Part shown: positions 1 to 53,703 of the stretch, piece by piece
Layout of the letters: each line of letters opens with the position of its first letter
Numbering within the stretch: position 1 is the stretch's first letter
Assembly (NCBI GenBank): GCA_014730235.1
Contig: WJIO01000153.1
Location: 1-53,703 of the forward strand
DNA from: Candidatus Poribacteria bacterium
GTDB taxonomy: Bacteria; Poribacteria; DTPJ01; WJIO01
Length of the DNA: 53,703 nucleotides
Direction of reading: 5' to 3'
Program-made: the position numbers and the translations under genes
The notes under the pieces: model-generated
The model's input: only the letters and a program-made list of their open reading frames with translations
What the model was told of the DNA's origin: nothing
The model's database searches: none

Positions 1-1
1 T

Positions 2-595
2 GAAACGAAGCCTTCGAGCTATAGGGTCGTGCATTCCATCACCATCTTCATCTATGAACTTTTCATAGATTTTTTTTCTTTCTTCCTCTACAATCCCATA
101 TCGGTATCCCATGAGATCTTTAACATCTTTTATGTCTTTGCGCTTATATTTCAAACCGGTGATATCGTTAATTCCATCTTTATTGAAATCTACAACGTTA
201 ATATTTAATTCATCTTTTTTATCTTGTTCCAAAGGTTCTGTACCTAAATCGTTTACTCCATCACCGTCTTTATCAGTAAAAAGGTCATTTATCTTATCCT
301 TATTTTTATCGATAAATTTAAATAAATGCTTGTATTTCTCCTTTGTAACATCGTTTATTCCATCGCCATTTAAATCCTGAAATTTATCGTTTATACCGTC
401 TCTGTTTTCATCTACAAATCCTATAAACTTTGGTTTATCATTTTCCTCCTTTGATACGATTTTATTTTCTAATTTTGACCTTGCATTTTCCCCTTTTGTT
501 TCCTTTTGGGTTTCTGCAGCATAGATATTATTAAAAATGATTAATTGAGCAAAAGCCAAAACTACAATAAGTACAATTATGCGTCGCCAATACAT
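2..595 (-). CDS. Exported protein with multiple DxDxDG-type Ca-binding motifs (partial, runs off the left edge)
   Basis: Not in the ORF track; translated by hand. ATG at 595 with RBS GAGGTG. Signal peptide MYWRRIIVLIVVLAFAQLIIF, then DENRDGIND, DLNGDGIND, DKDGDGVND, DFNKDGIND, DEDGDGMHD. No stop before position 1. Confidence 0.8.
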   Translation of the reverse strand, partial: MYWRRIIVLIVVLAFAQLIIFNNIYAAETQKETKGENARSKLENKIVSKEENDKPKFIGFVDENRDGINDKFQDLNGDGINDVTKEKYKHLFKFIDKNKDKINDLFTDKDGDGVNDLGTEPLEQDKKDELNINVVDFNKDGINDITGLKYKRKDIKDVKDLMGYRYGIVEEERKKIYEKFIDEDGDGMHDPIARRLRF

Positions 596-643
596 TTGGG
601 TCACCTCACTTTGATTATCATAGAAAACTCCTGTGCATTTTAA

Positions 644-672
644 ATATTATCAGTTTGTAGTCGTAAAGTCAA
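644..672 (-). promoter_or_regulatory. Putative sigma70 promoter for the Ca-motif gene
   Basis: TTGACT-17 bp-TAATAT on the minus strand, directly after the upstream terminator. Confidence 0.5.
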
Positions 673-688
673 CAAAAAATCCAAAATA

Positions 689-726
689 CAAAAAAACACG
701 AAGAGGCACGTTGCGTGCCTCTTCGT
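689..726 (-). terminator. Intrinsic terminator
   Basis: 13-bp stem ACGAAGAGGCACG/CGTGCCTCTTCGT followed by a T run on the minus strand, just downstream of the 763..1503 stop. Confidence 0.8.
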
Positions 727-762
727 TCCAGCGAATCTGGTTCAATAATTTTAGTCATTTAC

Positions 763-1503
763 TTATGATCCGGATTTTACTCCACCCCATGTAGTAGAAG
801 GTATAGATAATTGTGGGGCAGCCGGAGCTAACAGAGCATCATCATTTGCGTCATCGTCTACATCAGAAGGGCCAAGACCCATTACCCAACCAAGACCTGC
901 TCCACCTTTTCCTCCGGTCTGGAAGATAGGATCTGCATTTTCAGGAGCTTCAACGTCGTATTCATCCAGCTTTTCCTTCACTGCATTCCGGATTTCCTGT
1001 AATGTAGCGCCATCTTCACGCATGGTCTTTACCATTTCCCTTATTTCCTCACGCTGCTCCTCTGTTAAGGGAAATTCGATGCCAAATTCCTCCATTTTTT
1101 GTACAACAGCCTCCCGGATTTCGCTTCTGGTTGCGCCGTCTTCACGCATTTCCAGAACCATCATCCGGACTTCGTCCCTCTGTTCTTTGGTAAGCAGGCT
1201 GAGGGAGTGGAGGGGAACAGTGGCTTTAATGCGTCCACGACCAATAAATAGACATGGGGTTATTTCAACACCCTCTTCTTTAAGTATCTCTGTTACAGCT
1301 TCCCGAATATCGTCTATTGTAGCGTCATCTTCCCACATTTCCTTTACCGTTTCCTGGATAAGCTCTCTCTGTTCATCGGTAAGGGATACGCACAGTCCTA
1401 CATGTCTGTTTCTGATTCTAAAACCCCGGGCGTATACCACAGAAGTTGTAAGCATAGCCAGCGAGAGAACCATAACCATTGCAATAGTAAATTTTTTAGC
1501 CAT
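763..1503 (-). CDS. Exported protein with three LTxEQR helical repeats (Spy/CpxP/ZraP-like motif) and a C-terminal TTWG motif
   Basis: Signal peptide; repeats LTDEQR, LTKEQR, LTEEQR each followed by M(R/W)EDxAT..(D/E)IR.AV; C-terminus PSTTWGGVKSGS; RBS AGGAGG. Confidence 0.75.
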   Translation of the reverse strand: MAKKFTIAMVMVLSLAMLTTSVVYARGFRIRNRHVGLCVSLTDEQRELIQETVKEMWEDDATIDDIREAVTEILKEEGVEITPCLFIGRGRIKATVPLHSLSLLTKEQRDEVRMMVLEMREDGATRSEIREAVVQKMEEFGIEFPLTEEQREEIREMVKTMREDGATLQEIRNAVKEKLDEYDVEAPENADPIFQTGGKGGAGLGWVMGLGPSDVDDDANDDALLAPAAPQLSIPSTTWGGVKSGS

Positions 1504-1634
1504 TTTGAAATTCCTCCTTGATAGTTAGTGTTTATGCTTATTAAGCGATACCCTGTATATAAGACATCAGGGGTTAAACATTGGGAGAAATTATTCCTCC
1601 CAACTTTTTATTACTTAATTTCACCATAACATAT

Positions 1635-1651
1635 TGCATTAAGTATGCCAA
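1635..1651 (-). promoter_or_regulatory. sigma54 (-24/-12) promoter
   Basis: Minus strand TTGGCATACTTAATGCA = GG-N10-GC, directly downstream of a sigma54 activator gene. Confidence 0.8.
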
Positions 1652-1679
1652 CTATAATTAATCCATATAAAACCAGTTA

Positions 1680-1692
1680 TATCAATGATTTA
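1680..1692. promoter_or_regulatory. IHF-like binding site
   Basis: TATCAATGATTTA matches WATCAANNNNTTR and lies between the sigma54 promoter and the upstream palindromes. Confidence 0.55.
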
Positions 1693-1715
1693 CAGTTACA
1701 TGGTGAAATTTAAAA

Positions 1716-1838
1716 TGAGAAAAGCCATTCGACATTTATGTCGAATGGCTTTTCTCAATATTTGCGTAGAGTTAGTATTTAAGGGCTTCTGGGAGATTTT
1801 TCGACAATTGTGCCGACTCATTCGACGAAATTGTCGAA
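1716..1838. promoter_or_regulatory. Enhancer region: three TCGAC-N6-G(T/C)CGA sites, the first inside a 42-bp inverted repeat
   Basis: CGAC-ATTTAT-GTCG (1730), CGAC-AATTGT-GCCG (1802), CGAC-GAAATT-GTCG (1823); perfect 20-bp arms at 1716-1735 and 1738-1757. Confidence 0.7.
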
Positions 1839-1847
1839 AAAGGTGAA

Positions 1848-3221
1848 TTACTTTTTCATATCATATTTTTTTAGCTTGTAACGCAAGTTTCTTTCACTAA
1901 TTCCCAGCATATCGGCGGCTTTACTTTGATTTCCGTCAGCTTTCTCCAAGGCATCGGCGATCATGTGACGCTCCATATTCTCTATGGCCTCCGGTAATGA
2001 AATTCCTGAATCCGGATCATATCCCGGTTCTTCTTCACTGGCTGATTTTCTTATGTGAATGGGCAGATCATGGGTTGTTATAAGTTGCCCTCGAGCCATT
2101 ATAACAGCCCTTTCAATGGCATTTTCCAGTTCTCTTACATTGCCGGGATAATGGTATTTAACAAGCATGTCCATAGCTTCTCTGGATACACCCTGGATAT
2201 TTTTATCATTTTCATCAGTATAACGGGATATAAAATAGCTTATCAATGATGCTATATCGCTTTTTCTCTCCCGCAGGGGTGGAATCCTTATACAGACTAC
2301 ATTCAGGCGATAAAACAGGTCTGATCTGAATTGGTTTTGTTCCATCATTTCTTCCAGGTTCCTGTTTGTGGCGGCGATTAATCGTACATCGACCTCTATT
2401 GTTTCATCGCCTCCTACGCGCTCAAATTTCCTTTCCTGAAGCACCCGCAACAGCTTGGTCTGTGTTGTCATAGGTATATCCCCTAGCTCATCAATAAAAA
2501 GGGTTCCCTCATGGGCCTTTTCAAATCGCCCTTTATGCTGTCGATCAGCGCCGGTAAAAGCCCCTTTTTCATGACCAAACAACTCACTTTCCAGAAGATT
2601 TTCACTTAAAGCAGCACAGTTGACAGCTATAAAAGGTTTATCCTTTCGAGGACTGGCGTAGTGCATAACCCTGGCAATAAGTTCCTTACCTGTACCACTT
2701 TCACCACGTATAAGGATATTGGCCTTACTGCTTGCCGCCCTTCCGACCATGTTAATAACTTCTTCCATCTCAGAGCTTCCGGAAATTATACTGCTGAAGC
2801 TGAACTTTTCTTCTAACTGTTCCCGCAGTTCACGATTTTCTGATACCAGAAGTTTCTTCTCCAAAGCCTTTCTGATGGTTATATCCAATTCATCAAGATT
2901 TTCTATAGGTTTTGTAAGATAGTCAAAAGCGCCTTCCTTCATTGCAGAAACGGCCAGTTCCTCATCACCAAAGGCAGTCATAAGTATAACAGCGATCTCC
3001 GGATTAACCTTTTTCACCTCTATTATAACATCCAGACCATTCATATCGGGCATCTTATAATCCGTTAAAACCATATCAATGGGGTGTTCCCGGATAATTT
3101 TTAAACCTTCTGTGCCTGATTCACTACCAAAAACTCTGAAACCCTGGTGTTCAAGGAAACCCGTCAAAGCTTGTAGCTGTGTAACTTCATCTTCAATAAC
3201 CAGTATACTGCCTTCACTCAT
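1848..3221 (-). CDS. sigma54-dependent response regulator (NtrC/ZraR family: REC, AAA+, Fis HTH)
   Basis: REC domain with TDYKMP, Walker A GESGTGKE, GAFTGA loop, PGNVRELEN, C-terminal HTH. Confidence 0.95.
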   Translation of the reverse strand: MSEGSILVIEDEVTQLQALTGFLEHQGFRVFGSESGTEGLKIIREHPIDMVLTDYKMPDMNGLDVIIEVKKVNPEIAVILMTAFGDEELAVSAMKEGAFDYLTKPIENLDELDITIRKALEKKLLVSENRELREQLEEKFSFSSIISGSSEMEEVINMVGRAASSKANILIRGESGTGKELIARVMHYASPRKDKPFIAVNCAALSENLLESELFGHEKGAFTGADRQHKGRFEKAHEGTLFIDELGDIPMTTQTKLLRVLQERKFERVGGDETIEVDVRLIAATNRNLEEMMEQNQFRSDLFYRLNVVCIRIPPLRERKSDIASLISYFISRYTDENDKNIQGVSREAMDMLVKYHYPGNVRELENAIERAVIMARGQLITTHDLPIHIRKSASEEEPGYDPDSGISLPEAIENMERHMIADALEKADGNQSKAADMLGISERNLRYKLKKYDMKK

Positions 3222-5256
3222 TAACCTTTGCCTCCTTAGGGATATATATTCTAAAAGTAGTGCCTTCTCCTTCTACGCTTTCCACATCTATCCGGCCCCC
3301 ATGCTCCATTACTATCCGCTGAACAACGCTGAGTCCCAGGCCTGTACCTGTGTCCTTTGTGGTAAAATACAGGTCGAATACTCTTGATAAGTCCTCCTCT
3401 GATATACCATTTCCGGTGTCTGATATTTCAATGCAGAGATTCTCTGGCCCCTGGTAAATATTGACAGAAAGATTTCCCCCGTCGGGCATGGCATCAATAC
3501 TGTTTAAAAAGAGGTTAAGCAGGACCTGCTTCATCTGTTCTCTATCAATAGACCACTTTCCCGAATAGTCATTCTCTTTTAGAGCAATCTTTATACCAGT
3601 TTCCTGAGCTTTTGTCCTTATAAGAGATAGGGTTTCTTCCATAAGTTCCTTTATATATACAGGCCGACGTTTAAGCTTTGGTGGTCTGGCGAATTTGAGA
3701 AATTCCTCTACAATCCTGTTAAGCCTTGATGACTCAGACCTGATGGTGTTTATCATCTGGTGATATTTATCCTGATCCTTTTCCGGTGTAAATTCCCGAT
3801 CCAGTCTTTGGGCGAACATGCTTATGGAATTAAGTGGATTTCTAATCTCATGGGCAACAGCCGATGTCAGCTTACCCATAGCACTCAGTTGCTCTGTACG
3901 TCGCATGTTTTCCTGCATTAATCGGGTTTCCGTAATATCCCGTATAACAGCAACTACTGACCTCGCTGGCTTTTTATCTTTATTCCTGTCCGCATCATCA
4001 AATCCAGAAACGCTTATAGACAGCAGTTTATATTGACTTGATCCTGTTTTTATTTTTATTTCTTTATTTTCCATAGAGTTATTTTCCTTTAAACTATTCA
4101 TAAATATTCGGCTTAACTCTGGATTTAGTTTTTCCGTTGATTCACCTATTATTTCTTCGGCTGTCTTTTTGAATATCAATTCGGCGGATCTGTTAAAAAC
4201 AGATATAATTCCTTCTCCATCAGCCACTATAATTCCATCGGCGGTGTTTTCCAAAACCATGCCTGTGTAAGTCTGCATCCTGTCATAAGCATTGCTGAGA
4301 AGCGAGTAATTCTGACTTATCAGAAGAAATCCCAGTAATATTACGCCAAGGACTACAGCTATGATAGCGATAATTACAAGGCGCTGCTTGCTTCGGGATT
4401 CTACAGCCCGAACTTCATCCATTGAAAGACCAATACGAAATAGTGCATAGGATTCCTGACTAAACTGAAAGGGTGTCACAACTTCCAGGACATCCACAGC
4501 ATTGAATTTATATATACGGGTATCAATCCATTTATTCTTCAGGGCATCCTCCAGAAATCTGTCGCCGGATATTTTTTTCATCTCCGTAACGTTTTTGGAT
4601 GCCAGAATAAGACCTATATTGTCCTGCAATACGATGTATTCTATACCCTCATTTTCCCCGATGTCCTGTATAAGACCGCCAATACCTATGGATCTTCTGA
4701 AATCCACCATCTCAGCAGAATCCACCAGCACAATGGCCCCGCCCCTTCTACGCTTTACAGCCACAGCATATCTATGGTCTGTGAATTCACCAGGCTCAAT
4801 GATAACTTCCTTCTCAATCCCCTGGATTACTGGATCGATATATTCAGACATAAATACAGGATCGGAAACATCCCTGCTGCCTTGTATCAATTCACCTTTT
4901 TCATCGAACACATATATACCATACAATTTATTTCTAAAAGCGGCAAAATCCATAACCCTGTCCGATAAGAGCCTCATTCTGTCCAGCCGCTCCAATACAT
5001 AGGCATCGCTGAAAAGCTTGTCAACGATAATCTCCTCTATTTTGTCAAAGCTTAATATGGAATTATAACTCATCATGGATATGGATTCAGCCAGAGATAT
5101 AGCCTCTTCTCTGAGAACCTTCATAATATCTTCCTTGCTGGCTGAAAGCTCATATAAGCCCATACCCAGCATAATTAATATAAGAATAAGAACTATAGCA
5201 AAAATATATCTGGGTTGGATTATACCTTTTCTTATTATCTGCGGTAAATTTTTCAT
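3214..5256 (-). CDS. Membrane sensor histidine kinase with periplasmic domain and PAS (ZraS/AtoS-like)
   Basis: Two TM segments, PAS, H-box AHEIRNPL, N/G boxes (DTGNG, GTGLGL); overlaps the regulator gene; start moved to ATG 5256. Confidence 0.93.
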   Translation of the reverse strand: MKNLPQIIRKGIIQPRYIFAIVLILILIMLGMGLYELSASKEDIMKVLREEAISLAESISMMSYNSILSFDKIEEIIVDKLFSDAYVLERLDRMRLLSDRVMDFAAFRNKLYGIYVFDEKGELIQGSRDVSDPVFMSEYIDPVIQGIEKEVIIEPGEFTDHRYAVAVKRRRGGAIVLVDSAEMVDFRRSIGIGGLIQDIGENEGIEYIVLQDNIGLILASKNVTEMKKISGDRFLEDALKNKWIDTRIYKFNAVDVLEVVTPFQFSQESYALFRIGLSMDEVRAVESRSKQRLVIIAIIAVVLGVILLGFLLISQNYSLLSNAYDRMQTYTGMVLENTADGIIVADGEGIISVFNRSAELIFKKTAEEIIGESTEKLNPELSRIFMNSLKENNSMENKEIKIKTGSSQYKLLSISVSGFDDADRNKDKKPARSVVAVIRDITETRLMQENMRRTEQLSAMGKLTSAVAHEIRNPLNSISMFAQRLDREFTPEKDQDKYHQMINTIRSESSRLNRIVEEFLKFARPPKLKRRPVYIKELMEETLSLIRTKAQETGIKIALKENDYSGKWSIDREQMKQVLLNLFLNSIDAMPDGGNLSVNIYQGPENLCIEISDTGNGISEEDLSRVFDLYFTTKDTGTGLGLSVVQRIVMEHGGRIDVESVEGEGTTFRIYIPKEAKVNE

Positions 5257-5382
5257 GTAAATCCTTATTTCCTGGAAAAAATATGTCACCCAATGATAAC
5301 TTCTCAACGTCTATCATCCAGAATATTTACAGGAATCATAACATGAACAACGCAAAGTTTCAAATAAAACCGAGTAAAGAAT

Positions 5383-5411
5383 TTGACTGTTATAAACTAA
5401 TATGATAAGAT
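5383..5411 (+). promoter_or_regulatory. Putative sigma70 promoter
   Basis: TTGACT-17 bp-TAAGAT upstream of 5470. Confidence 0.55.
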
Positions 5412-5469
5412 CAAATCAGAAAAAAACCTTTCTAATTTTTAAGATATTATAAATTGAGCAACCTGGGAA

Positions 5470-6186
5470 ATGGTAAAGAAAAAATATAGCGCAAAAACAA
5501 ATATAGGATTTTATGGTAAAATATTTGTATTATCTGTTATAATAATCTATTATTTTATATATCCGTCAAAGGTTATTGGAAATGATGAAGTTATAAATAT
5601 AGTTAAAAACGAAGTTATAAACGGTAAATTAGCTCCAACATTTAAAGCTAATGGTGTATTTACTAATCGGGTGGTTAAATATCTCAACAGGGGTTTTACT
5701 GTAAGAATAGACTATAAAATAGAATTGTGGCGTAAGCGAAGATTCTGGTTTGATAGTCTGGAAAGTCAAAAACGCTTGAGTTACCAAATGAATTTTGTGC
5801 CCCTGGAAAAACGTTATTTATGTGTAAAATACCAGGATGGGAAAGCCCTTGAGTCAAAACTTGATCGCCAGCAGGAGGAGATAATTAAATGGGTAACTCA
5901 GCCAGAACCGCCATTGAAATTAGTAAATACGATGGAATTAGATCAAAAATCTGGATATTATTATAACATCGAAGTTATAGTAGCGACTTTAACTACTGAA
6001 AATATAGAACATCTACAGCAGTGGCTTGATGAGTTTGATGAAGAGGAAGAAGATAAATCAACCTTTACTGAAACAACTTTGAAAGTAGCTGCTGATTTAT
6101 TATCGTCCAGGAACAGAAAAAATAAAACTTTTCGGTCTGAGATATTTCATATCTATAATCTACCGAAGTTGTATATGGATAAATAA
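5470..6186 (+). CDS. DUF4390-like exported/membrane-anchored protein
   Basis: N-terminal hydrophobic segment; L.RG.T..I.Y.IELWR.R.FWFD pattern. Confidence 0.55.
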   Translation: MVKKKYSAKTNIGFYGKIFVLSVIIIYYFIYPSKVIGNDEVINIVKNEVINGKLAPTFKANGVFTNRVVKYLNRGFTVRIDYKIELWRKRRFWFDSLESQKRLSYQMNFVPLEKRYLCVKYQDGKALESKLDRQQEEIIKWVTQPEPPLKLVNTMELDQKSGYYYNIEVIVATLTTENIEHLQQWLDEFDEEEEDKSTFTETTLKVAADLLSSRNRKNKTFRSEIFHIYNLPKLYMDK

Positions 6187-6210
6187 TAATTTGTTATCCT
6201 TGATTAATAA

Positions 6211-6373
6211 GGCTCTTCCGACTTGAGTGGGGTAAAGATAAGAAACTTCTTTATGCTGTCATTCCTGTGGAAGCAGGAATCTAGTCTTTATGCGGACTAC
6301 TGGATTCCTGCTTCCGCAGGAATGACAAGCTGAGAGCATTTTCAATTATTACCACACTAAACCCGAAAGAATC
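6211..6373. mobile_element. ISL3-like MITE carrying an inverted pair of GTCATTCC REP hairpins
   Basis: Ends GGCTCTTCCGACTTGAGTGGGG ... CCACACTAAACCCGAAAGAATC; 8-bp direct repeat ATTAATAA on both sides; internal inverted pair 6257-6285 / 6299-6327. Confidence 0.85.
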
Positions 6374-6480
6374 ATTAATAATCAGTGATCGCTGATCCGT
6401 GAATTATCAACTGTGAATTGTATTATGAGAGAAGCAAAATATTTTCCTGTAAATATTCTTCGCTAAATGGAGGTGCTGTA

Positions 6481-8667
6481 ATGTCTATTGCTGACACCCT
6501 TGATATATCCCGCAGTAAAGCATCAAAGCGGCGCGTGGCTGAAGCTGTTGATATTCTCCGATACAAAGATGTAAAGAGCGCAACTATAGAACGACTTAAA
6601 ATAACATGGGAAGCTGATGAAAGAGTTAAAGATTTACCCCAACAGCTTCAAATAGGTGAAGGGCTTTATTACCTGCTGGATAATATATCCCTGCCTGTAT
6701 CTGCTGATGATCTGATCCTGGGTCGGATTGTTGACGAAGTTCCTGATGCCGATGGTGAGACATTGCTGGTAAAGACAGCACAGGAATGGCATCGGGGTAT
6801 TCCCCTGTGGATGAAAGATGGTGGTCATGAGTGCTTTGACTGGGAAACACCACTAAAACTTGGCTTGTCTGGCATGGAGAACTTTGCCCAGAAAGAACTG
6901 GACAGGAGGGTTGAAGCTGGAGAAAAAGGAGCACATCTGGATTTCCTCCGGGGAGCAATTCGAATTTACCAGGCTTACAGAAATTTCTCACTTCGCTACG
7001 CAGAAGCCGCAGAGGAAGCTGGATTAATAGATCAATCTAAAAATTGCATGGCTAATGCAGAACATGCCCCGGAAACCTTTGCCGAAGCTTTGCAGCTTAT
7101 GTGGACAATAGGCTTTGTATACTGCGCCATGGCATCATCAAATCCTACCCTTACGTTTGGTCGTATGGATGAACTGCTCTGGGATTATTACGTTTCAGAT
7201 ATTCAGTCCGGATTGTTGACCCGTGAGAAAGCTGGTGACATGATACAGGATTTTTATTGCAAAAATAACCTTATATTGGGCAGGGGTGAACACCAGATGA
7301 GCGGTGGATCGGAAAACGATACAGGATGGCTCAGGAATCTGACTTATGATGCACCCCAATATGTGGTTATTGGTGGTCGTAAGACCGATGGTTCACTTTT
7401 GGCTAACGAACTCACAGAGATTCTCCTGGAAAGGGTTGTGCCAAGATTTGAAAATCCGGTTATGGTACTTCGATACACCAGGGATATGCCGGATCATATA
7501 TGGCGATTAGCCTGTGATAAAATGCGTACAAATTCCAGCTTTATGGTCTACAGCGATGAAAACATCATACCGGCCATGAGCCACTGTGGGATAGATGAAA
7601 AAGATGCACCTACTTATACCATGCACGGATGCAACTGGCCTGATATTCCCGGAAAACAACGACAGGTATCTGGTTATATGCCTGTAATGCCTGAAGTATT
7701 CCTACGGGCTTTCCTGGAAGGTGAAGAAGAACCTGAAAATATAGATGAACTCTATAGGCGTTTTGCCGAAGTTTTCAAGGTTGATATGGAAAATGCTGCT
7801 CAGGGGTATTTAAAATTCCGGGAATCATGGAATAGAGATGATCCCGGACATCTCAGGATAGATGACTGTTTTACTGAAGGACCTATTTCTAATGCCAAAA
7901 GCTGGCTTTTAGGAAGTATTAAATATCCAAGCATAGTATGCGCTATATGCTCTATAGCTTCTCTGGTGGACTGTTTTGCTGCTATAGATGAATTGGTATT
8001 TACCTCACAAAAAATCACTATTGCAGAATTAAGAGAAGCTATAAAGAATAACTTTGATGGCTATGAACAGATAAGACAGCTCTGCCTTAATGCTCCTAAA
8101 TTTGGTCGAGATGATGACCGGGCTGATAGGCATGCTGTTCGTCTGCTTAATGTAATAACAGAAGTGATTGATCAGGTAAGTCATCCTCAGGATGAAGACG
8201 GTTTTATAGTTTTTCGATGCCTGGAGACGGATATGCGCCATATACGCTTTGGAAAAGATACCGGGGCTACAGCCGACGGGCGTTTTGCTGGAAAACCTTT
8301 GAGCGAAAATACATCACCATATCCCGGTTCATGCACAGAGGGTATTACCGCCATGCTTCGCTCTGTGGCTAAAATGCCTTTGCATTACATTAACTCCGGC
8401 GCGTTGAATGTCCGCATGCAAACCAGCATGGTGGAAGGTGAAGAAGGGCTGGACAGAATCTCGTCTCTGTTAAGGACATACTTCGATATGGGTGGTCTGC
8501 AAGTCCAGGTTTCCGTTGCTGATACGGAAGAACTGAAGGATGCCCAGGAACACCCGGAAGAACACAGGGATCTGATGGTCAGGATAACGGGATACAGCGC
8601 AGTCTTTGTTGACATGTGCAAAAAAGCCCAGGACGAGATAATACGTCGCCAGGAAATGGGTATGTAG
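6481..8667 (+). CDS. Glycyl radical enzyme (PFL superfamily), unassigned subclass
   Basis: Gly loop DLMVRITGYS, APKFG.DD and GATADGR motifs, Cys loop MHGCNWP; RBS GGAGG before ATG 6481. Confidence 0.9.
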   Translation: MSIADTLDISRSKASKRRVAEAVDILRYKDVKSATIERLKITWEADERVKDLPQQLQIGEGLYYLLDNISLPVSADDLILGRIVDEVPDADGETLLVKTAQEWHRGIPLWMKDGGHECFDWETPLKLGLSGMENFAQKELDRRVEAGEKGAHLDFLRGAIRIYQAYRNFSLRYAEAAEEAGLIDQSKNCMANAEHAPETFAEALQLMWTIGFVYCAMASSNPTLTFGRMDELLWDYYVSDIQSGLLTREKAGDMIQDFYCKNNLILGRGEHQMSGGSENDTGWLRNLTYDAPQYVVIGGRKTDGSLLANELTEILLERVVPRFENPVMVLRYTRDMPDHIWRLACDKMRTNSSFMVYSDENIIPAMSHCGIDEKDAPTYTMHGCNWPDIPGKQRQVSGYMPVMPEVFLRAFLEGEEEPENIDELYRRFAEVFKVDMENAAQGYLKFRESWNRDDPGHLRIDDCFTEGPISNAKSWLLGSIKYPSIVCAICSIASLVDCFAAIDELVFTSQKITIAELREAIKNNFDGYEQIRQLCLNAPKFGRDDDRADRHAVRLLNVITEVIDQVSHPQDEDGFIVFRCLETDMRHIRFGKDTGATADGRFAGKPLSENTSPYPGSCTEGITAMLRSVAKMPLHYINSGALNVRMQTSMVEGEEGLDRISSLLRTYFDMGGLQVQVSVADTEELKDAQEHPEEHRDLMVRITGYSAVFVDMCKKAQDEIIRRQEMGM

Positions 8668-8672
8668 AAGTT

Positions 8673-9152
8673 ATGACTTATGGTCAGCATGTTAGGTGGG
8701 GAATATTTACATATTTTCTCGCATTTATACCCATAACTATCTGGATATCCTACTCCCAAAATTGGTCTGCAATTCGTTTGTGGGATAGATGGTGGGAGAT
8801 GGTGTTGTGCTTTATACTGTGTATAATTGGTTCTATGATGCCAGACCTGGACATTAAAAGCAAATCGAAAACTGTAGTATATTCCCTATTAATACCTATC
8901 GATCTTGTCCTGATATTATTTATGTATTATCGGGCTGCTGCTATCATAGGTTTTTTTGCTCTGATACCAAACGTTTTAAAGCATCGGGGGATGCTTCATT
9001 CTCCTGTTGCAGCCTTTCTTATACCTGCACCGCTTTTAATTATACCTATATTTCTCACTGGTAAAGTGGATTACAAACAAATTGGTGTATCATATTACGC
9101 CGCTATGGTTCTAGGTTACCTGAGTCATCTTATCACCGATAGAAAGGAATAA
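8673..9152 (+). CDS. Membrane-bound metal-dependent hydrolase (YdjM/DUF457-like)
   Basis: H near the N-terminus, PDLD, HRG..HS, GYLSH...D motifs; several TM segments; start reassigned to ATG 8673. Confidence 0.8.
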   Translation: MTYGQHVRWGIFTYFLAFIPITIWISYSQNWSAIRLWDRWWEMVLCFILCIIGSMMPDLDIKSKSKTVVYSLLIPIDLVLILFMYYRAAAIIGFFALIPNVLKHRGMLHSPVAAFLIPAPLLIIPIFLTGKVDYKQIGVSYYAAMVLGYLSHLITDRKE

Positions 9153-9161
9153 ATATATTTA

Positions 9162-9497
9162 ATGAAAATTTTGGTTTTATTATTATTTTTTACTATTGTG
9201 CTTTCCGGATGTATAGGTTTTTATACAAGCATATCGGATATAAAAGAACATCCCAACGAATACGAAGGAAAAGAAGTAAGCGTCAAAGGACGTGTAATAG
9301 AAACATTCTCTGTACCCTTTGTAAGAAAGGGGATGTTCCAGATAGAGGATAAAACAGGTAAAATATGGGTTATATCCGGAAACCGAATGCCCACAAGAGG
9401 TGATGATATAAAAGTAAAAGGTAAAGTCAAAACAGGTTTCACCATAAGTGGAAAGACTTATGGAACTGTAGTCGTAGAAGGTAAGGAAGAAGGTTAA
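9162..9497 (+). CDS. OB-fold lipoprotein
   Basis: Lipobox LSGC; V.VKG.V ... IED.TGKIWV ... GD.IKVKG pattern. Confidence 0.7.
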   Translation: MKILVLLLFFTIVLSGCIGFYTSISDIKEHPNEYEGKEVSVKGRVIETFSVPFVRKGMFQIEDKTGKIWVISGNRMPTRGDDIKVKGKVKTGFTISGKTYGTVVVEGKEEG

Positions 9498-9524
9498 TAG
9501 ACTAAACTACCGGAGGTGTGTTAA

Positions 9525-10754
9525 ATGAGCCGTCTTTATGCAGGCTTTTTTGTGTTTATCTTGGTTGTTGGATTATGGGGATGCGCTTCTGTTCGAAAAA
9601 CCATTATTGCAGAACAGGAATGGAGCGAAAACTATGCCATGATGGAAGATGTGGAAATTACAGACCCAAAAATGGCTGACGGAAATAAAAGGACAGAGGG
9701 AGAAACTCAGTCGCCTGTTGATTCCAGAGGTACTACAGAATTTACAGAGGCACTGGTTAAATTCCCGGAAAAAAAATCAGTACGCAGGATTGTTCTGTAT
9801 ACATCAAACATAGAAGATATGAGTCTGTATGCAGCAGGTGATGATGAAGGTGTATGGAAACCTCTGGAAGATATAGATAATAATCAGGAAAAAATGCTGG
9901 AATTTGACGTAGGTGTTGATACTGATGCCATAAGAATCCGGGTGCGGGGAACTTCTGATGATGAAAGACTCCCCGGAACTCGTTCCCGTAGCGGCAGAAG
10001 ACGCAGGGCTAAGGGTAAAATACAGGAACTCGAAATTTACGGGTACGTTGATAAAACTGAAACCCCGGGAGCTACAGAATCAGGAAAAGCCTTTGTCACA
10101 ACAGCCGATGGTTCGCTTATTCCTGCTCAACAAGCAGAACCGGAGATTCCACCGGCGGAATTAATGTTGGAAACACCAAAAAACACATATAGCCTTGCAG
10201 AGCCTATACCTGTAAAGGTAAATATAGAGGTAGGAGAAGAACAGCTTGTGGTGCTTGCCTATTCTGTTAAAGATGAGACTATATGCACCAGATTGACCGT
10301 TAAAAACGCCGCTGGGGAAACAATAGCATGCACCAAGCCAAAGCCCAAGATAGATCCCATAAAGCCATATCGCGGGGCGGGTAAACCCGTAAATGTGAGA
10401 AACGCTGAAACTCTGGATGCAGAATCGGTGAAAATTGTGGAAATTGCAGACCTGAAGGAATATTATCCCATAACAGAAGCAGGAACTTACACCGTTCAAA
10501 TGGATATGTCCCTGGAAAATCACACAAGATACGTGGGTAGAATCCAAACCCAGATATCTGATCTGGAGCGAACAATCCGGGATGTAAACAGCAGATCCAA
10601 TTATTCACAGACAGAAAAAGCTGGAATTGTCCAGGGATTAAAGGATGAAATTGAGCAGTTGAAGAAAAAGAAAGGCAAAAGATATATTGTAATTGGTTCA
10701 AAGGGAGAAATGCTTGAACTTAGTTCCAATAAATTGGAATTGACCGTTCAATAA
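9525..10754 (+). CDS. Lipoprotein with a discoidin/F5-8-like domain and a second beta-rich domain
   Basis: Lipobox LWGC; MADGN ... TDAIRIRV ... IQELEIYG pattern; C-terminal EAGTYTVQ strand and helical hairpin. Confidence 0.55.
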   Translation: MSRLYAGFFVFILVVGLWGCASVRKTIIAEQEWSENYAMMEDVEITDPKMADGNKRTEGETQSPVDSRGTTEFTEALVKFPEKKSVRRIVLYTSNIEDMSLYAAGDDEGVWKPLEDIDNNQEKMLEFDVGVDTDAIRIRVRGTSDDERLPGTRSRSGRRRRAKGKIQELEIYGYVDKTETPGATESGKAFVTTADGSLIPAQQAEPEIPPAELMLETPKNTYSLAEPIPVKVNIEVGEEQLVVLAYSVKDETICTRLTVKNAAGETIACTKPKPKIDPIKPYRGAGKPVNVRNAETLDAESVKIVEIADLKEYYPITEAGTYTVQMDMSLENHTRYVGRIQTQISDLERTIRDVNSRSNYSQTEKAGIVQGLKDEIEQLKKKKGKRYIVIGSKGEMLELSSNKLELTVQ

Positions 10755-10757
10755 ATT

Positions 10758-10792
10758 TATACAGGTTGGTTTTATTAAAACCAACCTGTATA
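10758..10792. terminator. Hairpin, probable terminator
   Basis: 16-bp arms TATACAGGTTGGTTTT / AAAACCAACCTGTATA immediately after the stop at 10754. Confidence 0.6.
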
Positions 10793-10859
10793 GTAATCGT
10801 TAAAAAATGAATATATTTACCACACTAAAACCGTAAGAACCTCATTTTTTAACGATTAC
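10793..10859. repeat. Miniature element with 18-bp inverted ends enclosing a solo ISL3-like MITE end
   Basis: GTAATCGTTAAAAAATGA ... TCATTTTTTAACGATTAC around CCACACTAAAACCGTAAGAACC; the same left end recurs at 27704. Confidence 0.65.
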
Positions 10860-10984
10860 GTATAATAAACATTTTTGCCTTAAGCATTGCAATATTTGGC
10901 TTTAGCTAATTTTAACAAATCCCAGCAAGCTTATAAAATTTCCTTTAATCAACATCGTTCCATGTAAGGAGGAACCCCAGCACA

Positions 10985-11749
10985 ATGAAAAAGATAATTT
11001 TATCCATTTCCATAACATTTATTTTAATATTATCACTATATGTATATTCTCAGGAAAATTCATTAACCGGTGAAGAAATTATGAAAAAGGTGGATGAAAA
11101 TGCTTTTTATGAAAAGATAGAGTATAGAGGCAAAATGATCATAAAAAAAGGTGATAAGTCCAGATTTAAAACCATGCATGTCTATGCAGAAGGAGAAGAA
11201 AAAGCCTTAATTGAATTCACAAATCCCGGTGACGCCGGAACAAAATATTTAAAACTTTCGAATGAATTGTGGATATATTTCCCCGACGCGGAGGAAATAG
11301 TAAAAATTTCCGGACATATGCTGAGAGAAAGCATGATGGGCAGTGATTTTTCCTATGAGGATATGATGGAAAATGAAAAACTGCTGGAAAAATATGATGT
11401 GGATGTTATAGGAAGCGAAATTGTTAAACAGGCAGAAGAGGAGAGGAGTTGCTATGTTCTGGAGCTAAATGCGAAGGAAAAGGATGTGACCTATGCAAAG
11501 CGAAAAGTCTGGGTAGACAAAGAACGCTTTGTGGTTTTAAAAGGTCAGCTATTTGCCCTTTCCGGAAAATTACTTAAAGAAATGGTTGTCAACAAAGTTC
11601 AAAAATATGATAACAGGTATTTTGCCACAGAACTGGTCATGACAAACAAGCTAATAGATGATAGTTCAACGGTTTTCCAGATGGAAGAGATAGATTTTGA
11701 TGTTGATTTTCCTGACCGAATTTTCTCAAAACGTAGCCTTGAAAGATAA
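10985..11749 (+). CDS. Outer membrane lipoprotein-sorting (LolA-like) protein
   Basis: Signal peptide; F..P...GTKYL, LWIYFP, MMGSDFSYEDM and F..R.LER motifs. Confidence 0.85.
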   Translation: MKKIILSISITFILILSLYVYSQENSLTGEEIMKKVDENAFYEKIEYRGKMIIKKGDKSRFKTMHVYAEGEEKALIEFTNPGDAGTKYLKLSNELWIYFPDAEEIVKISGHMLRESMMGSDFSYEDMMENEKLLEKYDVDVIGSEIVKQAEEERSCYVLELNAKEKDVTYAKRKVWVDKERFVVLKGQLFALSGKLLKEMVVNKVQKYDNRYFATELVMTNKLIDDSSTVFQMEEIDFDVDFPDRIFSKRSLER

Positions 11750-11770
11750 TTAACCAATTTAAAAAGTTGC

Positions 11771-11799
11771 TTGACAACCTTGATTGGCCATTGTATAAT
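11771..11799 (+). promoter_or_regulatory. Consensus sigma70 promoter
   Basis: Perfect TTGACA-17 bp-TATAAT. Confidence 0.85.
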
Positions 11800-11915
11800 G
11801 TAAACAGAGATACAGGCATAGATAGGTGGTGGCAGCAAGAAGCAATCATAAAGCTTTCATCTTACCTTTGAATTTAATTGCGGGTTGTGGTCTGAATTGA
11901 GGAGGTATTTCTACC

Positions 11916-13370
11916 ATGCGTAGTAGCAAAAATACCAAGGGCACGGGTCAGGCATTTATTATTTCACTGATCCTGCACGGAGCGATATTGCTGGTTCTAG
12001 GCGCATATATCGCTTATACCCAAAGCCCACCGGTAAAAGAGTGGGTGGCAAGTACGTTCCTTAAGGCTCAGAAGGAAATTAAGCCTAAAGAACGTCAGGA
12101 AGAGGTAAAACCTGTTGTAAGGCCTACTATACCGACTGAACAGCCGGTACAGATTCAGGATGTGCAGGTGGCACCTCGTGTAACTACCGCTGCTGTTGTT
12201 AGAGCACCGAGAGTTACTACAAGTACAGTTTTGGAGTTTAGCACAACTCCTGTTCGTCATGATGTCCAGATTAATCCCAACGTACCCAAAGTAAGGGTAA
12301 TGCCGGAAGTTGTGACTTACGCGAATATTCCAACTACTGCAACTCCTGGAGCGGTTTCTTTCTCTGCTCCTGTTGCTGCTCCTTCTGCACCTACTGTCGG
12401 AAGAGGTATAGTGGGAACACAGGTTAGAGTTGCAAGAGGTCCCATGAAGCCCAAGGGACTTACCATGATCAAAAATATCACTGTTGCCGATACCGGTCTG
12501 GCTGATGTTGCCAAAGCTGTAACGCTGGGTAAAGTCGCAGTCGCACCTTTACCCAAAGGTGAACCCGGTGGTCGCGTTATTGGTCGTGGTAAAGACATTC
12601 AGGGCGTTTTTCGTCTTGTCAGAGTTCATCATGACCTGGCCGACTGGTGGGCTGACCAATCATCATTGGTTGCCGTTACCGAATGGCTTAACACACAAAC
12701 CAAAATTAAAACTGACATGAATGTTGAGGGTGGCTCTATAAGATTGACCGATCCTAAGTTGTCTAAAGCCCCGCTGGTGTTCTTTACCGGGCATGACCCA
12801 TCTCATGTGAGAAGTCGTAACCTGGCTCGTGGAGCACCTCTTAAAAGTAGACTCTCCGAGCAGGAAAAAGACGGTTTGAGAAAGTATCTCATCGAAGATG
12901 GTGGTTTTGTATACTTCGATGACTGCGGAGTGAATGCTCCTGCCCAGGCCTTCCTGAGACTTACTCTAGCCCAGTTAAGATACGCTATGCCGGAATACAG
13001 TGTAGATAGAATACCAAATGATCATCTGATATACAATAATTATTATGACATGGGTGGTCCTCCCGTCGGATTTGATATATTCTGGTGGGGTACACATCCT
13101 CCAAAACGTAACTTCCTGGAAGGTGTGACAGTAGGAGATCATCTGGCTGTTATGGTATGTCGTAGAGACTATATGTGTGCTATGGAAAGTGTCAGTCTAC
13201 CAACAAGAACTGTTCACTATTCTCCCGGCGTGTATAGGTTTACCACAAACGTTATCGTATATTCTCTGACTCATGGTGGAATAAGCGACTATTCTGACTA
13301 TGTTCCGGAAGATACTACTGCTGATGAAATTTCAATTGATGCACCTACCCTTGTTCCATCATTGGAATGA
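11916..13370 (+). CDS. DUF4159-domain protein with a TonB/TolA-type TM anchor and Pro/Thr/Val-rich linker
   Basis: TM helix ISLILHGAILL (S-x3-H); about 190-aa P/T/V/A-rich linker; C-terminal P..FFTGH, LRKYL..GGF..FDDC, IP.DH.IY motifs. Confidence 0.75.
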   Translation: MRSSKNTKGTGQAFIISLILHGAILLVLGAYIAYTQSPPVKEWVASTFLKAQKEIKPKERQEEVKPVVRPTIPTEQPVQIQDVQVAPRVTTAAVVRAPRVTTSTVLEFSTTPVRHDVQINPNVPKVRVMPEVVTYANIPTTATPGAVSFSAPVAAPSAPTVGRGIVGTQVRVARGPMKPKGLTMIKNITVADTGLADVAKAVTLGKVAVAPLPKGEPGGRVIGRGKDIQGVFRLVRVHHDLADWWADQSSLVAVTEWLNTQTKIKTDMNVEGGSIRLTDPKLSKAPLVFFTGHDPSHVRSRNLARGAPLKSRLSEQEKDGLRKYLIEDGGFVYFDDCGVNAPAQAFLRLTLAQLRYAMPEYSVDRIPNDHLIYNNYYDMGGPPVGFDIFWWGTHPPKRNFLEGVTVGDHLAVMVCRRDYMCAMESVSLPTRTVHYSPGVYRFTTNVIVYSLTHGGISDYSDYVPEDTTADEISIDAPTLVPSLE

Positions 13371-13411
13371 TAAAAAAGACAAGGTTAGGAGTATAAGAAT
13401 AAATATTATAT

Positions 13412-13445
13412 TAAAGCCTCTCCAGCTTGTCTGTGAGAGGCTTTA
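13412..13445 (+). terminator. Probable terminator
   Basis: Stem TAAAGCCTCTC / GAGAGGCTTTA after the DUF4159 gene. Confidence 0.6.
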
Positions 13446-13470
13446 TTCATGTTTGATAAGGAGAAATTCA

Positions 13471-14484
13471 ATGACAAAACTCCACACGAATATACCATTT
13501 GGTTACTTTACAGGTATAATCATTTTGTTATCCCTTATATTTACATCTGTTTCTTACGCTCAATATAATGGTGAATGTTGGGCGGCTGATTATACAAATG
13601 TTTTTATAATAGCTGCCGACGGTAGCGCTTCACAAATAGGCGGTTTTAGTCAACCTATGTCTATATCTATCAATCCCAACGATGGTACTGCCTGGGTTGC
13701 GGATACCGACATGATACAGGTTAGAAAGTTTTCTCCCCAGGGACAGGAATTAAAAAAACTCGATGGAGCAGCTAACGCAAGCCTGTTTGCAAAAACTCCC
13801 CAAACTTTGACAAATCCTATATCAGTAGCTGTTGATCCTAATGACGGCGCATGCTGGGTTGCCACAAAAAATAATATTATAAAATTTTCTCCCGAAGCAA
13901 AGCAGTTGTTTATTCAGGAAGGTTTCAACGAACCCTTTTTGGCTGTCAACCCAAATAACGGAGATTGCTGGGTTGCCGACTCCAGTAATGCAAGAGTTGT
14001 AAGGCTTTCAAAACAGGGAAAACAGTTGGATGTTATACAGATAGATGAAATTACCCAACCAAAATCAATATCCGTAAATCCTGCTGATGGAAGCTGCTGG
14101 ATTTTGGACCCATTCACTTATATAGCTGCTAAAATTTCATCCGATGGTAAAATATCATCCAAGTTTAATGTGGTAGGCAATGACATGGCCATGATGGCTA
14201 CAGCAATAGCCGCATCATCCGATGGTGGTTGCTGGGTGGGCCTTATGATAGATATGATGAACGATAAAGTCATAAAGCTTTCTGCCGATGGTAAAAGGTC
14301 TTTAGAGGTAGCTGGTTTTGGTATGCCATCACGTTTAGTTGAAGATCCCAGGGACAAAAGTTGCTGGGTTGCTGACACTAACGGTGGCCAGATAGCTAAA
14401 ATTTCCGCCGGTGGTCAAATGACACCTTATATCCAGGGGTTACAACAGCCAAAGGTTGTTGAAGTTGCTTCACCTGTTAAATAA
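13471..14484 (+). CDS. Exported NHL-type beta-propeller protein
   Basis: Signal peptide; repeated P..(I/V).(V/I)(N/D)P.DG.CWVAD blades; RBS AAGGAG before ATG 13471. Confidence 0.8.
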   Translation: MTKLHTNIPFGYFTGIIILLSLIFTSVSYAQYNGECWAADYTNVFIIAADGSASQIGGFSQPMSISINPNDGTAWVADTDMIQVRKFSPQGQELKKLDGAANASLFAKTPQTLTNPISVAVDPNDGACWVATKNNIIKFSPEAKQLFIQEGFNEPFLAVNPNNGDCWVADSSNARVVRLSKQGKQLDVIQIDEITQPKSISVNPADGSCWILDPFTYIAAKISSDGKISSKFNVVGNDMAMMATAIAASSDGGCWVGLMIDMMNDKVIKLSADGKRSLEVAGFGMPSRLVEDPRDKSCWVADTNGGQIAKISAGGQMTPYIQGLQQPKVVEVASPVK

Positions 14485-14506
14485 TTACCGTATTTTGCGC
14501 ATTTTC

Positions 14507-14547
14507 AAGCCAGACATTGCCCTATATAGGGCAATGTCTGGCTTTTT
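14507..14547 (+). terminator. Intrinsic terminator (perfect 38-bp palindrome)
   Basis: AAGCCAGACATTGCCCTAT-ATAGGGCAATGTCTGGCTT followed by TTT. Confidence 0.75.
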
Positions 14548-14695
14548 CACCTACCTTAGTATTTACTAATTTTCTATCAATAAATTTAAAATCAATTTCA
14601 AAGCTATACCCGAAAGAACCAAAACTTTTAGATTAAAGGCTCTGTAAAAACTCTGTCTTTCAGGTAAAATACATGATAAAACACTTTGCATAATA

Positions 14696-14711
14696 TGGCA
14701 TGCTACTTGCA
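14696..14711 (+). promoter_or_regulatory. sigma54 (-24/-12) promoter
   Basis: TGGCATGCTACTTGCA = GG-N10-GC, about 48 bp upstream of ATG 14759. Confidence 0.7.
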
Positions 14712-14758
14712 AAAACGATCTTACATAACCTTTTTCTTAACACCATCTGGAGCATAAA

Positions 14759-17677
14759 ATGATTAAAAGACTAATACCGTTAGCAATTTTAATATGCTTT
14801 ATAAGTGCTTGTGGCATAAAGTCAGTATTCCATCGAGAGCCGCCACCTGTAAAACCCGAAGTGGTAAGAGAAGCCGACTGGACTGTTGATTTTAACGATG
14901 TATATTTCGTTGATGAAAACACCGGCTGGATAGTTGGACAGGAAGGAACAATAATCCATACCATTAATGGCGGTAAAAATTGGCAAAATCAGGATAGCGG
15001 CACAGATTCAACATTGAATAAAGTCGAATTCAATAATGAAAAAGACGGATGGGTCGTTGGCGATAACGGAATACTACTCCATACCATAGACGGCGGCAGA
15101 AATTGGCGAGTGATAAAACTCACCGATGCGAATTTAACTGATTTACATTTTGCAGATGCATATCGCGGCTGGATAACTGGCCAGGGTGGAGCACTTTATT
15201 TTACTCCCGATGGTGGTAAAACATGGAATTTTAAATCTTCCGGCATTGGAGAAGCTTTGCACAGTGTTTTCTTTTCAAGTCGACGGGAAGGATGGATACT
15301 CGCTGAATTTGGCCTTACTTTACATACTGAAGATGGCGGTAAAACATGGGATATGCAGAGGATAGATACCGTTCATAGTTTCCTTGAAACCCAATTCGTT
15401 GATGAACTTACCGGCTGGACAGTAGGCACAGGAGCAACTATTTACCATACAAAAGACGGTGGTAACATATGGGAATCCCAGGACGGTGAAATACCCGATC
15501 ACCATTATGCCATATTTGACCTGCATTTCACAGACGATATAAACGGTTGGCTTGTATCCCAGGATGGCACAGTATCTCATACTAATGATGCTGGCGAAAA
15601 CTGGAGCAAGCAGGAAACGGGAACCCGGAACGATCTCTTTGCAGTACATGCCATTGATAAAAACAACGTGTGGGTTGCAGGCTCTGGTGGAACTATACTA
15701 CATTCCACCGACGGCGGCGCAAACTGGAATATAGAGGCAGAAACCACGTCTGAAAACCTATCCGGTGTTGACGTTTCAGAAACAGGTAGCGGGTGGGCGG
15801 TGGGACATCGTGGAGCCATCTACCGTACAAATGACGGCGGAAAAAACTGGGAACGGCAGAACAGCGGAACGGTGGCAGGACTTAACAAGGTCTATGCTGT
15901 GGATGATAACCAGGCCTGGGCTATCGGTGAAGCCGGTAATATACTCCACACTGAGGATGGTGAAAGCTGGGAGATACAAAAGGGTAATGACTGGCTTGGG
16001 CTTCACGACGTTCAGTTCCTGAGCAAAAACAGCGGCTGGGCTGTAGGTGACATTGGTGGAGTATTTTTTACAAATGATGGCGGTGAAAATTGGATTGAAC
16101 AGCGCGGCTTTATCTTTGAATCCCTGAGGGCATTGCAGTTTGTCACCCCCAAAAAAGGCTGGATAGTGGGTTGGCCAGGTAAAATTCTTCATACTACAGA
16201 CGGTGGTAAAACATGGAAACAGCAAGATGGAGATACATATAACGAGCTTTACTCTGTATGCTTTGTTGACGAAAAAACAGGCTGGATATCCGGACAATAT
16301 GGCGTAGTGTTACACACAGAAGATGCTGGAAAAACCTGGGTAGAGCAGAATACGGGAACGGATGTCAACCTTAATAAAATATACTTCGCATCGCCAAAAG
16401 CCGGTATTGCTGTAGGGGATAAAGGCATTTTAATCGTAACACAGGACGGTGGAAAAACATGGAAAAGATACGACAGCGGAACTACCGAAAATCTAAAGGA
16501 TATAAGCGTTGGAAAAGATAAACTCATCGCTGTAGGTGAAAATGGTGTAGCTGTGGATTATAAAATACCATCCGTTACAAATTATTCCAGGCGAAAGCTG
16601 GTAATTCAGGAAAACTCAAAGCCTCAAAAATCAGATTTAGACGTGGTTTGGGAACAATCCAAAACCTCTGGTAATTCTATTCTCAATCGAGTATACTTTA
16701 TTGATGCTTTAAATGGCTGGTCGGTGGGAAATAAGAATATCATATTACATACAACAGACGGCGGTGGTAACTGGAAAATACAGAAATCTCCGATTGAAGC
16801 ATCCATCGTCGGGCTTAAGTTTATCTCATCAAAATTGGGCTGGATTATTTCAGATAACGCAACTGTTTTATACACCAGCGACGGTGGAAACACATGGAGT
16901 GTCCAGAACGCCGATTCCCGGCCGGTAATGACTGTTCTTGATGCCAACCTGTCGCCGGTAAAGGTAAGCTATGAGTTAAACGCAGCATATTTTCCCGTAT
17001 CCAGCGAAGGATGGGCTGTGGGCAACAGCGGAGCCATACTCCATAACATTGACGGTGGAACAGAATGGACACCCCAGGAAAGCCAGAGCGGCGCTCCATT
17101 GAAAGATATACATTTCCCTGACCAGAATCACGCCTGGGTGGTGGGTTCATGGGGTGCTATTCTATACACCAATGATGCAGGCGAAAATTGGCTGGTGCAA
17201 ACCAGTAATACAGGCTATGATCTGGAAGGCGTATATTTCATAAGCCCTGATGAAGGCTGGGTAGTAGGCAAATACGGTATAATCCTTCACACTAATGACA
17301 GCGGCGTGGAATGGTCATCCCAGGACAGCGGTGTAGATGAACATCTATATTCTGTATGCTTTGTGAATAAAAACGAAGGCTGGGCTGTTGGACAGAATGG
17401 AACTGTAATCCATACATCCGACGGAGGTATGAGTTGGCAGCAGGAAGGTTCTGGAACTGATAAAGATTTATATCATATAATTTATGTGAAAGACATTGGT
17501 TTGGTAGCTGTAGGCGCAGATTCTACTGTTATTATGAGATATGTTGATTCTTCAAGATTAGTTAAAATTTTTGGCTCTTCCGGGTTCAGTATGGTAAAGA
17601 TAAGAAACTTCCTTATGCCGTCATTCCTGCGAAAACCAACAGCCAATAAGTTGGGTAAAATTTTCAATTATAACTAA
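14759..17677 (+). CDS. YCF48/BNR (Asp-box) repeat multi-propeller lipoprotein
   Basis: Lipobox ISAC; about 20 repeats of L..V.F.....GW.VG..G.I.HT.DGG..W; C-terminal tail encoded by a MITE. Confidence 0.9.
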   Translation: MIKRLIPLAILICFISACGIKSVFHREPPPVKPEVVREADWTVDFNDVYFVDENTGWIVGQEGTIIHTINGGKNWQNQDSGTDSTLNKVEFNNEKDGWVVGDNGILLHTIDGGRNWRVIKLTDANLTDLHFADAYRGWITGQGGALYFTPDGGKTWNFKSSGIGEALHSVFFSSRREGWILAEFGLTLHTEDGGKTWDMQRIDTVHSFLETQFVDELTGWTVGTGATIYHTKDGGNIWESQDGEIPDHHYAIFDLHFTDDINGWLVSQDGTVSHTNDAGENWSKQETGTRNDLFAVHAIDKNNVWVAGSGGTILHSTDGGANWNIEAETTSENLSGVDVSETGSGWAVGHRGAIYRTNDGGKNWERQNSGTVAGLNKVYAVDDNQAWAIGEAGNILHTEDGESWEIQKGNDWLGLHDVQFLSKNSGWAVGDIGGVFFTNDGGENWIEQRGFIFESLRALQFVTPKKGWIVGWPGKILHTTDGGKTWKQQDGDTYNELYSVCFVDEKTGWISGQYGVVLHTEDAGKTWVEQNTGTDVNLNKIYFASPKAGIAVGDKGILIVTQDGGKTWKRYDSGTTENLKDISVGKDKLIAVGENGVAVDYKIPSVTNYSRRKLVIQENSKPQKSDLDVVWEQSKTSGNSILNRVYFIDALNGWSVGNKNIILHTTDGGGNWKIQKSPIEASIVGLKFISSKLGWIISDNATVLYTSDGGNTWSVQNADSRPVMTVLDANLSPVKVSYELNAAYFPVSSEGWAVGNSGAILHNIDGGTEWTPQESQSGAPLKDIHFPDQNHAWVVGSWGAILYTNDAGENWLVQTSNTGYDLEGVYFISPDEGWVVGKYGIILHTNDSGVEWSSQDSGVDEHLYSVCFVNKNEGWAVGQNGTVIHTSDGGMSWQQEGSGTDKDLYHIIYVKDIGLVAVGADSTVIMRYVDSSRLVKIFGSSGFSMVKIRNFLMPSFLRKPTANKLGKIFNYN

Positions 17678-17690
17678 ATCCGGAAGAACC
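17546..17690. mobile_element. ISL3-like MITE (plus an extra end fragment) overlapping the 3' end of the YCF48-like gene
   Basis: GGCTCTTCCGGGTTCAGTATGGTAAAGATAAGAAACTTC at 17573, half REP GTCATTCCTGCGAAA, right end CTAAATCCGGAAGAACC at 17690, degenerate end at 17546; no clear target duplication. Confidence 0.75.
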
Positions 17691-17750
17691 ACATATAATA
17701 CTGAATACTGGTTACTTAGTGCTGCTGAATTAACACGGAGGTATAACAAA

Positions 17751-20213
17751 ATGATAAAAAAAAGCTTCCTTTGTCTGATGATATTTACAGGTATGTTCTG
17801 GTCTTTGACTTCAGCGTTGGCTTTGCCGGATCTGGCAATTGATTCGGAAAGCATAGGGTTCTCAGACAATAACCCTACAGAGGGTGACCCTATGTCAATA
17901 ACAGCTAAGGTTATCAACAAGGGAGATGCAGAAATACCTGATGACATAGAGGTAAGATTTATAGAGGGTGATCCGGAAAAAGGCGGTCTTCAAATTTCCT
18001 TTGAAGCTATAATCCTGGGTCTTAAAGCCGGGGAAAGTAAAACTATAGATGTTAAATGGAGAGCTGCTTCTGGAAAGACTGATATACATGTAATAGCAGA
18101 TCCGGAAAATGAAATAAAAGAATCAAATGAAAAGAATAACTATGCCATAAAGCCAATAGAGGGCAAAAAGTGGAAAAGCCCGAAAGTAAACGAAAAGCAG
18201 ATAAACGAAACTATAAAAAAAGCCGCTGAATGGATTAAAAGCCAGCAGGGAGAGTTTTATGTCACATGTCCTAACGGTCATGACAATTTCCTTTACGCCG
18301 CTTTAGCCTATGGGAAATGTGTAATATGTGGAGCTAGTCTTGATGGAATAAGTCCTGAAAGATACCCAGAACAGCAAAGACCCGGTGGCTGGATGGCAGA
18401 AATCGGCCCTGGTATGACATCCCTCATGATAATGACACTGCTTCATGCCGGTGTTGACGTATCAGACCCTGCCATAGAAAAGGGATTCGATCATCTATTT
18501 AACAAAGCACCAACAAAATGGGAAGAATGGACTGATCCTTACGACTTCTCAACCGGTATTCTCGCCCTAACAGCTACTGGAAACAAAGAAAAATACATGG
18601 ATCTGGTTCAGTATTCTGTAAATCGTCTTGAAGCTTTACAAACTGAGGATGGTGGATGGGGATACGGCACCATAGCCGACGCTGCACATTTACAATATGT
18701 CATGTTTGGTCTTTATGCCGCCAAACAATGGGGAGCAGAGATAAAACCCGATACCTGGACAAGAGCAGTTGCCTGGCTTATAGGTATGCAGCAACCTGAT
18801 GGTGGTTGGAATTACTATTCATCCGGAAGCGGTCCTTACGCTGAGTGTTCTTATGGAAGCATGACAGCGACTGCTGTCATGTCCTTGAAAGCTGCCGGAT
18901 TATCCAGAGATAACAAAGCAGTAAAGCGTGGAGTTGAATGGCTGGAAAGATATTACTCCATAACCAGAAATCCCGGTACTTTCTACTGGCATTATTACTA
19001 TCTGGTTGCCCTTCAAAGAGCTATGGATATTCCACCCAAACAGGAGAAACTTGGCAGTCATGATTGGTATCAGGAAATTGCCAGCTTCCTTGTGAAAAAA
19101 CAGCAGGAGGATGGAAGTTGGATAGCCGCTACACCCATATACACCACAGGTGCTATCGGACAAGCTCCGGAAATAGCCAGTTGGGCTAAAGACAGGGGCG
19201 ATCTGATGGCGACCTCCTTTGCTGTCTTATTTCTCACCAGGGCTATGCCTGAACCTGCTGGTACCGATGTGGGTATGATTAAGGATAAGATGGAATTTTC
19301 CAAATCATCCCCTGATGAAGGTGAAGAGGTAACCATAAAAGCCTCGGTGATAAATCAAGGTAGTATTCCTGTAGAAAATCTGGAAGTTAAATTCTATGAT
19401 GGTGCTCCTGAAAGCGGCGGTGTCCTCATCGCTGCTCAACCTTTGCCGTTGCTTTCCGTTGGTCAGGAAGCGCAGGTAAAAGCAACGTGGAAAGCTGTCA
19501 ACACAGGAGAACACAAAATATATGCTGTAATTGATCCGTCGGATATTATTCAGGAATTTGATGAAAAAAACAATATAATATTTGACACTATAATCGTAGG
19601 TGGCGAAGAAAAACCAGCTATCCCGGCTATGGTTAAACTGGGTAATGGTCTATATAAACTTGGTAAAGTTGACGTGGATTTAAACAGCAATACTATAAAA
19701 ATACACGGAAAGATGAACATGTCCTATGGACTTATAGAGCTTCTGGCATGTTCCAGCATAGGCAAAGTTCACGAAAGCGCAATCGTGCTGGATGTAGACC
19801 CAATACATCTACAAACAGCGTTAATATTAATGGGGCTGGAATATGAAGGCGGACTACGTTATCAGGGTGATCCCCAAACACCAAAAGGCGATAGGGTGTA
19901 TATATGGGTGGAATGGAACTCAGAAGGTCAGGTTAAACGCCATCGAGCCGAGGATTTAGTATTTAATCGGGAAAAGCAAAGCACCATGCCGCATGTGGGA
20001 TGGGTATTCTCAGGTTCAAGAATTAACGATAACGGAGTTTTCATGGCCCAGGCCATAGGTACAATAATAACAACTTTTCATGATCCCGATGCCATTATTG
20101 ATAATCCACTGCCCGAAGGTGCAGATGATACCGTATACATCGTAAATACAAAATTAGCCCCACCAAAGGGCACTGATATAACCATGATAATAACTCCAGT
20201 CGGTTCCTCATAA
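17751..20213 (+). CDS. Exported CARDB / prenyltransferase-squalene-cyclase-like barrel / CARDB / YdjY-like multidomain protein
   Basis: Signal peptide; two CARDB motifs (DPENEIKESNEKNN, DPSDIIQEFDEKNN); QxxDGGWxY repeats; C-terminal IELLAC...HES...P.HLQ.AL; CPNGH...CVIC insert. Confidence 0.75.
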   Translation: MIKKSFLCLMIFTGMFWSLTSALALPDLAIDSESIGFSDNNPTEGDPMSITAKVINKGDAEIPDDIEVRFIEGDPEKGGLQISFEAIILGLKAGESKTIDVKWRAASGKTDIHVIADPENEIKESNEKNNYAIKPIEGKKWKSPKVNEKQINETIKKAAEWIKSQQGEFYVTCPNGHDNFLYAALAYGKCVICGASLDGISPERYPEQQRPGGWMAEIGPGMTSLMIMTLLHAGVDVSDPAIEKGFDHLFNKAPTKWEEWTDPYDFSTGILALTATGNKEKYMDLVQYSVNRLEALQTEDGGWGYGTIADAAHLQYVMFGLYAAKQWGAEIKPDTWTRAVAWLIGMQQPDGGWNYYSSGSGPYAECSYGSMTATAVMSLKAAGLSRDNKAVKRGVEWLERYYSITRNPGTFYWHYYYLVALQRAMDIPPKQEKLGSHDWYQEIASFLVKKQQEDGSWIAATPIYTTGAIGQAPEIASWAKDRGDLMATSFAVLFLTRAMPEPAGTDVGMIKDKMEFSKSSPDEGEEVTIKASVINQGSIPVENLEVKFYDGAPESGGVLIAAQPLPLLSVGQEAQVKATWKAVNTGEHKIYAVIDPSDIIQEFDEKNNIIFDTIIVGGEEKPAIPAMVKLGNGLYKLGKVDVDLNSNTIKIHGKMNMSYGLIELLACSSIGKVHESAIVLDVDPIHLQTALILMGLEYEGGLRYQGDPQTPKGDRVYIWVEWNSEGQVKRHRAEDLVFNREKQSTMPHVGWVFSGSRINDNGVFMAQAIGTIITTFHDPDAIIDNPLPEGADDTVYIVNTKLAPPKGTDITMIITPVGSS

Positions 20214-20219
20214 TATGAA

Positions 20220-21074
20220 ATGGTTAAACTCGGAAATCCTGTTTTAAAACGTGAAATCAGGTTAAAAACTCCCGCGTCAAAGTTAATTATCGCCATTTCA
20301 ATTCGCTTTGCCTGCCTGGGGATAATATATATTTTGATTGACTTTTCCCGCCTGGGAAGTGGATTATTGGCTTTTGCACTCTCCGAAACGCTAATAATAT
20401 TACTTTTCACCCCTGCATCAATCCTGGAATCCTTTGCCAGTAAAACCGCCAAAAGAGATAATCTGGAATTATCTCTCACTTCTCTGAAACCACATTCTGT
20501 AATTACAGGTAAATTTGTAAAAGCAGTCTTTTATAATTTTGTGTTTATCGTTATTTCTGCATTATTCATGTTTATATTGCCGCTTTTTTATAGAGGTTTA
20601 AGTTTCTGGCGAATTGCATCCGCAAATCTGGCGATTTTAGGTATATTATTTACCATCTCCGCTTTTACACTATCATTGACTTTGATATTCAGAAGAAAAA
20701 TACTTCTTTCAACCTTAGTTTCATATTTTCTTATAGTGATAATGCTTACCAGCGTCGTTTCGTTTGGGTTTGTGATAGAATCTTTAGAAAGCAATATTAT
20801 CAAAAACAGACTTACTGGGCTTGCTATGCACATTAATCCCTTTATCATGGTTTCCAGAACTTTGGGAACAATAGATATAATGAGAACCAGATATATATAC
20901 GAACTGGCTGATCCTATAGTAACTCGGGGCTTCAGTTATCCTAAATGGTATTCCATAGTCTTAATATATCTTATCAGTTCCTTTATTTTATTAATTCCAT
21001 CCCTAATAATCTATCATCACAACTATTTTTATTCCAGTTGTTGTAAAATTAATAATACCGATTTAGTAGATTAG
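20220..21074 (+). CDS. ABC-2/GldF-like membrane permease
   Basis: NPVL.RE start, about 6-7 TM segments, LEL.LT.L....I..GKF motif. Confidence 0.65.
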   Translation: MVKLGNPVLKREIRLKTPASKLIIAISIRFACLGIIYILIDFSRLGSGLLAFALSETLIILLFTPASILESFASKTAKRDNLELSLTSLKPHSVITGKFVKAVFYNFVFIVISALFMFILPLFYRGLSFWRIASANLAILGILFTISAFTLSLTLIFRRKILLSTLVSYFLIVIMLTSVVSFGFVIESLESNIIKNRLTGLAMHINPFIMVSRTLGTIDIMRTRYIYELADPIVTRGFSYPKWYSIVLIYLISSFILLIPSLIIYHHNYFYSSCCKINNTDLVD

Positions 21075-21109
21075 ATATCTGGTGAAGTTGCAGACTTTGA
21101 CACCACATT

Positions 21110-22375
21110 CTAAACGCTCCTTAAAGCTTCCACTGGCTCTATCTTTGCAGCCCGTCGGGACGGGAAGTAGGAAACGACAGTCGCAACAACTACTCCAAAT
21201 ATAAACGAACCAATTAAAATGGAGAAATCAAATCTGGGATAAATAATATCTGTTGTCATAAAATCCACGCTTCCACCAGAAAGTTTCTGAAGGTTAATCC
21301 CAACCTCAGATAATATAAAGTCTATTCCTCCACCCACTACCATACCGATAAATGATCCAATTACACTTATGAGCATGGCCTCAACCACAAACAGCAGGAT
21401 AATCTGTCCGCTGGACATACCCAAAGCGCCTATTGTTCCTATTTCTTTCATACGTTCGTATATTACCATCATGGTAGTGTTTATAATCACAGTAGAAGCG
21501 AGAACCAGCAGGAAAAGATATATAAAACTATAGATATTAGTTGCCACGCTAAACATGGACAGCATACCCTCCTGTTTATTCCAGGGAACAACTGCGTAAT
21601 ACGGATCATCCATTTTACTATCTATCTGACTTTTTATCTTTTCACTAATTTCCTCAGCATTTTCAGGCTTATTCACCATTATAATTATCTCACTGGCATT
21701 TTGACCCATCTCCAGAAGCCTTTGTGCAAAACCAATGGGTATATAAAACAACTTATCGTCTATAGCCGATATACCGAAGCTGAAAGTACCGGAAACTGTA
21801 AAAGTCATTCCCCGAAGGGAATCATAAGCAGTTCTAGCAAGAATAGTTATTTTTTCTCCGGTTTTAAGCCCTAATTTACTGGCCAGACCCTTACCCATTA
21901 TTATTTCACGATTAGAATTGCTACCAGTAGATAAGTATCCCCCATCTACCATTTTGTTATCAAAGGATATAAGTCGATCCTCGGCTTCAGGTTCAACCCC
22001 TATGCCCAAAGCTGAACTGTTTTTACCACTATGGCTCAGAAGCACACCAAACTTGATTCTGGGAGCTACAATCTCCACATCTTCAACGGATTTCAGAACA
22101 GGGAGTAACTCCTGATATCCTCCACCGTCAAAACCGTCAATCATGTGTTCCAACGGCATCATATCCTGTTTTTCATAATATTTATTATGGGAAATCTTTA
22201 TATGACCTGATTCCACTTTGGTGAGGGAATCGAACATGGAATCTATTATCCCACCTATATACCCCCTCATCACCAGTATTACCATTATAGCAATGGATAT
22301 GGCTATAGCAGAGAGCATTGTACGTCTTTTATTCCTGCCGATATTTCTGAAAGCCATTTTGAATATATAACGCAT
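21110..22375 (-). CDS. FtsX/LolE/MacB-type ABC permease
   Basis: RN..RNKRRT, periplasmic domain, ER.KEIG...ALG, A.I.PVEALR. Confidence 0.9.
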   Translation of the reverse strand: MRYIFKMAFRNIGRNKRRTMLSAIAISIAIMVILVMRGYIGGIIDSMFDSLTKVESGHIKISHNKYYEKQDMMPLEHMIDGFDGGGYQELLPVLKSVEDVEIVAPRIKFGVLLSHSGKNSSALGIGVEPEAEDRLISFDNKMVDGGYLSTGSNSNREIIMGKGLASKLGLKTGEKITILARTAYDSLRGMTFTVSGTFSFGISAIDDKLFYIPIGFAQRLLEMGQNASEIIIMVNKPENAEEISEKIKSQIDSKMDDPYYAVVPWNKQEGMLSMFSVATNIYSFIYLFLLVLASTVIINTTMMVIYERMKEIGTIGALGMSSGQIILLFVVEAMLISVIGSFIGMVVGGGIDFILSEVGINLQKLSGGSVDFMTTDIIYPRFDFSILIGSFIFGVVVATVVSYFPSRRAAKIEPVEALRSV

Positions 22376-22396
22376 TTGAATACCTCTGGTTAAGTT

Positions 22397-23650
22397 TTAG
22401 GCAGTTCTCAGGGATTCAGTTATTTCCATTCTTATTGCTTTTAAAGATGGGTATATGCTGATTAAGGCCGGAGCCAGGATGGAGAAAGTTGCCGCGAAAA
22501 TAAAAGATTCTGGGTTCCATACGCCTTTTACCACATCCATAATCCTGTAGCCTATATCCACATCCATATTGGTCATAAAACTCCAGTCAAAACCTATATA
22601 AACCTGATAAGCATTTACTAGCAAACCAATTACAACGCCAAAAACAGCTCCAAACAGGCCGATGGCAGCGCCTTCAAAAATAAAACTCCACAATATTTCA
22701 TTATCTCTCATTCCCAGGGCCCGCATCATACCGATTTCTTTTATCCTCTCAAAAACACTCATAAGCATGGTGTTAATAACTCCCACAGCGGCGATGATAA
22801 ATATAACAAGAATGATGATATAACTACCCGCTGTTTTGGTTCTGCTCAGGGTAAGCCAGTCTTTCCCCAGTTCCCTCCAGGAGACGGCCGTTAAATATCC
22901 CATATTATTTGACTTGAGTTCGCTGGAAATATCATCAAGCAAATCCTCAATATCATCGTCTTTGGCCCGAATACCTATTTCTGTTATATCACCCTCCATA
23001 TCCAGATCTCTTTTTGCAATATCCAGGGGAATATAGGCCACAGAGCGGCTTATCTGGGGGTTCGGTGGATTAATTATACCTACCACTTCAACGGAAATAG
23101 CCTGATACGTATCGTATTTAGTTCGGGTTAGTATTGTCAGCATATCCCCGATTTTCACCTCTAGTTTTTTTGCCGCCATTTTACCTATAATTACGCCGTA
23201 TTCATCAGTTTTCAAATAGCGACCGGAATCAATAGATTCTTTAAGACTATAGACATTTTTATCCATATCAGGTTCTATACCTATAACCGTAAAAGGACGT
23301 TCGCCGCCAATCCGCTCATTTATCATCCTTGCGTTAAAGGATATACGTGGGGTAACTGAAATGTCTTCAGTACTAATAATATCCTGTACTTTTTTATAAT
23401 TCTCTATTCCCTTATCCAAAAGTAAAAATCCCTCATCAGACATTTCATCATAAAATTCCTGGTTGTAAATTTTTATATGGGAAGACTCGTAATCAATAAA
23501 ATTACGCACAGATTCGTAATGAAAACCTTTAAGCATAGAATCAGTGAAAACAAATAGAACTATACCTACAGATATAGCAATAAAGGTTATGATAGTACGT
23601 CTTTTATATCGCCAAATATTCTTGAAAGCAAAGCGTATAAGGAACAGCAT
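22397..23650 (-). CDS. FtsX/LolC/MacB-type ABC permease
   Basis: Paralogous architecture: KN.WRYKRRT, ERIKEIGMMRALG. Confidence 0.9.
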   Translation of the reverse strand: MLFLIRFAFKNIWRYKRRTIITFIAISVGIVLFVFTDSMLKGFHYESVRNFIDYESSHIKIYNQEFYDEMSDEGFLLLDKGIENYKKVQDIISTEDISVTPRISFNARMINERIGGERPFTVIGIEPDMDKNVYSLKESIDSGRYLKTDEYGVIIGKMAAKKLEVKIGDMLTILTRTKYDTYQAISVEVVGIINPPNPQISRSVAYIPLDIAKRDLDMEGDITEIGIRAKDDDIEDLLDDISSELKSNNMGYLTAVSWRELGKDWLTLSRTKTAGSYIIILVIFIIAAVGVINTMLMSVFERIKEIGMMRALGMRDNEILWSFIFEGAAIGLFGAVFGVVIGLLVNAYQVYIGFDWSFMTNMDVDIGYRIMDVVKGVWNPESFIFAATFSILAPALISIYPSLKAIRMEITESLRTA

Positions 23651-23654
23651 ATAG

Positions 23655-24341
23655 CTACTTCCTTTCATCAGAATGGATCATACCATCTTTCAGGTTGATA
23701 AGTCTTCTTGCTCTATCCATTACCATGGGATCATGGGTAGAAAATATAAATGTAGCGCCTTTTTCTTCGTTCAGTTCACGCATTAAATCCAGAATATCTC
23801 CTCCGGTATTGGAGTCCAGATTTGCCGTCGGTTCGTCGGCAAGTATAATAGTAGGCTCTTTAACCAAAGCCCTGGCAACAGCCACTCGCTGTTGTTGACC
23901 GCCGGATAACTCCCGGGGATAACGGTCTTCCATACCTTCTAATCCTACATCTTTAAGTATTTGGTTGACATTGTTTTGTATTTTTTCCGAATCCCAATGC
24001 AATAATGAAAGGGGAAAGGCTACGTTTTCAAAAGCACTAAGTATGGGTATGAGGTTAAATGTCTGGAAAATAAAACCAATGGACTCACGACGAATATTAG
24101 CCAGCTCTTTTTTGCTGTAATGACTCACGTCATTTTCGTTAATCAGAACTTTACCTTCAGTAGGAGTATCGAGACAACCTATTAAGTTTAGAAGGGTGGA
24201 TTTTCCACTTCCAGAAGGCCCTGCTACGGCAGTAAATTCACCGGCTTCTATTTCCATATCCATCCCTCTAAGAGCATGGACGACGGTTTCTCCTACTTTG
24301 TAATCCTTTTTCAGGTCTAATACACTTACTAGAGCTCCCAT
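23655..24341 (-). CDS. ABC ATP-binding protein (LolD/MacB-like)
   Basis: GPSGSGKS, LSGGQQQR, DEPTANLD. Confidence 0.93.
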   Translation of the reverse strand: MGALVSVLDLKKDYKVGETVVHALRGMDMEIEAGEFTAVAGPSGSGKSTLLNLIGCLDTPTEGKVLINENDVSHYSKKELANIRRESIGFIFQTFNLIPILSAFENVAFPLSLLHWDSEKIQNNVNQILKDVGLEGMEDRYPRELSGGQQQRVAVARALVKEPTIILADEPTANLDSNTGGDILDLMRELNEEKGATFIFSTHDPMVMDRARRLINLKDGMIHSDERK

Positions 24342-24381
24342 GCTATATTCCTTTTCATTACAGGTTTTCGAAATTCATAGA

Positions 24382-25155
24382 TTAATATCCAAGTTTTCTA
24401 ACCCGACGATAAAGTCTTATTGCAAGTAACAAAAACAATACCAGAAAAAAAGGCAAGATCATCATGTCCAGAATCAATGATTGTGAGCCGGAACCAGTGA
24501 CGGCATGTTTTATGGCGTCATGGGCATAAGTTAAAGGTGAAATATAAGACACAACTCTTACCCATTTTGGCAAATTAGACAAAGGGATAAATATTCCACT
24601 CACAAACAAAAGAGGCCATCTCAAAAGCGTACTGGGCATCATAACATTACCTACAGATCGGACAGGGAAAGAGCCAAACCAGACTCCCAAAGCTGAAAAC
24701 GACATGGCAGAAAGTATAACTGCTCCTGCCAGAAGAGGGGGATTTTGTATTCTAACCTTAAAAATAGTAATTCCAATTATTATCGGTATTAAATCAACAC
24801 TCACAGCAAAAACTAAACCCACCATCGCTTTACCAAAAAGTAAGCAGCTCATTGATAAAGGCGCAGTCATCAGACGATCCATAGTACGAGTTCTGCGTTC
24901 CAGGATCAATATCACCGGCCCTGCTGTTGATGCGGTAAAAAATAGTATCATAGATGAAAGATTTATGATACCCAATTGGGGAGATAGCTCAGTACCTCGA
25001 CGCACAGAAAAGGAAAAAAACAACAAAACCGGCATGATCAGGCCAAACATAACCATTGGCGGATTAAAGTAATAGGTACGCAGATCCTTGACTGCAATAG
25101 CCCAGGCCTGGCCCAATGCACCTATTGTACGGCTCCATATACTCACCTTTTTCAT
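24382..25155 (-). CDS. ABC-2 type exporter permease
   Basis: Six TM segments; ERR..T..RL..AP; SGIF.P...LP.W...SPLTY. Confidence 0.88.
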   Translation of the reverse strand: MKKVSIWSRTIGALGQAWAIAVKDLRTYYFNPPMVMFGLIMPVLLFFSFSVRRGTELSPQLGIINLSSMILFFTASTAGPVILILERRTRTMDRLMTAPLSMSCLLFGKAMVGLVFAVSVDLIPIIIGITIFKVRIQNPPLLAGAVILSAMSFSALGVWFGSFPVRSVGNVMMPSTLLRWPLLFVSGIFIPLSNLPKWVRVVSYISPLTYAHDAIKHAVTGSGSQSLILDMMILPFFLVLFLLLAIRLYRRVRKLGY

Positions 25156-26168
25156 TTTCCCATTCTCCCTTTACCGCGCTTTCTAATTGGACTTTTTTCA
25201 TCTCCATACATCCCAGTAACCAGGCCTACTTCCTGACCGGTGATCTTAAGGAACACATCCTCAAGACTCGAACCAAGAGTATTCAAACTCTTTAAGCTGA
25301 GTCCATGCTCCCGGGAAAAGTCGATAACAGATGGAATAACTTCCGTCGGATTATCCGTATAAAGCCGAAATATGCTGCCCGATCTTAACTCGTGATTTAC
25401 ACCGTTTATTCCTGACAGGGATGGAATTTTACTATCCTCCGGAGTTTTAAAGGATACTTCCACAATTTGAACACTTTCAATGCTGCCCTTAAGTTCATCG
25501 GGCGTTCCGATAGTAGCAATGCGTCCACGATCTATTATAGCAACCCGGTGACATAATTCATTGGCCACTTCAATCTGATGGGTTGTAAGAAAGATGGTGA
25601 CACCTGATTTGTTTAAATCCCTTACTAATTTTTTGATATATCTTGCACTCTGAACATCAAGTCCGGAGATAGGTTCATCCAGAAAAAGTATTTTGGGATT
25701 ATGCATCAAAGCCATAGCTACGGTAAGCCGTCGACGCATACCTTTGGAGAATTCCTGCACTTTTGTATGGGCCTTTTCCGTTAATCCAAATATATCCAAA
25801 AGTTCTTTTGCTCTTTTATTTCGATCCTTTCGGGACATTCGATATATCTTTCCGGTAAAACGGAGATTCCCTTCGGCGGTAAGCTCTGTATAGACATTGG
25901 ATTCTTCCGGAACAATACCCATTAAAGTTCTTGCTTCAATTGATTCTTTTGGTAACTCATAATCATGTATGCGAATACTTCCGGCAGTAGGTTCCAGAAA
26001 AGTTGTTATCATCATAACTGTAGTAGTCTTACCGGCACCGTTAGGACCCAGAAAACCGAATATCTCGCCTCTACCTACATCAAAATCAACATCGTCCACA
26101 GCTAAAAATTTACCATAATACTTGGTCAAACCACGAATTTCAATTGCAGTCAATCCGTTATTATCCAT
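25152..26168 (-). CDS. ABC ATP-binding protein (DrrA-like)
   Basis: GPNGAGKTT, FSKGMRRR, DEP, C-terminal SLEDVFL.ITG. Confidence 0.92.
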   Translation of the reverse strand: MDNNGLTAIEIRGLTKYYGKFLAVDDVDFDVGRGEIFGFLGPNGAGKTTTVMMITTFLEPTAGSIRIHDYELPKESIEARTLMGIVPEESNVYTELTAEGNLRFTGKIYRMSRKDRNKRAKELLDIFGLTEKAHTKVQEFSKGMRRRLTVAMALMHNPKILFLDEPISGLDVQSARYIKKLVRDLNKSGVTIFLTTHQIEVANELCHRVAIIDRGRIATIGTPDELKGSIESVQIVEVSFKTPEDSKIPSLSGINGVNHELRSGSIFRLYTDNPTEVIPSVIDFSREHGLSLKSLNTLGSSLEDVFLKITGQEVGLVTGMYGDEKSPIRKRGKGRMGK

Positions 26169-26183
26169 GATCTTTACACCTAT

Positions 26184-27416
26184 CTACACCTTATACTGAG
26201 TTGCCACCTTACGAAGTGCCGCGGCCATATCTTTAACTTCTTCTTCGCCATACCATTCGGCCATAGGAAGTGTTACCATTCGATTCAGCATGTCTTCAGT
26301 CTTTGGGCATAATCCCTCGGTGTATTTTATACCTTTACGGGCATTTGGATGATCCCAGGGATGGGACGAATCACCGAAAGTCTTTTGCTCGGATATGGCA
26401 ATACTGCACATGAATATAGGCTTACCGATGTATGATGGCGAAGCCGGGAGGCCTTCAGCAGTATAAGCTTTAACGAACTGGGAAGCTGTAAACGGCGCAT
26501 CGGGATTTACAGTAAGACCATACAGCCAATATGAACCATGACAGTCAGGAAGCACCTTCTGAGGTTTTATATTGGGAACACCATCCAGTAATGAAGTAAG
26601 CATTTCACCATTTTTACGACGACGATTAACCACATCCTGAACTTTCTTAACCTGGGCCAGGGCTACCGCGCCGGAAAGCTCATTCATGTGATAGTTAAGG
26701 GCAATATCTCCGTATTTTCTGGGCCACTGCCAGTCCTGATGCTGTCCTTTATCCATAAAAAACGAACCGCGCTCTCCGTAATCCCTGTTATCTGTTATAG
26801 TCACTCCACCTGCCCCGGTTGTCATATGCTTGCTCTGTTGAAGGCTAAAACAGCCTATATCTCCAAGCGTACCGACCTTTTTTCCCTTATACAGGGCCAG
26901 ATGGGCCTGGGAACAGTCCTCGATGATTGGTATGCCTTTACGTTTGCTAATATCCACAATAGGATCCATATCCGATGGATTTCCAAATAGATGTATAGGC
27001 ATAATTGCTTTTGTTTTAGGTGTAATATTGGCCTTTATGCTTTCAATATCCGCGTTGTAGGTTTCCGGGTTAAGATCAGCAAATATGGGTATGCAGTTAT
27101 GAAAAACTATGGGCAATATTGAGCCCAGATCCGTTACCGGACAGGTTATTATCTCATCACCGGGGGATGGGTTGACCATAGCAATACCAACATGTATGGA
27201 TGAAGTACCGGAGTTTGAAGCCACAGCATGGCTAACTCCATGTAGCTGGGCAAATGCCTTTTCAAACTGTATTACTTTTGTTCCGCCATGTCTGTAAAGG
27301 TGGCCTGAATCAATTACATCCACAAGTTCTTTGAGCTCTTCTTTGCCAACTTTTTTACCACCGGGAAGGGGACGTTTACGAACAGCTTCACCGCCTTCTA
27401 TTGCAAGCTTAGACAT
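26184..27416 (-). CDS. DegT/DnrJ/EryC1/StrS family PLP aminotransferase
   Basis: LAI.GG, SGTS, IEDCSQAH, FSLQQSKHMTTG.GG with the PLP lysine. Confidence 0.92.
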   Translation of the reverse strand: MSKLAIEGGEAVRKRPLPGGKKVGKEELKELVDVIDSGHLYRHGGTKVIQFEKAFAQLHGVSHAVASNSGTSSIHVGIAMVNPSPGDEIITCPVTDLGSILPIVFHNCIPIFADLNPETYNADIESIKANITPKTKAIMPIHLFGNPSDMDPIVDISKRKGIPIIEDCSQAHLALYKGKKVGTLGDIGCFSLQQSKHMTTGAGGVTITDNRDYGERGSFFMDKGQHQDWQWPRKYGDIALNYHMNELSGAVALAQVKKVQDVVNRRRKNGEMLTSLLDGVPNIKPQKVLPDCHGSYWLYGLTVNPDAPFTASQFVKAYTAEGLPASPSYIGKPIFMCSIAISEQKTFGDSSHPWDHPNARKGIKYTEGLCPKTEDMLNRMVTLPMAEWYGEEEVKDMAAALRKVATQYKV

Positions 27417-27503
27417 ATATTAATCTCCTATTTTACAGATTATATTCTGGTTTGTATCGAGCAAAATAAAATGAATTGAAACCAAGCTTTATTACTGAAA
27501 GGT

Positions 27504-27532
27504 ATTCTAACATACAAACAAGGGCTTGTCTA
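27504..27532 (-). promoter_or_regulatory. Putative sigma70 promoter for the DegT/ABC operon
   Basis: TAGACA-17 bp-TAGAAT with a TG extended -10. Confidence 0.65.
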
Positions 27533-27703
27533 TAACTAAACAATCAATTGCTATCCGTTTTATTGTATTGTCGTAATAGTACAATAAAGTCATATATCAT
27601 TAATACAATTTGTCAATCTGTTTTGGGGGGGGATAAACACAGATCGATAAAATAATTTACTAAATTTGCCTGAGATAATATAATTATTACGAATGAATTT
27701 ATG

Positions 27704-27726
27704 GTAATCGTTAAAAAATGGATATA
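27704..27726. repeat. Solo copy of the GTAATCGTTAAAAAATG element end
   Basis: 22/23 identity with 10793-10815. Confidence 0.6.
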
Positions 27727-27774
27727 ATTTAGTTGTAATTAAAAGCATAAAAATTTAAAAGTGAGGTAATACTA

Positions 27775-28416
27775 ATGAAATATTTGACAATAGTAACTCT
27801 GGGTAACTCTATAACAAATGGTATTCGCGAAGGTGTCGATGAAGCGGACACATACAGACATATACTTCAACAGGAATTATCAAAAGCAATAAAACACGAA
27901 GTAAAAGTAATTAATGCCGGTGTAAATGGAGATATTACTACCACAGCTATTGGCCGTCTTAAGAAGGATGTATTAAAATATAATCCTGATTATGTAACAA
28001 TAATGTTTGGTGTAAATGATGCGGGATATTACCGTCCTGCAACTGATTCTATGGCTGATACTCCCAGAGTTTCATCAATTAATTTTAAACGTAATCTGGA
28101 AGTTATAATTCAATCCATAAAGAATATTAACTCAAAACCTGTCCTTATTACTCCTGTACCCATGAACTCCAATTATGCTCATAAGGATTTTCCTGCATAT
28201 ATTAAAAACGGGCTTAATTATTTGGTTGATGAATATAGCCATATAATCAGACATATAGCCCTAGATGCAAATATACCTCTTATTGATGTCCATAAAGCAT
28301 TTAGTAAAAATACCCGGTCAAAGGAAATGGTGCCTGACGGAATACATCCTAATAAGGATGGACATAAGCTTATTTCAAGAATATTTCTGGAAAATTTCCT
28401 CAAGTTAATTGAGTAA
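27775..28416 (+). CDS. SGNH/GDSL hydrolase
   Basis: LGNSIT, NAGVNG, FGVND, DGIHP blocks. Confidence 0.9.
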   Translation: MKYLTIVTLGNSITNGIREGVDEADTYRHILQQELSKAIKHEVKVINAGVNGDITTTAIGRLKKDVLKYNPDYVTIMFGVNDAGYYRPATDSMADTPRVSSINFKRNLEVIIQSIKNINSKPVLITPVPMNSNYAHKDFPAYIKNGLNYLVDEYSHIIRHIALDANIPLIDVHKAFSKNTRSKEMVPDGIHPNKDGHKLISRIFLENFLKLIE

Positions 28417-28442
28417 ATGCAAATATATTCGTGAATTATTGC

Positions 28443-28471
28443 TTGCTTATATATACGTGTAATAGTAAAAT
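28443..28471 (+). promoter_or_regulatory. Putative sigma70 promoter for the kinase pair
   Basis: TTGCTT-17 bp-TAAAAT. Confidence 0.5.
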
Positions 28472-28580
28472 AGTTGGTAAGGGATAATATATATTTCCAA
28501 TCCGCTTTTGCGAGGGAGTTTATGAGAATATCAAATCTAAAGTTTTATGATAAATAAACCGATTTTTAACTAAAGAAATA

Positions 28581-28719
28581 GATTCTTCCGGGTTTGGTGT
28601 GGAAATATTGAAAAATTTTCTAATCATGTCATTCCTGCGAAAGCAGGAATGACAAACAGAGGATATTTTCCCTTATTTAGAATATGTTTAATCATTTCCA
28701 CATTCAAGTCGGATGAGCC
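28581..28719. mobile_element. ISL3-like MITE with a single REP hairpin
   Basis: Ends GATTCTTCCGGGTTTGGTGTGG ... CCACATTCAAGTCGGATGAGCC; 8-bp duplication AAGAAATA; TGTCATTCCTGC-GAAA-GCAGGAATGACA at 28627-28654. Confidence 0.85.
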
Positions 28720-28765
28720 AAGAAATATATCTATTGGAATGCCTGGATGAGAAAATTATATAAAT

Positions 28766-31700
28766 ATGCTCAAAACCATTAAGTCTGTTAGAAATCCTGT
28801 CAGAAGAATACCTAAATACAATGGTGTTTGGAGAAAATATGACGCTACCAACGGTCTATCATGGTGGTTTAACTGTATCATACAGGACAGTGGTGGATAT
28901 ATATGGTTGGGTACGGACAACGGTATATATCGCTATGATGGAAAAGAATTTGTATTATACAAAACCAGCGATGGTCTTGTTAATAACTCTGTATATGCTC
29001 TGTGTGAAGATAGCAAAGGAAGCCTTTGGATAGGTACAAGACAGGGTCTGTCATGCTTTGATGGTAGGAATTTTGTAAATTACACACCAGAAAACGGTCT
29101 GACATTTGATTTTGTTAATTCTATCTGTGAGGATCATGAGGGAAAACTATGGCTTGGTATAAGGAGTAAAAGAAACCCCGGTATTTCATGCTACGATGGG
29201 GAAAAATTTTACAGTTACACCATTTCAGACGGTATTGGTTCACATGCAATACATAAAATATACCGGGATAAAAAAAATAACCTGTGGTTTGGTACAGAAG
29301 ACAAGGGAATATATCGTTTTGACGGATATAGATTTGCAAATTACAGTCTTGATGAAGGTCTGGCGTCTAACTCTACATCAGGATTTTGTGAAGACAATGA
29401 AGGTAAATTATGGATAGGAACCAAAAATGGTTTATCATGTTTACATAACGGAAGTATAAACAATTACAGTGCCAAAGATGGCCTGGTAAGCAATAATATA
29501 ACAGGTTTGTGTCAGGATAATAACGGTTATATTTGGATCGGAGCATGGGGCGGAGTTTCACTTTATGATGGTAATGAATTCACAAACTTCACAAATCAGG
29601 ATGGTCTACTGGATAATCGCGTTAATGATGTAATGCTTGATAGAGAAGGACTGCTATGGTTTTCACATCCGTTCAGTGGTCTTACCTGCTTTGATCCTGA
29701 ATCTATACAAAGATTAACAGATGAATCAGTTACAGAAGCCTTCAGCAGTGGAAATCAGGAGCGTATATGGTTTAGCAATGAGGACAAAGTCTGCTGCATA
29801 AGTAAGATGGAGCAAAGATGTCAATCTCGTGATAGCGAAATTCATGATATACTTGAAGATTCCTCCGGCGCAGTATGGATAGCATCAATTGATAAAGGTT
29901 TATACAGATATAACAACGTAAAAGACTTATGGAATAAAAAAGGGAAAAGGTTTGGAATTAATGACGGCTTATCAGAGGAGAAAGTATTATCTCTTATGGA
30001 AGACAGCCAGGGAAATATATGGGCAGGAACAGCTTTTCCCGGATATATATGTCGTTTTGACGGATCAAAATTTGTCTGCATAGAAACACCTCAAAAGGTA
30101 GCACTGTGCATGTATGAGGATTCAAATAACAGAATATGGATAGCTGGTGGTGTAAAAGGCAACGGAGTTTCATGTTATGATGAAAAGAAAATTAAGACTT
30201 ACACAAAAGAAGATGGTCTTCCCAGCAATTCAACCTATTCTGTTATAGAAGATAAACAAGGGGTAATATGGATTGGTACAGATAATGGTTTTTGCAGCTT
30301 TGATGGTGAGAATTTCAGGATAATGGATGAAAAAGATGGAGTCCAGGGAGCAGGTCATCAGTGTGCTAACATAGACTCAAAAGGACAGGTATGGTTTGGC
30401 ACTATATTAGGCGGCATATACAGAACAGATGGTAAACATATCCAGATCCTTACCAGCGATGATGGGCTTCCCAGCAACAGTGTAAATGGTTTATTACCTC
30501 AAGCAGATGGATCAATGATAATAGCTACATATAACGGTATTGCCCATTATAAACCATTAACCCATGTATCACCGGTTGTCCAGATATATGAGCTAGTAGC
30601 CCATCAGGTTTATCAATTTCCTGAGCAAATCGAACTAAATACTCAGGATGCCAACGTCATAACAATTTTTTATAGGGGTATAAGTTTTTCCACATGTCGT
30701 ATGAGATACAGTTATATATTGGAAGGTTATGACGAAGATTGGCATGATACATGGGATGAGCAGGTTCGCTATAAAGATATACCACCGGGAGAATATACTT
30801 TTAAGGTAATAGCTATCAATCGAGACCTGGTATGCTCTGAAGAACCGGCAGTTGTCCGGATTAAGGTTATATCCGATCCATACAGCAAGTTAAAGGCGGA
30901 ATATGAAGCTGAGATAAAGAGGATGCAAACTCTACTGAGTATTAACCATGATGTTAATAATAGTGATAATATATCGAGTATGGCCCTGGCTATTGTTAAA
31001 GGGCTTAAGAAACTGGGATTCGACAGATCGGCGGTTTCTGTATTGGACAGTGAAAAAAGAAGTCTGCATAGTTACTGGAGAACGGATGAAAAAGGTAAAA
31101 TCTACGACAGCAGCAATGAGTATTATAAAATAGAAAACATACCACCAACAGGCGGCTATTACATAGAAATGGATAGAGAAATTATAGAACAAAAGCTGGG
31201 AATTAAAGAATCAAGCGTATACCTGGAAGCTGGTAAAGATGATAAACATTTTGAAAAAATCTGGGGTTATCCCCCTCCGTGTCCCGGTTATTACAAACGA
31301 AGTAATATGGGTGACAATATATCTATATGTGTTACAACAGGAGCAAATAATGGGAAAGATACATGGGGTATTAATAACCTGGAAAATATGATGGAAAAGA
31401 TTTTATCTCTTGGTATTGGCATTGTAAACGTGGATAACTATATCACCCGACGTATGATAGATGAAACATCCGCAAATATACTGGGTGTTGTGGGAACACA
31501 GATGGCAAAAGCTTTAGCCAACGCCTCACTTCAGGAAAACCTAATGAAGAGCGAAGCCAGATACAAAGAAGCTATGGAAGCCCTTAAAAAATCAAAAGAG
31601 AGATACAGAAATCTTATTGAAATGGCTCCTGATGGTATAATGACAGTGGACTTAAGAGGTTTTACCACATCATGTAATCAGGCAACACTGGATTTGACAG

Positions 31701-33151
31701 GCTTTACCAGAGAGGAATATGTAGGTAAACATTTCTCACAAATAGGTATAATTCGTCCAAAAGAAATACCCAAGTATATCAAACTATATGAATCAATTAT
31801 TAAGGAAGAAAAAATAGAACCCATACAGTTTCAATACCGACATAAAGATGGAAGTCTGAGATGGGCTGAGGCAAGATATGCCATAATGAAAGAGAACGGC
31901 AAAAAGACAGGGATACAGGTTATAGCTCGTGATATACATGGACAGATAATGGCCAGGGAAAAGGAGAGGGAATATATAAGGAACCTGACTTTTTTGTCTA
32001 AAACAGCTATGGATTTCGTGGAACATTCATCGGATTCTAATATATATGATCTTATAGCAGCAAGATTAAAAGAACTTGTGAATGATTACATCGTGGCTGT
32101 TTCGTCATACGAAAAATCAACAGATAGCTTGCAGATACAAAAGATAATGGGATTAGGCAGATATACCAGAGACATAATGCGAATATTAGGTAAAGATCCG
32201 GAAAATATGGTATTTCCAGCCCTTGATACAATAAAAGACAGCGGAAAAACCGGAAGATTAATTAATATCGGTAATGACTTCCACAAACTCAGCCAGGGAT
32301 TAATATCTGAATTTGCTTCCAGGACCCTAAAATCTTTAATGTCTCTGGGTGATCTATATACAATAGGTTTTACCTGGGAAGATGAGCTTTATGGAGCAGC
32401 TTATATACTTTTGAATAAAGGTAAATCTTTGGAAAACCAATCCACAATAGAAACTTTTATAAATCAAGCTTCAGTGGCTTTGCAAAGAAGGCAGGCTGAA
32501 GACAAAATAAAGTCTTCTCTGAAAGAAAAAGAAATCCTACTGAAAGAAATATACCACCGTGTGAAAAATAACCTGCAAATAATATCAAGTCTTCTAAGCC
32601 TTCAATCAGATTACATAGACGACAAGAAAGCTTTAAACATGTTTAATGAAAGTCATAATCGTGTAAAATCTATGGCCCTTATACACGAAAGACTTTACCA
32701 ATCGGAAAATCTATCCAGGATAAATTTTTCCGATTATATAGAGGATTTAGTGGAGCATCTGCACCACTCCTATGGAAAAAATGCATATAATCTTAATTTT
32801 GAAATAAATATCGAAAACATAAAGTTGAATTTAGATAATGCGATTTTATGTGGTCTTATAATAAACGAACTTGTATCTAACTCGTTGAAATATGCGTTTC
32901 CTGAAAAAGCTTCAAATACAACTAATCCCGAGATTAGTATTCATTTCTACTCAAATAAAAATAAAGACTATAAACTCATAATTGGTGACAACGGCATTGG
33001 ATTACCAGAATACATTGATTTCAGAAACACTGAAACTCTTGGATTGCAGTTGGTGAATACCCTTACAGAGCAATTAAATGGAACAATACAACTTTTAGAT
33101 GAAGAAGGAACGCATTTTATAATTAGATTTTCAGAGCATCGGGAGAATTAA
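28766..33151 (+). CDS. Regulator-propeller / Y_Y_Y / GAF-like / PAS / HisKA_2 histidine kinase
   Basis: Many DGL..N.V..I.ED..G.LW.GT blades; [13 protein letters not shown] domain; PAS; [12 protein letters not shown]-box; DNGIG. Confidence 0.9.
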
Positions 33152-33152
33152 A

Positions 33153-35432
33153 ATGAGTGATAAAGCAGAAAATATTAAAATACTGGTAGTGGAAGACGAA
33201 GGTATTGTGGCTCAACATATAAAAAAAATACTGGAAAGAATAGGTTATACTGTATCAAAATTAGTTTCCTCTGGTGAAAAAGCTATTGATTTTATTAAGC
33301 AGGAACGCCCAAACCTGGTTCTTATGGATATAATGCTAAAAGGTCAGATGGATGGTATAGACACCGCTCAGCAAATCCGCAATAAATTTAATATACCCGT
33401 AGTATACCTAACAGCTTATGCGGATAATGGTACACTACAAAGAGCCAAACAAACTGAACCTTATGGGTATCTGGTAAAACCCTTCCAGGAAAAAGACCTT
33501 CGTACAACAATTGAAATGGCTATATATAAGCACAAGATGGAAAGTAAACTGGCGGAAAGTGAAGAGCGATTTTACCAGCTTGTAAACCTTTTACCTGAGA
33601 TAGTTTTTGAAACTGATATCAACAATAATATTATCTTTGCAAACCAGACTGCATTCCGGGAATATGGATATACACCGGAGAAGTTAAAATCCGGTTTAAA
33701 TGCGTATGATACAATTATCCCTGAAGAACGGGAAAAAGCAAAAAGAAACTTCAGCAGAATTATAGAAGGTGAAAAAATTGGTGGTACTGAATATACAGCT
33801 TTGCGAAGCGATGGAAGCACATTTCCTGTTATTATCCACTCTACACCTATAATAAAAAACGACAAAATTTGTGGTCTGCGCGGCATAGTTTTTAATTTGA
33901 CAAAAGTAAAAGAAGCCGAACAGGAAATAATTAGACAAAGGGATAAGGCCCAACGCTATCTGGACGTAATTGAAGTAATGATGATAACGTTAAATGTTGA
34001 TCAGGAGATTACGCTGATAAACCGCAAAGCATGTGAAATTCTTGGTTATGAAGAAAATGAAATACTGGGTAAGAAATGGTTTGATAATTTTATACCCGAG
34101 TCTGAAAGAGAAATAGAAAAAAGTAATTTCAAGAGATTAATTGCTGGAGATATCGAGCAGATTAAATATTATGAAAATTCAGTTTTAACAAAATATGGCG
34201 AAAGAATTATTGCATGGCATAACTCTCTACTTACTAACGAAAATGGAAAAATTATTGGAACCCTTAGTTCTGGGGAAGATGTTACAGAAAAGCGTAAAAT
34301 GGAACAGGATATACTTCGGATGCAAAAGCTGGAATCAATAGGCATGCTGGCAGGGGGTATTGCTCATGACTTTAATAATATATTAACGGCTGTTTTAGGC
34401 AACATATCCCTGGCACGTATATACGAAGATGCTGAAAGTGTAGACAAAAGGCTGGAAGCCGCTGAAAGAGCTCTGGATCAGGCCAGAAGTTTGACTCAAC
34501 AATTACTTACGTTTTCCAGGGGAGGGATGCCTTTAAAGGAAGCTATATCTGTTGAAGAATTACTGAAAGAATCAGCAATTCTTGCCCTTAGAGGTTCCCG
34601 GGCAGTATGCGAATTTGATATAGCACCGGATTTATGGCCTATAGAAGCCGATGAGAATCAGCTTTCACAGGTTATAAGTAATATTGTTATGAACGCAGAT
34701 CAGTCCATGCCCGAAGGTGGAATTGTAACAATATCAGCAATAAACACCCGGGTAAAACAAAATCAATTTGTAAATATTGATGAAGGTGATTACATCAAAA
34801 TATCTATACAGGACACTGGTATTGGCATACCCAAAAAACATCTGGATAGAATTTTTGAACCGTATTTCAGCACAAAACAAAAGGGAAGCGGATTGGGACT
34901 TGCTGTGTCTTATTCCATAATAGAGAAACACGAAGGTTATATTGATGTAGAGACTGAGCAAGGCGTTGGTTCAACTTTCCATATATATCTTCCACGCTTA
35001 ATAGAAGATGAAACAGAAGATAAGCAAGTTGATGAGAAAGCATTATTTGAAAGCCGGGAAGTAGAAGGCAAAATACTGGTAATGGATGATGAAGAACCAA
35101 TAAGAGAGCTTTCAGAGGCTATTTTATCGAATCTTGGATACCAGGTGGTAACTGTAGAAAATGGGGAATCAGCTATTGAAATATACAAAAGAGCGATGAA
35201 TTCCGGTGAAACATTCGACGCTGTAATACTTGATCTGACAATCCCCGGTGGGATGAGTGGAAAAGATACGATAGAGGTATTATTGGAGATTGACCCGGAT
35301 ATAAAGGCAATAGTATCAAGTGGATATTACGACGATCCGGTTATGTCTGATTACAAAAATTACGGTTTTAAGGGTGTTATCAAAAAGCCCTATGTACCAA
35401 AGGATATGATTGAAGTTTTACAAAAATTATAA
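33153..35432 (+). CDS. Hybrid histidine kinase REC-PAS-PAS-HisKA-HATPase-REC
   Basis: N-terminal REC (MDI.L, LTAYAD, KPF), AHDFNN H-box, GSGLGL, C-terminal REC (LDLTIPGG). Confidence 0.93.
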   Translation: MSDKAENIKILVVEDEGIVAQHIKKILERIGYTVSKLVSSGEKAIDFIKQERPNLVLMDIMLKGQMDGIDTAQQIRNKFNIPVVYLTAYADNGTLQRAKQTEPYGYLVKPFQEKDLRTTIEMAIYKHKMESKLAESEERFYQLVNLLPEIVFETDINNNIIFANQTAFREYGYTPEKLKSGLNAYDTIIPEEREKAKRNFSRIIEGEKIGGTEYTALRSDGSTFPVIIHSTPIIKNDKICGLRGIVFNLTKVKEAEQEIIRQRDKAQRYLDVIEVMMITLNVDQEITLINRKACEILGYEENEILGKKWFDNFIPESEREIEKSNFKRLIAGDIEQIKYYENSVLTKYGERIIAWHNSLLTNENGKIIGTLSSGEDVTEKRKMEQDILRMQKLESIGMLAGGIAHDFNNILTAVLGNISLARIYEDAESVDKRLEAAERALDQARSLTQQLLTFSRGGMPLKEAISVEELLKESAILALRGSRAVCEFDIAPDLWPIEADENQLSQVISNIVMNADQSMPEGGIVTISAINTRVKQNQFVNIDEGDYIKISIQDTGIGIPKKHLDRIFEPYFSTKQKGSGLGLAVSYSIIEKHEGYIDVETEQGVGSTFHIYLPRLIEDETEDKQVDEKALFESREVEGKILVMDDEEPIRELSEAILSNLGYQVVTVENGESAIEIYKRAMNSGETFDAVILDLTIPGGMSGKDTIEVLLEIDPDIKAIVSSGYYDDPVMSDYKNYGFKGVIKKPYVPKDMIEVLQKL

Positions 35433-35464
35433 TATATAAATAATACTGATATTTCTAAAATTAA

Positions 35465-35629
35465 CTAAAACCAGATGTTGCAGTGCTTAAATAGACACTA
35501 GCAAATGAAAATGCTACCAGGCTGTCATTCCTGCGAAACTCTTATTCTTTTTTGCTCAAGCTTTTTCAAAAAGCTTGAAGCAGGTTCATCTGTTTCTTTA
35601 TGCTGAATTCTTATAAACATTGGTTTTAG
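35465..35629. repeat. REP hairpin with the 41-nt loop insert, inside a different pair of inverted ends
   Basis: CTAAAACCAGATGTT ... AACATTGGTTTTAG enclosing TGTCATTCCTGCG[41 nt]GAAGCAGG. Confidence 0.65.
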
Positions 35630-35657
35630 AGATTTTTTAGAATTCTCAGTAATATAA

Positions 35658-36989
35658 TTAATCCCTTTTATAAATCCAGTAAGAATTTCCCGGTTTCATA
35701 AAATACAGAATATCATGGTTAAAAGGTGGATATATTTTCCATTTCCCGGTTTTATTGTCAAAACCAAAAACATTAACATTACCTTCTGCTAAAACAGCTA
35801 AAACCTGTTCTACCGGTTGTATTAACGAAGAATTGTAACTTACTAAATTCCAGCCTGTATTTAAATTAGAAACCTCATTATAATATTGTCCTGCATCCAG
35901 AACCAGCATTCCATCCTCACGCATCTGTATACAGTAACTTTTACCCGGATCAATAGTGTTAATTCTATTGGGTATCAAGCGATCATCTGTATGGTAAGAA
36001 CTCCAAATACCTGTAAAAAAATTATATGACCAGATCGAAATGACTTTATCAATTATCGTTCCCAGAGCATCTTCAACATTACTTGGGTTGAGATATACTG
36101 GTGTAGAGAAGTAATTCCATCCCGCTTTAAGCTTTATGATCGGAAAAAAGAAGATATACGGTTCAACAGGTATATCTGCAACTTTTTGATCTTGTGCCAA
36201 AAATTTTGATTTGTTTCCATATAATACCTGAATAGTATAAGTATCATCATCCTGAGCTTCTGAACTGGGAATTACATTTATATTATAATTCCCCATAATT
36301 GCACTGGGAATAATTACTATATCATCTTCTTCTCCATCGTTATTCATATCCAGTTCTACATAGGTTGCCGCTGGTATTTCTGTAGAAGATTTATTAATCT
36401 GTTTGCCTTCCGGGTCAGTAACAACCAAATCCACAGGTGAGAGGGCTTTTATTAATAAGCCAGGAGTATTGTAAACTATCGTAACAGAACCATTGGAAGT
36501 ATGTGCGGGTACCTCTGTTAAGTTTGCTTTAAAAGATGCTTTTATAAAGTTGAATAACCCCATATCACCAAATTTGACTGTATCCCGAACTCTGAATCTC
36601 ACTTTAACCAGATGACCGGAACCTTCTAATGGAGATAAATTCAGCATATTTATAAGAAAATAATCTTCACCAAGTCCTGCAGCTATCATCCAATCAGAAG
36701 TTATTGTATCATCCCGAACAATAGCAGTATCAGTTTCTGGTGATTTCTCAGGATACACAAGTTCGGGGTCGAAGCCAACTTCCAACTCAATCAGATTAAT
36801 ACCCTGACCCGTTGCATCACTTATGCTAATAGGAAGTATAAATACTTCACCTGGCAAAGATTTAATATCTGGCATAGATACATCAATATCGGCTTTGGAA
36901 ATATCAGGAATCAGGAATATAAGAATTATTGATATAGAAAGATAAATGTAGATAAATGATGCATTAATCCCACAGGTTGTTTTCTTCAT
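35658..36989 (-). CDS. Exported cohesin-like domain protein with C-terminal GWN repeats
   Basis: Signal peptide; V.MPD....PGE...LPI.I ... FDP ... GSG.LV.VRF ... NGSVTI cohesin-like pattern; SPVDL.VTDP.G module; two L..GWN..S repeats. Confidence 0.65.
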   Translation of the reverse strand: MKKTTCGINASFIYIYLSISIILIFLIPDISKADIDVSMPDIKSLPGEVFILPISISDATGQGINLIELEVGFDPELVYPEKSPETDTAIVRDDTITSDWMIAAGLGEDYFLINMLNLSPLEGSGHLVKVRFRVRDTVKFGDMGLFNFIKASFKANLTEVPAHTSNGSVTIVYNTPGLLIKALSPVDLVVTDPEGKQINKSSTEIPAATYVELDMNNDGEEDDIVIIPSAIMGNYNINVIPSSEAQDDDTYTIQVLYGNKSKFLAQDQKVADIPVEPYIFFFPIIKLKAGWNYFSTPVYLNPSNVEDALGTIIDKVISIWSYNFFTGIWSSYHTDDRLIPNRINTIDPGKSYCIQMREDGMLVLDAGQYYNEVSNLNTGWNLVSYNSSLIQPVEQVLAVLAEGNVNVFGFDNKTGKWKIYPPFNHDILYFMKPGNSYWIYKRD

Positions 36990-36998
36990 GATAAACCT

Positions 36999-38684
36999 TT
37001 AAGGGTCAAGTGCCTTTGTCAGAAAAACCACATCAACACGACGGTTTTGTCTACGCCCTTCTTCATTTATATTTGAAGCTATAGGACGGGTCTCACCATA
37101 GCCAACTGAGGATAAATTTTTCAAAGGTATATTCTCCTGGTCTACAAGATATCTAAGGAAATTATGGGCCCGCTCTGTGGATATTTTAAGATTTGATTCA
37201 TCAGAACCCTGGCTGTCTGTATGTCCCTCTATTATTAACTTGATTTGGGGATATTTCCTTAAAATATCGGCCAGAGATTTCATCCGGTCTTTAATATCTT
37301 CACGAATTCGACTGCTTCCCTGGGAAAATAAATTGCCGCCCATGCTTATGACAACACCTGCTTCTGTTCTGCGAATACTGGATTCAGGTATATTCTGAGC
37401 GTTCTGAATAATATCATTTTCAATTTCTGCTATCTTGCGATCCTGCTCATTTTTAGCCTCTACCATCTTAATAGCTGTTACGGCGTAGGCAGAACTTTCC
37501 CTTGAAATAGATACAGCTTTTTCAAAATCCTCTTGCTGAAGAGCTTTTCTTGCGTTATCCAGAGCTTCAAAAGCTTTGTAATAAATTTCCCCAGCCACTT
37601 CTTCAGCACCCTCTGATTGAGCCTGAGAAATATTTCTTTCTGCCTTTGCAATAGCATCAAGGGCATTGGCTCTAATATCTTCCAGAGCTTCCCGTTCACG
37701 GTTTTCCCTGTCCTTTTTCTGAGCTACAATAAGGTTACTGGATGCTGAAATTCTAGCTTCATCAGCCAGGGATTCAGCCCGGTCATATCTTTTAGCATCT
37801 AATGCAATTTTAGCTTCATTTATCAGCTTTTCAGCCTGTTGAAACATGCTGGAATTTTCATCAGCCAAAACCCCTTTTGCCTGTTCCAGGATCAGTTCTG
37901 CTTTTGTAATAGATGAAGCAGCCCTATCTCTGCCTCTCAGGGATTCCTCTGATTCAGCCTCTAATCTTGCCCGAGCCTGCACAACAGCGTTGGCGGCATT
38001 TCTGGAAGCCTCCATTGAAGCTTCCAAAGCCTTGTCAAAATTACCTTCGTCTAATTCTGATTTCGCAATATTCAGAGAGGCAACGGCAGCATCGTAAGGT
38101 TGTTGAGCATATCTGGATGCCTTAACTTCATCAGCCAATCTTATTTCCAGTTCTGCTTTGGATATTTCCAGTTCTGTTTTTGCATGCTGTATATCCTGTT
38201 CCGCTTTTTTCATAGCTTCCTGGGCTGATTTTTCGGCTAAACGGGCTTTTTCCTCAGCTATCTTTAGTTTCGTTTCGGCCAAAGCCAGTTCATCCCCACG
38301 CATGGCCCACATAATTTCAGAAATACCTCCCTGAGCTTCCATTATCCGACGTTCAGCCTTAATCTTACCAGCTATTGCTATTGAGATAAGGGCTTCCAGA
38401 TTGGCCATATAAGCCATCTCCATTGCCTTTTGATTATTACCTTTTCTAAGCACTTCCTGGGCAACTTCAACAAGGTTATTGGCTCTTTCCATCTGCTCAG
38501 GAGCGTATTCAGAAGCATTTTGTTCCTGAGCGATAGCAATGGAATTGCGCGCCTCTACTACCGAATTGCTTGCTGTACCTGCATCTACTTCCATTGCACC
38601 TCTTGTTGCGCATCCAGCTAAAACAAGAATAACAATTAGAAAGATAAAAATCCCGGATAAAGGGTATCTAAAATATGTAGCCAT
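36999..38684 (-). CDS. OmpA-family lipoprotein with about four DUF4398-like helical repeats
   Basis: Lipobox LAGC; Ala-rich repeats; C-terminal IEGHTDS ... NL.IS.ERA ... GYGE.RP ... NRRVD. Confidence 0.9.
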   Translation of the reverse strand: MATYFRYPLSGIFIFLIVILVLAGCATRGAMEVDAGTASNSVVEARNSIAIAQEQNASEYAPEQMERANNLVEVAQEVLRKGNNQKAMEMAYMANLEALISIAIAGKIKAERRIMEAQGGISEIMWAMRGDELALAETKLKIAEEKARLAEKSAQEAMKKAEQDIQHAKTELEISKAELEIRLADEVKASRYAQQPYDAAVASLNIAKSELDEGNFDKALEASMEASRNAANAVVQARARLEAESEESLRGRDRAASSITKAELILEQAKGVLADENSSMFQQAEKLINEAKIALDAKRYDRAESLADEARISASSNLIVAQKKDRENREREALEDIRANALDAIAKAERNISQAQSEGAEEVAGEIYYKAFEALDNARKALQQEDFEKAVSISRESSAYAVTAIKMVEAKNEQDRKIAEIENDIIQNAQNIPESSIRRTEAGVVISMGGNLFSQGSSRIREDIKDRMKSLADILRKYPQIKLIIEGHTDSQGSDESNLKISTERAHNFLRYLVDQENIPLKNLSSVGYGETRPIASNINEEGRRQNRRVDVVFLTKALDP

Positions 38685-38706
38685 AATGTCCCCTCTACAT
38701 ACATTA

Positions 38707-39129
38707 CTAATTTGTTTGATTTTTGTATTTTTTCAGTTCTTTTTCAGCTTCTATTAGTTCAGTATTTACTTTAGCCGCCTGAGTGGAAATATTTTGCAAT
38801 TCTTTTTCCATTTGGCTTGCTTCAGATTCAACTTTTCTCTGCTTTGCAATAGCTTCGGCAAGACGTGCTTGGGCTTCGGCCTGATGAAGAAGGAGCAATG
38901 CCTGATTGGTTTCACCCATTTGTAATTTCTTATTGGCGTTATCCCTGCTGCTTTTGGCATTCTGGAACTCCTGCTTGGCCAAAATTTCCGCATCAGCTTG
39001 TTTAGCTTTTGATATGCTGGCATCAACAGACTCTAACAGTGGTTCAATTAACTGCCCTTGACCACCGCAACCGACCAGAATCAAAAAACATAAAATCAGA
39101 ATCGTAGATGATGGAATCAGGAAAGACAT
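38707..39129 (-). CDS. DUF4398-like lipoprotein
   Basis: Start reassigned to ATG 39129 (RBS GAGGTG); lipobox LVGC; A..A.A..LA..E...A ... A.A.A.LAEA. Confidence 0.75.
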   Translation of the reverse strand: MSFLIPSSTILILCFLILVGCGGQGQLIEPLLESVDASISKAKQADAEILAKQEFQNAKSSRDNANKKLQMGETNQALLLLHQAEAQARLAEAIAKQRKVESEASQMEKELQNISTQAAKVNTELIEAEKELKKYKNQTN

Positions 39130-39149
39130 AGACACCTCTGATAAACAGA

Positions 39150-39175
39150 AAGTGGTTGGATTTAACCAACCACTT
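39150..39175 (-). terminator. Intra-cluster hairpin (weak terminator or stabiliser)
   Basis: AAGTGGTTGG / CCAACCACTT stem between the TPR and DUF4398 genes. Confidence 0.4.
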
Positions 39176-39199
39176 CTAAGATATTGTTTGGATGAAGTT

Positions 39200-40435
39200 T
39201 TATGGATGTGCGTTGGGATCTGTATCTGAAGTTCCCGCAGTAGATTCCTCATAATACGGGTATCCATCCTGATCTTCATCGTATTCATATTGTCTTACCT
39301 TGAGTTCAGCAGCTTTATAAAGTTTGCCATCAGGATATGTATCCCGGTAAGTCTTGTAATATTCGTAGGCGTTTTCGTATTGTCTTAAACTTTCGTAACA
39401 AATAGCCATATTGTATATAGCTTCACCACGTCGAAAATCTGTTGGATGATACTTAATATAATTATTATAAGCATCCAAAGCTTCAAAGTATTGTCCCATT
39501 TCCAACTGGTAAGTTTCAGCTATACCAAATCTTGCCTGAGCTGCCTGACGAAGCATGAGAGGTACTCTATCAATCAACATTCGATATGCTTCTATGGCTT
39601 TTGGATAATTTTTCAACTGTCGCCATTTGGTTGCGACCGCCAGGAAAGACTGAGCGACCTGCTCCTGTTTAATTCCATATCTTTCATAACCAGTAATATT
39701 ACGTCCCTCAGGAACTTTTCGTTTCTGAGCTTCTCTTATAAAGGCGATGTGTTCACTTATTTCACCGCGAATTTTATTGGTTTCTCTAAGCAAGTCCTGA
39801 ACTTCACTCACACGGAATTTAAGATCAGGATAATTTTCTTCGTTTACTTTTTCAAATTCATTCCAACCAGCATCCAGATCATACAGCTTATAGAAATATA
39901 TATTACCAATATTAACCTGTGCCTGGGCAGCTTTTGGACTACCAGGGAACTCTTCGATTAACTGATTATAAACTTCTATTGCCCTATCATAGTTACCCAG
40001 TCTGTTATCATATATAGATCCAAGTTCCATAAGGGCATCAGCGGCTACATCAGTACCAGGATTGTTACTATGCAATATTCTAAGCCTTTCGATATCCCTT
40101 CTACTTTCTCTTATCTGAGATACCCTGTTTCTGGCTTCTGTACCCAGGTAGCTCATTTTAGGCTCAGAATCGGCAACTTCCTGGAAAATCGCCATAGCTT
40201 CATCGAATTTTCCCTGGAATTTGTATGATTCACCTATATAGAATTTGGCCCGGTTTGTATAATCTCCACCCTGGGCAACAATTTCCTGAAAAGTTACAAT
40301 AGCTTCTTCGTAGTTTCCTGCTTCAAATTCCTTTAAACCACTTTCAAAATCAATACCTTCTGTTGTACAGCTATTTAGTGCTATAACAACAAACAGCAGA
40401 GCTACACACAAAGTAGCAATATATATCTGCCTCAT
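39200..40435 (-). CDS. TPR lipoprotein with a C-terminal DxDxDG motif
   Basis: Start ATG 40435 (RBS GGAGGA); lipobox LNSC; TPR repeats; tail DEDQDGY..YEE...GT...DP. Confidence 0.85.
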   Translation of the reverse strand: MRQIYIATLCVALLFVVIALNSCTTEGIDFESGLKEFEAGNYEEAIVTFQEIVAQGGDYTNRAKFYIGESYKFQGKFDEAMAIFQEVADSEPKMSYLGTEARNRVSQIRESRRDIERLRILHSNNPGTDVAADALMELGSIYDNRLGNYDRAIEVYNQLIEEFPGSPKAAQAQVNIGNIYFYKLYDLDAGWNEFEKVNEENYPDLKFRVSEVQDLLRETNKIRGEISEHIAFIREAQKRKVPEGRNITGYERYGIKQEQVAQSFLAVATKWRQLKNYPKAIEAYRMLIDRVPLMLRQAAQARFGIAETYQLEMGQYFEALDAYNNYIKYHPTDFRRGEAIYNMAICYESLRQYENAYEYYKTYRDTYPDGKLYKAAELKVRQYEYDEDQDGYPYYEESTAGTSDTDPNAHP

Positions 40436-40523
40436 TATAGTTCCTCCTCGGTTACCTTTATTGGCGGATTTGGTTTGATGTTTTAAACCCTTTAACGTCA
40501 AAACCAAAGTTTAAATTTTGGAG

Positions 40524-41777
40524 CTAATCTCCTATACTGGTTAGCTCAAAGTTTATGGGTATTTCACCATACTGCTCTTTTTGCTCATAGTTTTTGGGTA
40601 GTGCCTCAAATCTTATTTGCTCAACGTAATTACTTGCCAAAGTATCAAGTCTTGGGCTACCAGACTTTTTCACAACTTTAACGTTAGTTACATATCCGGC
40701 TGGATTAACCCAGAGCTTGATTATTGTAGTACCACCTTTACTGGCCTGGTATCCTTCGGGTAGTTTGGGCCAGAATACAACCTTCCTGCCAGCAATATCG
40801 CCGGTAATTTCGCCGGCAAAACTGGGTTTGGCTACTTCATCAGAAGGCCCGACTCGATCTTCAGGATAAGACACATCGCTTTCAACACGATTTGGCGGTC
40901 TTGCTATATTTGATCTGGGGCCATCTTTCACCTGCTGCTGAGTTCGTCCTATCTCAAGAACAGGTTTCTTTGTGCTATCCAAGGCCGAATCAACATTAAT
41001 AGCAGGGGCATTATCCTGGGGTTGAACCTCGCGTTCGCTGCGCGTGGCTGATCTCAACACCATATCACTGCCCTTGTCCGACACCCGGGCAAGGGTTTTG
41101 GGCAGTTGCGGCATAGAGTCCTCTATTTCACTTCCTGGGGCTGTGTCAGTTACGCTTTGTATCTCGATCTTGGGTAAAGTCGGTGCTTTTTCAGCAACAG
41201 TCTTATTCTGAGGTATAATCTCAGCCATTAAAGGTTGTTGTTCTTCTTCTATCTCTTCTATAGTTACAATAATTTCATTTTCTTCTGGCATTTCGGCTGT
41301 ATCTGCCGGCGCACCGTATATCAATATAGCAAGTATAGCTATAACAACAACATTTTCAGCGATAGCCAATATAAAGAAGGACGCCAATTCTTTTCTGGAT
41401 ATATAGGAAAATGCTCCAACTCCAGTAACGGTGCTGACAGCAGCATAGCCAATACTTATATTAAATCCCCAGAAACCAAGAACACCTATGACATTAACAG
41501 CAACTATTGCAGGACATACATATAATGCCAGAGCAGAAGCCCATACCTGTGATGTTACATAACCAATAGCACTGGTTACCCATAATGCACCTGCAATAAG
41601 CATTGCTAAACCAAATATAATTGATCCAACTTTAATTGTGGGAGTAAGGTGCATTGCTTCTGCCGTTGGTCTTGCACCCTCAACAACTGCCATTATACCA
41701 AGAACGACGTTAAGAACTCCCACAGCCAGAAGCACAATAACAATTATCCATTTTTTTCCTGATGATATTTCATTCAT
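40524..41777 (-). CDS. TonB-family protein with a polytopic (about 5 TM) N-terminus
   Basis: About 155-aa hydrophobic N-terminus, P/E-rich linker, TonB_C pattern G...IKLWV...G.V..VKV.K.SG...LD..A. Confidence 0.8.
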   Translation of the reverse strand: MNEISSGKKWIIVIVLLAVGVLNVVLGIMAVVEGARPTAEAMHLTPTIKVGSIIFGLAMLIAGALWVTSAIGYVTSQVWASALALYVCPAIVAVNVIGVLGFWGFNISIGYAAVSTVTGVGAFSYISRKELASFFILAIAENVVVIAILAILIYGAPADTAEMPEENEIIVTIEEIEEEQQPLMAEIIPQNKTVAEKAPTLPKIEIQSVTDTAPGSEIEDSMPQLPKTLARVSDKGSDMVLRSATRSEREVQPQDNAPAINVDSALDSTKKPVLEIGRTQQQVKDGPRSNIARPPNRVESDVSYPEDRVGPSDEVAKPSFAGEITGDIAGRKVVFWPKLPEGYQASKGGTTIIKLWVNPAGYVTNVKVVKKSGSPRLDTLASNYVEQIRFEALPKNYEQKEQYGEIPINFELTSIGD

Positions 41778-41823
41778 CTGTTAACACCACCTGTCATGTA
41801 CTGGACTTGACAGACCAAAAATA

Positions 41824-42507
41824 CTAATCCTCATCTTCGTCTTCGCCGCTCATTTCCGATTCCTGTGTTACCAGTCTGGATTCTCCTGTTGTAAAGAAGC
41901 GCACCAGGGAAAACGAATGACGTACCATTTCGTTTATCATACTATCTACTTTTGACATAAAATAAGCATAAGCTATCATAGCGGGAATTGCAACTGTCAG
42001 ACCGGCAGCAGTAGTCAAAAGTGCATAGGAAACTCCCCTTGCAACAGTAGTCGCTGTGTCAGGTCTGTCTGTTCTCCAAACAGCACCAAAAGAAATAAAC
42101 ATACCGGAAACTGTACCTAAAAGCCCGATAATAACAGCTATTCCACCGAGAAAAGACAGGGTTTTCAGATACTTCTGTAAACGGAGCTTTTCCAAATTTG
42201 CGGTTTGATTAATGACCGCCCATAAGTCCGGTTTTCTTAAGTACCTGTTTTTTATTGCGACTTTTATTATCTTTGTAAGAGGGCCCGGTCGTGAATCACA
42301 TAGAGAAAGGGCAAGGTCCAGCTTTCCTTTTTCAAGCACTCTATAGATCCTTGCGATGAAACGACGAGGCATGAGTTTTCTCCTGCGCAGATTATATAAA
42401 CGTTCAAGAATAATAGCATGGGAAAACAGAGAGCAAAAAAGTAGAGGTATAAGTAAAGGTCCACCATTGCCCAGTTGAGAAAATCCACCTGTTATAGCAT
42501 CAATCAT
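41824..42507 (-). CDS. MotA/TolQ/ExbB proton-channel family protein
   Basis: GG....PL..CS ... IILER; GLLGTV.GM..SF; ALLTTA.GL.VAIPA. Confidence 0.92.
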   Translation of the reverse strand: MIDAITGGFSQLGNGGPLLIPLLFCSLFSHAIILERLYNLRRRKLMPRRFIARIYRVLEKGKLDLALSLCDSRPGPLTKIIKVAIKNRYLRKPDLWAVINQTANLEKLRLQKYLKTLSFLGGIAVIIGLLGTVSGMFISFGAVWRTDRPDTATTVARGVSYALLTTAAGLTVAIPAMIAYAYFMSKVDSMINEMVRHSFSLVRFFTTGESRLVTQESEMSGEDEDED

Positions 42508-42579
42508 AATTATTTAAACATATTCAATGTAAAATACAAGTTGTTTTAAATTCAAACTGTGCATTTAATTTATTGTTTT

Positions 42580-42671
42580 GGTTCTTCCAACTTGAGTGTG
42601 GAAATAAAAAAATTTTTCTAATTAAGAAAAAATCTCATCTTTTTGTCATTCCTGCTTTTGCAGGAATGACA
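42580..42671. mobile_element. Truncated ISL3-like MITE with a REP hairpin
   Basis: GGTTCTTCCAACTTGAGTGTGGAAAT ...; colinear with the reverse complement of 28581-28719 through TGTCATTCCTGC-TTTT-GCAGGAATGACA; second end absent. Confidence 0.75.
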
Positions 42672-42685
42672 GGCTAGGGTTCTAG

Positions 42686-42721
42686 GCTTGTAGGAACACG
42701 GCATGCCGTGTTCCTACAAGC
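42686..42721. repeat. GTAG-type REP palindrome
   Basis: Perfect 36-bp palindrome GCTT-GTAGGAACACGGCATGCCGTGTTCCTAC-AAGC. Confidence 0.8.
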
Positions 42722-42784
42722 GCATAAATAATATGTCTTTTAAAAAGTGCGAAAGTATAGTCTTTAGAGATTCTATTTATATAG

Positions 42785-44545
42785 TTAAAATTTCAAAACT
42801 AAACCCAAATCAATCATCCAATCTGGCAATCCGTATTCTTTCCAGATTTGATATTTATCCTCTCCAAAATAAAATTGGCTTGAAGCAAAGACCTTCGCAT
42901 ATTTTCCAAAGCTTTTTGATATACCCGGTTTCACAAGGAAATAGCCAGGAAGTGTTTCTTCGCCATTCAATTCTGTATATCTTATTCCCCAGAATTCACC
43001 ATCAACAGAAAACTCCAGACCCAGCGGGGCTTCATAGGTAAAGCCAAGAAGGCCTTTATTATTTGGTCTGTATGGAATATTAATGTCGTTTTCCTGCTGG
43101 TGAAATTCTTGTATATATTCAACGTTATGTTTTAAACGATCTCCAAATGCTGAACCTTCCCATCCTGCTTTAAAACCATATATGCGAGAACTTTCCAGAG
43201 AAATAGGCTTCCAGGATAAGGTATCATCCTGAATATTTTCAAATATTACCAGGTCATCAACTTCACGATCAAAAGCTTCGGCAGTTATTGCGAATTTTCT
43301 TGTTATTCTATACTGCAAAGATGCTTTTATATCCCAGGATCTTTCCAGACTTAAAGATGGATTTAATCGCATATAATTATTCTGGATATATAAATCTCTA
43401 AGGTTCTGTCTAATGACATTTCTTTCAACACCAAATTTAAGTATAGCATTTCTACCTAGTCTCGATGTAAATATAAGATTTGGATTCAGATATATATCCG
43501 GTTCCCATCCTTCACCATTTTCAGAACCTTTACGGGCATCAAATAATAAATTCAATTCAGCGCTTAAGACAAATATCAGGAATCTTATATACTGGTCACG
43601 AACATATAGCTTTACTGTTGCTTCCTGTGCTTCTTCGTTTTCATTTTCTCCATCAAGATATGATATGTCTCCGCCCATTTCAATGGGATTGGATTTAGAT
43701 AGTAACGCGCTAAATCCTAATCCTGCCTTGATATCCAACGCACCATGAGAATCAGATGTAACGGGTTCGGTCATTTGAAGGTTTGTAATATCCAAATTAA
43801 TAGATGCGTCAAAATTATCTGAAAGTTTTTGATCCAGATCCAGATACGCGTTTGCTATTGACCTATCGTTCTCATAATTTGCACCAGTATTGCTTAAATA
43901 AGCCATATCTTTGGCTTTATAATTCACATCGACTTTCAGATTTGTATTCTCAGTCTGATATGTAATAGCTCCCCGCAGTTTATCAATATTAAATTCTTCC
44001 AGATTATTATTTTCATTACTGACCATCTCTGGTGTTCTTTCTTTTCTTAAAGATGTTCTACCAGCTTCAACTAATGCCTCTGCATTGCCAAATCCCCTGA
44101 AGAATAGCATCTGGTATGATAAAACTACAGGAACACCCGAATAAGCCTTAATAGAAACCAGGAAATCCCGCTCTGATTCCTCTTTAGTATCACTCAGTTT
44201 TCCCGGAAGAGATGTAGGGGGAAGATACCAGGGACGCTCTTTTCGTTTCAATGGAGTATATATTCTGGAATCAGGCTTAGTAAAGCTGTGAAATTTCTCC
44301 TTTGGAATTTTAAGCTGGGTGGTATCCAGAATTTCTATATTAACAGTCGGAAGATCCATTATTTTGTCTTCATCGTCTTCGTCTTCCTTTATTTCCTCCT
44401 GGCTGTATGAATTTGCTAGAGCGAGAGTCAGGAAACCAACAAATAAGATACAAAACAATAAATATACAAATATTTTGTGGCTTGTTTTGGATCTCAGGTT
44501 TTGGGGCCTATCTCTCACCCGCATCACCTCCTGGAGCAGTCTCAA
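42785..44545 (-). CDS. Outer-membrane beta-barrel, TonB-dependent-receptor-like
   Basis: Hydrophobic N-terminal segment, amphipathic strands, NPSL.LERS motif, C-terminal DLGLVLKF; start codon uncertain. Confidence 0.7.
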   Translation of the reverse strand: MRLLQEVMRVRDRPQNLRSKTSHKIFVYLLFCILFVGFLTLALANSYSQEEIKEDEDDEDKIMDLPTVNIEILDTTQLKIPKEKFHSFTKPDSRIYTPLKRKERPWYLPPTSLPGKLSDTKEESERDFLVSIKAYSGVPVVLSYQMLFFRGFGNAEALVEAGRTSLRKERTPEMVSNENNNLEEFNIDKLRGAITYQTENTNLKVDVNYKAKDMAYLSNTGANYENDRSIANAYLDLDQKLSDNFDASINLDITNLQMTEPVTSDSHGALDIKAGLGFSALLSKSNPIEMGGDISYLDGENENEEAQEATVKLYVRDQYIRFLIFVLSAELNLLFDARKGSENGEGWEPDIYLNPNLIFTSRLGRNAILKFGVERNVIRQNLRDLYIQNNYMRLNPSLSLERSWDIKASLQYRITRKFAITAEAFDREVDDLVIFENIQDDTLSWKPISLESSRIYGFKAGWEGSAFGDRLKHNVEYIQEFHQQENDINIPYRPNNKGLLGFTYEAPLGLEFSVDGEFWGIRYTELNGEETLPGYFLVKPGISKSFGKYAKVFASSQFYFGEDKYQIWKEYGLPDWMIDLGLVLKF

Positions 44546-47500
44546 GAGCCTCTATTTTCTCCAACTGTTTACGGGCAAAATCTATGGCTGTATCCCAATC
44601 CGGCTTTTTCTTGTCGTAGTATTCACCACCTGGATTAGCATAATCTTTAATTATCTTGCGATACCAGATAGCTGCGTCGCTCCATCTTCCCAGTCTTTCA
44701 TAACTGTATCCGGCTCTTGAAAGAGCGTATATTCCCAGGTCAGGATCAAAATATACAAGAGAAACCCTGAGATAAGCCTCAGCCGCTTCCTCGTATTGGC
44801 CCATTTCATATAGACCTTCAGCCTTGTATAATTGGGCAGAGGCTTCAATTTCTTTGCTATAAGTTCCGGGATTTTTCAGTATAACATCAAAAGCTTCCAC
44901 TGCCTCTTTATATCTACCCATCTCATGCAAAACTCTACCCAGTAGCAATTGAGCATTTGGTGAATCCTCACTCTCTGGATAATTTTTCAAAAGTCTCCTG
45001 TAAGCTTCTTCAGCATCCTGCCATTTAAGTAAATCCTGGTTTGCCTGACCTATAGCAAAAAGCGCCCTGGGTGCTTCTACGCTATTAGGATAAGATTTCA
45101 CCACATTTTCATATGCATTTATGGATTTTTGCAGATCACGCTCCGGGTTATTCTTATCATACCAGCATTGCCCTATTTCATAAGCAGATTTTGAAGCTGA
45201 AGATGAGTTAGGGTATGACGCAACAGTCTTTTCAAAAGCACTTATGGCCTGAGAATATGAGCCAAGTTGCTTGTAACTTATTCCAATATTATACTGAGCC
45301 CGGGAAGCTGATGAGCTTTTGGGATATGTATTAATAACAGCTTGGTATTCAGCAATAGCTTGAGCATAATTATTTCTGTCATAGTTATAATTACCTAATT
45401 CCATCTGAACAATAGGTGAATATTCGCTTTGTGGATATATCCTGAGCAACATTCGATAAGCAGTCAGCGCTTCCCTGCTGTTGCCTGCCTGTTCATAGGC
45501 CTGGGCGATAGAGTATTGAGCATCATCAGAAAGGTCATGGGTAGGATAATTATCAATAAGTTGCTGATAAGATTTGATAGCGGTGATATAATCAGAAAGG
45601 TTATAATATGCATCAGCTATTTTAAACATGGCTTCGGGTCTGAGATCGCTGTTTTTATAATCTCTTGTAATACGTTCATATTGAGATATAGCTTCTTCAT
45701 ATTTATTCATCTCAAAATACGAGTCACCCATCAGAGCCAAAGCTTTATCCACAAGTTCAGTACCTTTATTATTTTCAATTAAAGCTTTTGCCGTTTGTAT
45801 AGCTTCCTGATAGTCCTTTTGTTTGTATCTGCACCATGCTATCCAGTATTGAGAATCATCAACTAAATTGCTCTGAGGATAAAGAGTAATAACAACCCGG
45901 AAAGCCTCAATCGCAGAGGAATAATTGTTGATATTAATAAATGCGTAACCAATGTAATATTGGGCTTTTCCGCTGACGCTGCTGCCCTTATAATCGGATG
46001 TAACCTCCTGCCAGGAATTTATTGCCTGGTTGTAAAGAGAATTCCTTGATCTGGTATTTTCTGTTGATCTGGCCTGGTCGAAATAAGTTAACCCTATGCC
46101 ATATTGGCTCTGATCATTCCATTCACCATCAGGATTGTTATTTATCAGGTCGGTGTATTCTTTCCGTGCATCGGCGTATTTATTTTGCGAGTATAAAGAT
46201 TCGGCAATATAAAATCTGGCTTTATATACAAATTCACTGTCGGGATATTGCTGTTGAAATTTTCTAGCAGCGTTTATTGCATCTTCATAGCGATCCAGTT
46301 CAAATAATGAAACTATTTTCCAGTATAATGCGGCATCGGATTGGGCACTGGTCATATCCGTATTCGGATATTCCTGAAGGAATCTGTCAACAGCGCTAAC
46401 GGTTTCGTTATATTTGTTAATCTGGAAATACGAGGTAGCTATTCTGAAAAGAGCCTGAGGTTTAAATTCAGTTTTAGGGAACTTCGTCAAAAGCAAATCG
46501 AAAGCGTCTATTGCTTCCTGATATTGCTTTAGCTCAAGATAAGCCAGCGCGCTCCAATATGCCGCCCTGTCGCCATATTCTGAAGCGACGTTTACCCTGG
46601 AGAATTCCAGCAAAGCCGAATTATAATCCTGCTGTTGGAAGCGACACTGACCCATATGGAATCTGGTAGCATCCTCCCATTCTGTATCACGATATGTCAG
46701 CACCAGCTTGAATTCTTTATAAGCTTTGGAGTATTCCTCCTCCATAAGATACGTGTAAGCTATGCTGTACCTGGCATCATCAGCAACACGGCTGGTAGGA
46801 TAAATCTCAATAACTTTGCCATATTCATATTTTGCTTCAGCATATTTCTTTTGAGCATATAATACCTCAGCTATACCATATTGAGCTTCTGCGGCTCCAT
46901 CTTTAAATTCAGGATAATCATGCAAATATTTATCAAAACTTTGTCTTGCTTTATCCAGGTTACCCAATTCGGTATAAGCTTGACCCATTTTAAGAAGTGC
47001 ATCGGCGGCTATTTTCCGGGAATCGCTGTATTTATCCAGAATCATCTGGTAAACAGAAACAGCTTCTTCCCATTTTTTCAAAGCAAAAAGGCTTTCACCG
47101 GCTAAATATGCCGAATCTGGAGCTCTTTTGCTTTCAGGAAACTGCTCAACCAGCTTAATGAAAGATTGATATGATGCCTGATAACGTCGAAGATTATATA
47201 GAGACCAGGCCTTCGAATATATTGTAGTCTCTGTCTCTTTAGCTTCGGGATATTTAACCAAAAGCTGGTCATAATATTCTATGGCTTCTTCGTATCTAGC
47301 GAGATTATATAAAGCCTCACCTACCTGGTAAAGGACAAAAGACTCAATTTCCGGATCCTCTATTTGCCCGATAATATCTTTATAGGCTTGTATAGCCTCT
47401 TCGTATCTGCCTTGTTGATACCATGAATCAGCTATTCCCCGAAGGGCGTCTATCCTCAATTCACTGCCAGGATAATCGTTTAATAAAAGTTTATATTCCT

Positions 47501-47753
47501 CAACAGCCTTTGAATATTCCCCTTCATAATAAAAGCAATAGCCTATAAAAAGACGGGCATCATCAGCTTTATCGCTTTTGGGATATGTTTCAATGAATTT
47601 CTCAAACTGCTCACGAGCCATCTTGTAAGCCCGTTCCTGGAAAAGATTATAGGCAAAAGCATAATCCCTCGCTTCATCGGCATTGGAATTTGAAACAATG
47701 CAAAAAGCCAACGCTATCATAAGAACAAGTGTGGAAATGTAACGTATATCCAT
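44508..47753 (-). CDS. Large exported all-TPR protein (CpoB/BamD-like repeats)
   Basis: Signal peptide, then more than 20 tandem A.Y.IG..Y.....Y..A...Y...I..YP.S units. Confidence 0.92.
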   Translation of the reverse strand: MDIRYISTLVLMIALAFCIVSNSNADEARDYAFAYNLFQERAYKMAREQFEKFIETYPKSDKADDARLFIGYCFYYEGEYSKAVEEYKLLLNDYPGSELRIDALRGIADSWYQQGRYEEAIQAYKDIIGQIEDPEIESFVLYQVGEALYNLARYEEAIEYYDQLLVKYPEAKETETTIYSKAWSLYNLRRYQASYQSFIKLVEQFPESKRAPDSAYLAGESLFALKKWEEAVSVYQMILDKYSDSRKIAADALLKMGQAYTELGNLDKARQSFDKYLHDYPEFKDGAAEAQYGIAEVLYAQKKYAEAKYEYGKVIEIYPTSRVADDARYSIAYTYLMEEEYSKAYKEFKLVLTYRDTEWEDATRFHMGQCRFQQQDYNSALLEFSRVNVASEYGDRAAYWSALAYLELKQYQEAIDAFDLLLTKFPKTEFKPQALFRIATSYFQINKYNETVSAVDRFLQEYPNTDMTSAQSDAALYWKIVSLFELDRYEDAINAARKFQQQYPDSEFVYKARFYIAESLYSQNKYADARKEYTDLINNNPDGEWNDQSQYGIGLTYFDQARSTENTRSRNSLYNQAINSWQEVTSDYKGSSVSGKAQYYIGYAFININNYSSAIEAFRVVITLYPQSNLVDDSQYWIAWCRYKQKDYQEAIQTAKALIENNKGTELVDKALALMGDSYFEMNKYEEAISQYERITRDYKNSDLRPEAMFKIADAYYNLSDYITAIKSYQQLIDNYPTHDLSDDAQYSIAQAYEQAGNSREALTAYRMLLRIYPQSEYSPIVQMELGNYNYDRNNYAQAIAEYQAVINTYPKSSSASRAQYNIGISYKQLGSYSQAISAFEKTVASYPNSSSASKSAYEIGQCWYDKNNPERDLQKSINAYENVVKSYPNSVEAPRALFAIGQANQDLLKWQDAEEAYRRLLKNYPESEDSPNAQLLLGRVLHEMGRYKEAVEAFDVILKNPGTYSKEIEASAQLYKAEGLYEMGQYEEAAEAYLRVSLVYFDPDLGIYALSRAGYSYERLGRWSDAAIWYRKIIKDYANPGGEYYDKKKPDWDTAIDFARKQLEKIEALETAPGGDAGER

Positions 47754-47811
47754 ATTTAGCAGATACCTCACTGTTCATACCTCTCTTTGCTCTAAATCAA
47801 AGTTAATTGCT

Positions 47812-47841
47812 ATTATAACATTCAGAGGGTGTGATTTTCAA
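47812..47841 (-). promoter_or_regulatory. Putative sigma70 promoter for the TPR/barrel operon
   Basis: TTGAAA-18 bp-TATAAT with a TG extended -10. Confidence 0.6.
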
Positions 47842-47892
47842 GCACTTTTTAGGTGTATGTATAATAAAGAAAAGCATCTATATAATTATTAT

Positions 47893-47956
47893 GATTCTTC
47901 CGGATTTAGTGTGGTTATAATTGAAACTTCTTTACCAAATTGAACCCGGAAGAGCC
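47893..47956. mobile_element. Minimal 64-bp empty ISL3-like MITE
   Basis: GATTCTTCCGGATTTAGTGTGG ... GAACCCGGAAGAGCC flanked by the direct repeat ATAATTATTAT (47882-47892 and 47957-47967). Confidence 0.8.
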
Positions 47957-47979
47957 ATAATTATTATCTAAAATGATTT

Positions 47980-48645
47980 TTAGTAATTACCATTATCCAG
48001 AAGTAAAAAAGGAATTGTACGTAGAACGATCTTGAAATAAAGCTTTATTGATCTGTTTTTTATGTAATCTATATCGTATTTTACTATACTCTCAAATTCC
48101 AGATTAGATCCGCCGTTAACTTGGGCTAAACCGGTTATTCCGGGTTTTATTTTAAGCCTCTGTTTATGATAATCTGAATAAAGCTCATATTCTGATAAAA
48201 TAGGTGCTCTGGGACCTACTAGACTCATATCACCTTTTATTACATTAATAAGCTGAGGAAGTTCATCAAGACCCAAGGGCCTTATGTATTTCCCTATTCT
48301 GGTGATCCGAGTGTCATTTTTCATTTTTACTACAGGCTCAACAGAACCATCGCTGTTTTTCCTGTATTTTTGAGTCATCTTATCAGCATTTTGACACATA
48401 CTGCGAAATTTATACATCCTGAAACATTTACCATTTTCTCCAATACGCTTTCCCTTGAAGAAAACCTCTCCAGGTGACTCCATTTTAATGAGTGCAGCCA
48501 GAAATGTAAACATAGGAGTTAATGCAATAAGTCCTAAAACAGAAAATACAATGTCACTTAGTCTTATAACGTAATCATCAAAAGACCGATTTTTGCCAGT
48601 AGATGAATCAATTGATGAACCGATACCGGCAGTATAATCTGCCAT
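47980..48645 (-). CDS. Bacterial sugar transferase (priming phosphoglycosyl transferase)
   Basis: R..DI, F.MYKFRSM, D.RITRIG, LDELPQLINV.KGDMSLVGPR, KPGITGLAQV. Confidence 0.93.
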   Translation of the reverse strand: MADYTAGIGSSIDSSTGKNRSFDDYVIRLSDIVFSVLGLIALTPMFTFLAALIKMESPGEVFFKGKRIGENGKCFRMYKFRSMCQNADKMTQKYRKNSDGSVEPVVKMKNDTRITRIGKYIRPLGLDELPQLINVIKGDMSLVGPRAPILSEYELYSDYHKQRLKIKPGITGLAQVNGGSNLEFESIVKYDIDYIKNRSIKLYFKIVLRTIPFLLLDNGNY

Positions 48646-48751
48646 TAGATACCTCCTGTTTAAACTTAAAGAGCAGCAGGAAAATCAAAAAACCAAAACA
48701 TTTCTGAGGCATATAAAACCTATATTAGTTAAAGATATTTCAAAAACTTGC

Positions 48752-48956
48752 GGTTCTTCCGGGTTTAATGTGGCTATAATTGAAAATTCTCTCAGTTTGT
48801 CATTACTGCGAAACTCTTATTCCTTTTTGCTCAAGCTTTTTCAAAAAGCTTGAAGCAGGAATCCAGTAGATCCGCATAAAACTCGGATTCCTGATTTTGC
48901 AGGAATGACAGTATAAAGAAGTTTCTTATCTTTACCCCACTCAAGCCGGAAAAGCC
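48752..48956. mobile_element. ISL3-like MITE with a REP pair and the 41-nt loop insert
   Basis: Reverse-complement homologue of 6211-6373 plus an insert at 48811-48851; flanks AAACTTGC / AAATTTGC (7/8). Confidence 0.85.
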
Positions 48957-48971
48957 AAATTTGCTTAATAT

Positions 48972-49592
48972 CTACACCAAAAAAGGATTGCTTCGACGCT
49001 CTTCATCAATACTGGTTTTTGGGCCGTGTCCCGGATAAACGGTCAGACTACCATCAAGCTCTATTATCTCTTCCAAAGACTTCATAAGTGTTTCATAAGA
49101 ACTGCCGGGAAAATCATACCTTCCTATACTTCCGGCAAAAAGCAGGTCACCGGTAAATATACATTCTTCGCTTAAAAGGCATATGCTGTCAGGGCTGTGA
49201 CCGGGTGTATGTATTACCTTCAGGTGTATACATCCCGCTTCCAAAATATCTTCATCATGAAGAATTTTTTCAGGTACAGGAGATGAATAGGGTATACCAA
49301 GAAATGCAGAGAGATTTAATTTTGAATCAGTTAATCTGTCAACACCAGACTCATGTATACACAAAGGTGCTGTAGGTAAAACTGCCTTTAATTCAGAATT
49401 ACCAGCTATATGGTCAATATGGGAATGAGTATTTACAATAAATTTCACAGCAAGATTTTGCTTATCTATATAATCCAATAGCATATCCGCATCCCCACCT
49501 GGATCAATAATTACAGCCGAATCTGAGTCTTTGCATTCCAGGATATAACAGTTAGCCTGCATAGAACCAACAGGTATTGTTCTTATAATCAT
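48972..49592 (-). CDS. MBL-fold metallo-hydrolase (glyoxalase II-like)
   Basis: THSHIDH, HTPGH, FTGD, PGHG. Confidence 0.93.
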   Translation of the reverse strand: MIIRTIPVGSMQANCYILECKDSDSAVIIDPGGDADMLLDYIDKQNLAVKFIVNTHSHIDHIAGNSELKAVLPTAPLCIHESGVDRLTDSKLNLSAFLGIPYSSPVPEKILHDEDILEAGCIHLKVIHTPGHSPDSICLLSEECIFTGDLLFAGSIGRYDFPGSSYETLMKSLEEIIELDGSLTVYPGHGPKTSIDEERRSNPFLV

Positions 49593-49606
49593 ATCAACTC
49601 CCGATA

Positions 49607-50047
49607 TTACTCCGAAACTACGGATATTTGATCGTTCTTCTTAACAATGCCGCCCTTTAATACTTTAACGAATATTCCCTCGCGAGGCATTACGCAATCA
49701 CCAGCCAGTTTAAATATTTCGCATTTACTGTGGCACTTTTTGCCGATCTGGGTTACTTCCGTCAGCGCATCTTCACCAATTTTAAGTCTTGTTCCAATAG
49801 GCAAATTTACCAGATCAATACCCGATGTTGTTATGTTTTCAGCAAAGTCCCCGGGATTAACATCAAGCCCGGTGGATCGGGATTTTTCAATACTTTCTAT
49901 AGCAAGCAAACTCACCTGTCTATGCCATTTACCGGCATGGGCATCCCCTTCCAGGCCAAAATCTTCCAGCAGAATTCCCTGTTCTATATTTTTTTTTCGT
50001 GTTCCCTTTTCCTTACTTATGGAAACGGCTACAACTTTAGCAGTCAT
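49607..50047 (-). CDS. MOSC domain protein
   Basis: GL.GDAH, RQVSLL, PG.FAEN, TQIGK.CH..C, C.MPREGIF. Confidence 0.92.
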   Translation of the reverse strand: MTAKVVAVSISKEKGTRKKNIEQGILLEDFGLEGDAHAGKWHRQVSLLAIESIEKSRSTGLDVNPGDFAENITTSGIDLVNLPIGTRLKIGEDALTEVTQIGKKCHSKCEIFKLAGDCVMPREGIFVKVLKGGIVKKNDQISVVSE

Positions 50048-50129
50048 AATTGAATTCCTTTATATCCCTTCAATAAGGTAAACGTATGAAAATTAAAATT
50101 AGTTGACAAAAACATAATTAAGATATTTA

Positions 50130-52037
50130 TTACATAATTACCTTACCCATATCCCGAGTATCATAACCACCCAGTTCCAGAACACGTTTTCGGAAATTAT
50201 CGCTTTCGTTTATAATATTCAATAATTCGGCCAGGGAGGGATTTTGTATAAATTTATCCGGTATAATCAAATCGTAACGTTCCTCGGATATGGGTATGAA
50301 ATCCAATCCCAGGGCTTTTGCTGCTGCGTAGATTCCCAAACCAGCATCTGCTATACCTGTGGTGACAGCAGAAGCTACTGCCATATGAGTATATACTTCT
50401 CTGGCGTATCCGTCAACCTGATTTGATAATATCCCTGCCTGTTTTAATTGATAATCCAGGAGTACCCGGGTTCCTGAACCTCTTTGACGGTTACAGAAGG
50501 TTACATCATCTCTTACAAGATCAGACAAATCCTTAATATTTTTGGGGTTCCCCGGGGTTACAATCAATCCCTGAGTTCTGTAAACAAGATTTATCAGAGA
50601 TAATTCCATATCCGACAGCATACGCTTTATGTATGAGACATTATAATCCCCGGTTTCCTCATCAAGAAGATGAGTTCCAGCCATATGCGCTTCACCGCGT
50701 TTTATCGCCATCAGACCGCCCAAACTGCCAACATGGGCCGAAGAAAAATTTATCTCAGGATGACTTGCCTTTATCTCATCAGCCAGTATATCCAATGTAA
50801 TATCATGACTGCCGATGGCAACCACTGAATTCTTAATATCCTCAGCCGACCTCATCAGTTCCACTTTTACCATCTCATCGGGCATGAGACCTTCGGAATT
50901 TTCCGGTATTTTCATTATACCATCAGCCCGGACCAGTGAATTCAAAACGCTTGCACCTCTGGACAAAGGAGTAGCCACAACCACATCTTGGGTATGGCTG
51001 AGTTTTACCCGTACATATTCTTCACTTCCCAGCTTTGAGGGGATTTTTCGTGTGATAAAAGCGTCAACTTTCTGCTTTCCAGTTGCGGAAATTCCCAGCA
51101 TCTTAGACATCAGAGGTTTTAAAAAGCTCTCAGCGGCAATCGCCATAGAAACCGGATAACCCGGCAGGCCCAGTACTGGAGTGCCATCAACAACCCCCAG
51201 GGCGGTAGGTTTGCCCGGAGAAATAGAAACGCCATGCACAAGCAGTTCACCAAGTTCCTCTATGGCCGGTGGGATATAGTCATCCCGGCCGGCAGAAGAA
51301 CCTGCGCTGGTGAGAACAATATCACTATCAGCGGCAGCCTGCTTTATTATATCCGTTATCTTTTCAAAATCATCTTCTACTATAGCCGTCCTTGCCGGAT
51401 GACCACCCCATTGTTTAACCATGGCTTCCAGCATGTATGAATTGGAGTCAATTATGGTTCCGGGTTCAGGGATTTCACCCGGTTCGACAATTTCATCACC
51501 TGTGGGAATAACAGCAACTACAGGCTTTTTCTTGACCGTCACACTCTGGACACCACCGGAAAGCATGGCAGCCAGATCAATTGGACGTATAAAATGACCC
51601 CTGGTTAGGATCAATTCCGTTGCGACTATATCTTCCCCGGCCATTCTTATATACTGCCATGGGGCAGCCGCCGAAAGTATCTCAATGGTGTTTTCATCCA
51701 CTTCCCTCACTTTTTCTATCATTATCACAGCGTTAAAATCCGGTGGAACAGGATCTCCCGTATCAATTATAACAAACTGCTCTTTTGACAGCCGGAGAGG
51801 TGTTGCTGTGGATGCACCAAAGGTATCCTCAGCCAGAACTGCAATGCCATCCATAGCAGAACAATGATAATGAGGTGAAGATATGCGCGCAAAAACCGGC
51901 TCCGCAGTTATTCTGCCCAGAGATTCCCGAGGTGATAAATTTTCGGTTTTATTAAATATACCAACATCAGCATGTTCAAGAAATAGTTTTTGTGCTTCTT
52001 TCAGCGAGAGTTTATTTAGATAACGTTTGCGTCGCAA
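50130..52037 (-). CDS. moeA: Molybdopterin molybdotransferase MoeA fused to a periplasmic-binding-protein-like domain
   Basis: SAMDG.AV, TGDE, GSSAG.DD, PGKP, GLPGYP, then GSHD, GSLGG, NRQRGSGTR; TTG start. Confidence 0.9.
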   Translation of the reverse strand: MRRKRYLNKLSLKEAQKLFLEHADVGIFNKTENLSPRESLGRITAEPVFARISSPHYHCSAMDGIAVLAEDTFGASTATPLRLSKEQFVIIDTGDPVPPDFNAVIMIEKVREVDENTIEILSAAAPWQYIRMAGEDIVATELILTRGHFIRPIDLAAMLSGGVQSVTVKKKPVVAVIPTGDEIVEPGEIPEPGTIIDSNSYMLEAMVKQWGGHPARTAIVEDDFEKITDIIKQAAADSDIVLTSAGSSAGRDDYIPPAIEELGELLVHGVSISPGKPTALGVVDGTPVLGLPGYPVSMAIAAESFLKPLMSKMLGISATGKQKVDAFITRKIPSKLGSEEYVRVKLSHTQDVVVATPLSRGASVLNSLVRADGIMKIPENSEGLMPDEMVKVELMRSAEDIKNSVVAIGSHDITLDILADEIKASHPEINFSSAHVGSLGGLMAIKRGEAHMAGTHLLDEETGDYNVSYIKRMLSDMELSLINLVYRTQGLIVTPGNPKNIKDLSDLVRDDVTFCNRQRGSGTRVLLDYQLKQAGILSNQVDGYAREVYTHMAVASAVTTGIADAGLGIYAAAKALGLDFIPISEERYDLIIPDKFIQNPSLAELLNIINESDNFRKRVLELGGYDTRDMGKVIM

Positions 52038-52040
52038 GAA

Positions 52041-53702
52041 TTACTTCCTTTTGCTTAATAATCCAATAGCCTCACCACACCCATACATGGTAGAACTGTA
52101 GTTTTTTCCATGACCAGGACCAGGCTTTGGCAGTTTTAACAGCCTCTGAAATTTTGCGTCCCAGGCAATTTTCAGGATTCTCAGTTGTTCCTTGTTATTG
52201 GCAATACGTATTCCGTTTACATGGGCCATTATAACAACACCCGGTTGGCCTGTTGCCCTGGTGGCCGGGCATGATGTGTAACGCCAATCCCGCCATTCTT
52301 CACGCCACGTGTCGTTATCTAAGAAAGTTACAGCCTTTTCAATTGCTTCGGGAAGTCTTTCATCGCCGGACATAAGGTAATAACGACTGATACCATTGAT
52401 GAGAACTGCGGTAATAAATCCTGCCATCCCTGTGTGTCGGGCGGTTTTACAGATACAGTGATCCTTTGCCATTGGATGAATAATCCATCCACCGCACACC
52501 GGGTCCTGATCGTTCAAAGCATAATCTGTCAACATTTTCATAGCATTAAGATAACGCTTATTTAAGTCAATTTCATAAGCTCCGGCTAAAGCCAGAAGAG
52601 GCCACCCTGTGGTTCTTCCACAGTGGGTATGTCCCATGAATTTATATTCCCGATCTTCCACAAGCTGGGCCAGGTTATCGCCGATTTTCTCCACTGTCTC
52701 TTTAAGGAAAGGATCGCCGGTAAGGAAGTATTGCCTTACAGAGCCTTGAGTCCATATATGCCCCAGATTAAAAGGATCTGTGCACAGATATGGATTTTCC
52801 GAACCGCCTATTTTATGCTCTACCAGGAGTTTTCGGATGGTCTCCGAACTGTAAAAGCCGCTGACATGACCTACAGTATGCTGATGCACCATTCCCGGTC
52901 TTGGGGGATAATTTCGCGGGTTGCCGAAGAATTCTGCCAGATCATGGTTAATAAAATGTATTGTATCCACTTCGCAGGAATGATGGGCAGAGGCATCGGC
53001 CATGTAAAAATACTTTGGATCACCTGTTCGGGCAAACTGGATCAGTATCTGGTTGGTGGTGTCGTATTCGTGATTACCCCAGTTTATTCTTCTCTCGCCG
53101 AACCAGTCACCCCAGTTCATGGCCCCGTAGTCACGCTGTATTTCTATAGCATCGCAGTAGTTATCAAACAAATTTTCCGCCCAGACATCGTATTCGGTCA
53201 TTTCCGGGATACCCGCAGGAGCTATCTCGTCCCAGACACCTGTGGATATGGCCTGAGCAGGATCAGCTATGGGAATCAGGGGCGCGTTTGCCATCTTTGC
53301 CAGTGATTCACCATCACCATCCATATCCATCCATATATCCCACCGTCTGGACTGGCCTGTTCTAAGCCGGTAACAATTGCCTTCAAAAAGATACTGGTAT
53401 TTATACCAGGGTTCCATATTAGAGAATTCACCGTCTTCAAATCCTGGAAAAAGACCTACACTTAAACCATCTGAAGATGCTTCCAGGCTTTTTGGCCACT
53501 GCTGCCAGAATTCCCGAAGGGCTACGGATATGGTTTCCTTATCGTTTGCTAATTCTACCCATCCGGGGGCTCTGTTTCCCTTGACATCCGTACCCCGAAT
53601 AGAATAATTCTGGTCATCACATTGAAACAGTATCACCTCAGAATCCAGATTATCCTGCCATCCGGGATTACCTCCAAAGCGAACTTCACTGGCTTTTTCT
53701 GC
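52041..53702 (-). CDS. alpha/alpha-barrel protein, PcRGLX/YetA (rhamnogalacturonan exolyase)-like; 5' end outside the window
   Basis: Frame stays open to the window edge; FWQQWPK.L, YG.MNWGDW, WGNHEYD, GH.W..G...Y.LTGD, R..GW.L motifs. Confidence 0.6.
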   Translation of the reverse strand, partial: AEKASEVRFGGNPGWQDNLDSEVILFQCDDQNYSIRGTDVKGNRAPGWVELANDKETISVALREFWQQWPKSLEASSDGLSVGLFPGFEDGEFSNMEPWYKYQYLFEGNCYRLRTGQSRRWDIWMDMDGDGESLAKMANAPLIPIADPAQAISTGVWDEIAPAGIPEMTEYDVWAENLFDNYCDAIEIQRDYGAMNWGDWFGERRINWGNHEYDTTNQILIQFARTGDPKYFYMADASAHHSCEVDTIHFINHDLAEFFGNPRNYPPRPGMVHQHTVGHVSGFYSSETIRKLLVEHKIGGSENPYLCTDPFNLGHIWTQGSVRQYFLTGDPFLKETVEKIGDNLAQLVEDREYKFMGHTHCGRTTGWPLLALAGAYEIDLNKRYLNAMKMLTDYALNDQDPVCGGWIIHPMAKDHCICKTARHTGMAGFITAVLINGISRYYLMSGDERLPEAIEKAVTFLDNDTWREEWRDWRYTSCPATRATGQPGVVIMAHVNGIRIANNKEQLRILKIAWDAKFQRLLKLPKPGPGHGKNYSSTMYGCGEAIGLLSKRK

Positions 53703-53703
53703 A

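Follow-up and report, generated by a model that had tools for sequence, protein, structure and literature searches.

Intergenic DNA in the window (the whole 53,703-nt stretch that was analysed) repeatedly carries short units with inverted ends around a palindromic core, and the question is whether that core is part of the units or was taken up by them from a different kind of repeat. An earlier note on this DNA described MITE shells with ISL3-like ends that had captured a REP element and were spreading it. Our analysis makes it very likely that the family consists of ISL3-type MITEs in which the palindrome is built in, and that the size variants are derivatives of one ancestor.

Scanning the window for the end motif with up to two mismatches gave 12 matches, against 0.03 expected from shuffled sequence. 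Of these, 11 belong to the family; the remaining one, at 52611, lies within an open reading frame and scores no better than chance in nhmmer (E=22). With a profile of the end, nhmmer recovered 12 ends in the window at E<=0.007, among them a shortened one at 17673-17690. The family end is 22 nt long, and the elements measure 64-205 bp. These ends set out five two-ended elements, a copy with a single end and a solo end, and a fragment without terminal inverted repeats (35503-35584), a family member absent from the earlier list, brings the total in 53.7 kb to seven copy loci plus the solo end. Searches of the whole window by nhmmer with each copy as query found no members beyond these. Six copies had been credited with shared ends; five do have both, and the sixth, 42580-42671, has a single end only. 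Copies or remnants occupy 8 of the 17 intergenic gaps of at least 40 bp (9 when a weak one is counted), and the family is short, non-coding, bounded by inverted ends, flanked by target duplications and present in several copies, as MITEs are.

Two elements share a double-hairpin architecture. The full two-ended element at 6211-6373 (163 bp, plus strand, ends placed by motif and nhmmer) runs from an 'A' end (GGCTCTTCCGACTTGAGTGGGG) through an A subterminal arm, an inverted hairpin pair and a B subterminal arm to a 'B' end; its fold is a single long hairpin (-39.5 kcal/mol, z -8.2). The two-ended element at 48752-48956 (205 bp, minus strand; 85% over 91 nt to 6206-6296) has the same architecture in reversed orientation, and the loop of one of its hairpins carries a 41-nt palindromic insert; the inverted palindrome pairs lie within 6257-6327 and 48798-48913. 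The fragment 35503-35584 (plus strand, nhmmer E=6.8e-16) contains a B subterminal arm and half a hairpin with a 41-nt insert in its loop, and is 90% identical to 48778-48859 over 82 nt although it has no recognisable end on either side.

A second subfamily is represented by the two-ended element at 28581-28719 (139 bp, minus strand, supported by alignment, fold and duplication). Its single central hairpin (GTCATTCCTGC GAAA GCAGGAATGAC) lies between a B-like end on one side and, on the other, a longer 'C' arm that leads to an A-like end; the element folds at -27.8 kcal/mol (z -5.9). The one-ended copy at 42580-42671 (plus strand, 84% to 28627-28689) has the A-like end, C arm and single hairpin; the other arm is absent and a unique perfect palindrome (42686-42721) comes next. 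The 26-nt palindrome is identical in these two copies (28628-28653 and 42645-42670).

The remaining elements are reduced. At 47893-47956 (64 bp, minus strand, recognised by end motif and flanking duplication) a minimal element lacks the hairpin altogether, and a 20-nt linker separates its B end from its A end. The two-ended element at 17573-17690 (118 bp, plus strand, ends by nhmmer) starts with an A end and half a hairpin, after which about 21 nt of unrelated sequence lead to a B end short by 4 nt. The first 105 nt of this element supply the final 35 codons, together with the stop, of the open reading frame at 14759-17677. The range of cargo described earlier, from none through one hairpin and an inverted pair to a pair with an insert, is borne out by the sequences of the copies. 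Three solo ends had also been claimed, of which one is solid: a B-type end without partner at 10820-10841 (minus strand, nhmmer E=0.0035), which forms the loop between the arms, at 10793-10810 and 10842-10859, of a perfect 18-bp inverted repeat. The second, placed at 14604-14620, is weak, and corresponds to a possible decayed solo end at 14596-14620 (minus strand, 78% to the reference, nhmmer E=8.4); the third, at 17546, escaped nhmmer even at E<=100 and we take it as chance.

Target duplications are perfect (8/8) at two elements, with ATTAATAA at 6203-6210 and 6374-6381 around the 163-bp element and AAGAAATA around the 139-bp element. The flanks of the 205-bp element, AAACTTGC and AAATTTGC, agree at 7 of 8 positions, and an exact 11-bp repeat, ATAATTATTAT, abuts both ends of the 64-bp element, giving 7/8 in the 8-bp register. 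A flanking match of at least 7/8 is therefore present in four of the five two-ended elements, the null probability of such a match between random intergenic 8-mers being 0.0014 per element. The 118-bp element has none (flanks 4/8). The two ends of any one element agree at just 14-16 of 22 positions and the copies are 60-90% identical to one another; this may be an ancient family that has ceased to move.

Terminal inverted repeats of the ISL3 family are about 15-40 bp long and begin GG(C/T)TCTT, as the family ends do. A scan of contigs from other genomes for the end pattern gave at least 82 loci, and the window's 22-nt end also bounds at least 19 distinct two-ended elements of 1.3-1.46 kb in other genomes and phyla. 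Among the matches listed, 8 of the 15 full-length relatives with both flanks readable have perfect 8-bp duplications, and 9 of the 35 open reading frames scanned carry PF01610, the ISL3 DDE domain, and a further 2 have an ISL3 HTH or zinc-ribbon domain. By tblastn, ISL3 transposase DNA adjoins the end in 30 of the 82 loci listed. One end of a complete insertion sequence in a Zixiibacteriota MAG (L063) matches the window's B end at 21 of 22 positions, and its other end has the CCGACTT stretch of the window's A end. Thus the same end occurs on bona fide ISL3 insertion sequences with 8-bp duplications, which bears out the ISL3 assignment of the earlier note, and on these sequence comparisons the reading of the window elements as ISL3-type MITEs is well supported.

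The autonomous ISL3 elements (L014, L026, L028, L036, L046, L054, L063, L067, L075 and others) share with the family a nearly identical end (0-3 differences in 22) and the 8-bp duplication, but they reach 1.3-1.46 kb and encode a transposase, whereas the window elements are far shorter and non-coding. None of those listed is the direct parent, because inward of the ends they show no relation to the subterminal arms of the window elements, and the palindrome pattern had no match in the 82 loci listed. No ISL3 transposase or PF01610 domain was found among the 36 open reading frames of the window, nor any tblastn match in it, as is expected of a non-autonomous derivative.

In the scheme that we favour, an ISL3 DDE transposase would recognise the two 22-bp terminal inverted repeats of an element. 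Elements of 64-205 bp are too short to encode anything, and the enzyme would be supplied from elsewhere in the genome or may now be extinct. Having bound the ends, it would move the element into AT-rich intergenic DNA, where repair of the staggered cut would leave the 8-bp duplication. The central GTCATTCCTGC..GCAGGAATGAC palindrome would be an inherited inner part that makes the whole unit fold as one long hairpin. Alignment places the difference between single and double hairpin forms in the segment between two direct copies of GCAGGAAT, the loss of which would convert the double form to the single; likewise from alignment, a larger deletion may have given the 64-bp form, a replacement the 118-bp form, and a 41-nt insertion in the hairpin loop a subline of two members. 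We infer trans-mobilisation in the source genome and, from the aligned copies, this direction of internal change. Points against the scheme are the absence of an ISL3 transposase from the window, the 118-bp element without a duplication, the 11-bp repeat where 8 bp would be expected, the poor agreement between paired ends, and the fragment at 35503, which retains its interior at 90% identity with neither end.

In both subfamilies the palindrome lies 25 nt inward of the B end, which argues for one origin and against repeated capture. The subterminal arms are about 60-65% alike between subfamilies and the palindrome is better conserved than they are, which would fit constraint and, equally, later homogenisation or acquisition. 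The same excess of conservation over the surrounding arms favours the account given in the earlier note, in which the palindrome began as a separate REP or REPIN, of the kind ordinarily mobilised by a RAYT (HUH/Y1) enzyme, and was captured and spread by an ISL3-type shell. We consider this account improbable, and the equivalent position of the palindrome in the two subfamilies speaks against it.

In the available text of PMC3337134 and PMC3733652, REPIN/RAYT systems and tagged REPs also have short intergenic palindromes, sometimes in inverted pairs with a spacer, and the window palindrome, as a 20-40 nt palindrome often found as an inverted pair with a spacer, has this form. The double form, with its two inverted hairpins 13-17 nt apart, resembles a REPIN as defined in the part of PMC3337134 consulted, and GTAG occurs in the spacer of both doublet copies. 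REPs likewise fold into a longer hairpin, and the dimers found regularly inside longer palindromes in Anabaena variabilis and Halothiobacillus neapolitanus are a precedent, as far as the accessible sections of PMC3733652 describe them. However, the REP tag in that source is an unpaired GTAG or CGTC at one palindrome end. The singlet hairpins (28581 and 42580) have neither, GTAG is confined to the doublet spacers, and there it is a single 4-mer, common by descent.

Unlike REPs, the window palindrome always lies within a unit bounded by DDE-type inverted ends and flanked by target duplications; within the window, 0 of 9 palindrome 10-mers occur outside family copies, so that it does not stand alone as REPs do. 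Among the 36 window open reading frames there is no Y1/RAYT or other transposase domain, in contrast to REPIN/RAYT systems with their tagged repeats. The other intergenic palindromes of the window are every one unique in sequence, and thus the window holds no second repeat family. With all nine 10-mers inside copies, an equivalent position and no RAYT gene in the window, the claim of a captured independent REP is not sustained.

The translation of the 139-bp copy (48 aa) had 3 matches at E<=0.001 among 1.84 billion representative proteins; none spans the end-encoded parts, and this 48-aa search found no whole-element relatives. The best match, P0003, is a spurious repeat-ORF matching the palindrome core only, and its arrays of a similar core in a different organism, one rich in GC, lend something to the idea of an independent repeat. 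A broader proposal treats the palindrome as an independent REPIN-like module, held uniform either by selection or by a dedicated enzyme, that travels inside ISL3 shells; in different phyla such shells would each gain the palindromic repeats of their own genome, and the short elements in four other genomes described below, with their differing hairpin-rich interiors, are in keeping with this. We hold the proposal to be improbable; if true, DDE and HUH mobilisation would be joined in a mobile element of two layers. Rfam at gathering thresholds gave no match in the whole window, and blastn in distant mode with the 163-bp copy gave none in a plasmid collection. Full-text literature searches with the end and palindrome strings returned, among the matches listed, primer or oligonucleotide coincidences and nothing on these elements, and those on the ISL3 family, inverted repeats and 8 bp returned nothing related.

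It is quite unlikely, in our view, that the elements are domesticated modules more than active transposons, kept by the host with their hairpin conserved as terminators, RNA-stabilising hairpins or weak promoters. Occupation of about half of the intergenic gaps would suit such use, as would the C-terminal 35 codons and stop that one copy gives to a gene, a terminator-like site in the 6211 copy (one, against 0.1 expected) and an outward-facing promoter-like ATGACA-16/17-(AATTAT/TATCTT/AATATT) that recurs in the arms of three copies. However, the promoter-like matches (9/12) were no commoner than in shuffles in scans around four copies, a T run is mostly absent after the hairpins, and the 64-bp copy has no hairpin. 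Host use is in any case compatible with the ISL3-MITE explanation and no true alternative to it. That the short units never moved as such, and that internal deletions simply wore down full-length ISL3 copies where they stood, is hardly credible. The solo end (10820), the one-ended copy (42580) and the divergence among copies would fit such decay, but internal junctions and arms are shared between separate loci (6211/48752, 85% over 91 nt; 28581/42580, 84% over 63 nt) at which copies have their own target duplications, which independent decay would not produce, and tblastn found no transposase remnant anywhere in the window.

The ISL3-type MITE family described here is a further case of a kind already described in Microcystis and Methanosarcina. 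In the accessible text of PMC11448079, Microcystis aeruginosa has a 187-nt ISL3-type MITE (MITE families are listed in the part of PMC2779907 available) that is likewise short, non-coding and folded as a stem-loop, with an 8-nt target duplication and a high copy number. Its inverted ends begin GGCTCTTC, as ISL3 elements do, and for the start of Microcystis ISL3 ends that text states GGCTCTTCG. It differs in that its genome also contains an autonomous ISL3 partner whose ends match, where the window has none, and further in a conserved end of 9 nt as against 22 nt and in its interior sequence; variants in hairpin number, found in the window family, are not described for it in that text. The ISMac21 (ISL3)-derived MITE of Methanosarcina acetivorans (179 bp) is similar, by its description in the portion of PMC3852290 at hand, in its ISL3 origin and 22-nt inverted repeats, and different in being archaeal, with 6 copies and a listed duplication of 7 bp.

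Our understanding of how ISL3-derived MITEs work is unchanged by this family. It is a clean, dense example, outstanding for its density (8/17 gaps) and for a 64-bp copy pared down almost to its ends. The units account for much of the intergenic repetition and for one odd gene end, the 3' part of that gene being rewritten by a copy, and are thus a help to annotation. Additionally, as a set of forms shortened in nature, they could be used to ask what is required by an ISL3 transposase beyond the 22-bp ends. Among the matches listed, four other genomes have short elements bounded on both sides by the same ends but unrelated in their interiors (L007/L049, 350 bp; L009, 367 bp; L070, 187 bp; L081, 232 bp, with a perfect duplication); these are Nitrospirae, Deltaproteobacteria, Actinomycetota and Hydrogenedentota MAGs, and the interiors differ from one another and are all hairpin-rich.

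The earlier note, from reading six copies, claimed shared ends for a family of short elements in the window, and this observation was largely right: with up to two mismatches allowed, its end motif matched the window 12 times against 0.03 expected in dinucleotide-preserving shuffles, and 11 of the 12 matches are family ends. The twelfth, within an ORF at 52611, was rejected because an end-derived profile scored it at chance level (E=22). This profile recovered 12 ends in the window at E<=0.007, among them a shortened one (17673-17690) overlooked by the motif. Five of the six claimed copies are two-ended elements, at 6211-6373 (163 bp), 17573-17690 (118 bp), 28581-28719 (139 bp), 47893-47956 (64 bp) and 48752-48956 (205 bp), whereas the sixth, at 42580-42671, has a single end and a hairpin. 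Among the proposed solo ends, that at 10820-10841 is solid, but that at 14604-14620 is weak (E=8.4) and that at 17546 went undetected even at E<=100. Additionally, a fragment without recognisable ends at 35503-35584 shares 90% identity across 82 nt with interior sequence of the 48752 copy (copies are named by start coordinate). When the seven copies were each taken as an nhmmer query, no additional members appeared in the window.

No transposase domain was found among the 36 main ORFs of the window, and tblastn with four ISL3 transposases as queries gave no match there. Elements with an ISL3 transposase and the same ends, for which the earlier note had proposed a search, are present in other genomes. 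Running the end pattern over genome contigs returned at least 82 loci, all from genomes other than the host's; among the matches listed, hosts include Actinomycetota, Gammaproteobacteria, Nitrospirota, Eisenbacteria, Zixiibacteriota and others. Some loci are chance matches within ordinary genes, and many others were unscorable, lying no more than ~140 bp from a contig end with the interior directed off the contig. Among the matches listed, the matched 22-mers were less variable than the pattern permits, mostly reading GG(C/T)TCTTCCG..TT..GTGTGG followed by GT; at least 19 distinct elements of 1.3-1.46 kb had a second, inverted end (up to four mismatches to the consensus), and perfect 8-bp duplications flanked 8 of the 15 such elements with both flanks readable. 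In the same listed matches, PF01610, the ISL3 DDE domain, occurred in 9 of 35 ORFs from inside the matches, two more had ISL3 HTH or zinc-ribbon domains only, and tblastn detected ISL3 transposase DNA at 30 of the 82 loci.

A complete IS from a Zixiibacteriota MAG (locus L063) has one end identical at 21 of 22 positions to the window's B-type end, and its other end has a CCGACTT stretch in common with the A-type end. Such a pair fits the design of each window element, in which the two 22-nt terminal inverted repeats (A and B) differ. In subterminal sequence none of the fetched ISs is related to the arms of the window elements, so none of them is their parent. As a separate observation, five loci in one Gammaproteobacteria MAG (L006, L012, L031, L048, L072) and two in another (L001, L032) have an ISL3 end that lies ~115-140 bp short of the contig end and points outward, as is usual where a multi-copy IS interrupts the assembly.

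The duplication length expected of the ISL3 family is 8 bp. In this register the flanks match at 8/8 positions for the 6211 (ATTAATAA) and 28581 (AAGAAATA) copies and at 7/8 for the 48752 (AAACTTGC/AAATTTGC) and 47893 copies. There are two exceptions: the 47893 copy has an exact abutting repeat of 11 bp (ATAATTATTAT) rather than 8 bp, and the 17573 copy, matching at 4/8, has no duplication. Since random pairs of intergenic 8-mers from the window reach at least 7/8 with a probability of only 0.0014, the target duplications are genuine and demonstrate insertion of the small units themselves. Ends, duplications and autonomous relatives in other genomes all back the ISL3-type MITE interpretation, which is well supported.

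The same 22-nt ends also bound short transposase-less units elsewhere: an Actinomycetota MAG has them at 350-351 bp (L007:2001-2351 and L049:616-965), a Nitrospirae MAG at 367 bp (L009), a Deltaproteobacteria MAG at 187 bp (L070) and a Hydrogenedentota MAG at 232 bp (L081:301-532), the last flanked by a perfect duplication. Their hairpin-rich interiors show no relation to one another or to the window elements, so MITEs arise repeatedly from this ISL3 subgroup. ISL3-type MITEs are already in print, and the window family adds another example. PMC11448079 describes a 187-nt MITE of Microcystis aeruginosa with GGCTCTTCG ends and 8-nt duplications, matched to ISL3 elements of 1,215 bp that the same genome carries; PMC2779907 counts MITEs and ISL3 elements in strain NIES-843, and a table in PMC3852290 lists a 179-bp ISMac21-derived MITE in Methanosarcina acetivorans. 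Among the matches listed, no account of this particular family was found in the ISL3 and MITE literature (main texts), and a full-text string search for family sequences gave coincidences only.

Alignment of the seven copies separated two subfamilies. Members of the first (6211, 17573, 47893, 48752 and the 35503 fragment) are built on A and B arms, those of the second (28581 and 42580) on a B-like arm paired with a longer one, C. The palindrome begins 25 nt in from the B-type end in either subfamily. Two direct copies of GCAGGAAT bound the stretch by which the single-hairpin form falls short of the double-hairpin form, and otherwise the two are equal. In the 64-bp form nothing remains between the arms, the 118-bp form has half a hairpin and then ~21 nt of other sequence, and the 205-bp form carries 41 extra nt, themselves palindromic (core AAGCTTTTTCAAAAAGCTT), within a hairpin loop. 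Folding gives a single continuous long hairpin for the double form rather than two small ones (-39.5 kcal/mol, z -8.2), and the single form likewise folds along its whole length (-27.8 kcal/mol, z -5.9). The simplest reading of these sequences is that one ancestral MITE with a palindromic core would have diversified through internal deletions and one insertion. The 41-nt insert is common to 35527-35584 and 48802-48859, copies 90% alike, and the 35503 fragment lacks both ends and retains the interior; because it has the same insert, the insert-bearing variant was copied after the insertion.

The earlier note had inferred that the inner palindrome is an independent REP captured by an ISL3-type shell. 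Nothing in the window supports this: palindrome 10-mers occur nine times, always within family copies, all three matches to the full palindrome pattern also lie within copies, and the palindrome has an equivalent position in both subfamilies. Capture would accord with the palindrome being conserved better than the arms, since it is identical in the second subfamily's two members and near-identical in the first, with the similarity of arms between subfamilies at only ~60-65%. The doublet also resembles a REPIN as defined in PMC3337134, GTAG stands in the spacer of both doublets, and PMC3733652 reports two species in which REP dimers regularly lie within longer palindromes. Additionally, the translated 139-bp element had three matches among 1.84 billion representative proteins, the best being a 478-aa predicted protein from a GC-rich source (P0003) with arrays of IPACAGMT- and VIPAKAGIQ-type peptides. 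The ORF is spurious and runs through tandem palindromic repeats with a core similar to the hairpin in the window, so palindromes of this general shape exist alone elsewhere. None of these points, however, shows independent mobility in this genome, and descent from a single MITE is the simpler alternative.

Other strong intergenic palindromes in the window lie after genes and are each unique, so the window has no separate family of repeated palindromes. Long perfect palindromes after genes (17-20 bp arms, 0-2 nt loops), at 1716-1757, 10758-10792, 14507-14544 and 42686-42721, are probably gene-specific terminators; the last abuts the expected place of the 42580 copy's missing arm. No Rfam match was found in the window.

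A copy or remnant occupies 8 of the window's 17 intergenic gaps of at least 40 bp (3,549 bp in total), or nine counting the weak 14604-14620 end. All copies lie outside genes except that at 17573, which overlaps the 3' end of ORF 14759-17677, encoding a 972-aa BNR/Ycf48-like repeat protein. Positions 17573-17677 supply its last 35 codons and stop (tail GSSGFSMV...NYN*), and the native 3' end may be lost, because this copy is without a target duplication. The same gene also contains tandem coding repeats of ~123 nt (14899-17439), seven to ten in number and diverged (60-75% identity); these are ordinary protein repeats, separate from the MITE family.

The arms of three copies hold an outward promoter-like motif (6322-6349, 6235-6262, 28604-28632, 48776-48803 and 48905-48932), with a hairpin-derived ATGACA as first hexamer and AATTAT, TATCTT or AATATT 16-17 nt on; it matches 9/12 consensus positions and is no commoner than in shuffles. 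The 6211 copy has one terminator-like site, a consensus match at chance level or close to it. A perfect 18-bp inverted repeat at 10793-10859 (GTAATCGTTAAAAAATGA / TCATTTTTTAACGATTAC) encloses the solo end at 10820-10841 in its loop and, together with the neighbouring terminator-like hairpin, folds at -30.1 kcal/mol (z -9.2); the flank of this end is duplicated in inverted orientation, where a direct duplication is expected.

Follow-up and report, generated by a model that had tools for sequence, protein, structure and literature searches.

A conserved gene cluster for a putative Ton/Tol-type envelope module with a plug-less outer-membrane barrel in Candidatus Poribacteria

Gene content and conservation of the cluster

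We analysed a 53,703-nt stretch of DNA from a Candidatus Poribacteria bacterium ("the window"). Eight co-oriented open reading frames occupy positions 35658-47771 on the minus strand (Table 1). The preliminary description had claimed eight co-oriented genes with named domains, and both the ORF list and the domain calls (Pfam and NCBIfam models) bear this out. (The end coordinate given there, 47753, is an in-frame ATG that lies six codons inside the GTG-started ORF.)

Table 1. Genes and other features of the cluster
Feature	Position	Strand	Description
Predicted sigma-70-like site	47812..47841	-	TTGAAA, 18-nt spacer, TATAAT, upstream TG; consensus match
Giant periplasmic TPR protein	44508..47771	-	1087 aa from GTG; 1081 aa from ATG 47753; signal peptide
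Outer-membrane 22-strand barrel	42785..44524	-	Homologue of TonB-dependent transporter barrels (by profile and predicted structure); no Plug; ends in Phe
Intergenic gap	42508..42784	-	About 278 bp, hairpin-rich, between barrel gene and exbB
ExbB/TolQ-family inner-membrane channel	41824..42507	-	227 aa, 3 TM helices; MotA_ExbB 6.3e-24
TonB	40524..41777	-	417 aa; TonB_C 1e-11
TPR lipoprotein	39200..40435	-	411 aa from ATG 40435; lipobox LNSC; CpoB-like TPR modules
Small DUF4398 lipoprotein	38707..39129	-	140 aa from real start ATG 39129; lipobox LVGC
DUF4398/OmpA lipoprotein	36999..38684	-	561 aa; lipobox LAGC; C-terminal OmpA-type peptidoglycan-binding domain
Exported cohesin-domain protein	35658..36989	-	443 aa; cohesin 31.8 bits, cut-off 24.1

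Gene order, by which the preliminary description had proposed to judge its claim, is kept in a distant genome: at locus L001, seven of the eight genes have one-to-one orthologues in the same order, with 34-61% identity. Because of this recurrence, we conclude that the arrangement is a conserved unit and not due to chance. Synteny was confirmed at one of 123 candidate stretches (genome contigs), namely L001, so the conservation of order rests on one extra locus. Indirect evidence suggests that linkage may extend further, as the longest contig of 15 of 37 TonB homologues has exactly the length of that of an ExbB homologue. The flanking genes differ between the two loci. The cohesin protein, which had been proposed as a member of the machine, has no counterpart in L001, where an M20 peptidase lies at the same position; we consider it an accessory of the source genome, outside the conserved core.

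The best sigma-70-like candidate of the region lies just upstream of the first gene. The gap before exbB contains two perfect hairpins (42687-42720 and 42645-42670; z = -7.9) and had no match in Rfam. Because of this hairpin-rich gap, and because no ribosome-binding site precedes the start of the window's exbB, the cluster may form two transcripts in the source genome. The gap is absent from L001.

The barrel and the periplasmic proteins

The barrel protein (586 amino acids, ending in LKF) does not match any Pfam or NCBIfam family. Its ORF extends to 44545. A GGAGG site lies ahead of the ATG at 44524, and the gene beginning there overlaps the stop codon of the TPR gene. The predicted structure has 22 strands (pLDDT 86.9), with residues 42-118 at the N terminus being disordered. 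In a Foldseek comparison to the PDB, every match listed is a TonB-dependent transporter (best E = 6.6e-18). Similarly, a profile-profile alignment by hhalign covers the barrel only (family columns 110-565 and transporter columns 166-613; E = 1.8e-47). On the strength of these profiles and the predicted structure, the barrel is truly homologous to those of TonB-dependent transporters.

Neither the predicted structure nor the profile alignment contains a Plug domain. In its place, the N terminus is extended by about 75 disordered residues that include a conserved strand-like motif (DLPxVxIxIxDxTQ...KERxWxLPP). Of 17 family members, the 14 closer ones conserve this motif, and the three distant ones keep parts only. 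The absence of a full-size plugged receptor, as claimed earlier, is thus half correct: the Plug is missing, but with 22 strands the barrel is full-size by the standards of these transporters. A caveat for the proposal we make below is that, as modelled, a plug-less 22-strand barrel with short loops should form an open hole.

The giant TPR protein matches TPR_6 (6e-121) and scores 474 bits against TIGR02795 (YbgF/CpoB) over 14 stretches, which suggests about 14 modules. It is 56% identical to its L001 orthologue over 1052 amino acids. The TPR lipoprotein (435 amino acids in the full ORF, with the real start at ATG 40435) is 61% identical to its orthologue and scores 86.7 bits against TIGR02795 (cut-off 90.1). 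The PgaA model matched this 435-amino-acid protein (19 bits, cut-off 1043), and neither the barrel nor the giant TPR protein. The small DUF4398 protein scores below the cut-off for that family (25.7 versus 27.9 bits), and its orthologue scores 34.0. In the larger lipoprotein, two DUF4398 stretches (helical domains) precede the OmpA domain, and identity to L001 is 38% over 550 amino acids. The NCBIfam model for Pal reaches 63 bits in the cluster (cut-off 125.35). The model for CHU_0125 (cut-off 620) scores 52.6 bits with the N terminus of the TPR lipoprotein and 43.3 bits with the C terminus of the OmpA protein.

A TPR superhelix next to a barrel raises the question of polymer export, as in AlgK-AlgE, PelB, BcsC, and PgaA, with ExbB-TonB as a separate or regulatory add-on. 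Synthase-dependent export combines a TPR protein with a porin (10.1101/2022.02.11.480155, in excerpt), the overlap of the TPR and barrel genes suggests translational coupling, and polysaccharide genes flank the core (Bac_transf in the window and a heparinase II/III-like gene in L001). But neither of these flanking genes is conserved, nor are the two related, and the core contains no synthase. Also, the barrel is of the 22-strand transporter type, not the porin type of export systems, and its gene abuts exbB in L001. We consider polymer export to be very improbable.

The channel, the transducer, and the missing ExbD

TolQ is the channel's best match among both solved structures and NCBIfam models. 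Nevertheless, it scores just 90 bits against the NCBIfam model for TolQ (cut-off 221), and the score for ExbB is also far below its cut-off. At the canonical position of the TM3 glutamate, the window's protein has Tyr161; the glutamate is kept in 6 of 81 members of the subfamily, versus 36 of 38 in the next-nearest group. The pore threonines (Thr132, Thr165, and Thr166) and Pro175 are present in all 81. In TM1, His30 is found in all 67 subfamily members with this region present, while the next group has leucine in 33 of 38. (Where the TolQ alignments extend weakly into TM1, His30 pairs with the tryptophan of TolQ.) Judging from these alignments, this ExbB is a separate subfamily with its own signature residues.

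The TonB protein begins with four extra helices, followed by a canonical anchor helix. A linker of some 165 residues, in which short motifs are conserved, leads from there to TonB_C. (Four strongly hydrophobic stretches lie upstream of TonB_C, of which one is long enough for two helices.) The preliminary description called this TonB polytopic, which holds for the helices added at the N terminus, but the core is a canonical single-helix anchor. The C-terminal domain matches solved TonB C-terminal domains; the NCBIfam model for TolA reaches 15.9 bits (cut-off 59.45).

The anchor helix has Glu141-Asn142 in the window and Glu-His in relatives, including L001. The glutamate is present in all 35 family members and the histidine in 33. 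Glu141 is the sole conserved acidic residue in the membrane or signal segments of the seven core proteins. According to the excerpt of PMC12905483, a serine and a histidine of the TonB/TolA motif touch a conserved serine and tryptophan on TM1, at the periphery of the channel. The motif serine is found in 21 of the 35 (about three-fifths). The window's TonB has alanine and asparagine instead of the serine and histidine, which counts against our proposal that it docks at TM1.

We then asked what is missing. After 13 shadow ORFs that overlap longer ones were left out of the 50 ORFs of at least 120 amino acids, none of the 36 distinct ORFs in the 53.7-kb window matched the ExbD/TolR or TolB families. 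Nor could exbD sit in an intergenic gap, as none within the cluster exceeds 278 bp, which is too short. No exbD, tolR, or tolB was found in the L001 locus either. The claim that exbD is missing holds over the stretches covered, namely the window and 21 kb of L001. This may mean that the motor is incomplete, or that it works in a manner outside our proposed model. In the excerpted part of PMC5087111, ExbD genes of Poribacteria are reported at another locus, and the carboxylate-bearing helix implied by the conserved pore threonines would most likely come from such an ExbD.

Alternatively, the motor could dispense with ExbD. The membrane glutamate of TonB would couple protons, and motor and transducer would form a two-protein unit, with Glu141 either in the ExbB pore as an axle like that of MotB or ExbD, or in a peripheral Glu-His relay. 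Section 8 of PMC12204202 describes a missing syntenic tolR/exbD as "highly atypical" and proposes TolQ-only motors with an aspartate-bearing trans-pore helix on vWA proteins. Here, exbD was not found at two distant loci, Glu141 has no conserved acidic counterpart, and most of the subfamily has lost the TM3 glutamate yet keeps the threonine ring that holds the aspartate of known motors. But given the solved ExbB and TolQ architecture, the cytoplasmic loop between TM4 and TM5 (about five residues) would hardly let the glutamate helix enter a closed pentamer alone, and the peripheral docking motif is mostly kept. Also, Glu141 lies deeper in its helix than Asp25 of ExbD. With ExbD encoded elsewhere in Poribacteria as well, we think an ExbD-free motor is unlikely.

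A further reading is ordinary TonB-dependent uptake: the barrel would import a nutrient and be plugged by a partner or by its own extension, ExbD would be shared with another locus, and the genes for TPR and OmpA proteins would be neighbors without any connection to it. The barrel's homology and the presence of both TonB_C and ExbB fit this, and tonB often lies away from the genes of its motor (PMC12204202, section 11). But the Plug is missing, the ExbB-TonB pair has its own signature residues, and no gene for catabolism, a binding protein, or an inner-membrane importer occurs in the core shared by the window and L001. Furthermore, the supposed neighbors keep their order, and the TPR proteins are the best conserved of all (56-61%). 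We regard uptake as quite unlikely.

A tentative model and its relation to known systems

Our preferred reading, to which we give slightly less than an even chance, is that the seven conserved genes encode a force-transduction module of the Ton/Tol type that spans the envelope and acts on a plug-less barrel. Going by the parts list only, it seems less likely to import nutrients than to work at the outer membrane, in tethering, surface assembly, or export. A distinct Ton/Tol-like machine had been suggested before; the conserved unit and an ExbB and TonB outside the canonical families agree with this, but the barrel is a transporter homologue.

In our model, the channel, a member of the ExbB/TolQ family and presumably a pentamer like its relatives, would harvest the proton-motive force in the inner membrane. 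The last helix of the dedicated TonB would dock outside the pentamer at TM1 of ExbB, the canonical site for TonB and TolA, via a remodelled contact (the invariant histidine of ExbB for TolQ's tryptophan, and the invariant glutamate of TonB beside the motif histidine). The linker would span the periplasm, and TonB_C would bind the strand motif of the barrel's extension by strand addition, the partner-binding mode of both TonB and TolA (PMC12905483, in excerpt). A pull on the extension might then gate or remodel an outer-membrane complex that is held by the giant TPR protein and the TPR lipoprotein and fixed to peptidoglycan by the DUF4398/OmpA lipoproteins. As a precedent, TPR and OmpA lipoproteins tether the outer membrane to peptidoglycan in PorE/CHU_0125 (PMC12204202, section 10, and PMC5891637, in excerpt).

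Another view is that the cluster stands in for Tol-Pal in this lineage. Its TolQ-like channel and TolA-like TonB would drive capture or release of the Pal-like OmpA lipoprotein, in outer-membrane tethering and division constriction; the TPR lipoprotein would be an ancestral lipoprotein CpoB, and the barrel's N-terminal strand would take the role of the N terminus of TolB. The channel's resemblance to TolQ, the YbgF/CpoB modules in both TPR proteins, and the gene order (channel, transducer, TPR lipoprotein, OmpA lipoprotein) are consistent with this, as is strand addition. PMC12204202 (abstract and sections 8 and 10) further argues that CpoB started out as a lipoprotein, that TolB arose from an outer-membrane protein, and that more tethering systems are to be found. 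On the other hand, TolR and TolB are missing at both loci, the TolA, Pal, and TolQ scores fall short, the C-terminal domain matches TonB_C rather than TolA, and the giant TPR protein and the barrel have no Tol-Pal counterparts. A Tol-Pal substitute is somewhat unlikely.

Compared to known systems, our module shares parts with each. Ton consists of ExbB-ExbD-TonB and TonB-dependent transporters, and Tol-Pal consists of TolQRA, TolB, Pal, and CpoB. As in Ton, the ExbB channel has the threonines of the pore and the proline of TM3, TonB combines an anchor helix of the docking type with a long linker and TonB_C, and the barrel is of the transporter type, with 22 strands and a final phenylalanine. 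Unlike in Ton, exbB has no adjoining exbD at either locus, ExbB has lost the TM3 glutamate and has a TM1 histidine where TolQ has tryptophan, TonB has an invariant membrane glutamate and four extra helices, the barrel lacks a Plug, and the unit has TPR and peptidoglycan-binding lipoproteins as fixed parts. Tol-Pal is similar in its TolQ-like channel, TolA/TonB-type transducer, CpoB-type TPR modules, OmpA-type lipoprotein, and broadly in gene order. But the cluster has a TonB-type C-terminal domain, an extra giant TPR protein and barrel, and neither TolR nor a TolB propeller, and all equivalog models are below their cut-offs except for the repeat-driven YbgF.

The Agl-Glt core complex of Myxococcus and relatives (aglRQS, gltD, gltE, gltG, and gltC; PMC3169522, in excerpt) likewise has a TolQ-like motor, a TonB_C membrane protein, a TPR protein of about 1100-1200 amino acids, a TPR lipoprotein of about 450 amino acids, and outer-membrane barrels. 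However, as far as the excerpt describes it, Agl-Glt has two TolR-type proteins, its GltG combines an FHA domain with a single helix, and its barrels are small and OmpA-like. The NCBIfam models for GltC and GltE reach 47.6 bits (cut-off 450) and 21 bits (cut-off 225) in the cluster. The TolQ-only vWA motors, as outlined in section 8 of PMC12204202, also have a TolQ-family gene tightly linked to a transducer, with no tolR or exbD nearby. But our transducer has TonB_C instead of vWA, keeps the peripheral docking motif, has a mid-helix glutamate as its acidic residue, and is encoded by one gene instead of a heterologous pair. Finally, in the PorE/CHU_0125 lipoproteins of Bacteroidota, TPR, TolB-like, and OmpA parts are fused. 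The cluster spreads its parts over two genes and has DUF4398 helical domains instead of a propeller, but it too carries TPR and OmpA parts on outer-membrane lipoproteins.

A conserved seven-gene unit

The preliminary description held that eight co-oriented genes with recognizable envelope domains lie together without exbD, and our annotation with Pfam and NCBIfam confirms this: there are eight closely packed open reading frames (ORFs), with intergenic gaps of at most 278 bp (see table). By comparison with orthologues and from ribosome-binding sites, we shifted three starts. The barrel gene begins at ATG 44524, which is preceded by a GGAGG site and overlaps the stop of the giant TPR gene, so we infer that these two genes are translationally coupled. 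The TPR lipoprotein begins at ATG 40435 and the DUF4398 protein at ATG 39129. With the corrected starts, three products (smaller TPR, DUF4398, and OmpA) carry lipoprotein signals at their N-termini. GGAGG-like sites precede the genes for the barrel, the TPR lipoprotein, the DUF4398 protein, and the OmpA protein. The exbB start (42507) has no Shine-Dalgarno-like site and is AT-rich upstream.

Features of the cluster and its surroundings (window coordinates unless noted; identity is to the counterpart in L001)
Feature	Position	Strand	Length	Matches and signals	Identity
Whole cluster	35658-47771	-		Eight ORFs	
Gene 1, exported giant TPR protein		-	1087 aa	TPR_6 6e-121; TIGR02795 (YbgF/CpoB model) 474 bits, 14 stretches	56%
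Gene 2, barrel protein	42785-44524	-	586-aa ORF	C-terminus ...LKF; no family match	39%
Gene 3, MotA/TolQ/ExbB protein	41824-42507	-	227 aa	PF01618 6.3e-24	54%
Gene 4, TonB protein	40524-41777	-	417 aa	TonB_C 1e-11; TIGR01352 42.6 bits (cut-off 27.1)	34%
Gene 5, TPR lipoprotein		-	435-aa ORF	Lipobox LNSC	61%
Gene 6, small DUF4398 protein		-		Lipoprotein signal, lipobox LVGC	36%
Gene 7, OmpA lipoprotein		-		DUF4398 (two stretches) and OmpA; lipobox LAGC	38%
Gene 8, cohesin-domain protein		-		31.8 bits (cut-off 24.1)	
Barrel-exbB gap	42508-42784			RNA fold z = -7.9	
Larger gap hairpin	42687-42720			Perfect 16-bp stem	
Smaller gap hairpin	42645-42670			Perfect 12-bp stem	
Terminator-like hairpin	39149-39176	-		11-bp stem	
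Two sensor kinases	28766-35432	+	1461 aa; 759 aa	Reg_prop/Y_Y_Y/PAS/HisKA_2; hybrid with two receiver-domain matches	
Sugar transferase	47980-48645	-	221 aa	Bac_transf	
MoeA fusion	50130-52037	-		Molybdopterin molybdenumtransferase domains and PBP_like domain	
Repeat protein and CARDB protein	14759-20213	+	972 aa; 820 aa	Eight Ycf48/BNR-type repeats; CARDB and squalene-hopene-cyclase-like	
Longest exbB ORF in L001	9115-9960 (L001)			Opens 50 codons early	

To see if the genes stay together elsewhere, we built a profile from 36 TonB homologues (excluding two short fragments, P0037 and P0038) and scanned it against one genome per species. One of 123 candidate stretches was confirmed. This locus, L001, is in a bin of an uncultured bacterium and has the same seven genes (genes 1 to 7) in unchanged order, all of them reciprocal matches of their counterparts in the window. 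(The longest exbB ORF in L001 opens with a GTG within the barrel gene, but it aligns with the window's ExbB from Met51 onward, and ORF calling has probably made it too long.) The upstream neighbor is a sugar transferase in the window and a heparinase-like gene in L001; the downstream neighbor is the cohesin gene in the window and an M20 peptidase in L001. Because the flanks differ, we consider the seven genes to be the conserved unit and the cohesin gene to be an accessory. So, the proposed gene order holds in this one confirmed relative, but for seven of the eight genes. A protein-atlas search with the cohesin protein gave nothing further than Pfam did. As an indirect sign of linkage in other genomes, 15 of 37 TonB homologues equal an ExbB homologue in the size of their longest contig.

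The barrel and exbB genes abut in L001, which implies that the gap between them is an insertion in the window's genome. This gap contains two hairpins, neither of which is followed by a T-run; the larger one occurs once in the window, and Rfam had no match in 35000-49000. Another, terminator-like hairpin lies between the stop of the TPR lipoprotein gene (39200) and the start of the DUF4398 gene (39129), and may serve for internal attenuation or for processing.

The genes of two large sensor kinases run convergently toward the end of the cluster. A short polyprenyl-phosphate sugar transferase is encoded immediately upstream of the cluster, in the same orientation. The gene at the equivalent position in L001 (heparinase II/III-like) also relates to polysaccharides, but we found no relationship among these two genes and the 531-aa gene at the end of the window. 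Farther away, MoeA is fused to a periplasmic-binding-type domain and adjoins a MOSC-domain gene and a metallo-beta-lactamase-fold gene. Finally, a pair of unusual exported proteins has no relation to the cluster.

ExbB, TonB, and the possible source of ExbD

We then examined the predicted channel protein. Its best matches among solved structures are TolQ proteins (1.7e-11), and it scores below the cut-offs of both the TolQ model (TIGR02796; 90.1 bits, cut-off 221) and the ExbB equivalog (TIGR02797; 54.8 bits, cut-off 206.2). The closest named relative is from Candidatus Poribacteria (67% identity). We aligned the best 120 homologues, dropped a 134-aa fragment (P0273), and compared 81 close homologues (at least 52% identity) with 38 others (at most 42% identity).

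Conserved positions in two groups of ExbB homologues
Position	Close homologues (81)	Next group (38)
Thr132, Thr165, Thr166	81/81 each	38/38, 36/38, 38/38
Pro175 (TM3)	81/81	38/38
Glu in TM3	6/81	36/38
Usual Glu position	Val, His, Tyr, Leu, others	Glu in 19; rest Asn/Gln, most with Glu four residues earlier
TM1 position 30	His in 67/67 (members with the region present)	Leu in 33/38

The ExbB of L001 follows the pattern of the close group: its TM1 has the His, and Ile takes the place of the usual Glu. In the weak TM1 portion of the TolQ alignments, His30 aligns with the TM1 Trp of TolQ. The part of the review PMC12905483 that deals with the pore names ExbD Asp25 and ExbB Thr148 and Thr181 as essential residues. 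It also places the TonB and TolA helices at the periphery, where Ser and His touch a conserved Ser and Trp in TM1 and, via a network, reach a conserved Pro in TM3.

TonB is modified as well. Members of this family have four hydrophobic helices, followed by a helix that resembles the canonical anchor. This layout is backed by hydropathy and by a protein-atlas search with residues 1-130, whose matches were all generic four-helix membrane models. Two complete homologues of 303 aa have the anchor helix only, which marks the four helices as an addition. All 35 anchor sequences have Glu141, 33 of 35 have the following His, and 21 of 35 have the Ser of the docking motif. E. coli TonB is not known to carry an acidic residue at the position equivalent to Glu141. 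L001 has Glu-His, while the window's TonB has Asn for the motif His and Ala for the motif Ser; Asn can substitute for His20 of E. coli TonB. The anchor is followed by a linker of about 165 residues with conserved short motifs, and then by a domain whose matches are solved TonB C-terminal domains. Overall, the subfamily-specific residues of TonB and ExbB are paired exactly at the site where the two proteins touch in known structures. Other membrane or signal segments of the seven core proteins have no conserved acidic residue. (We rejected the idea that the OmpA protein acts like MotB, given that its N-terminus is a lipoprotein signal without an acidic residue.)

If the channel works with ExbD, where does ExbD come from? 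None of the 36 distinct ORFs of at least 120 aa that we scanned in the window matched the ExbD (PF02472), TolR, or TolB families. (There are 50 such ORFs; the scan passed over 13 shadow ORFs lying across longer ones.) The intergenic gaps within the cluster are too short to hold exbD. Similarly, ExbD had no match in L001 among 13 of its 23 ORFs of at least 90 aa; the others are one 313-aa ORF at the end and nine shadow ORFs. The absence of a linked exbD or tolR has been described as highly atypical (PMC12204202).

One explanation is that ExbB and TonB are a complete two-protein motor, whose force would open the plug-less barrel for export or surface assembly. ExbB has lost its TM3 Glu, and TonB has an invariant membrane Glu, which would carry the proton in place of ExbD, facing the TM1 His or the threonine ring of ExbB. 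Motors with TolQ only have been proposed, in which vWA proteins put an Asp-bearing helix into the pentamer (PMC12204202). If the two-protein motor is real, it would be a third working mode, beside import by Ton and tethering by Tol-Pal. However, the cytoplasmic loop between helices 4 and 5 of TonB has just five residues, and the Glu helix alone would probably be hard to fit into a closed pentamer. Furthermore, most of the TonB family keeps the docking motif, and Poribacterial genomes are reported, in a section of PMC5087111, to encode ExbD at a separate locus. For these three reasons, we consider the two-protein motor to be unlikely, and we rank first the prediction that ExbD is supplied from another locus.

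A barrel without a Plug and its predicted role

A word-based search with the barrel found only two relatives. An exhaustive search with a profile raised this to 244 representatives (E <= 0.001), 17 of them below 1e-30. We scanned 20 of the 150 listed relatives against Pfam: the nearest seven had no family, two had the receptor barrel only, and eleven had both the barrel and the Plug. An AlphaFold model from a 50-sequence alignment is confident (pLDDT 86.9): 22 strands with short loops fill the protein from residue 119 to its end, and residues 42-118 are disordered. In a Foldseek search of the PDB, all of the matches listed were TonB-dependent transporters (such as PqqU, FrpB, and BtuB), and the best of those listed had E = 6.6e-18 and a TM score of 0.62. 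With hhalign, columns 110-565 of the family aligned to columns 166-613 of the transporters (probability 100%, E = 1.8e-47), which covers the whole barrel and none of the Plug. Pfam, the profile alignment, and the structural model all failed to find a Plug in this protein. (A 16-column profile match between the barrel's extension and Plug regions was discarded as implausible.) The preliminary description had stated that a full-size plugged receptor is lacking. The Plug is indeed lacking, but the barrel itself is full-size and of the receptor type.

The N-terminal extension contains a motif, DLPxVxIxIxDxTQ...KERxWxLPP, which is kept in the 14 closer of the 17 family members; the three distant members have only parts of it. 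The motif's alternating pattern and its place right behind the signal peptide qualify it as a candidate TonB box.

How might these proteins work together? The anchor helix of TonB could dock on TM1 of ExbB via the Glu/His-His contact, the linker would span the periplasm, and TonB_C would add a strand to the N-terminal motif of the barrel. The giant TPR protein and the TPR lipoprotein may scaffold an outer-membrane complex that is anchored to peptidoglycan by the DUF4398/OmpA lipoproteins. Peptidoglycan anchoring is described for fused PorE/CHU_0125 proteins of Bacteroidota (in parts of PMC5891637 and PMC12204202), and deleting CHU_0125 impaired outer-membrane integrity (same part of PMC5891637). 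Since the barrel has no Plug, the core has no gene for uptake or catabolism, and the TPR proteins are the best conserved, we think that outer-membrane tethering, export, or surface assembly is a more likely output than import.

Comparison with known systems

The cluster belongs to an undersampled lineage and encodes a real, conserved variant of the Ton/Tol family, and this variant is apparently undescribed. Full-text literature on ExbD-less Ton systems, plug-less barrels, TonB in Poribacteria, DUF4398, and Fibrobacter did not yield a description of it. (This covers articles other than the supplementary files of PMC12204202, where force-transducer loci from across phyla are listed.) The Fibrobacter case with ExbB, TPR, and OmpA proteins is, in the portion of the source that describes it, a canonical exbB-exbD-exbD-tonB operon.

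Ton and Tol-Pal are the two textbook routes for moving energy from the inner to the outer membrane of Gram-negative bacteria, and both use a 5:2 motor of ExbB/TolQ and ExbD/TolR. The variant is unusual in three respects: it lacks a linked ExbD, its ExbB-TonB contact is remodelled, and its transporter-type barrel has no Plug. Any of these would broaden the known range of Ton/Tol motors. The module is also a natural test of the residues through which proton flow is coupled to TonB, and of roles for 22-strand barrels other than gated import. As the lineage is poorly sampled and uncultured, with a Candidatus Poribacteria protein as the closest named relative, the module bears on how such envelopes are built.

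The claim that the set matches none of Ton, Tol-Pal, or Agl-Glt stands, given what we found for ExbD, the Plug, TolR, TolB, and the Glt models. The cluster shares with Ton an ExbB channel with the pore threonines (PF01618 at 6.3e-24; 81/81). But exbD usually adjoins exbB in Ton systems, and the scanned ORFs of the window and L001 have none. A typical TonB has one anchor helix with Ser-x3-His, a linker, and TonB_C. This TonB family has TonB_C, the motif His in 33 of 35 and the motif Ser in 21 of 35, four added helices, and the invariant Glu; the window's TonB has Ala and Asn at the motif positions. The Ton transporter is a 22-strand barrel with an N-terminal Plug and a TonB box; the cluster's barrel is homologous but without the Plug.

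Turning to Tol-Pal, the TolQ and TolA equivalogs are below their cut-offs (TolA, TIGR02794, 15.9 bits vs. 59.45), there is no TolR, and neither the cluster nor the L001 core has a TolB or PD40 match that would indicate the TolB beta-propeller. Pal is below its cut-off too (TIGR02802, 63 bits vs. 125.35), although an OmpA domain and a lipobox are present. The YbgF/CpoB model TIGR02795 gives 474 bits for the giant TPR protein and 86.7 (cut-off 90.1) for the TPR lipoprotein, but the CpoB model NF008068 is far under its cut-off.

The most similar parts list is that of Agl-Glt, as outlined in part of PMC3169522. There, AglR has two TolR-type partners, whereas the cluster has no TolR-type gene. Also, GltC and GltE score far below their cut-offs (47.6 bits vs. 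450 and 21.1 vs. 225), and GltD and GltG are not among the NCBIfam matches of the cluster. As for synthase-dependent polysaccharide export, the idea of TPR plus barrel is the sole shared trait. Those systems combine a porin of the AlgE/BcsC/PgaA type with a synthase in the operon, while this barrel is of the transporter type and the core has no synthase. (The one match to the PgaA model is the 435-aa TPR lipoprotein, at 19.2 bits with a cut-off of 1043.) Lastly, the TolQ-only transducers (PMC12204202) share with the cluster a TolQ-like gene without tolR. They have a vWA domain and an Asp-bearing trans-pore helix; the cluster has no vWA domain, and its acidic residue is the Glu beside the docking His. 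Judging from these sequences, the module would work like Ton and Tol-Pal, yet fits the membership of neither.
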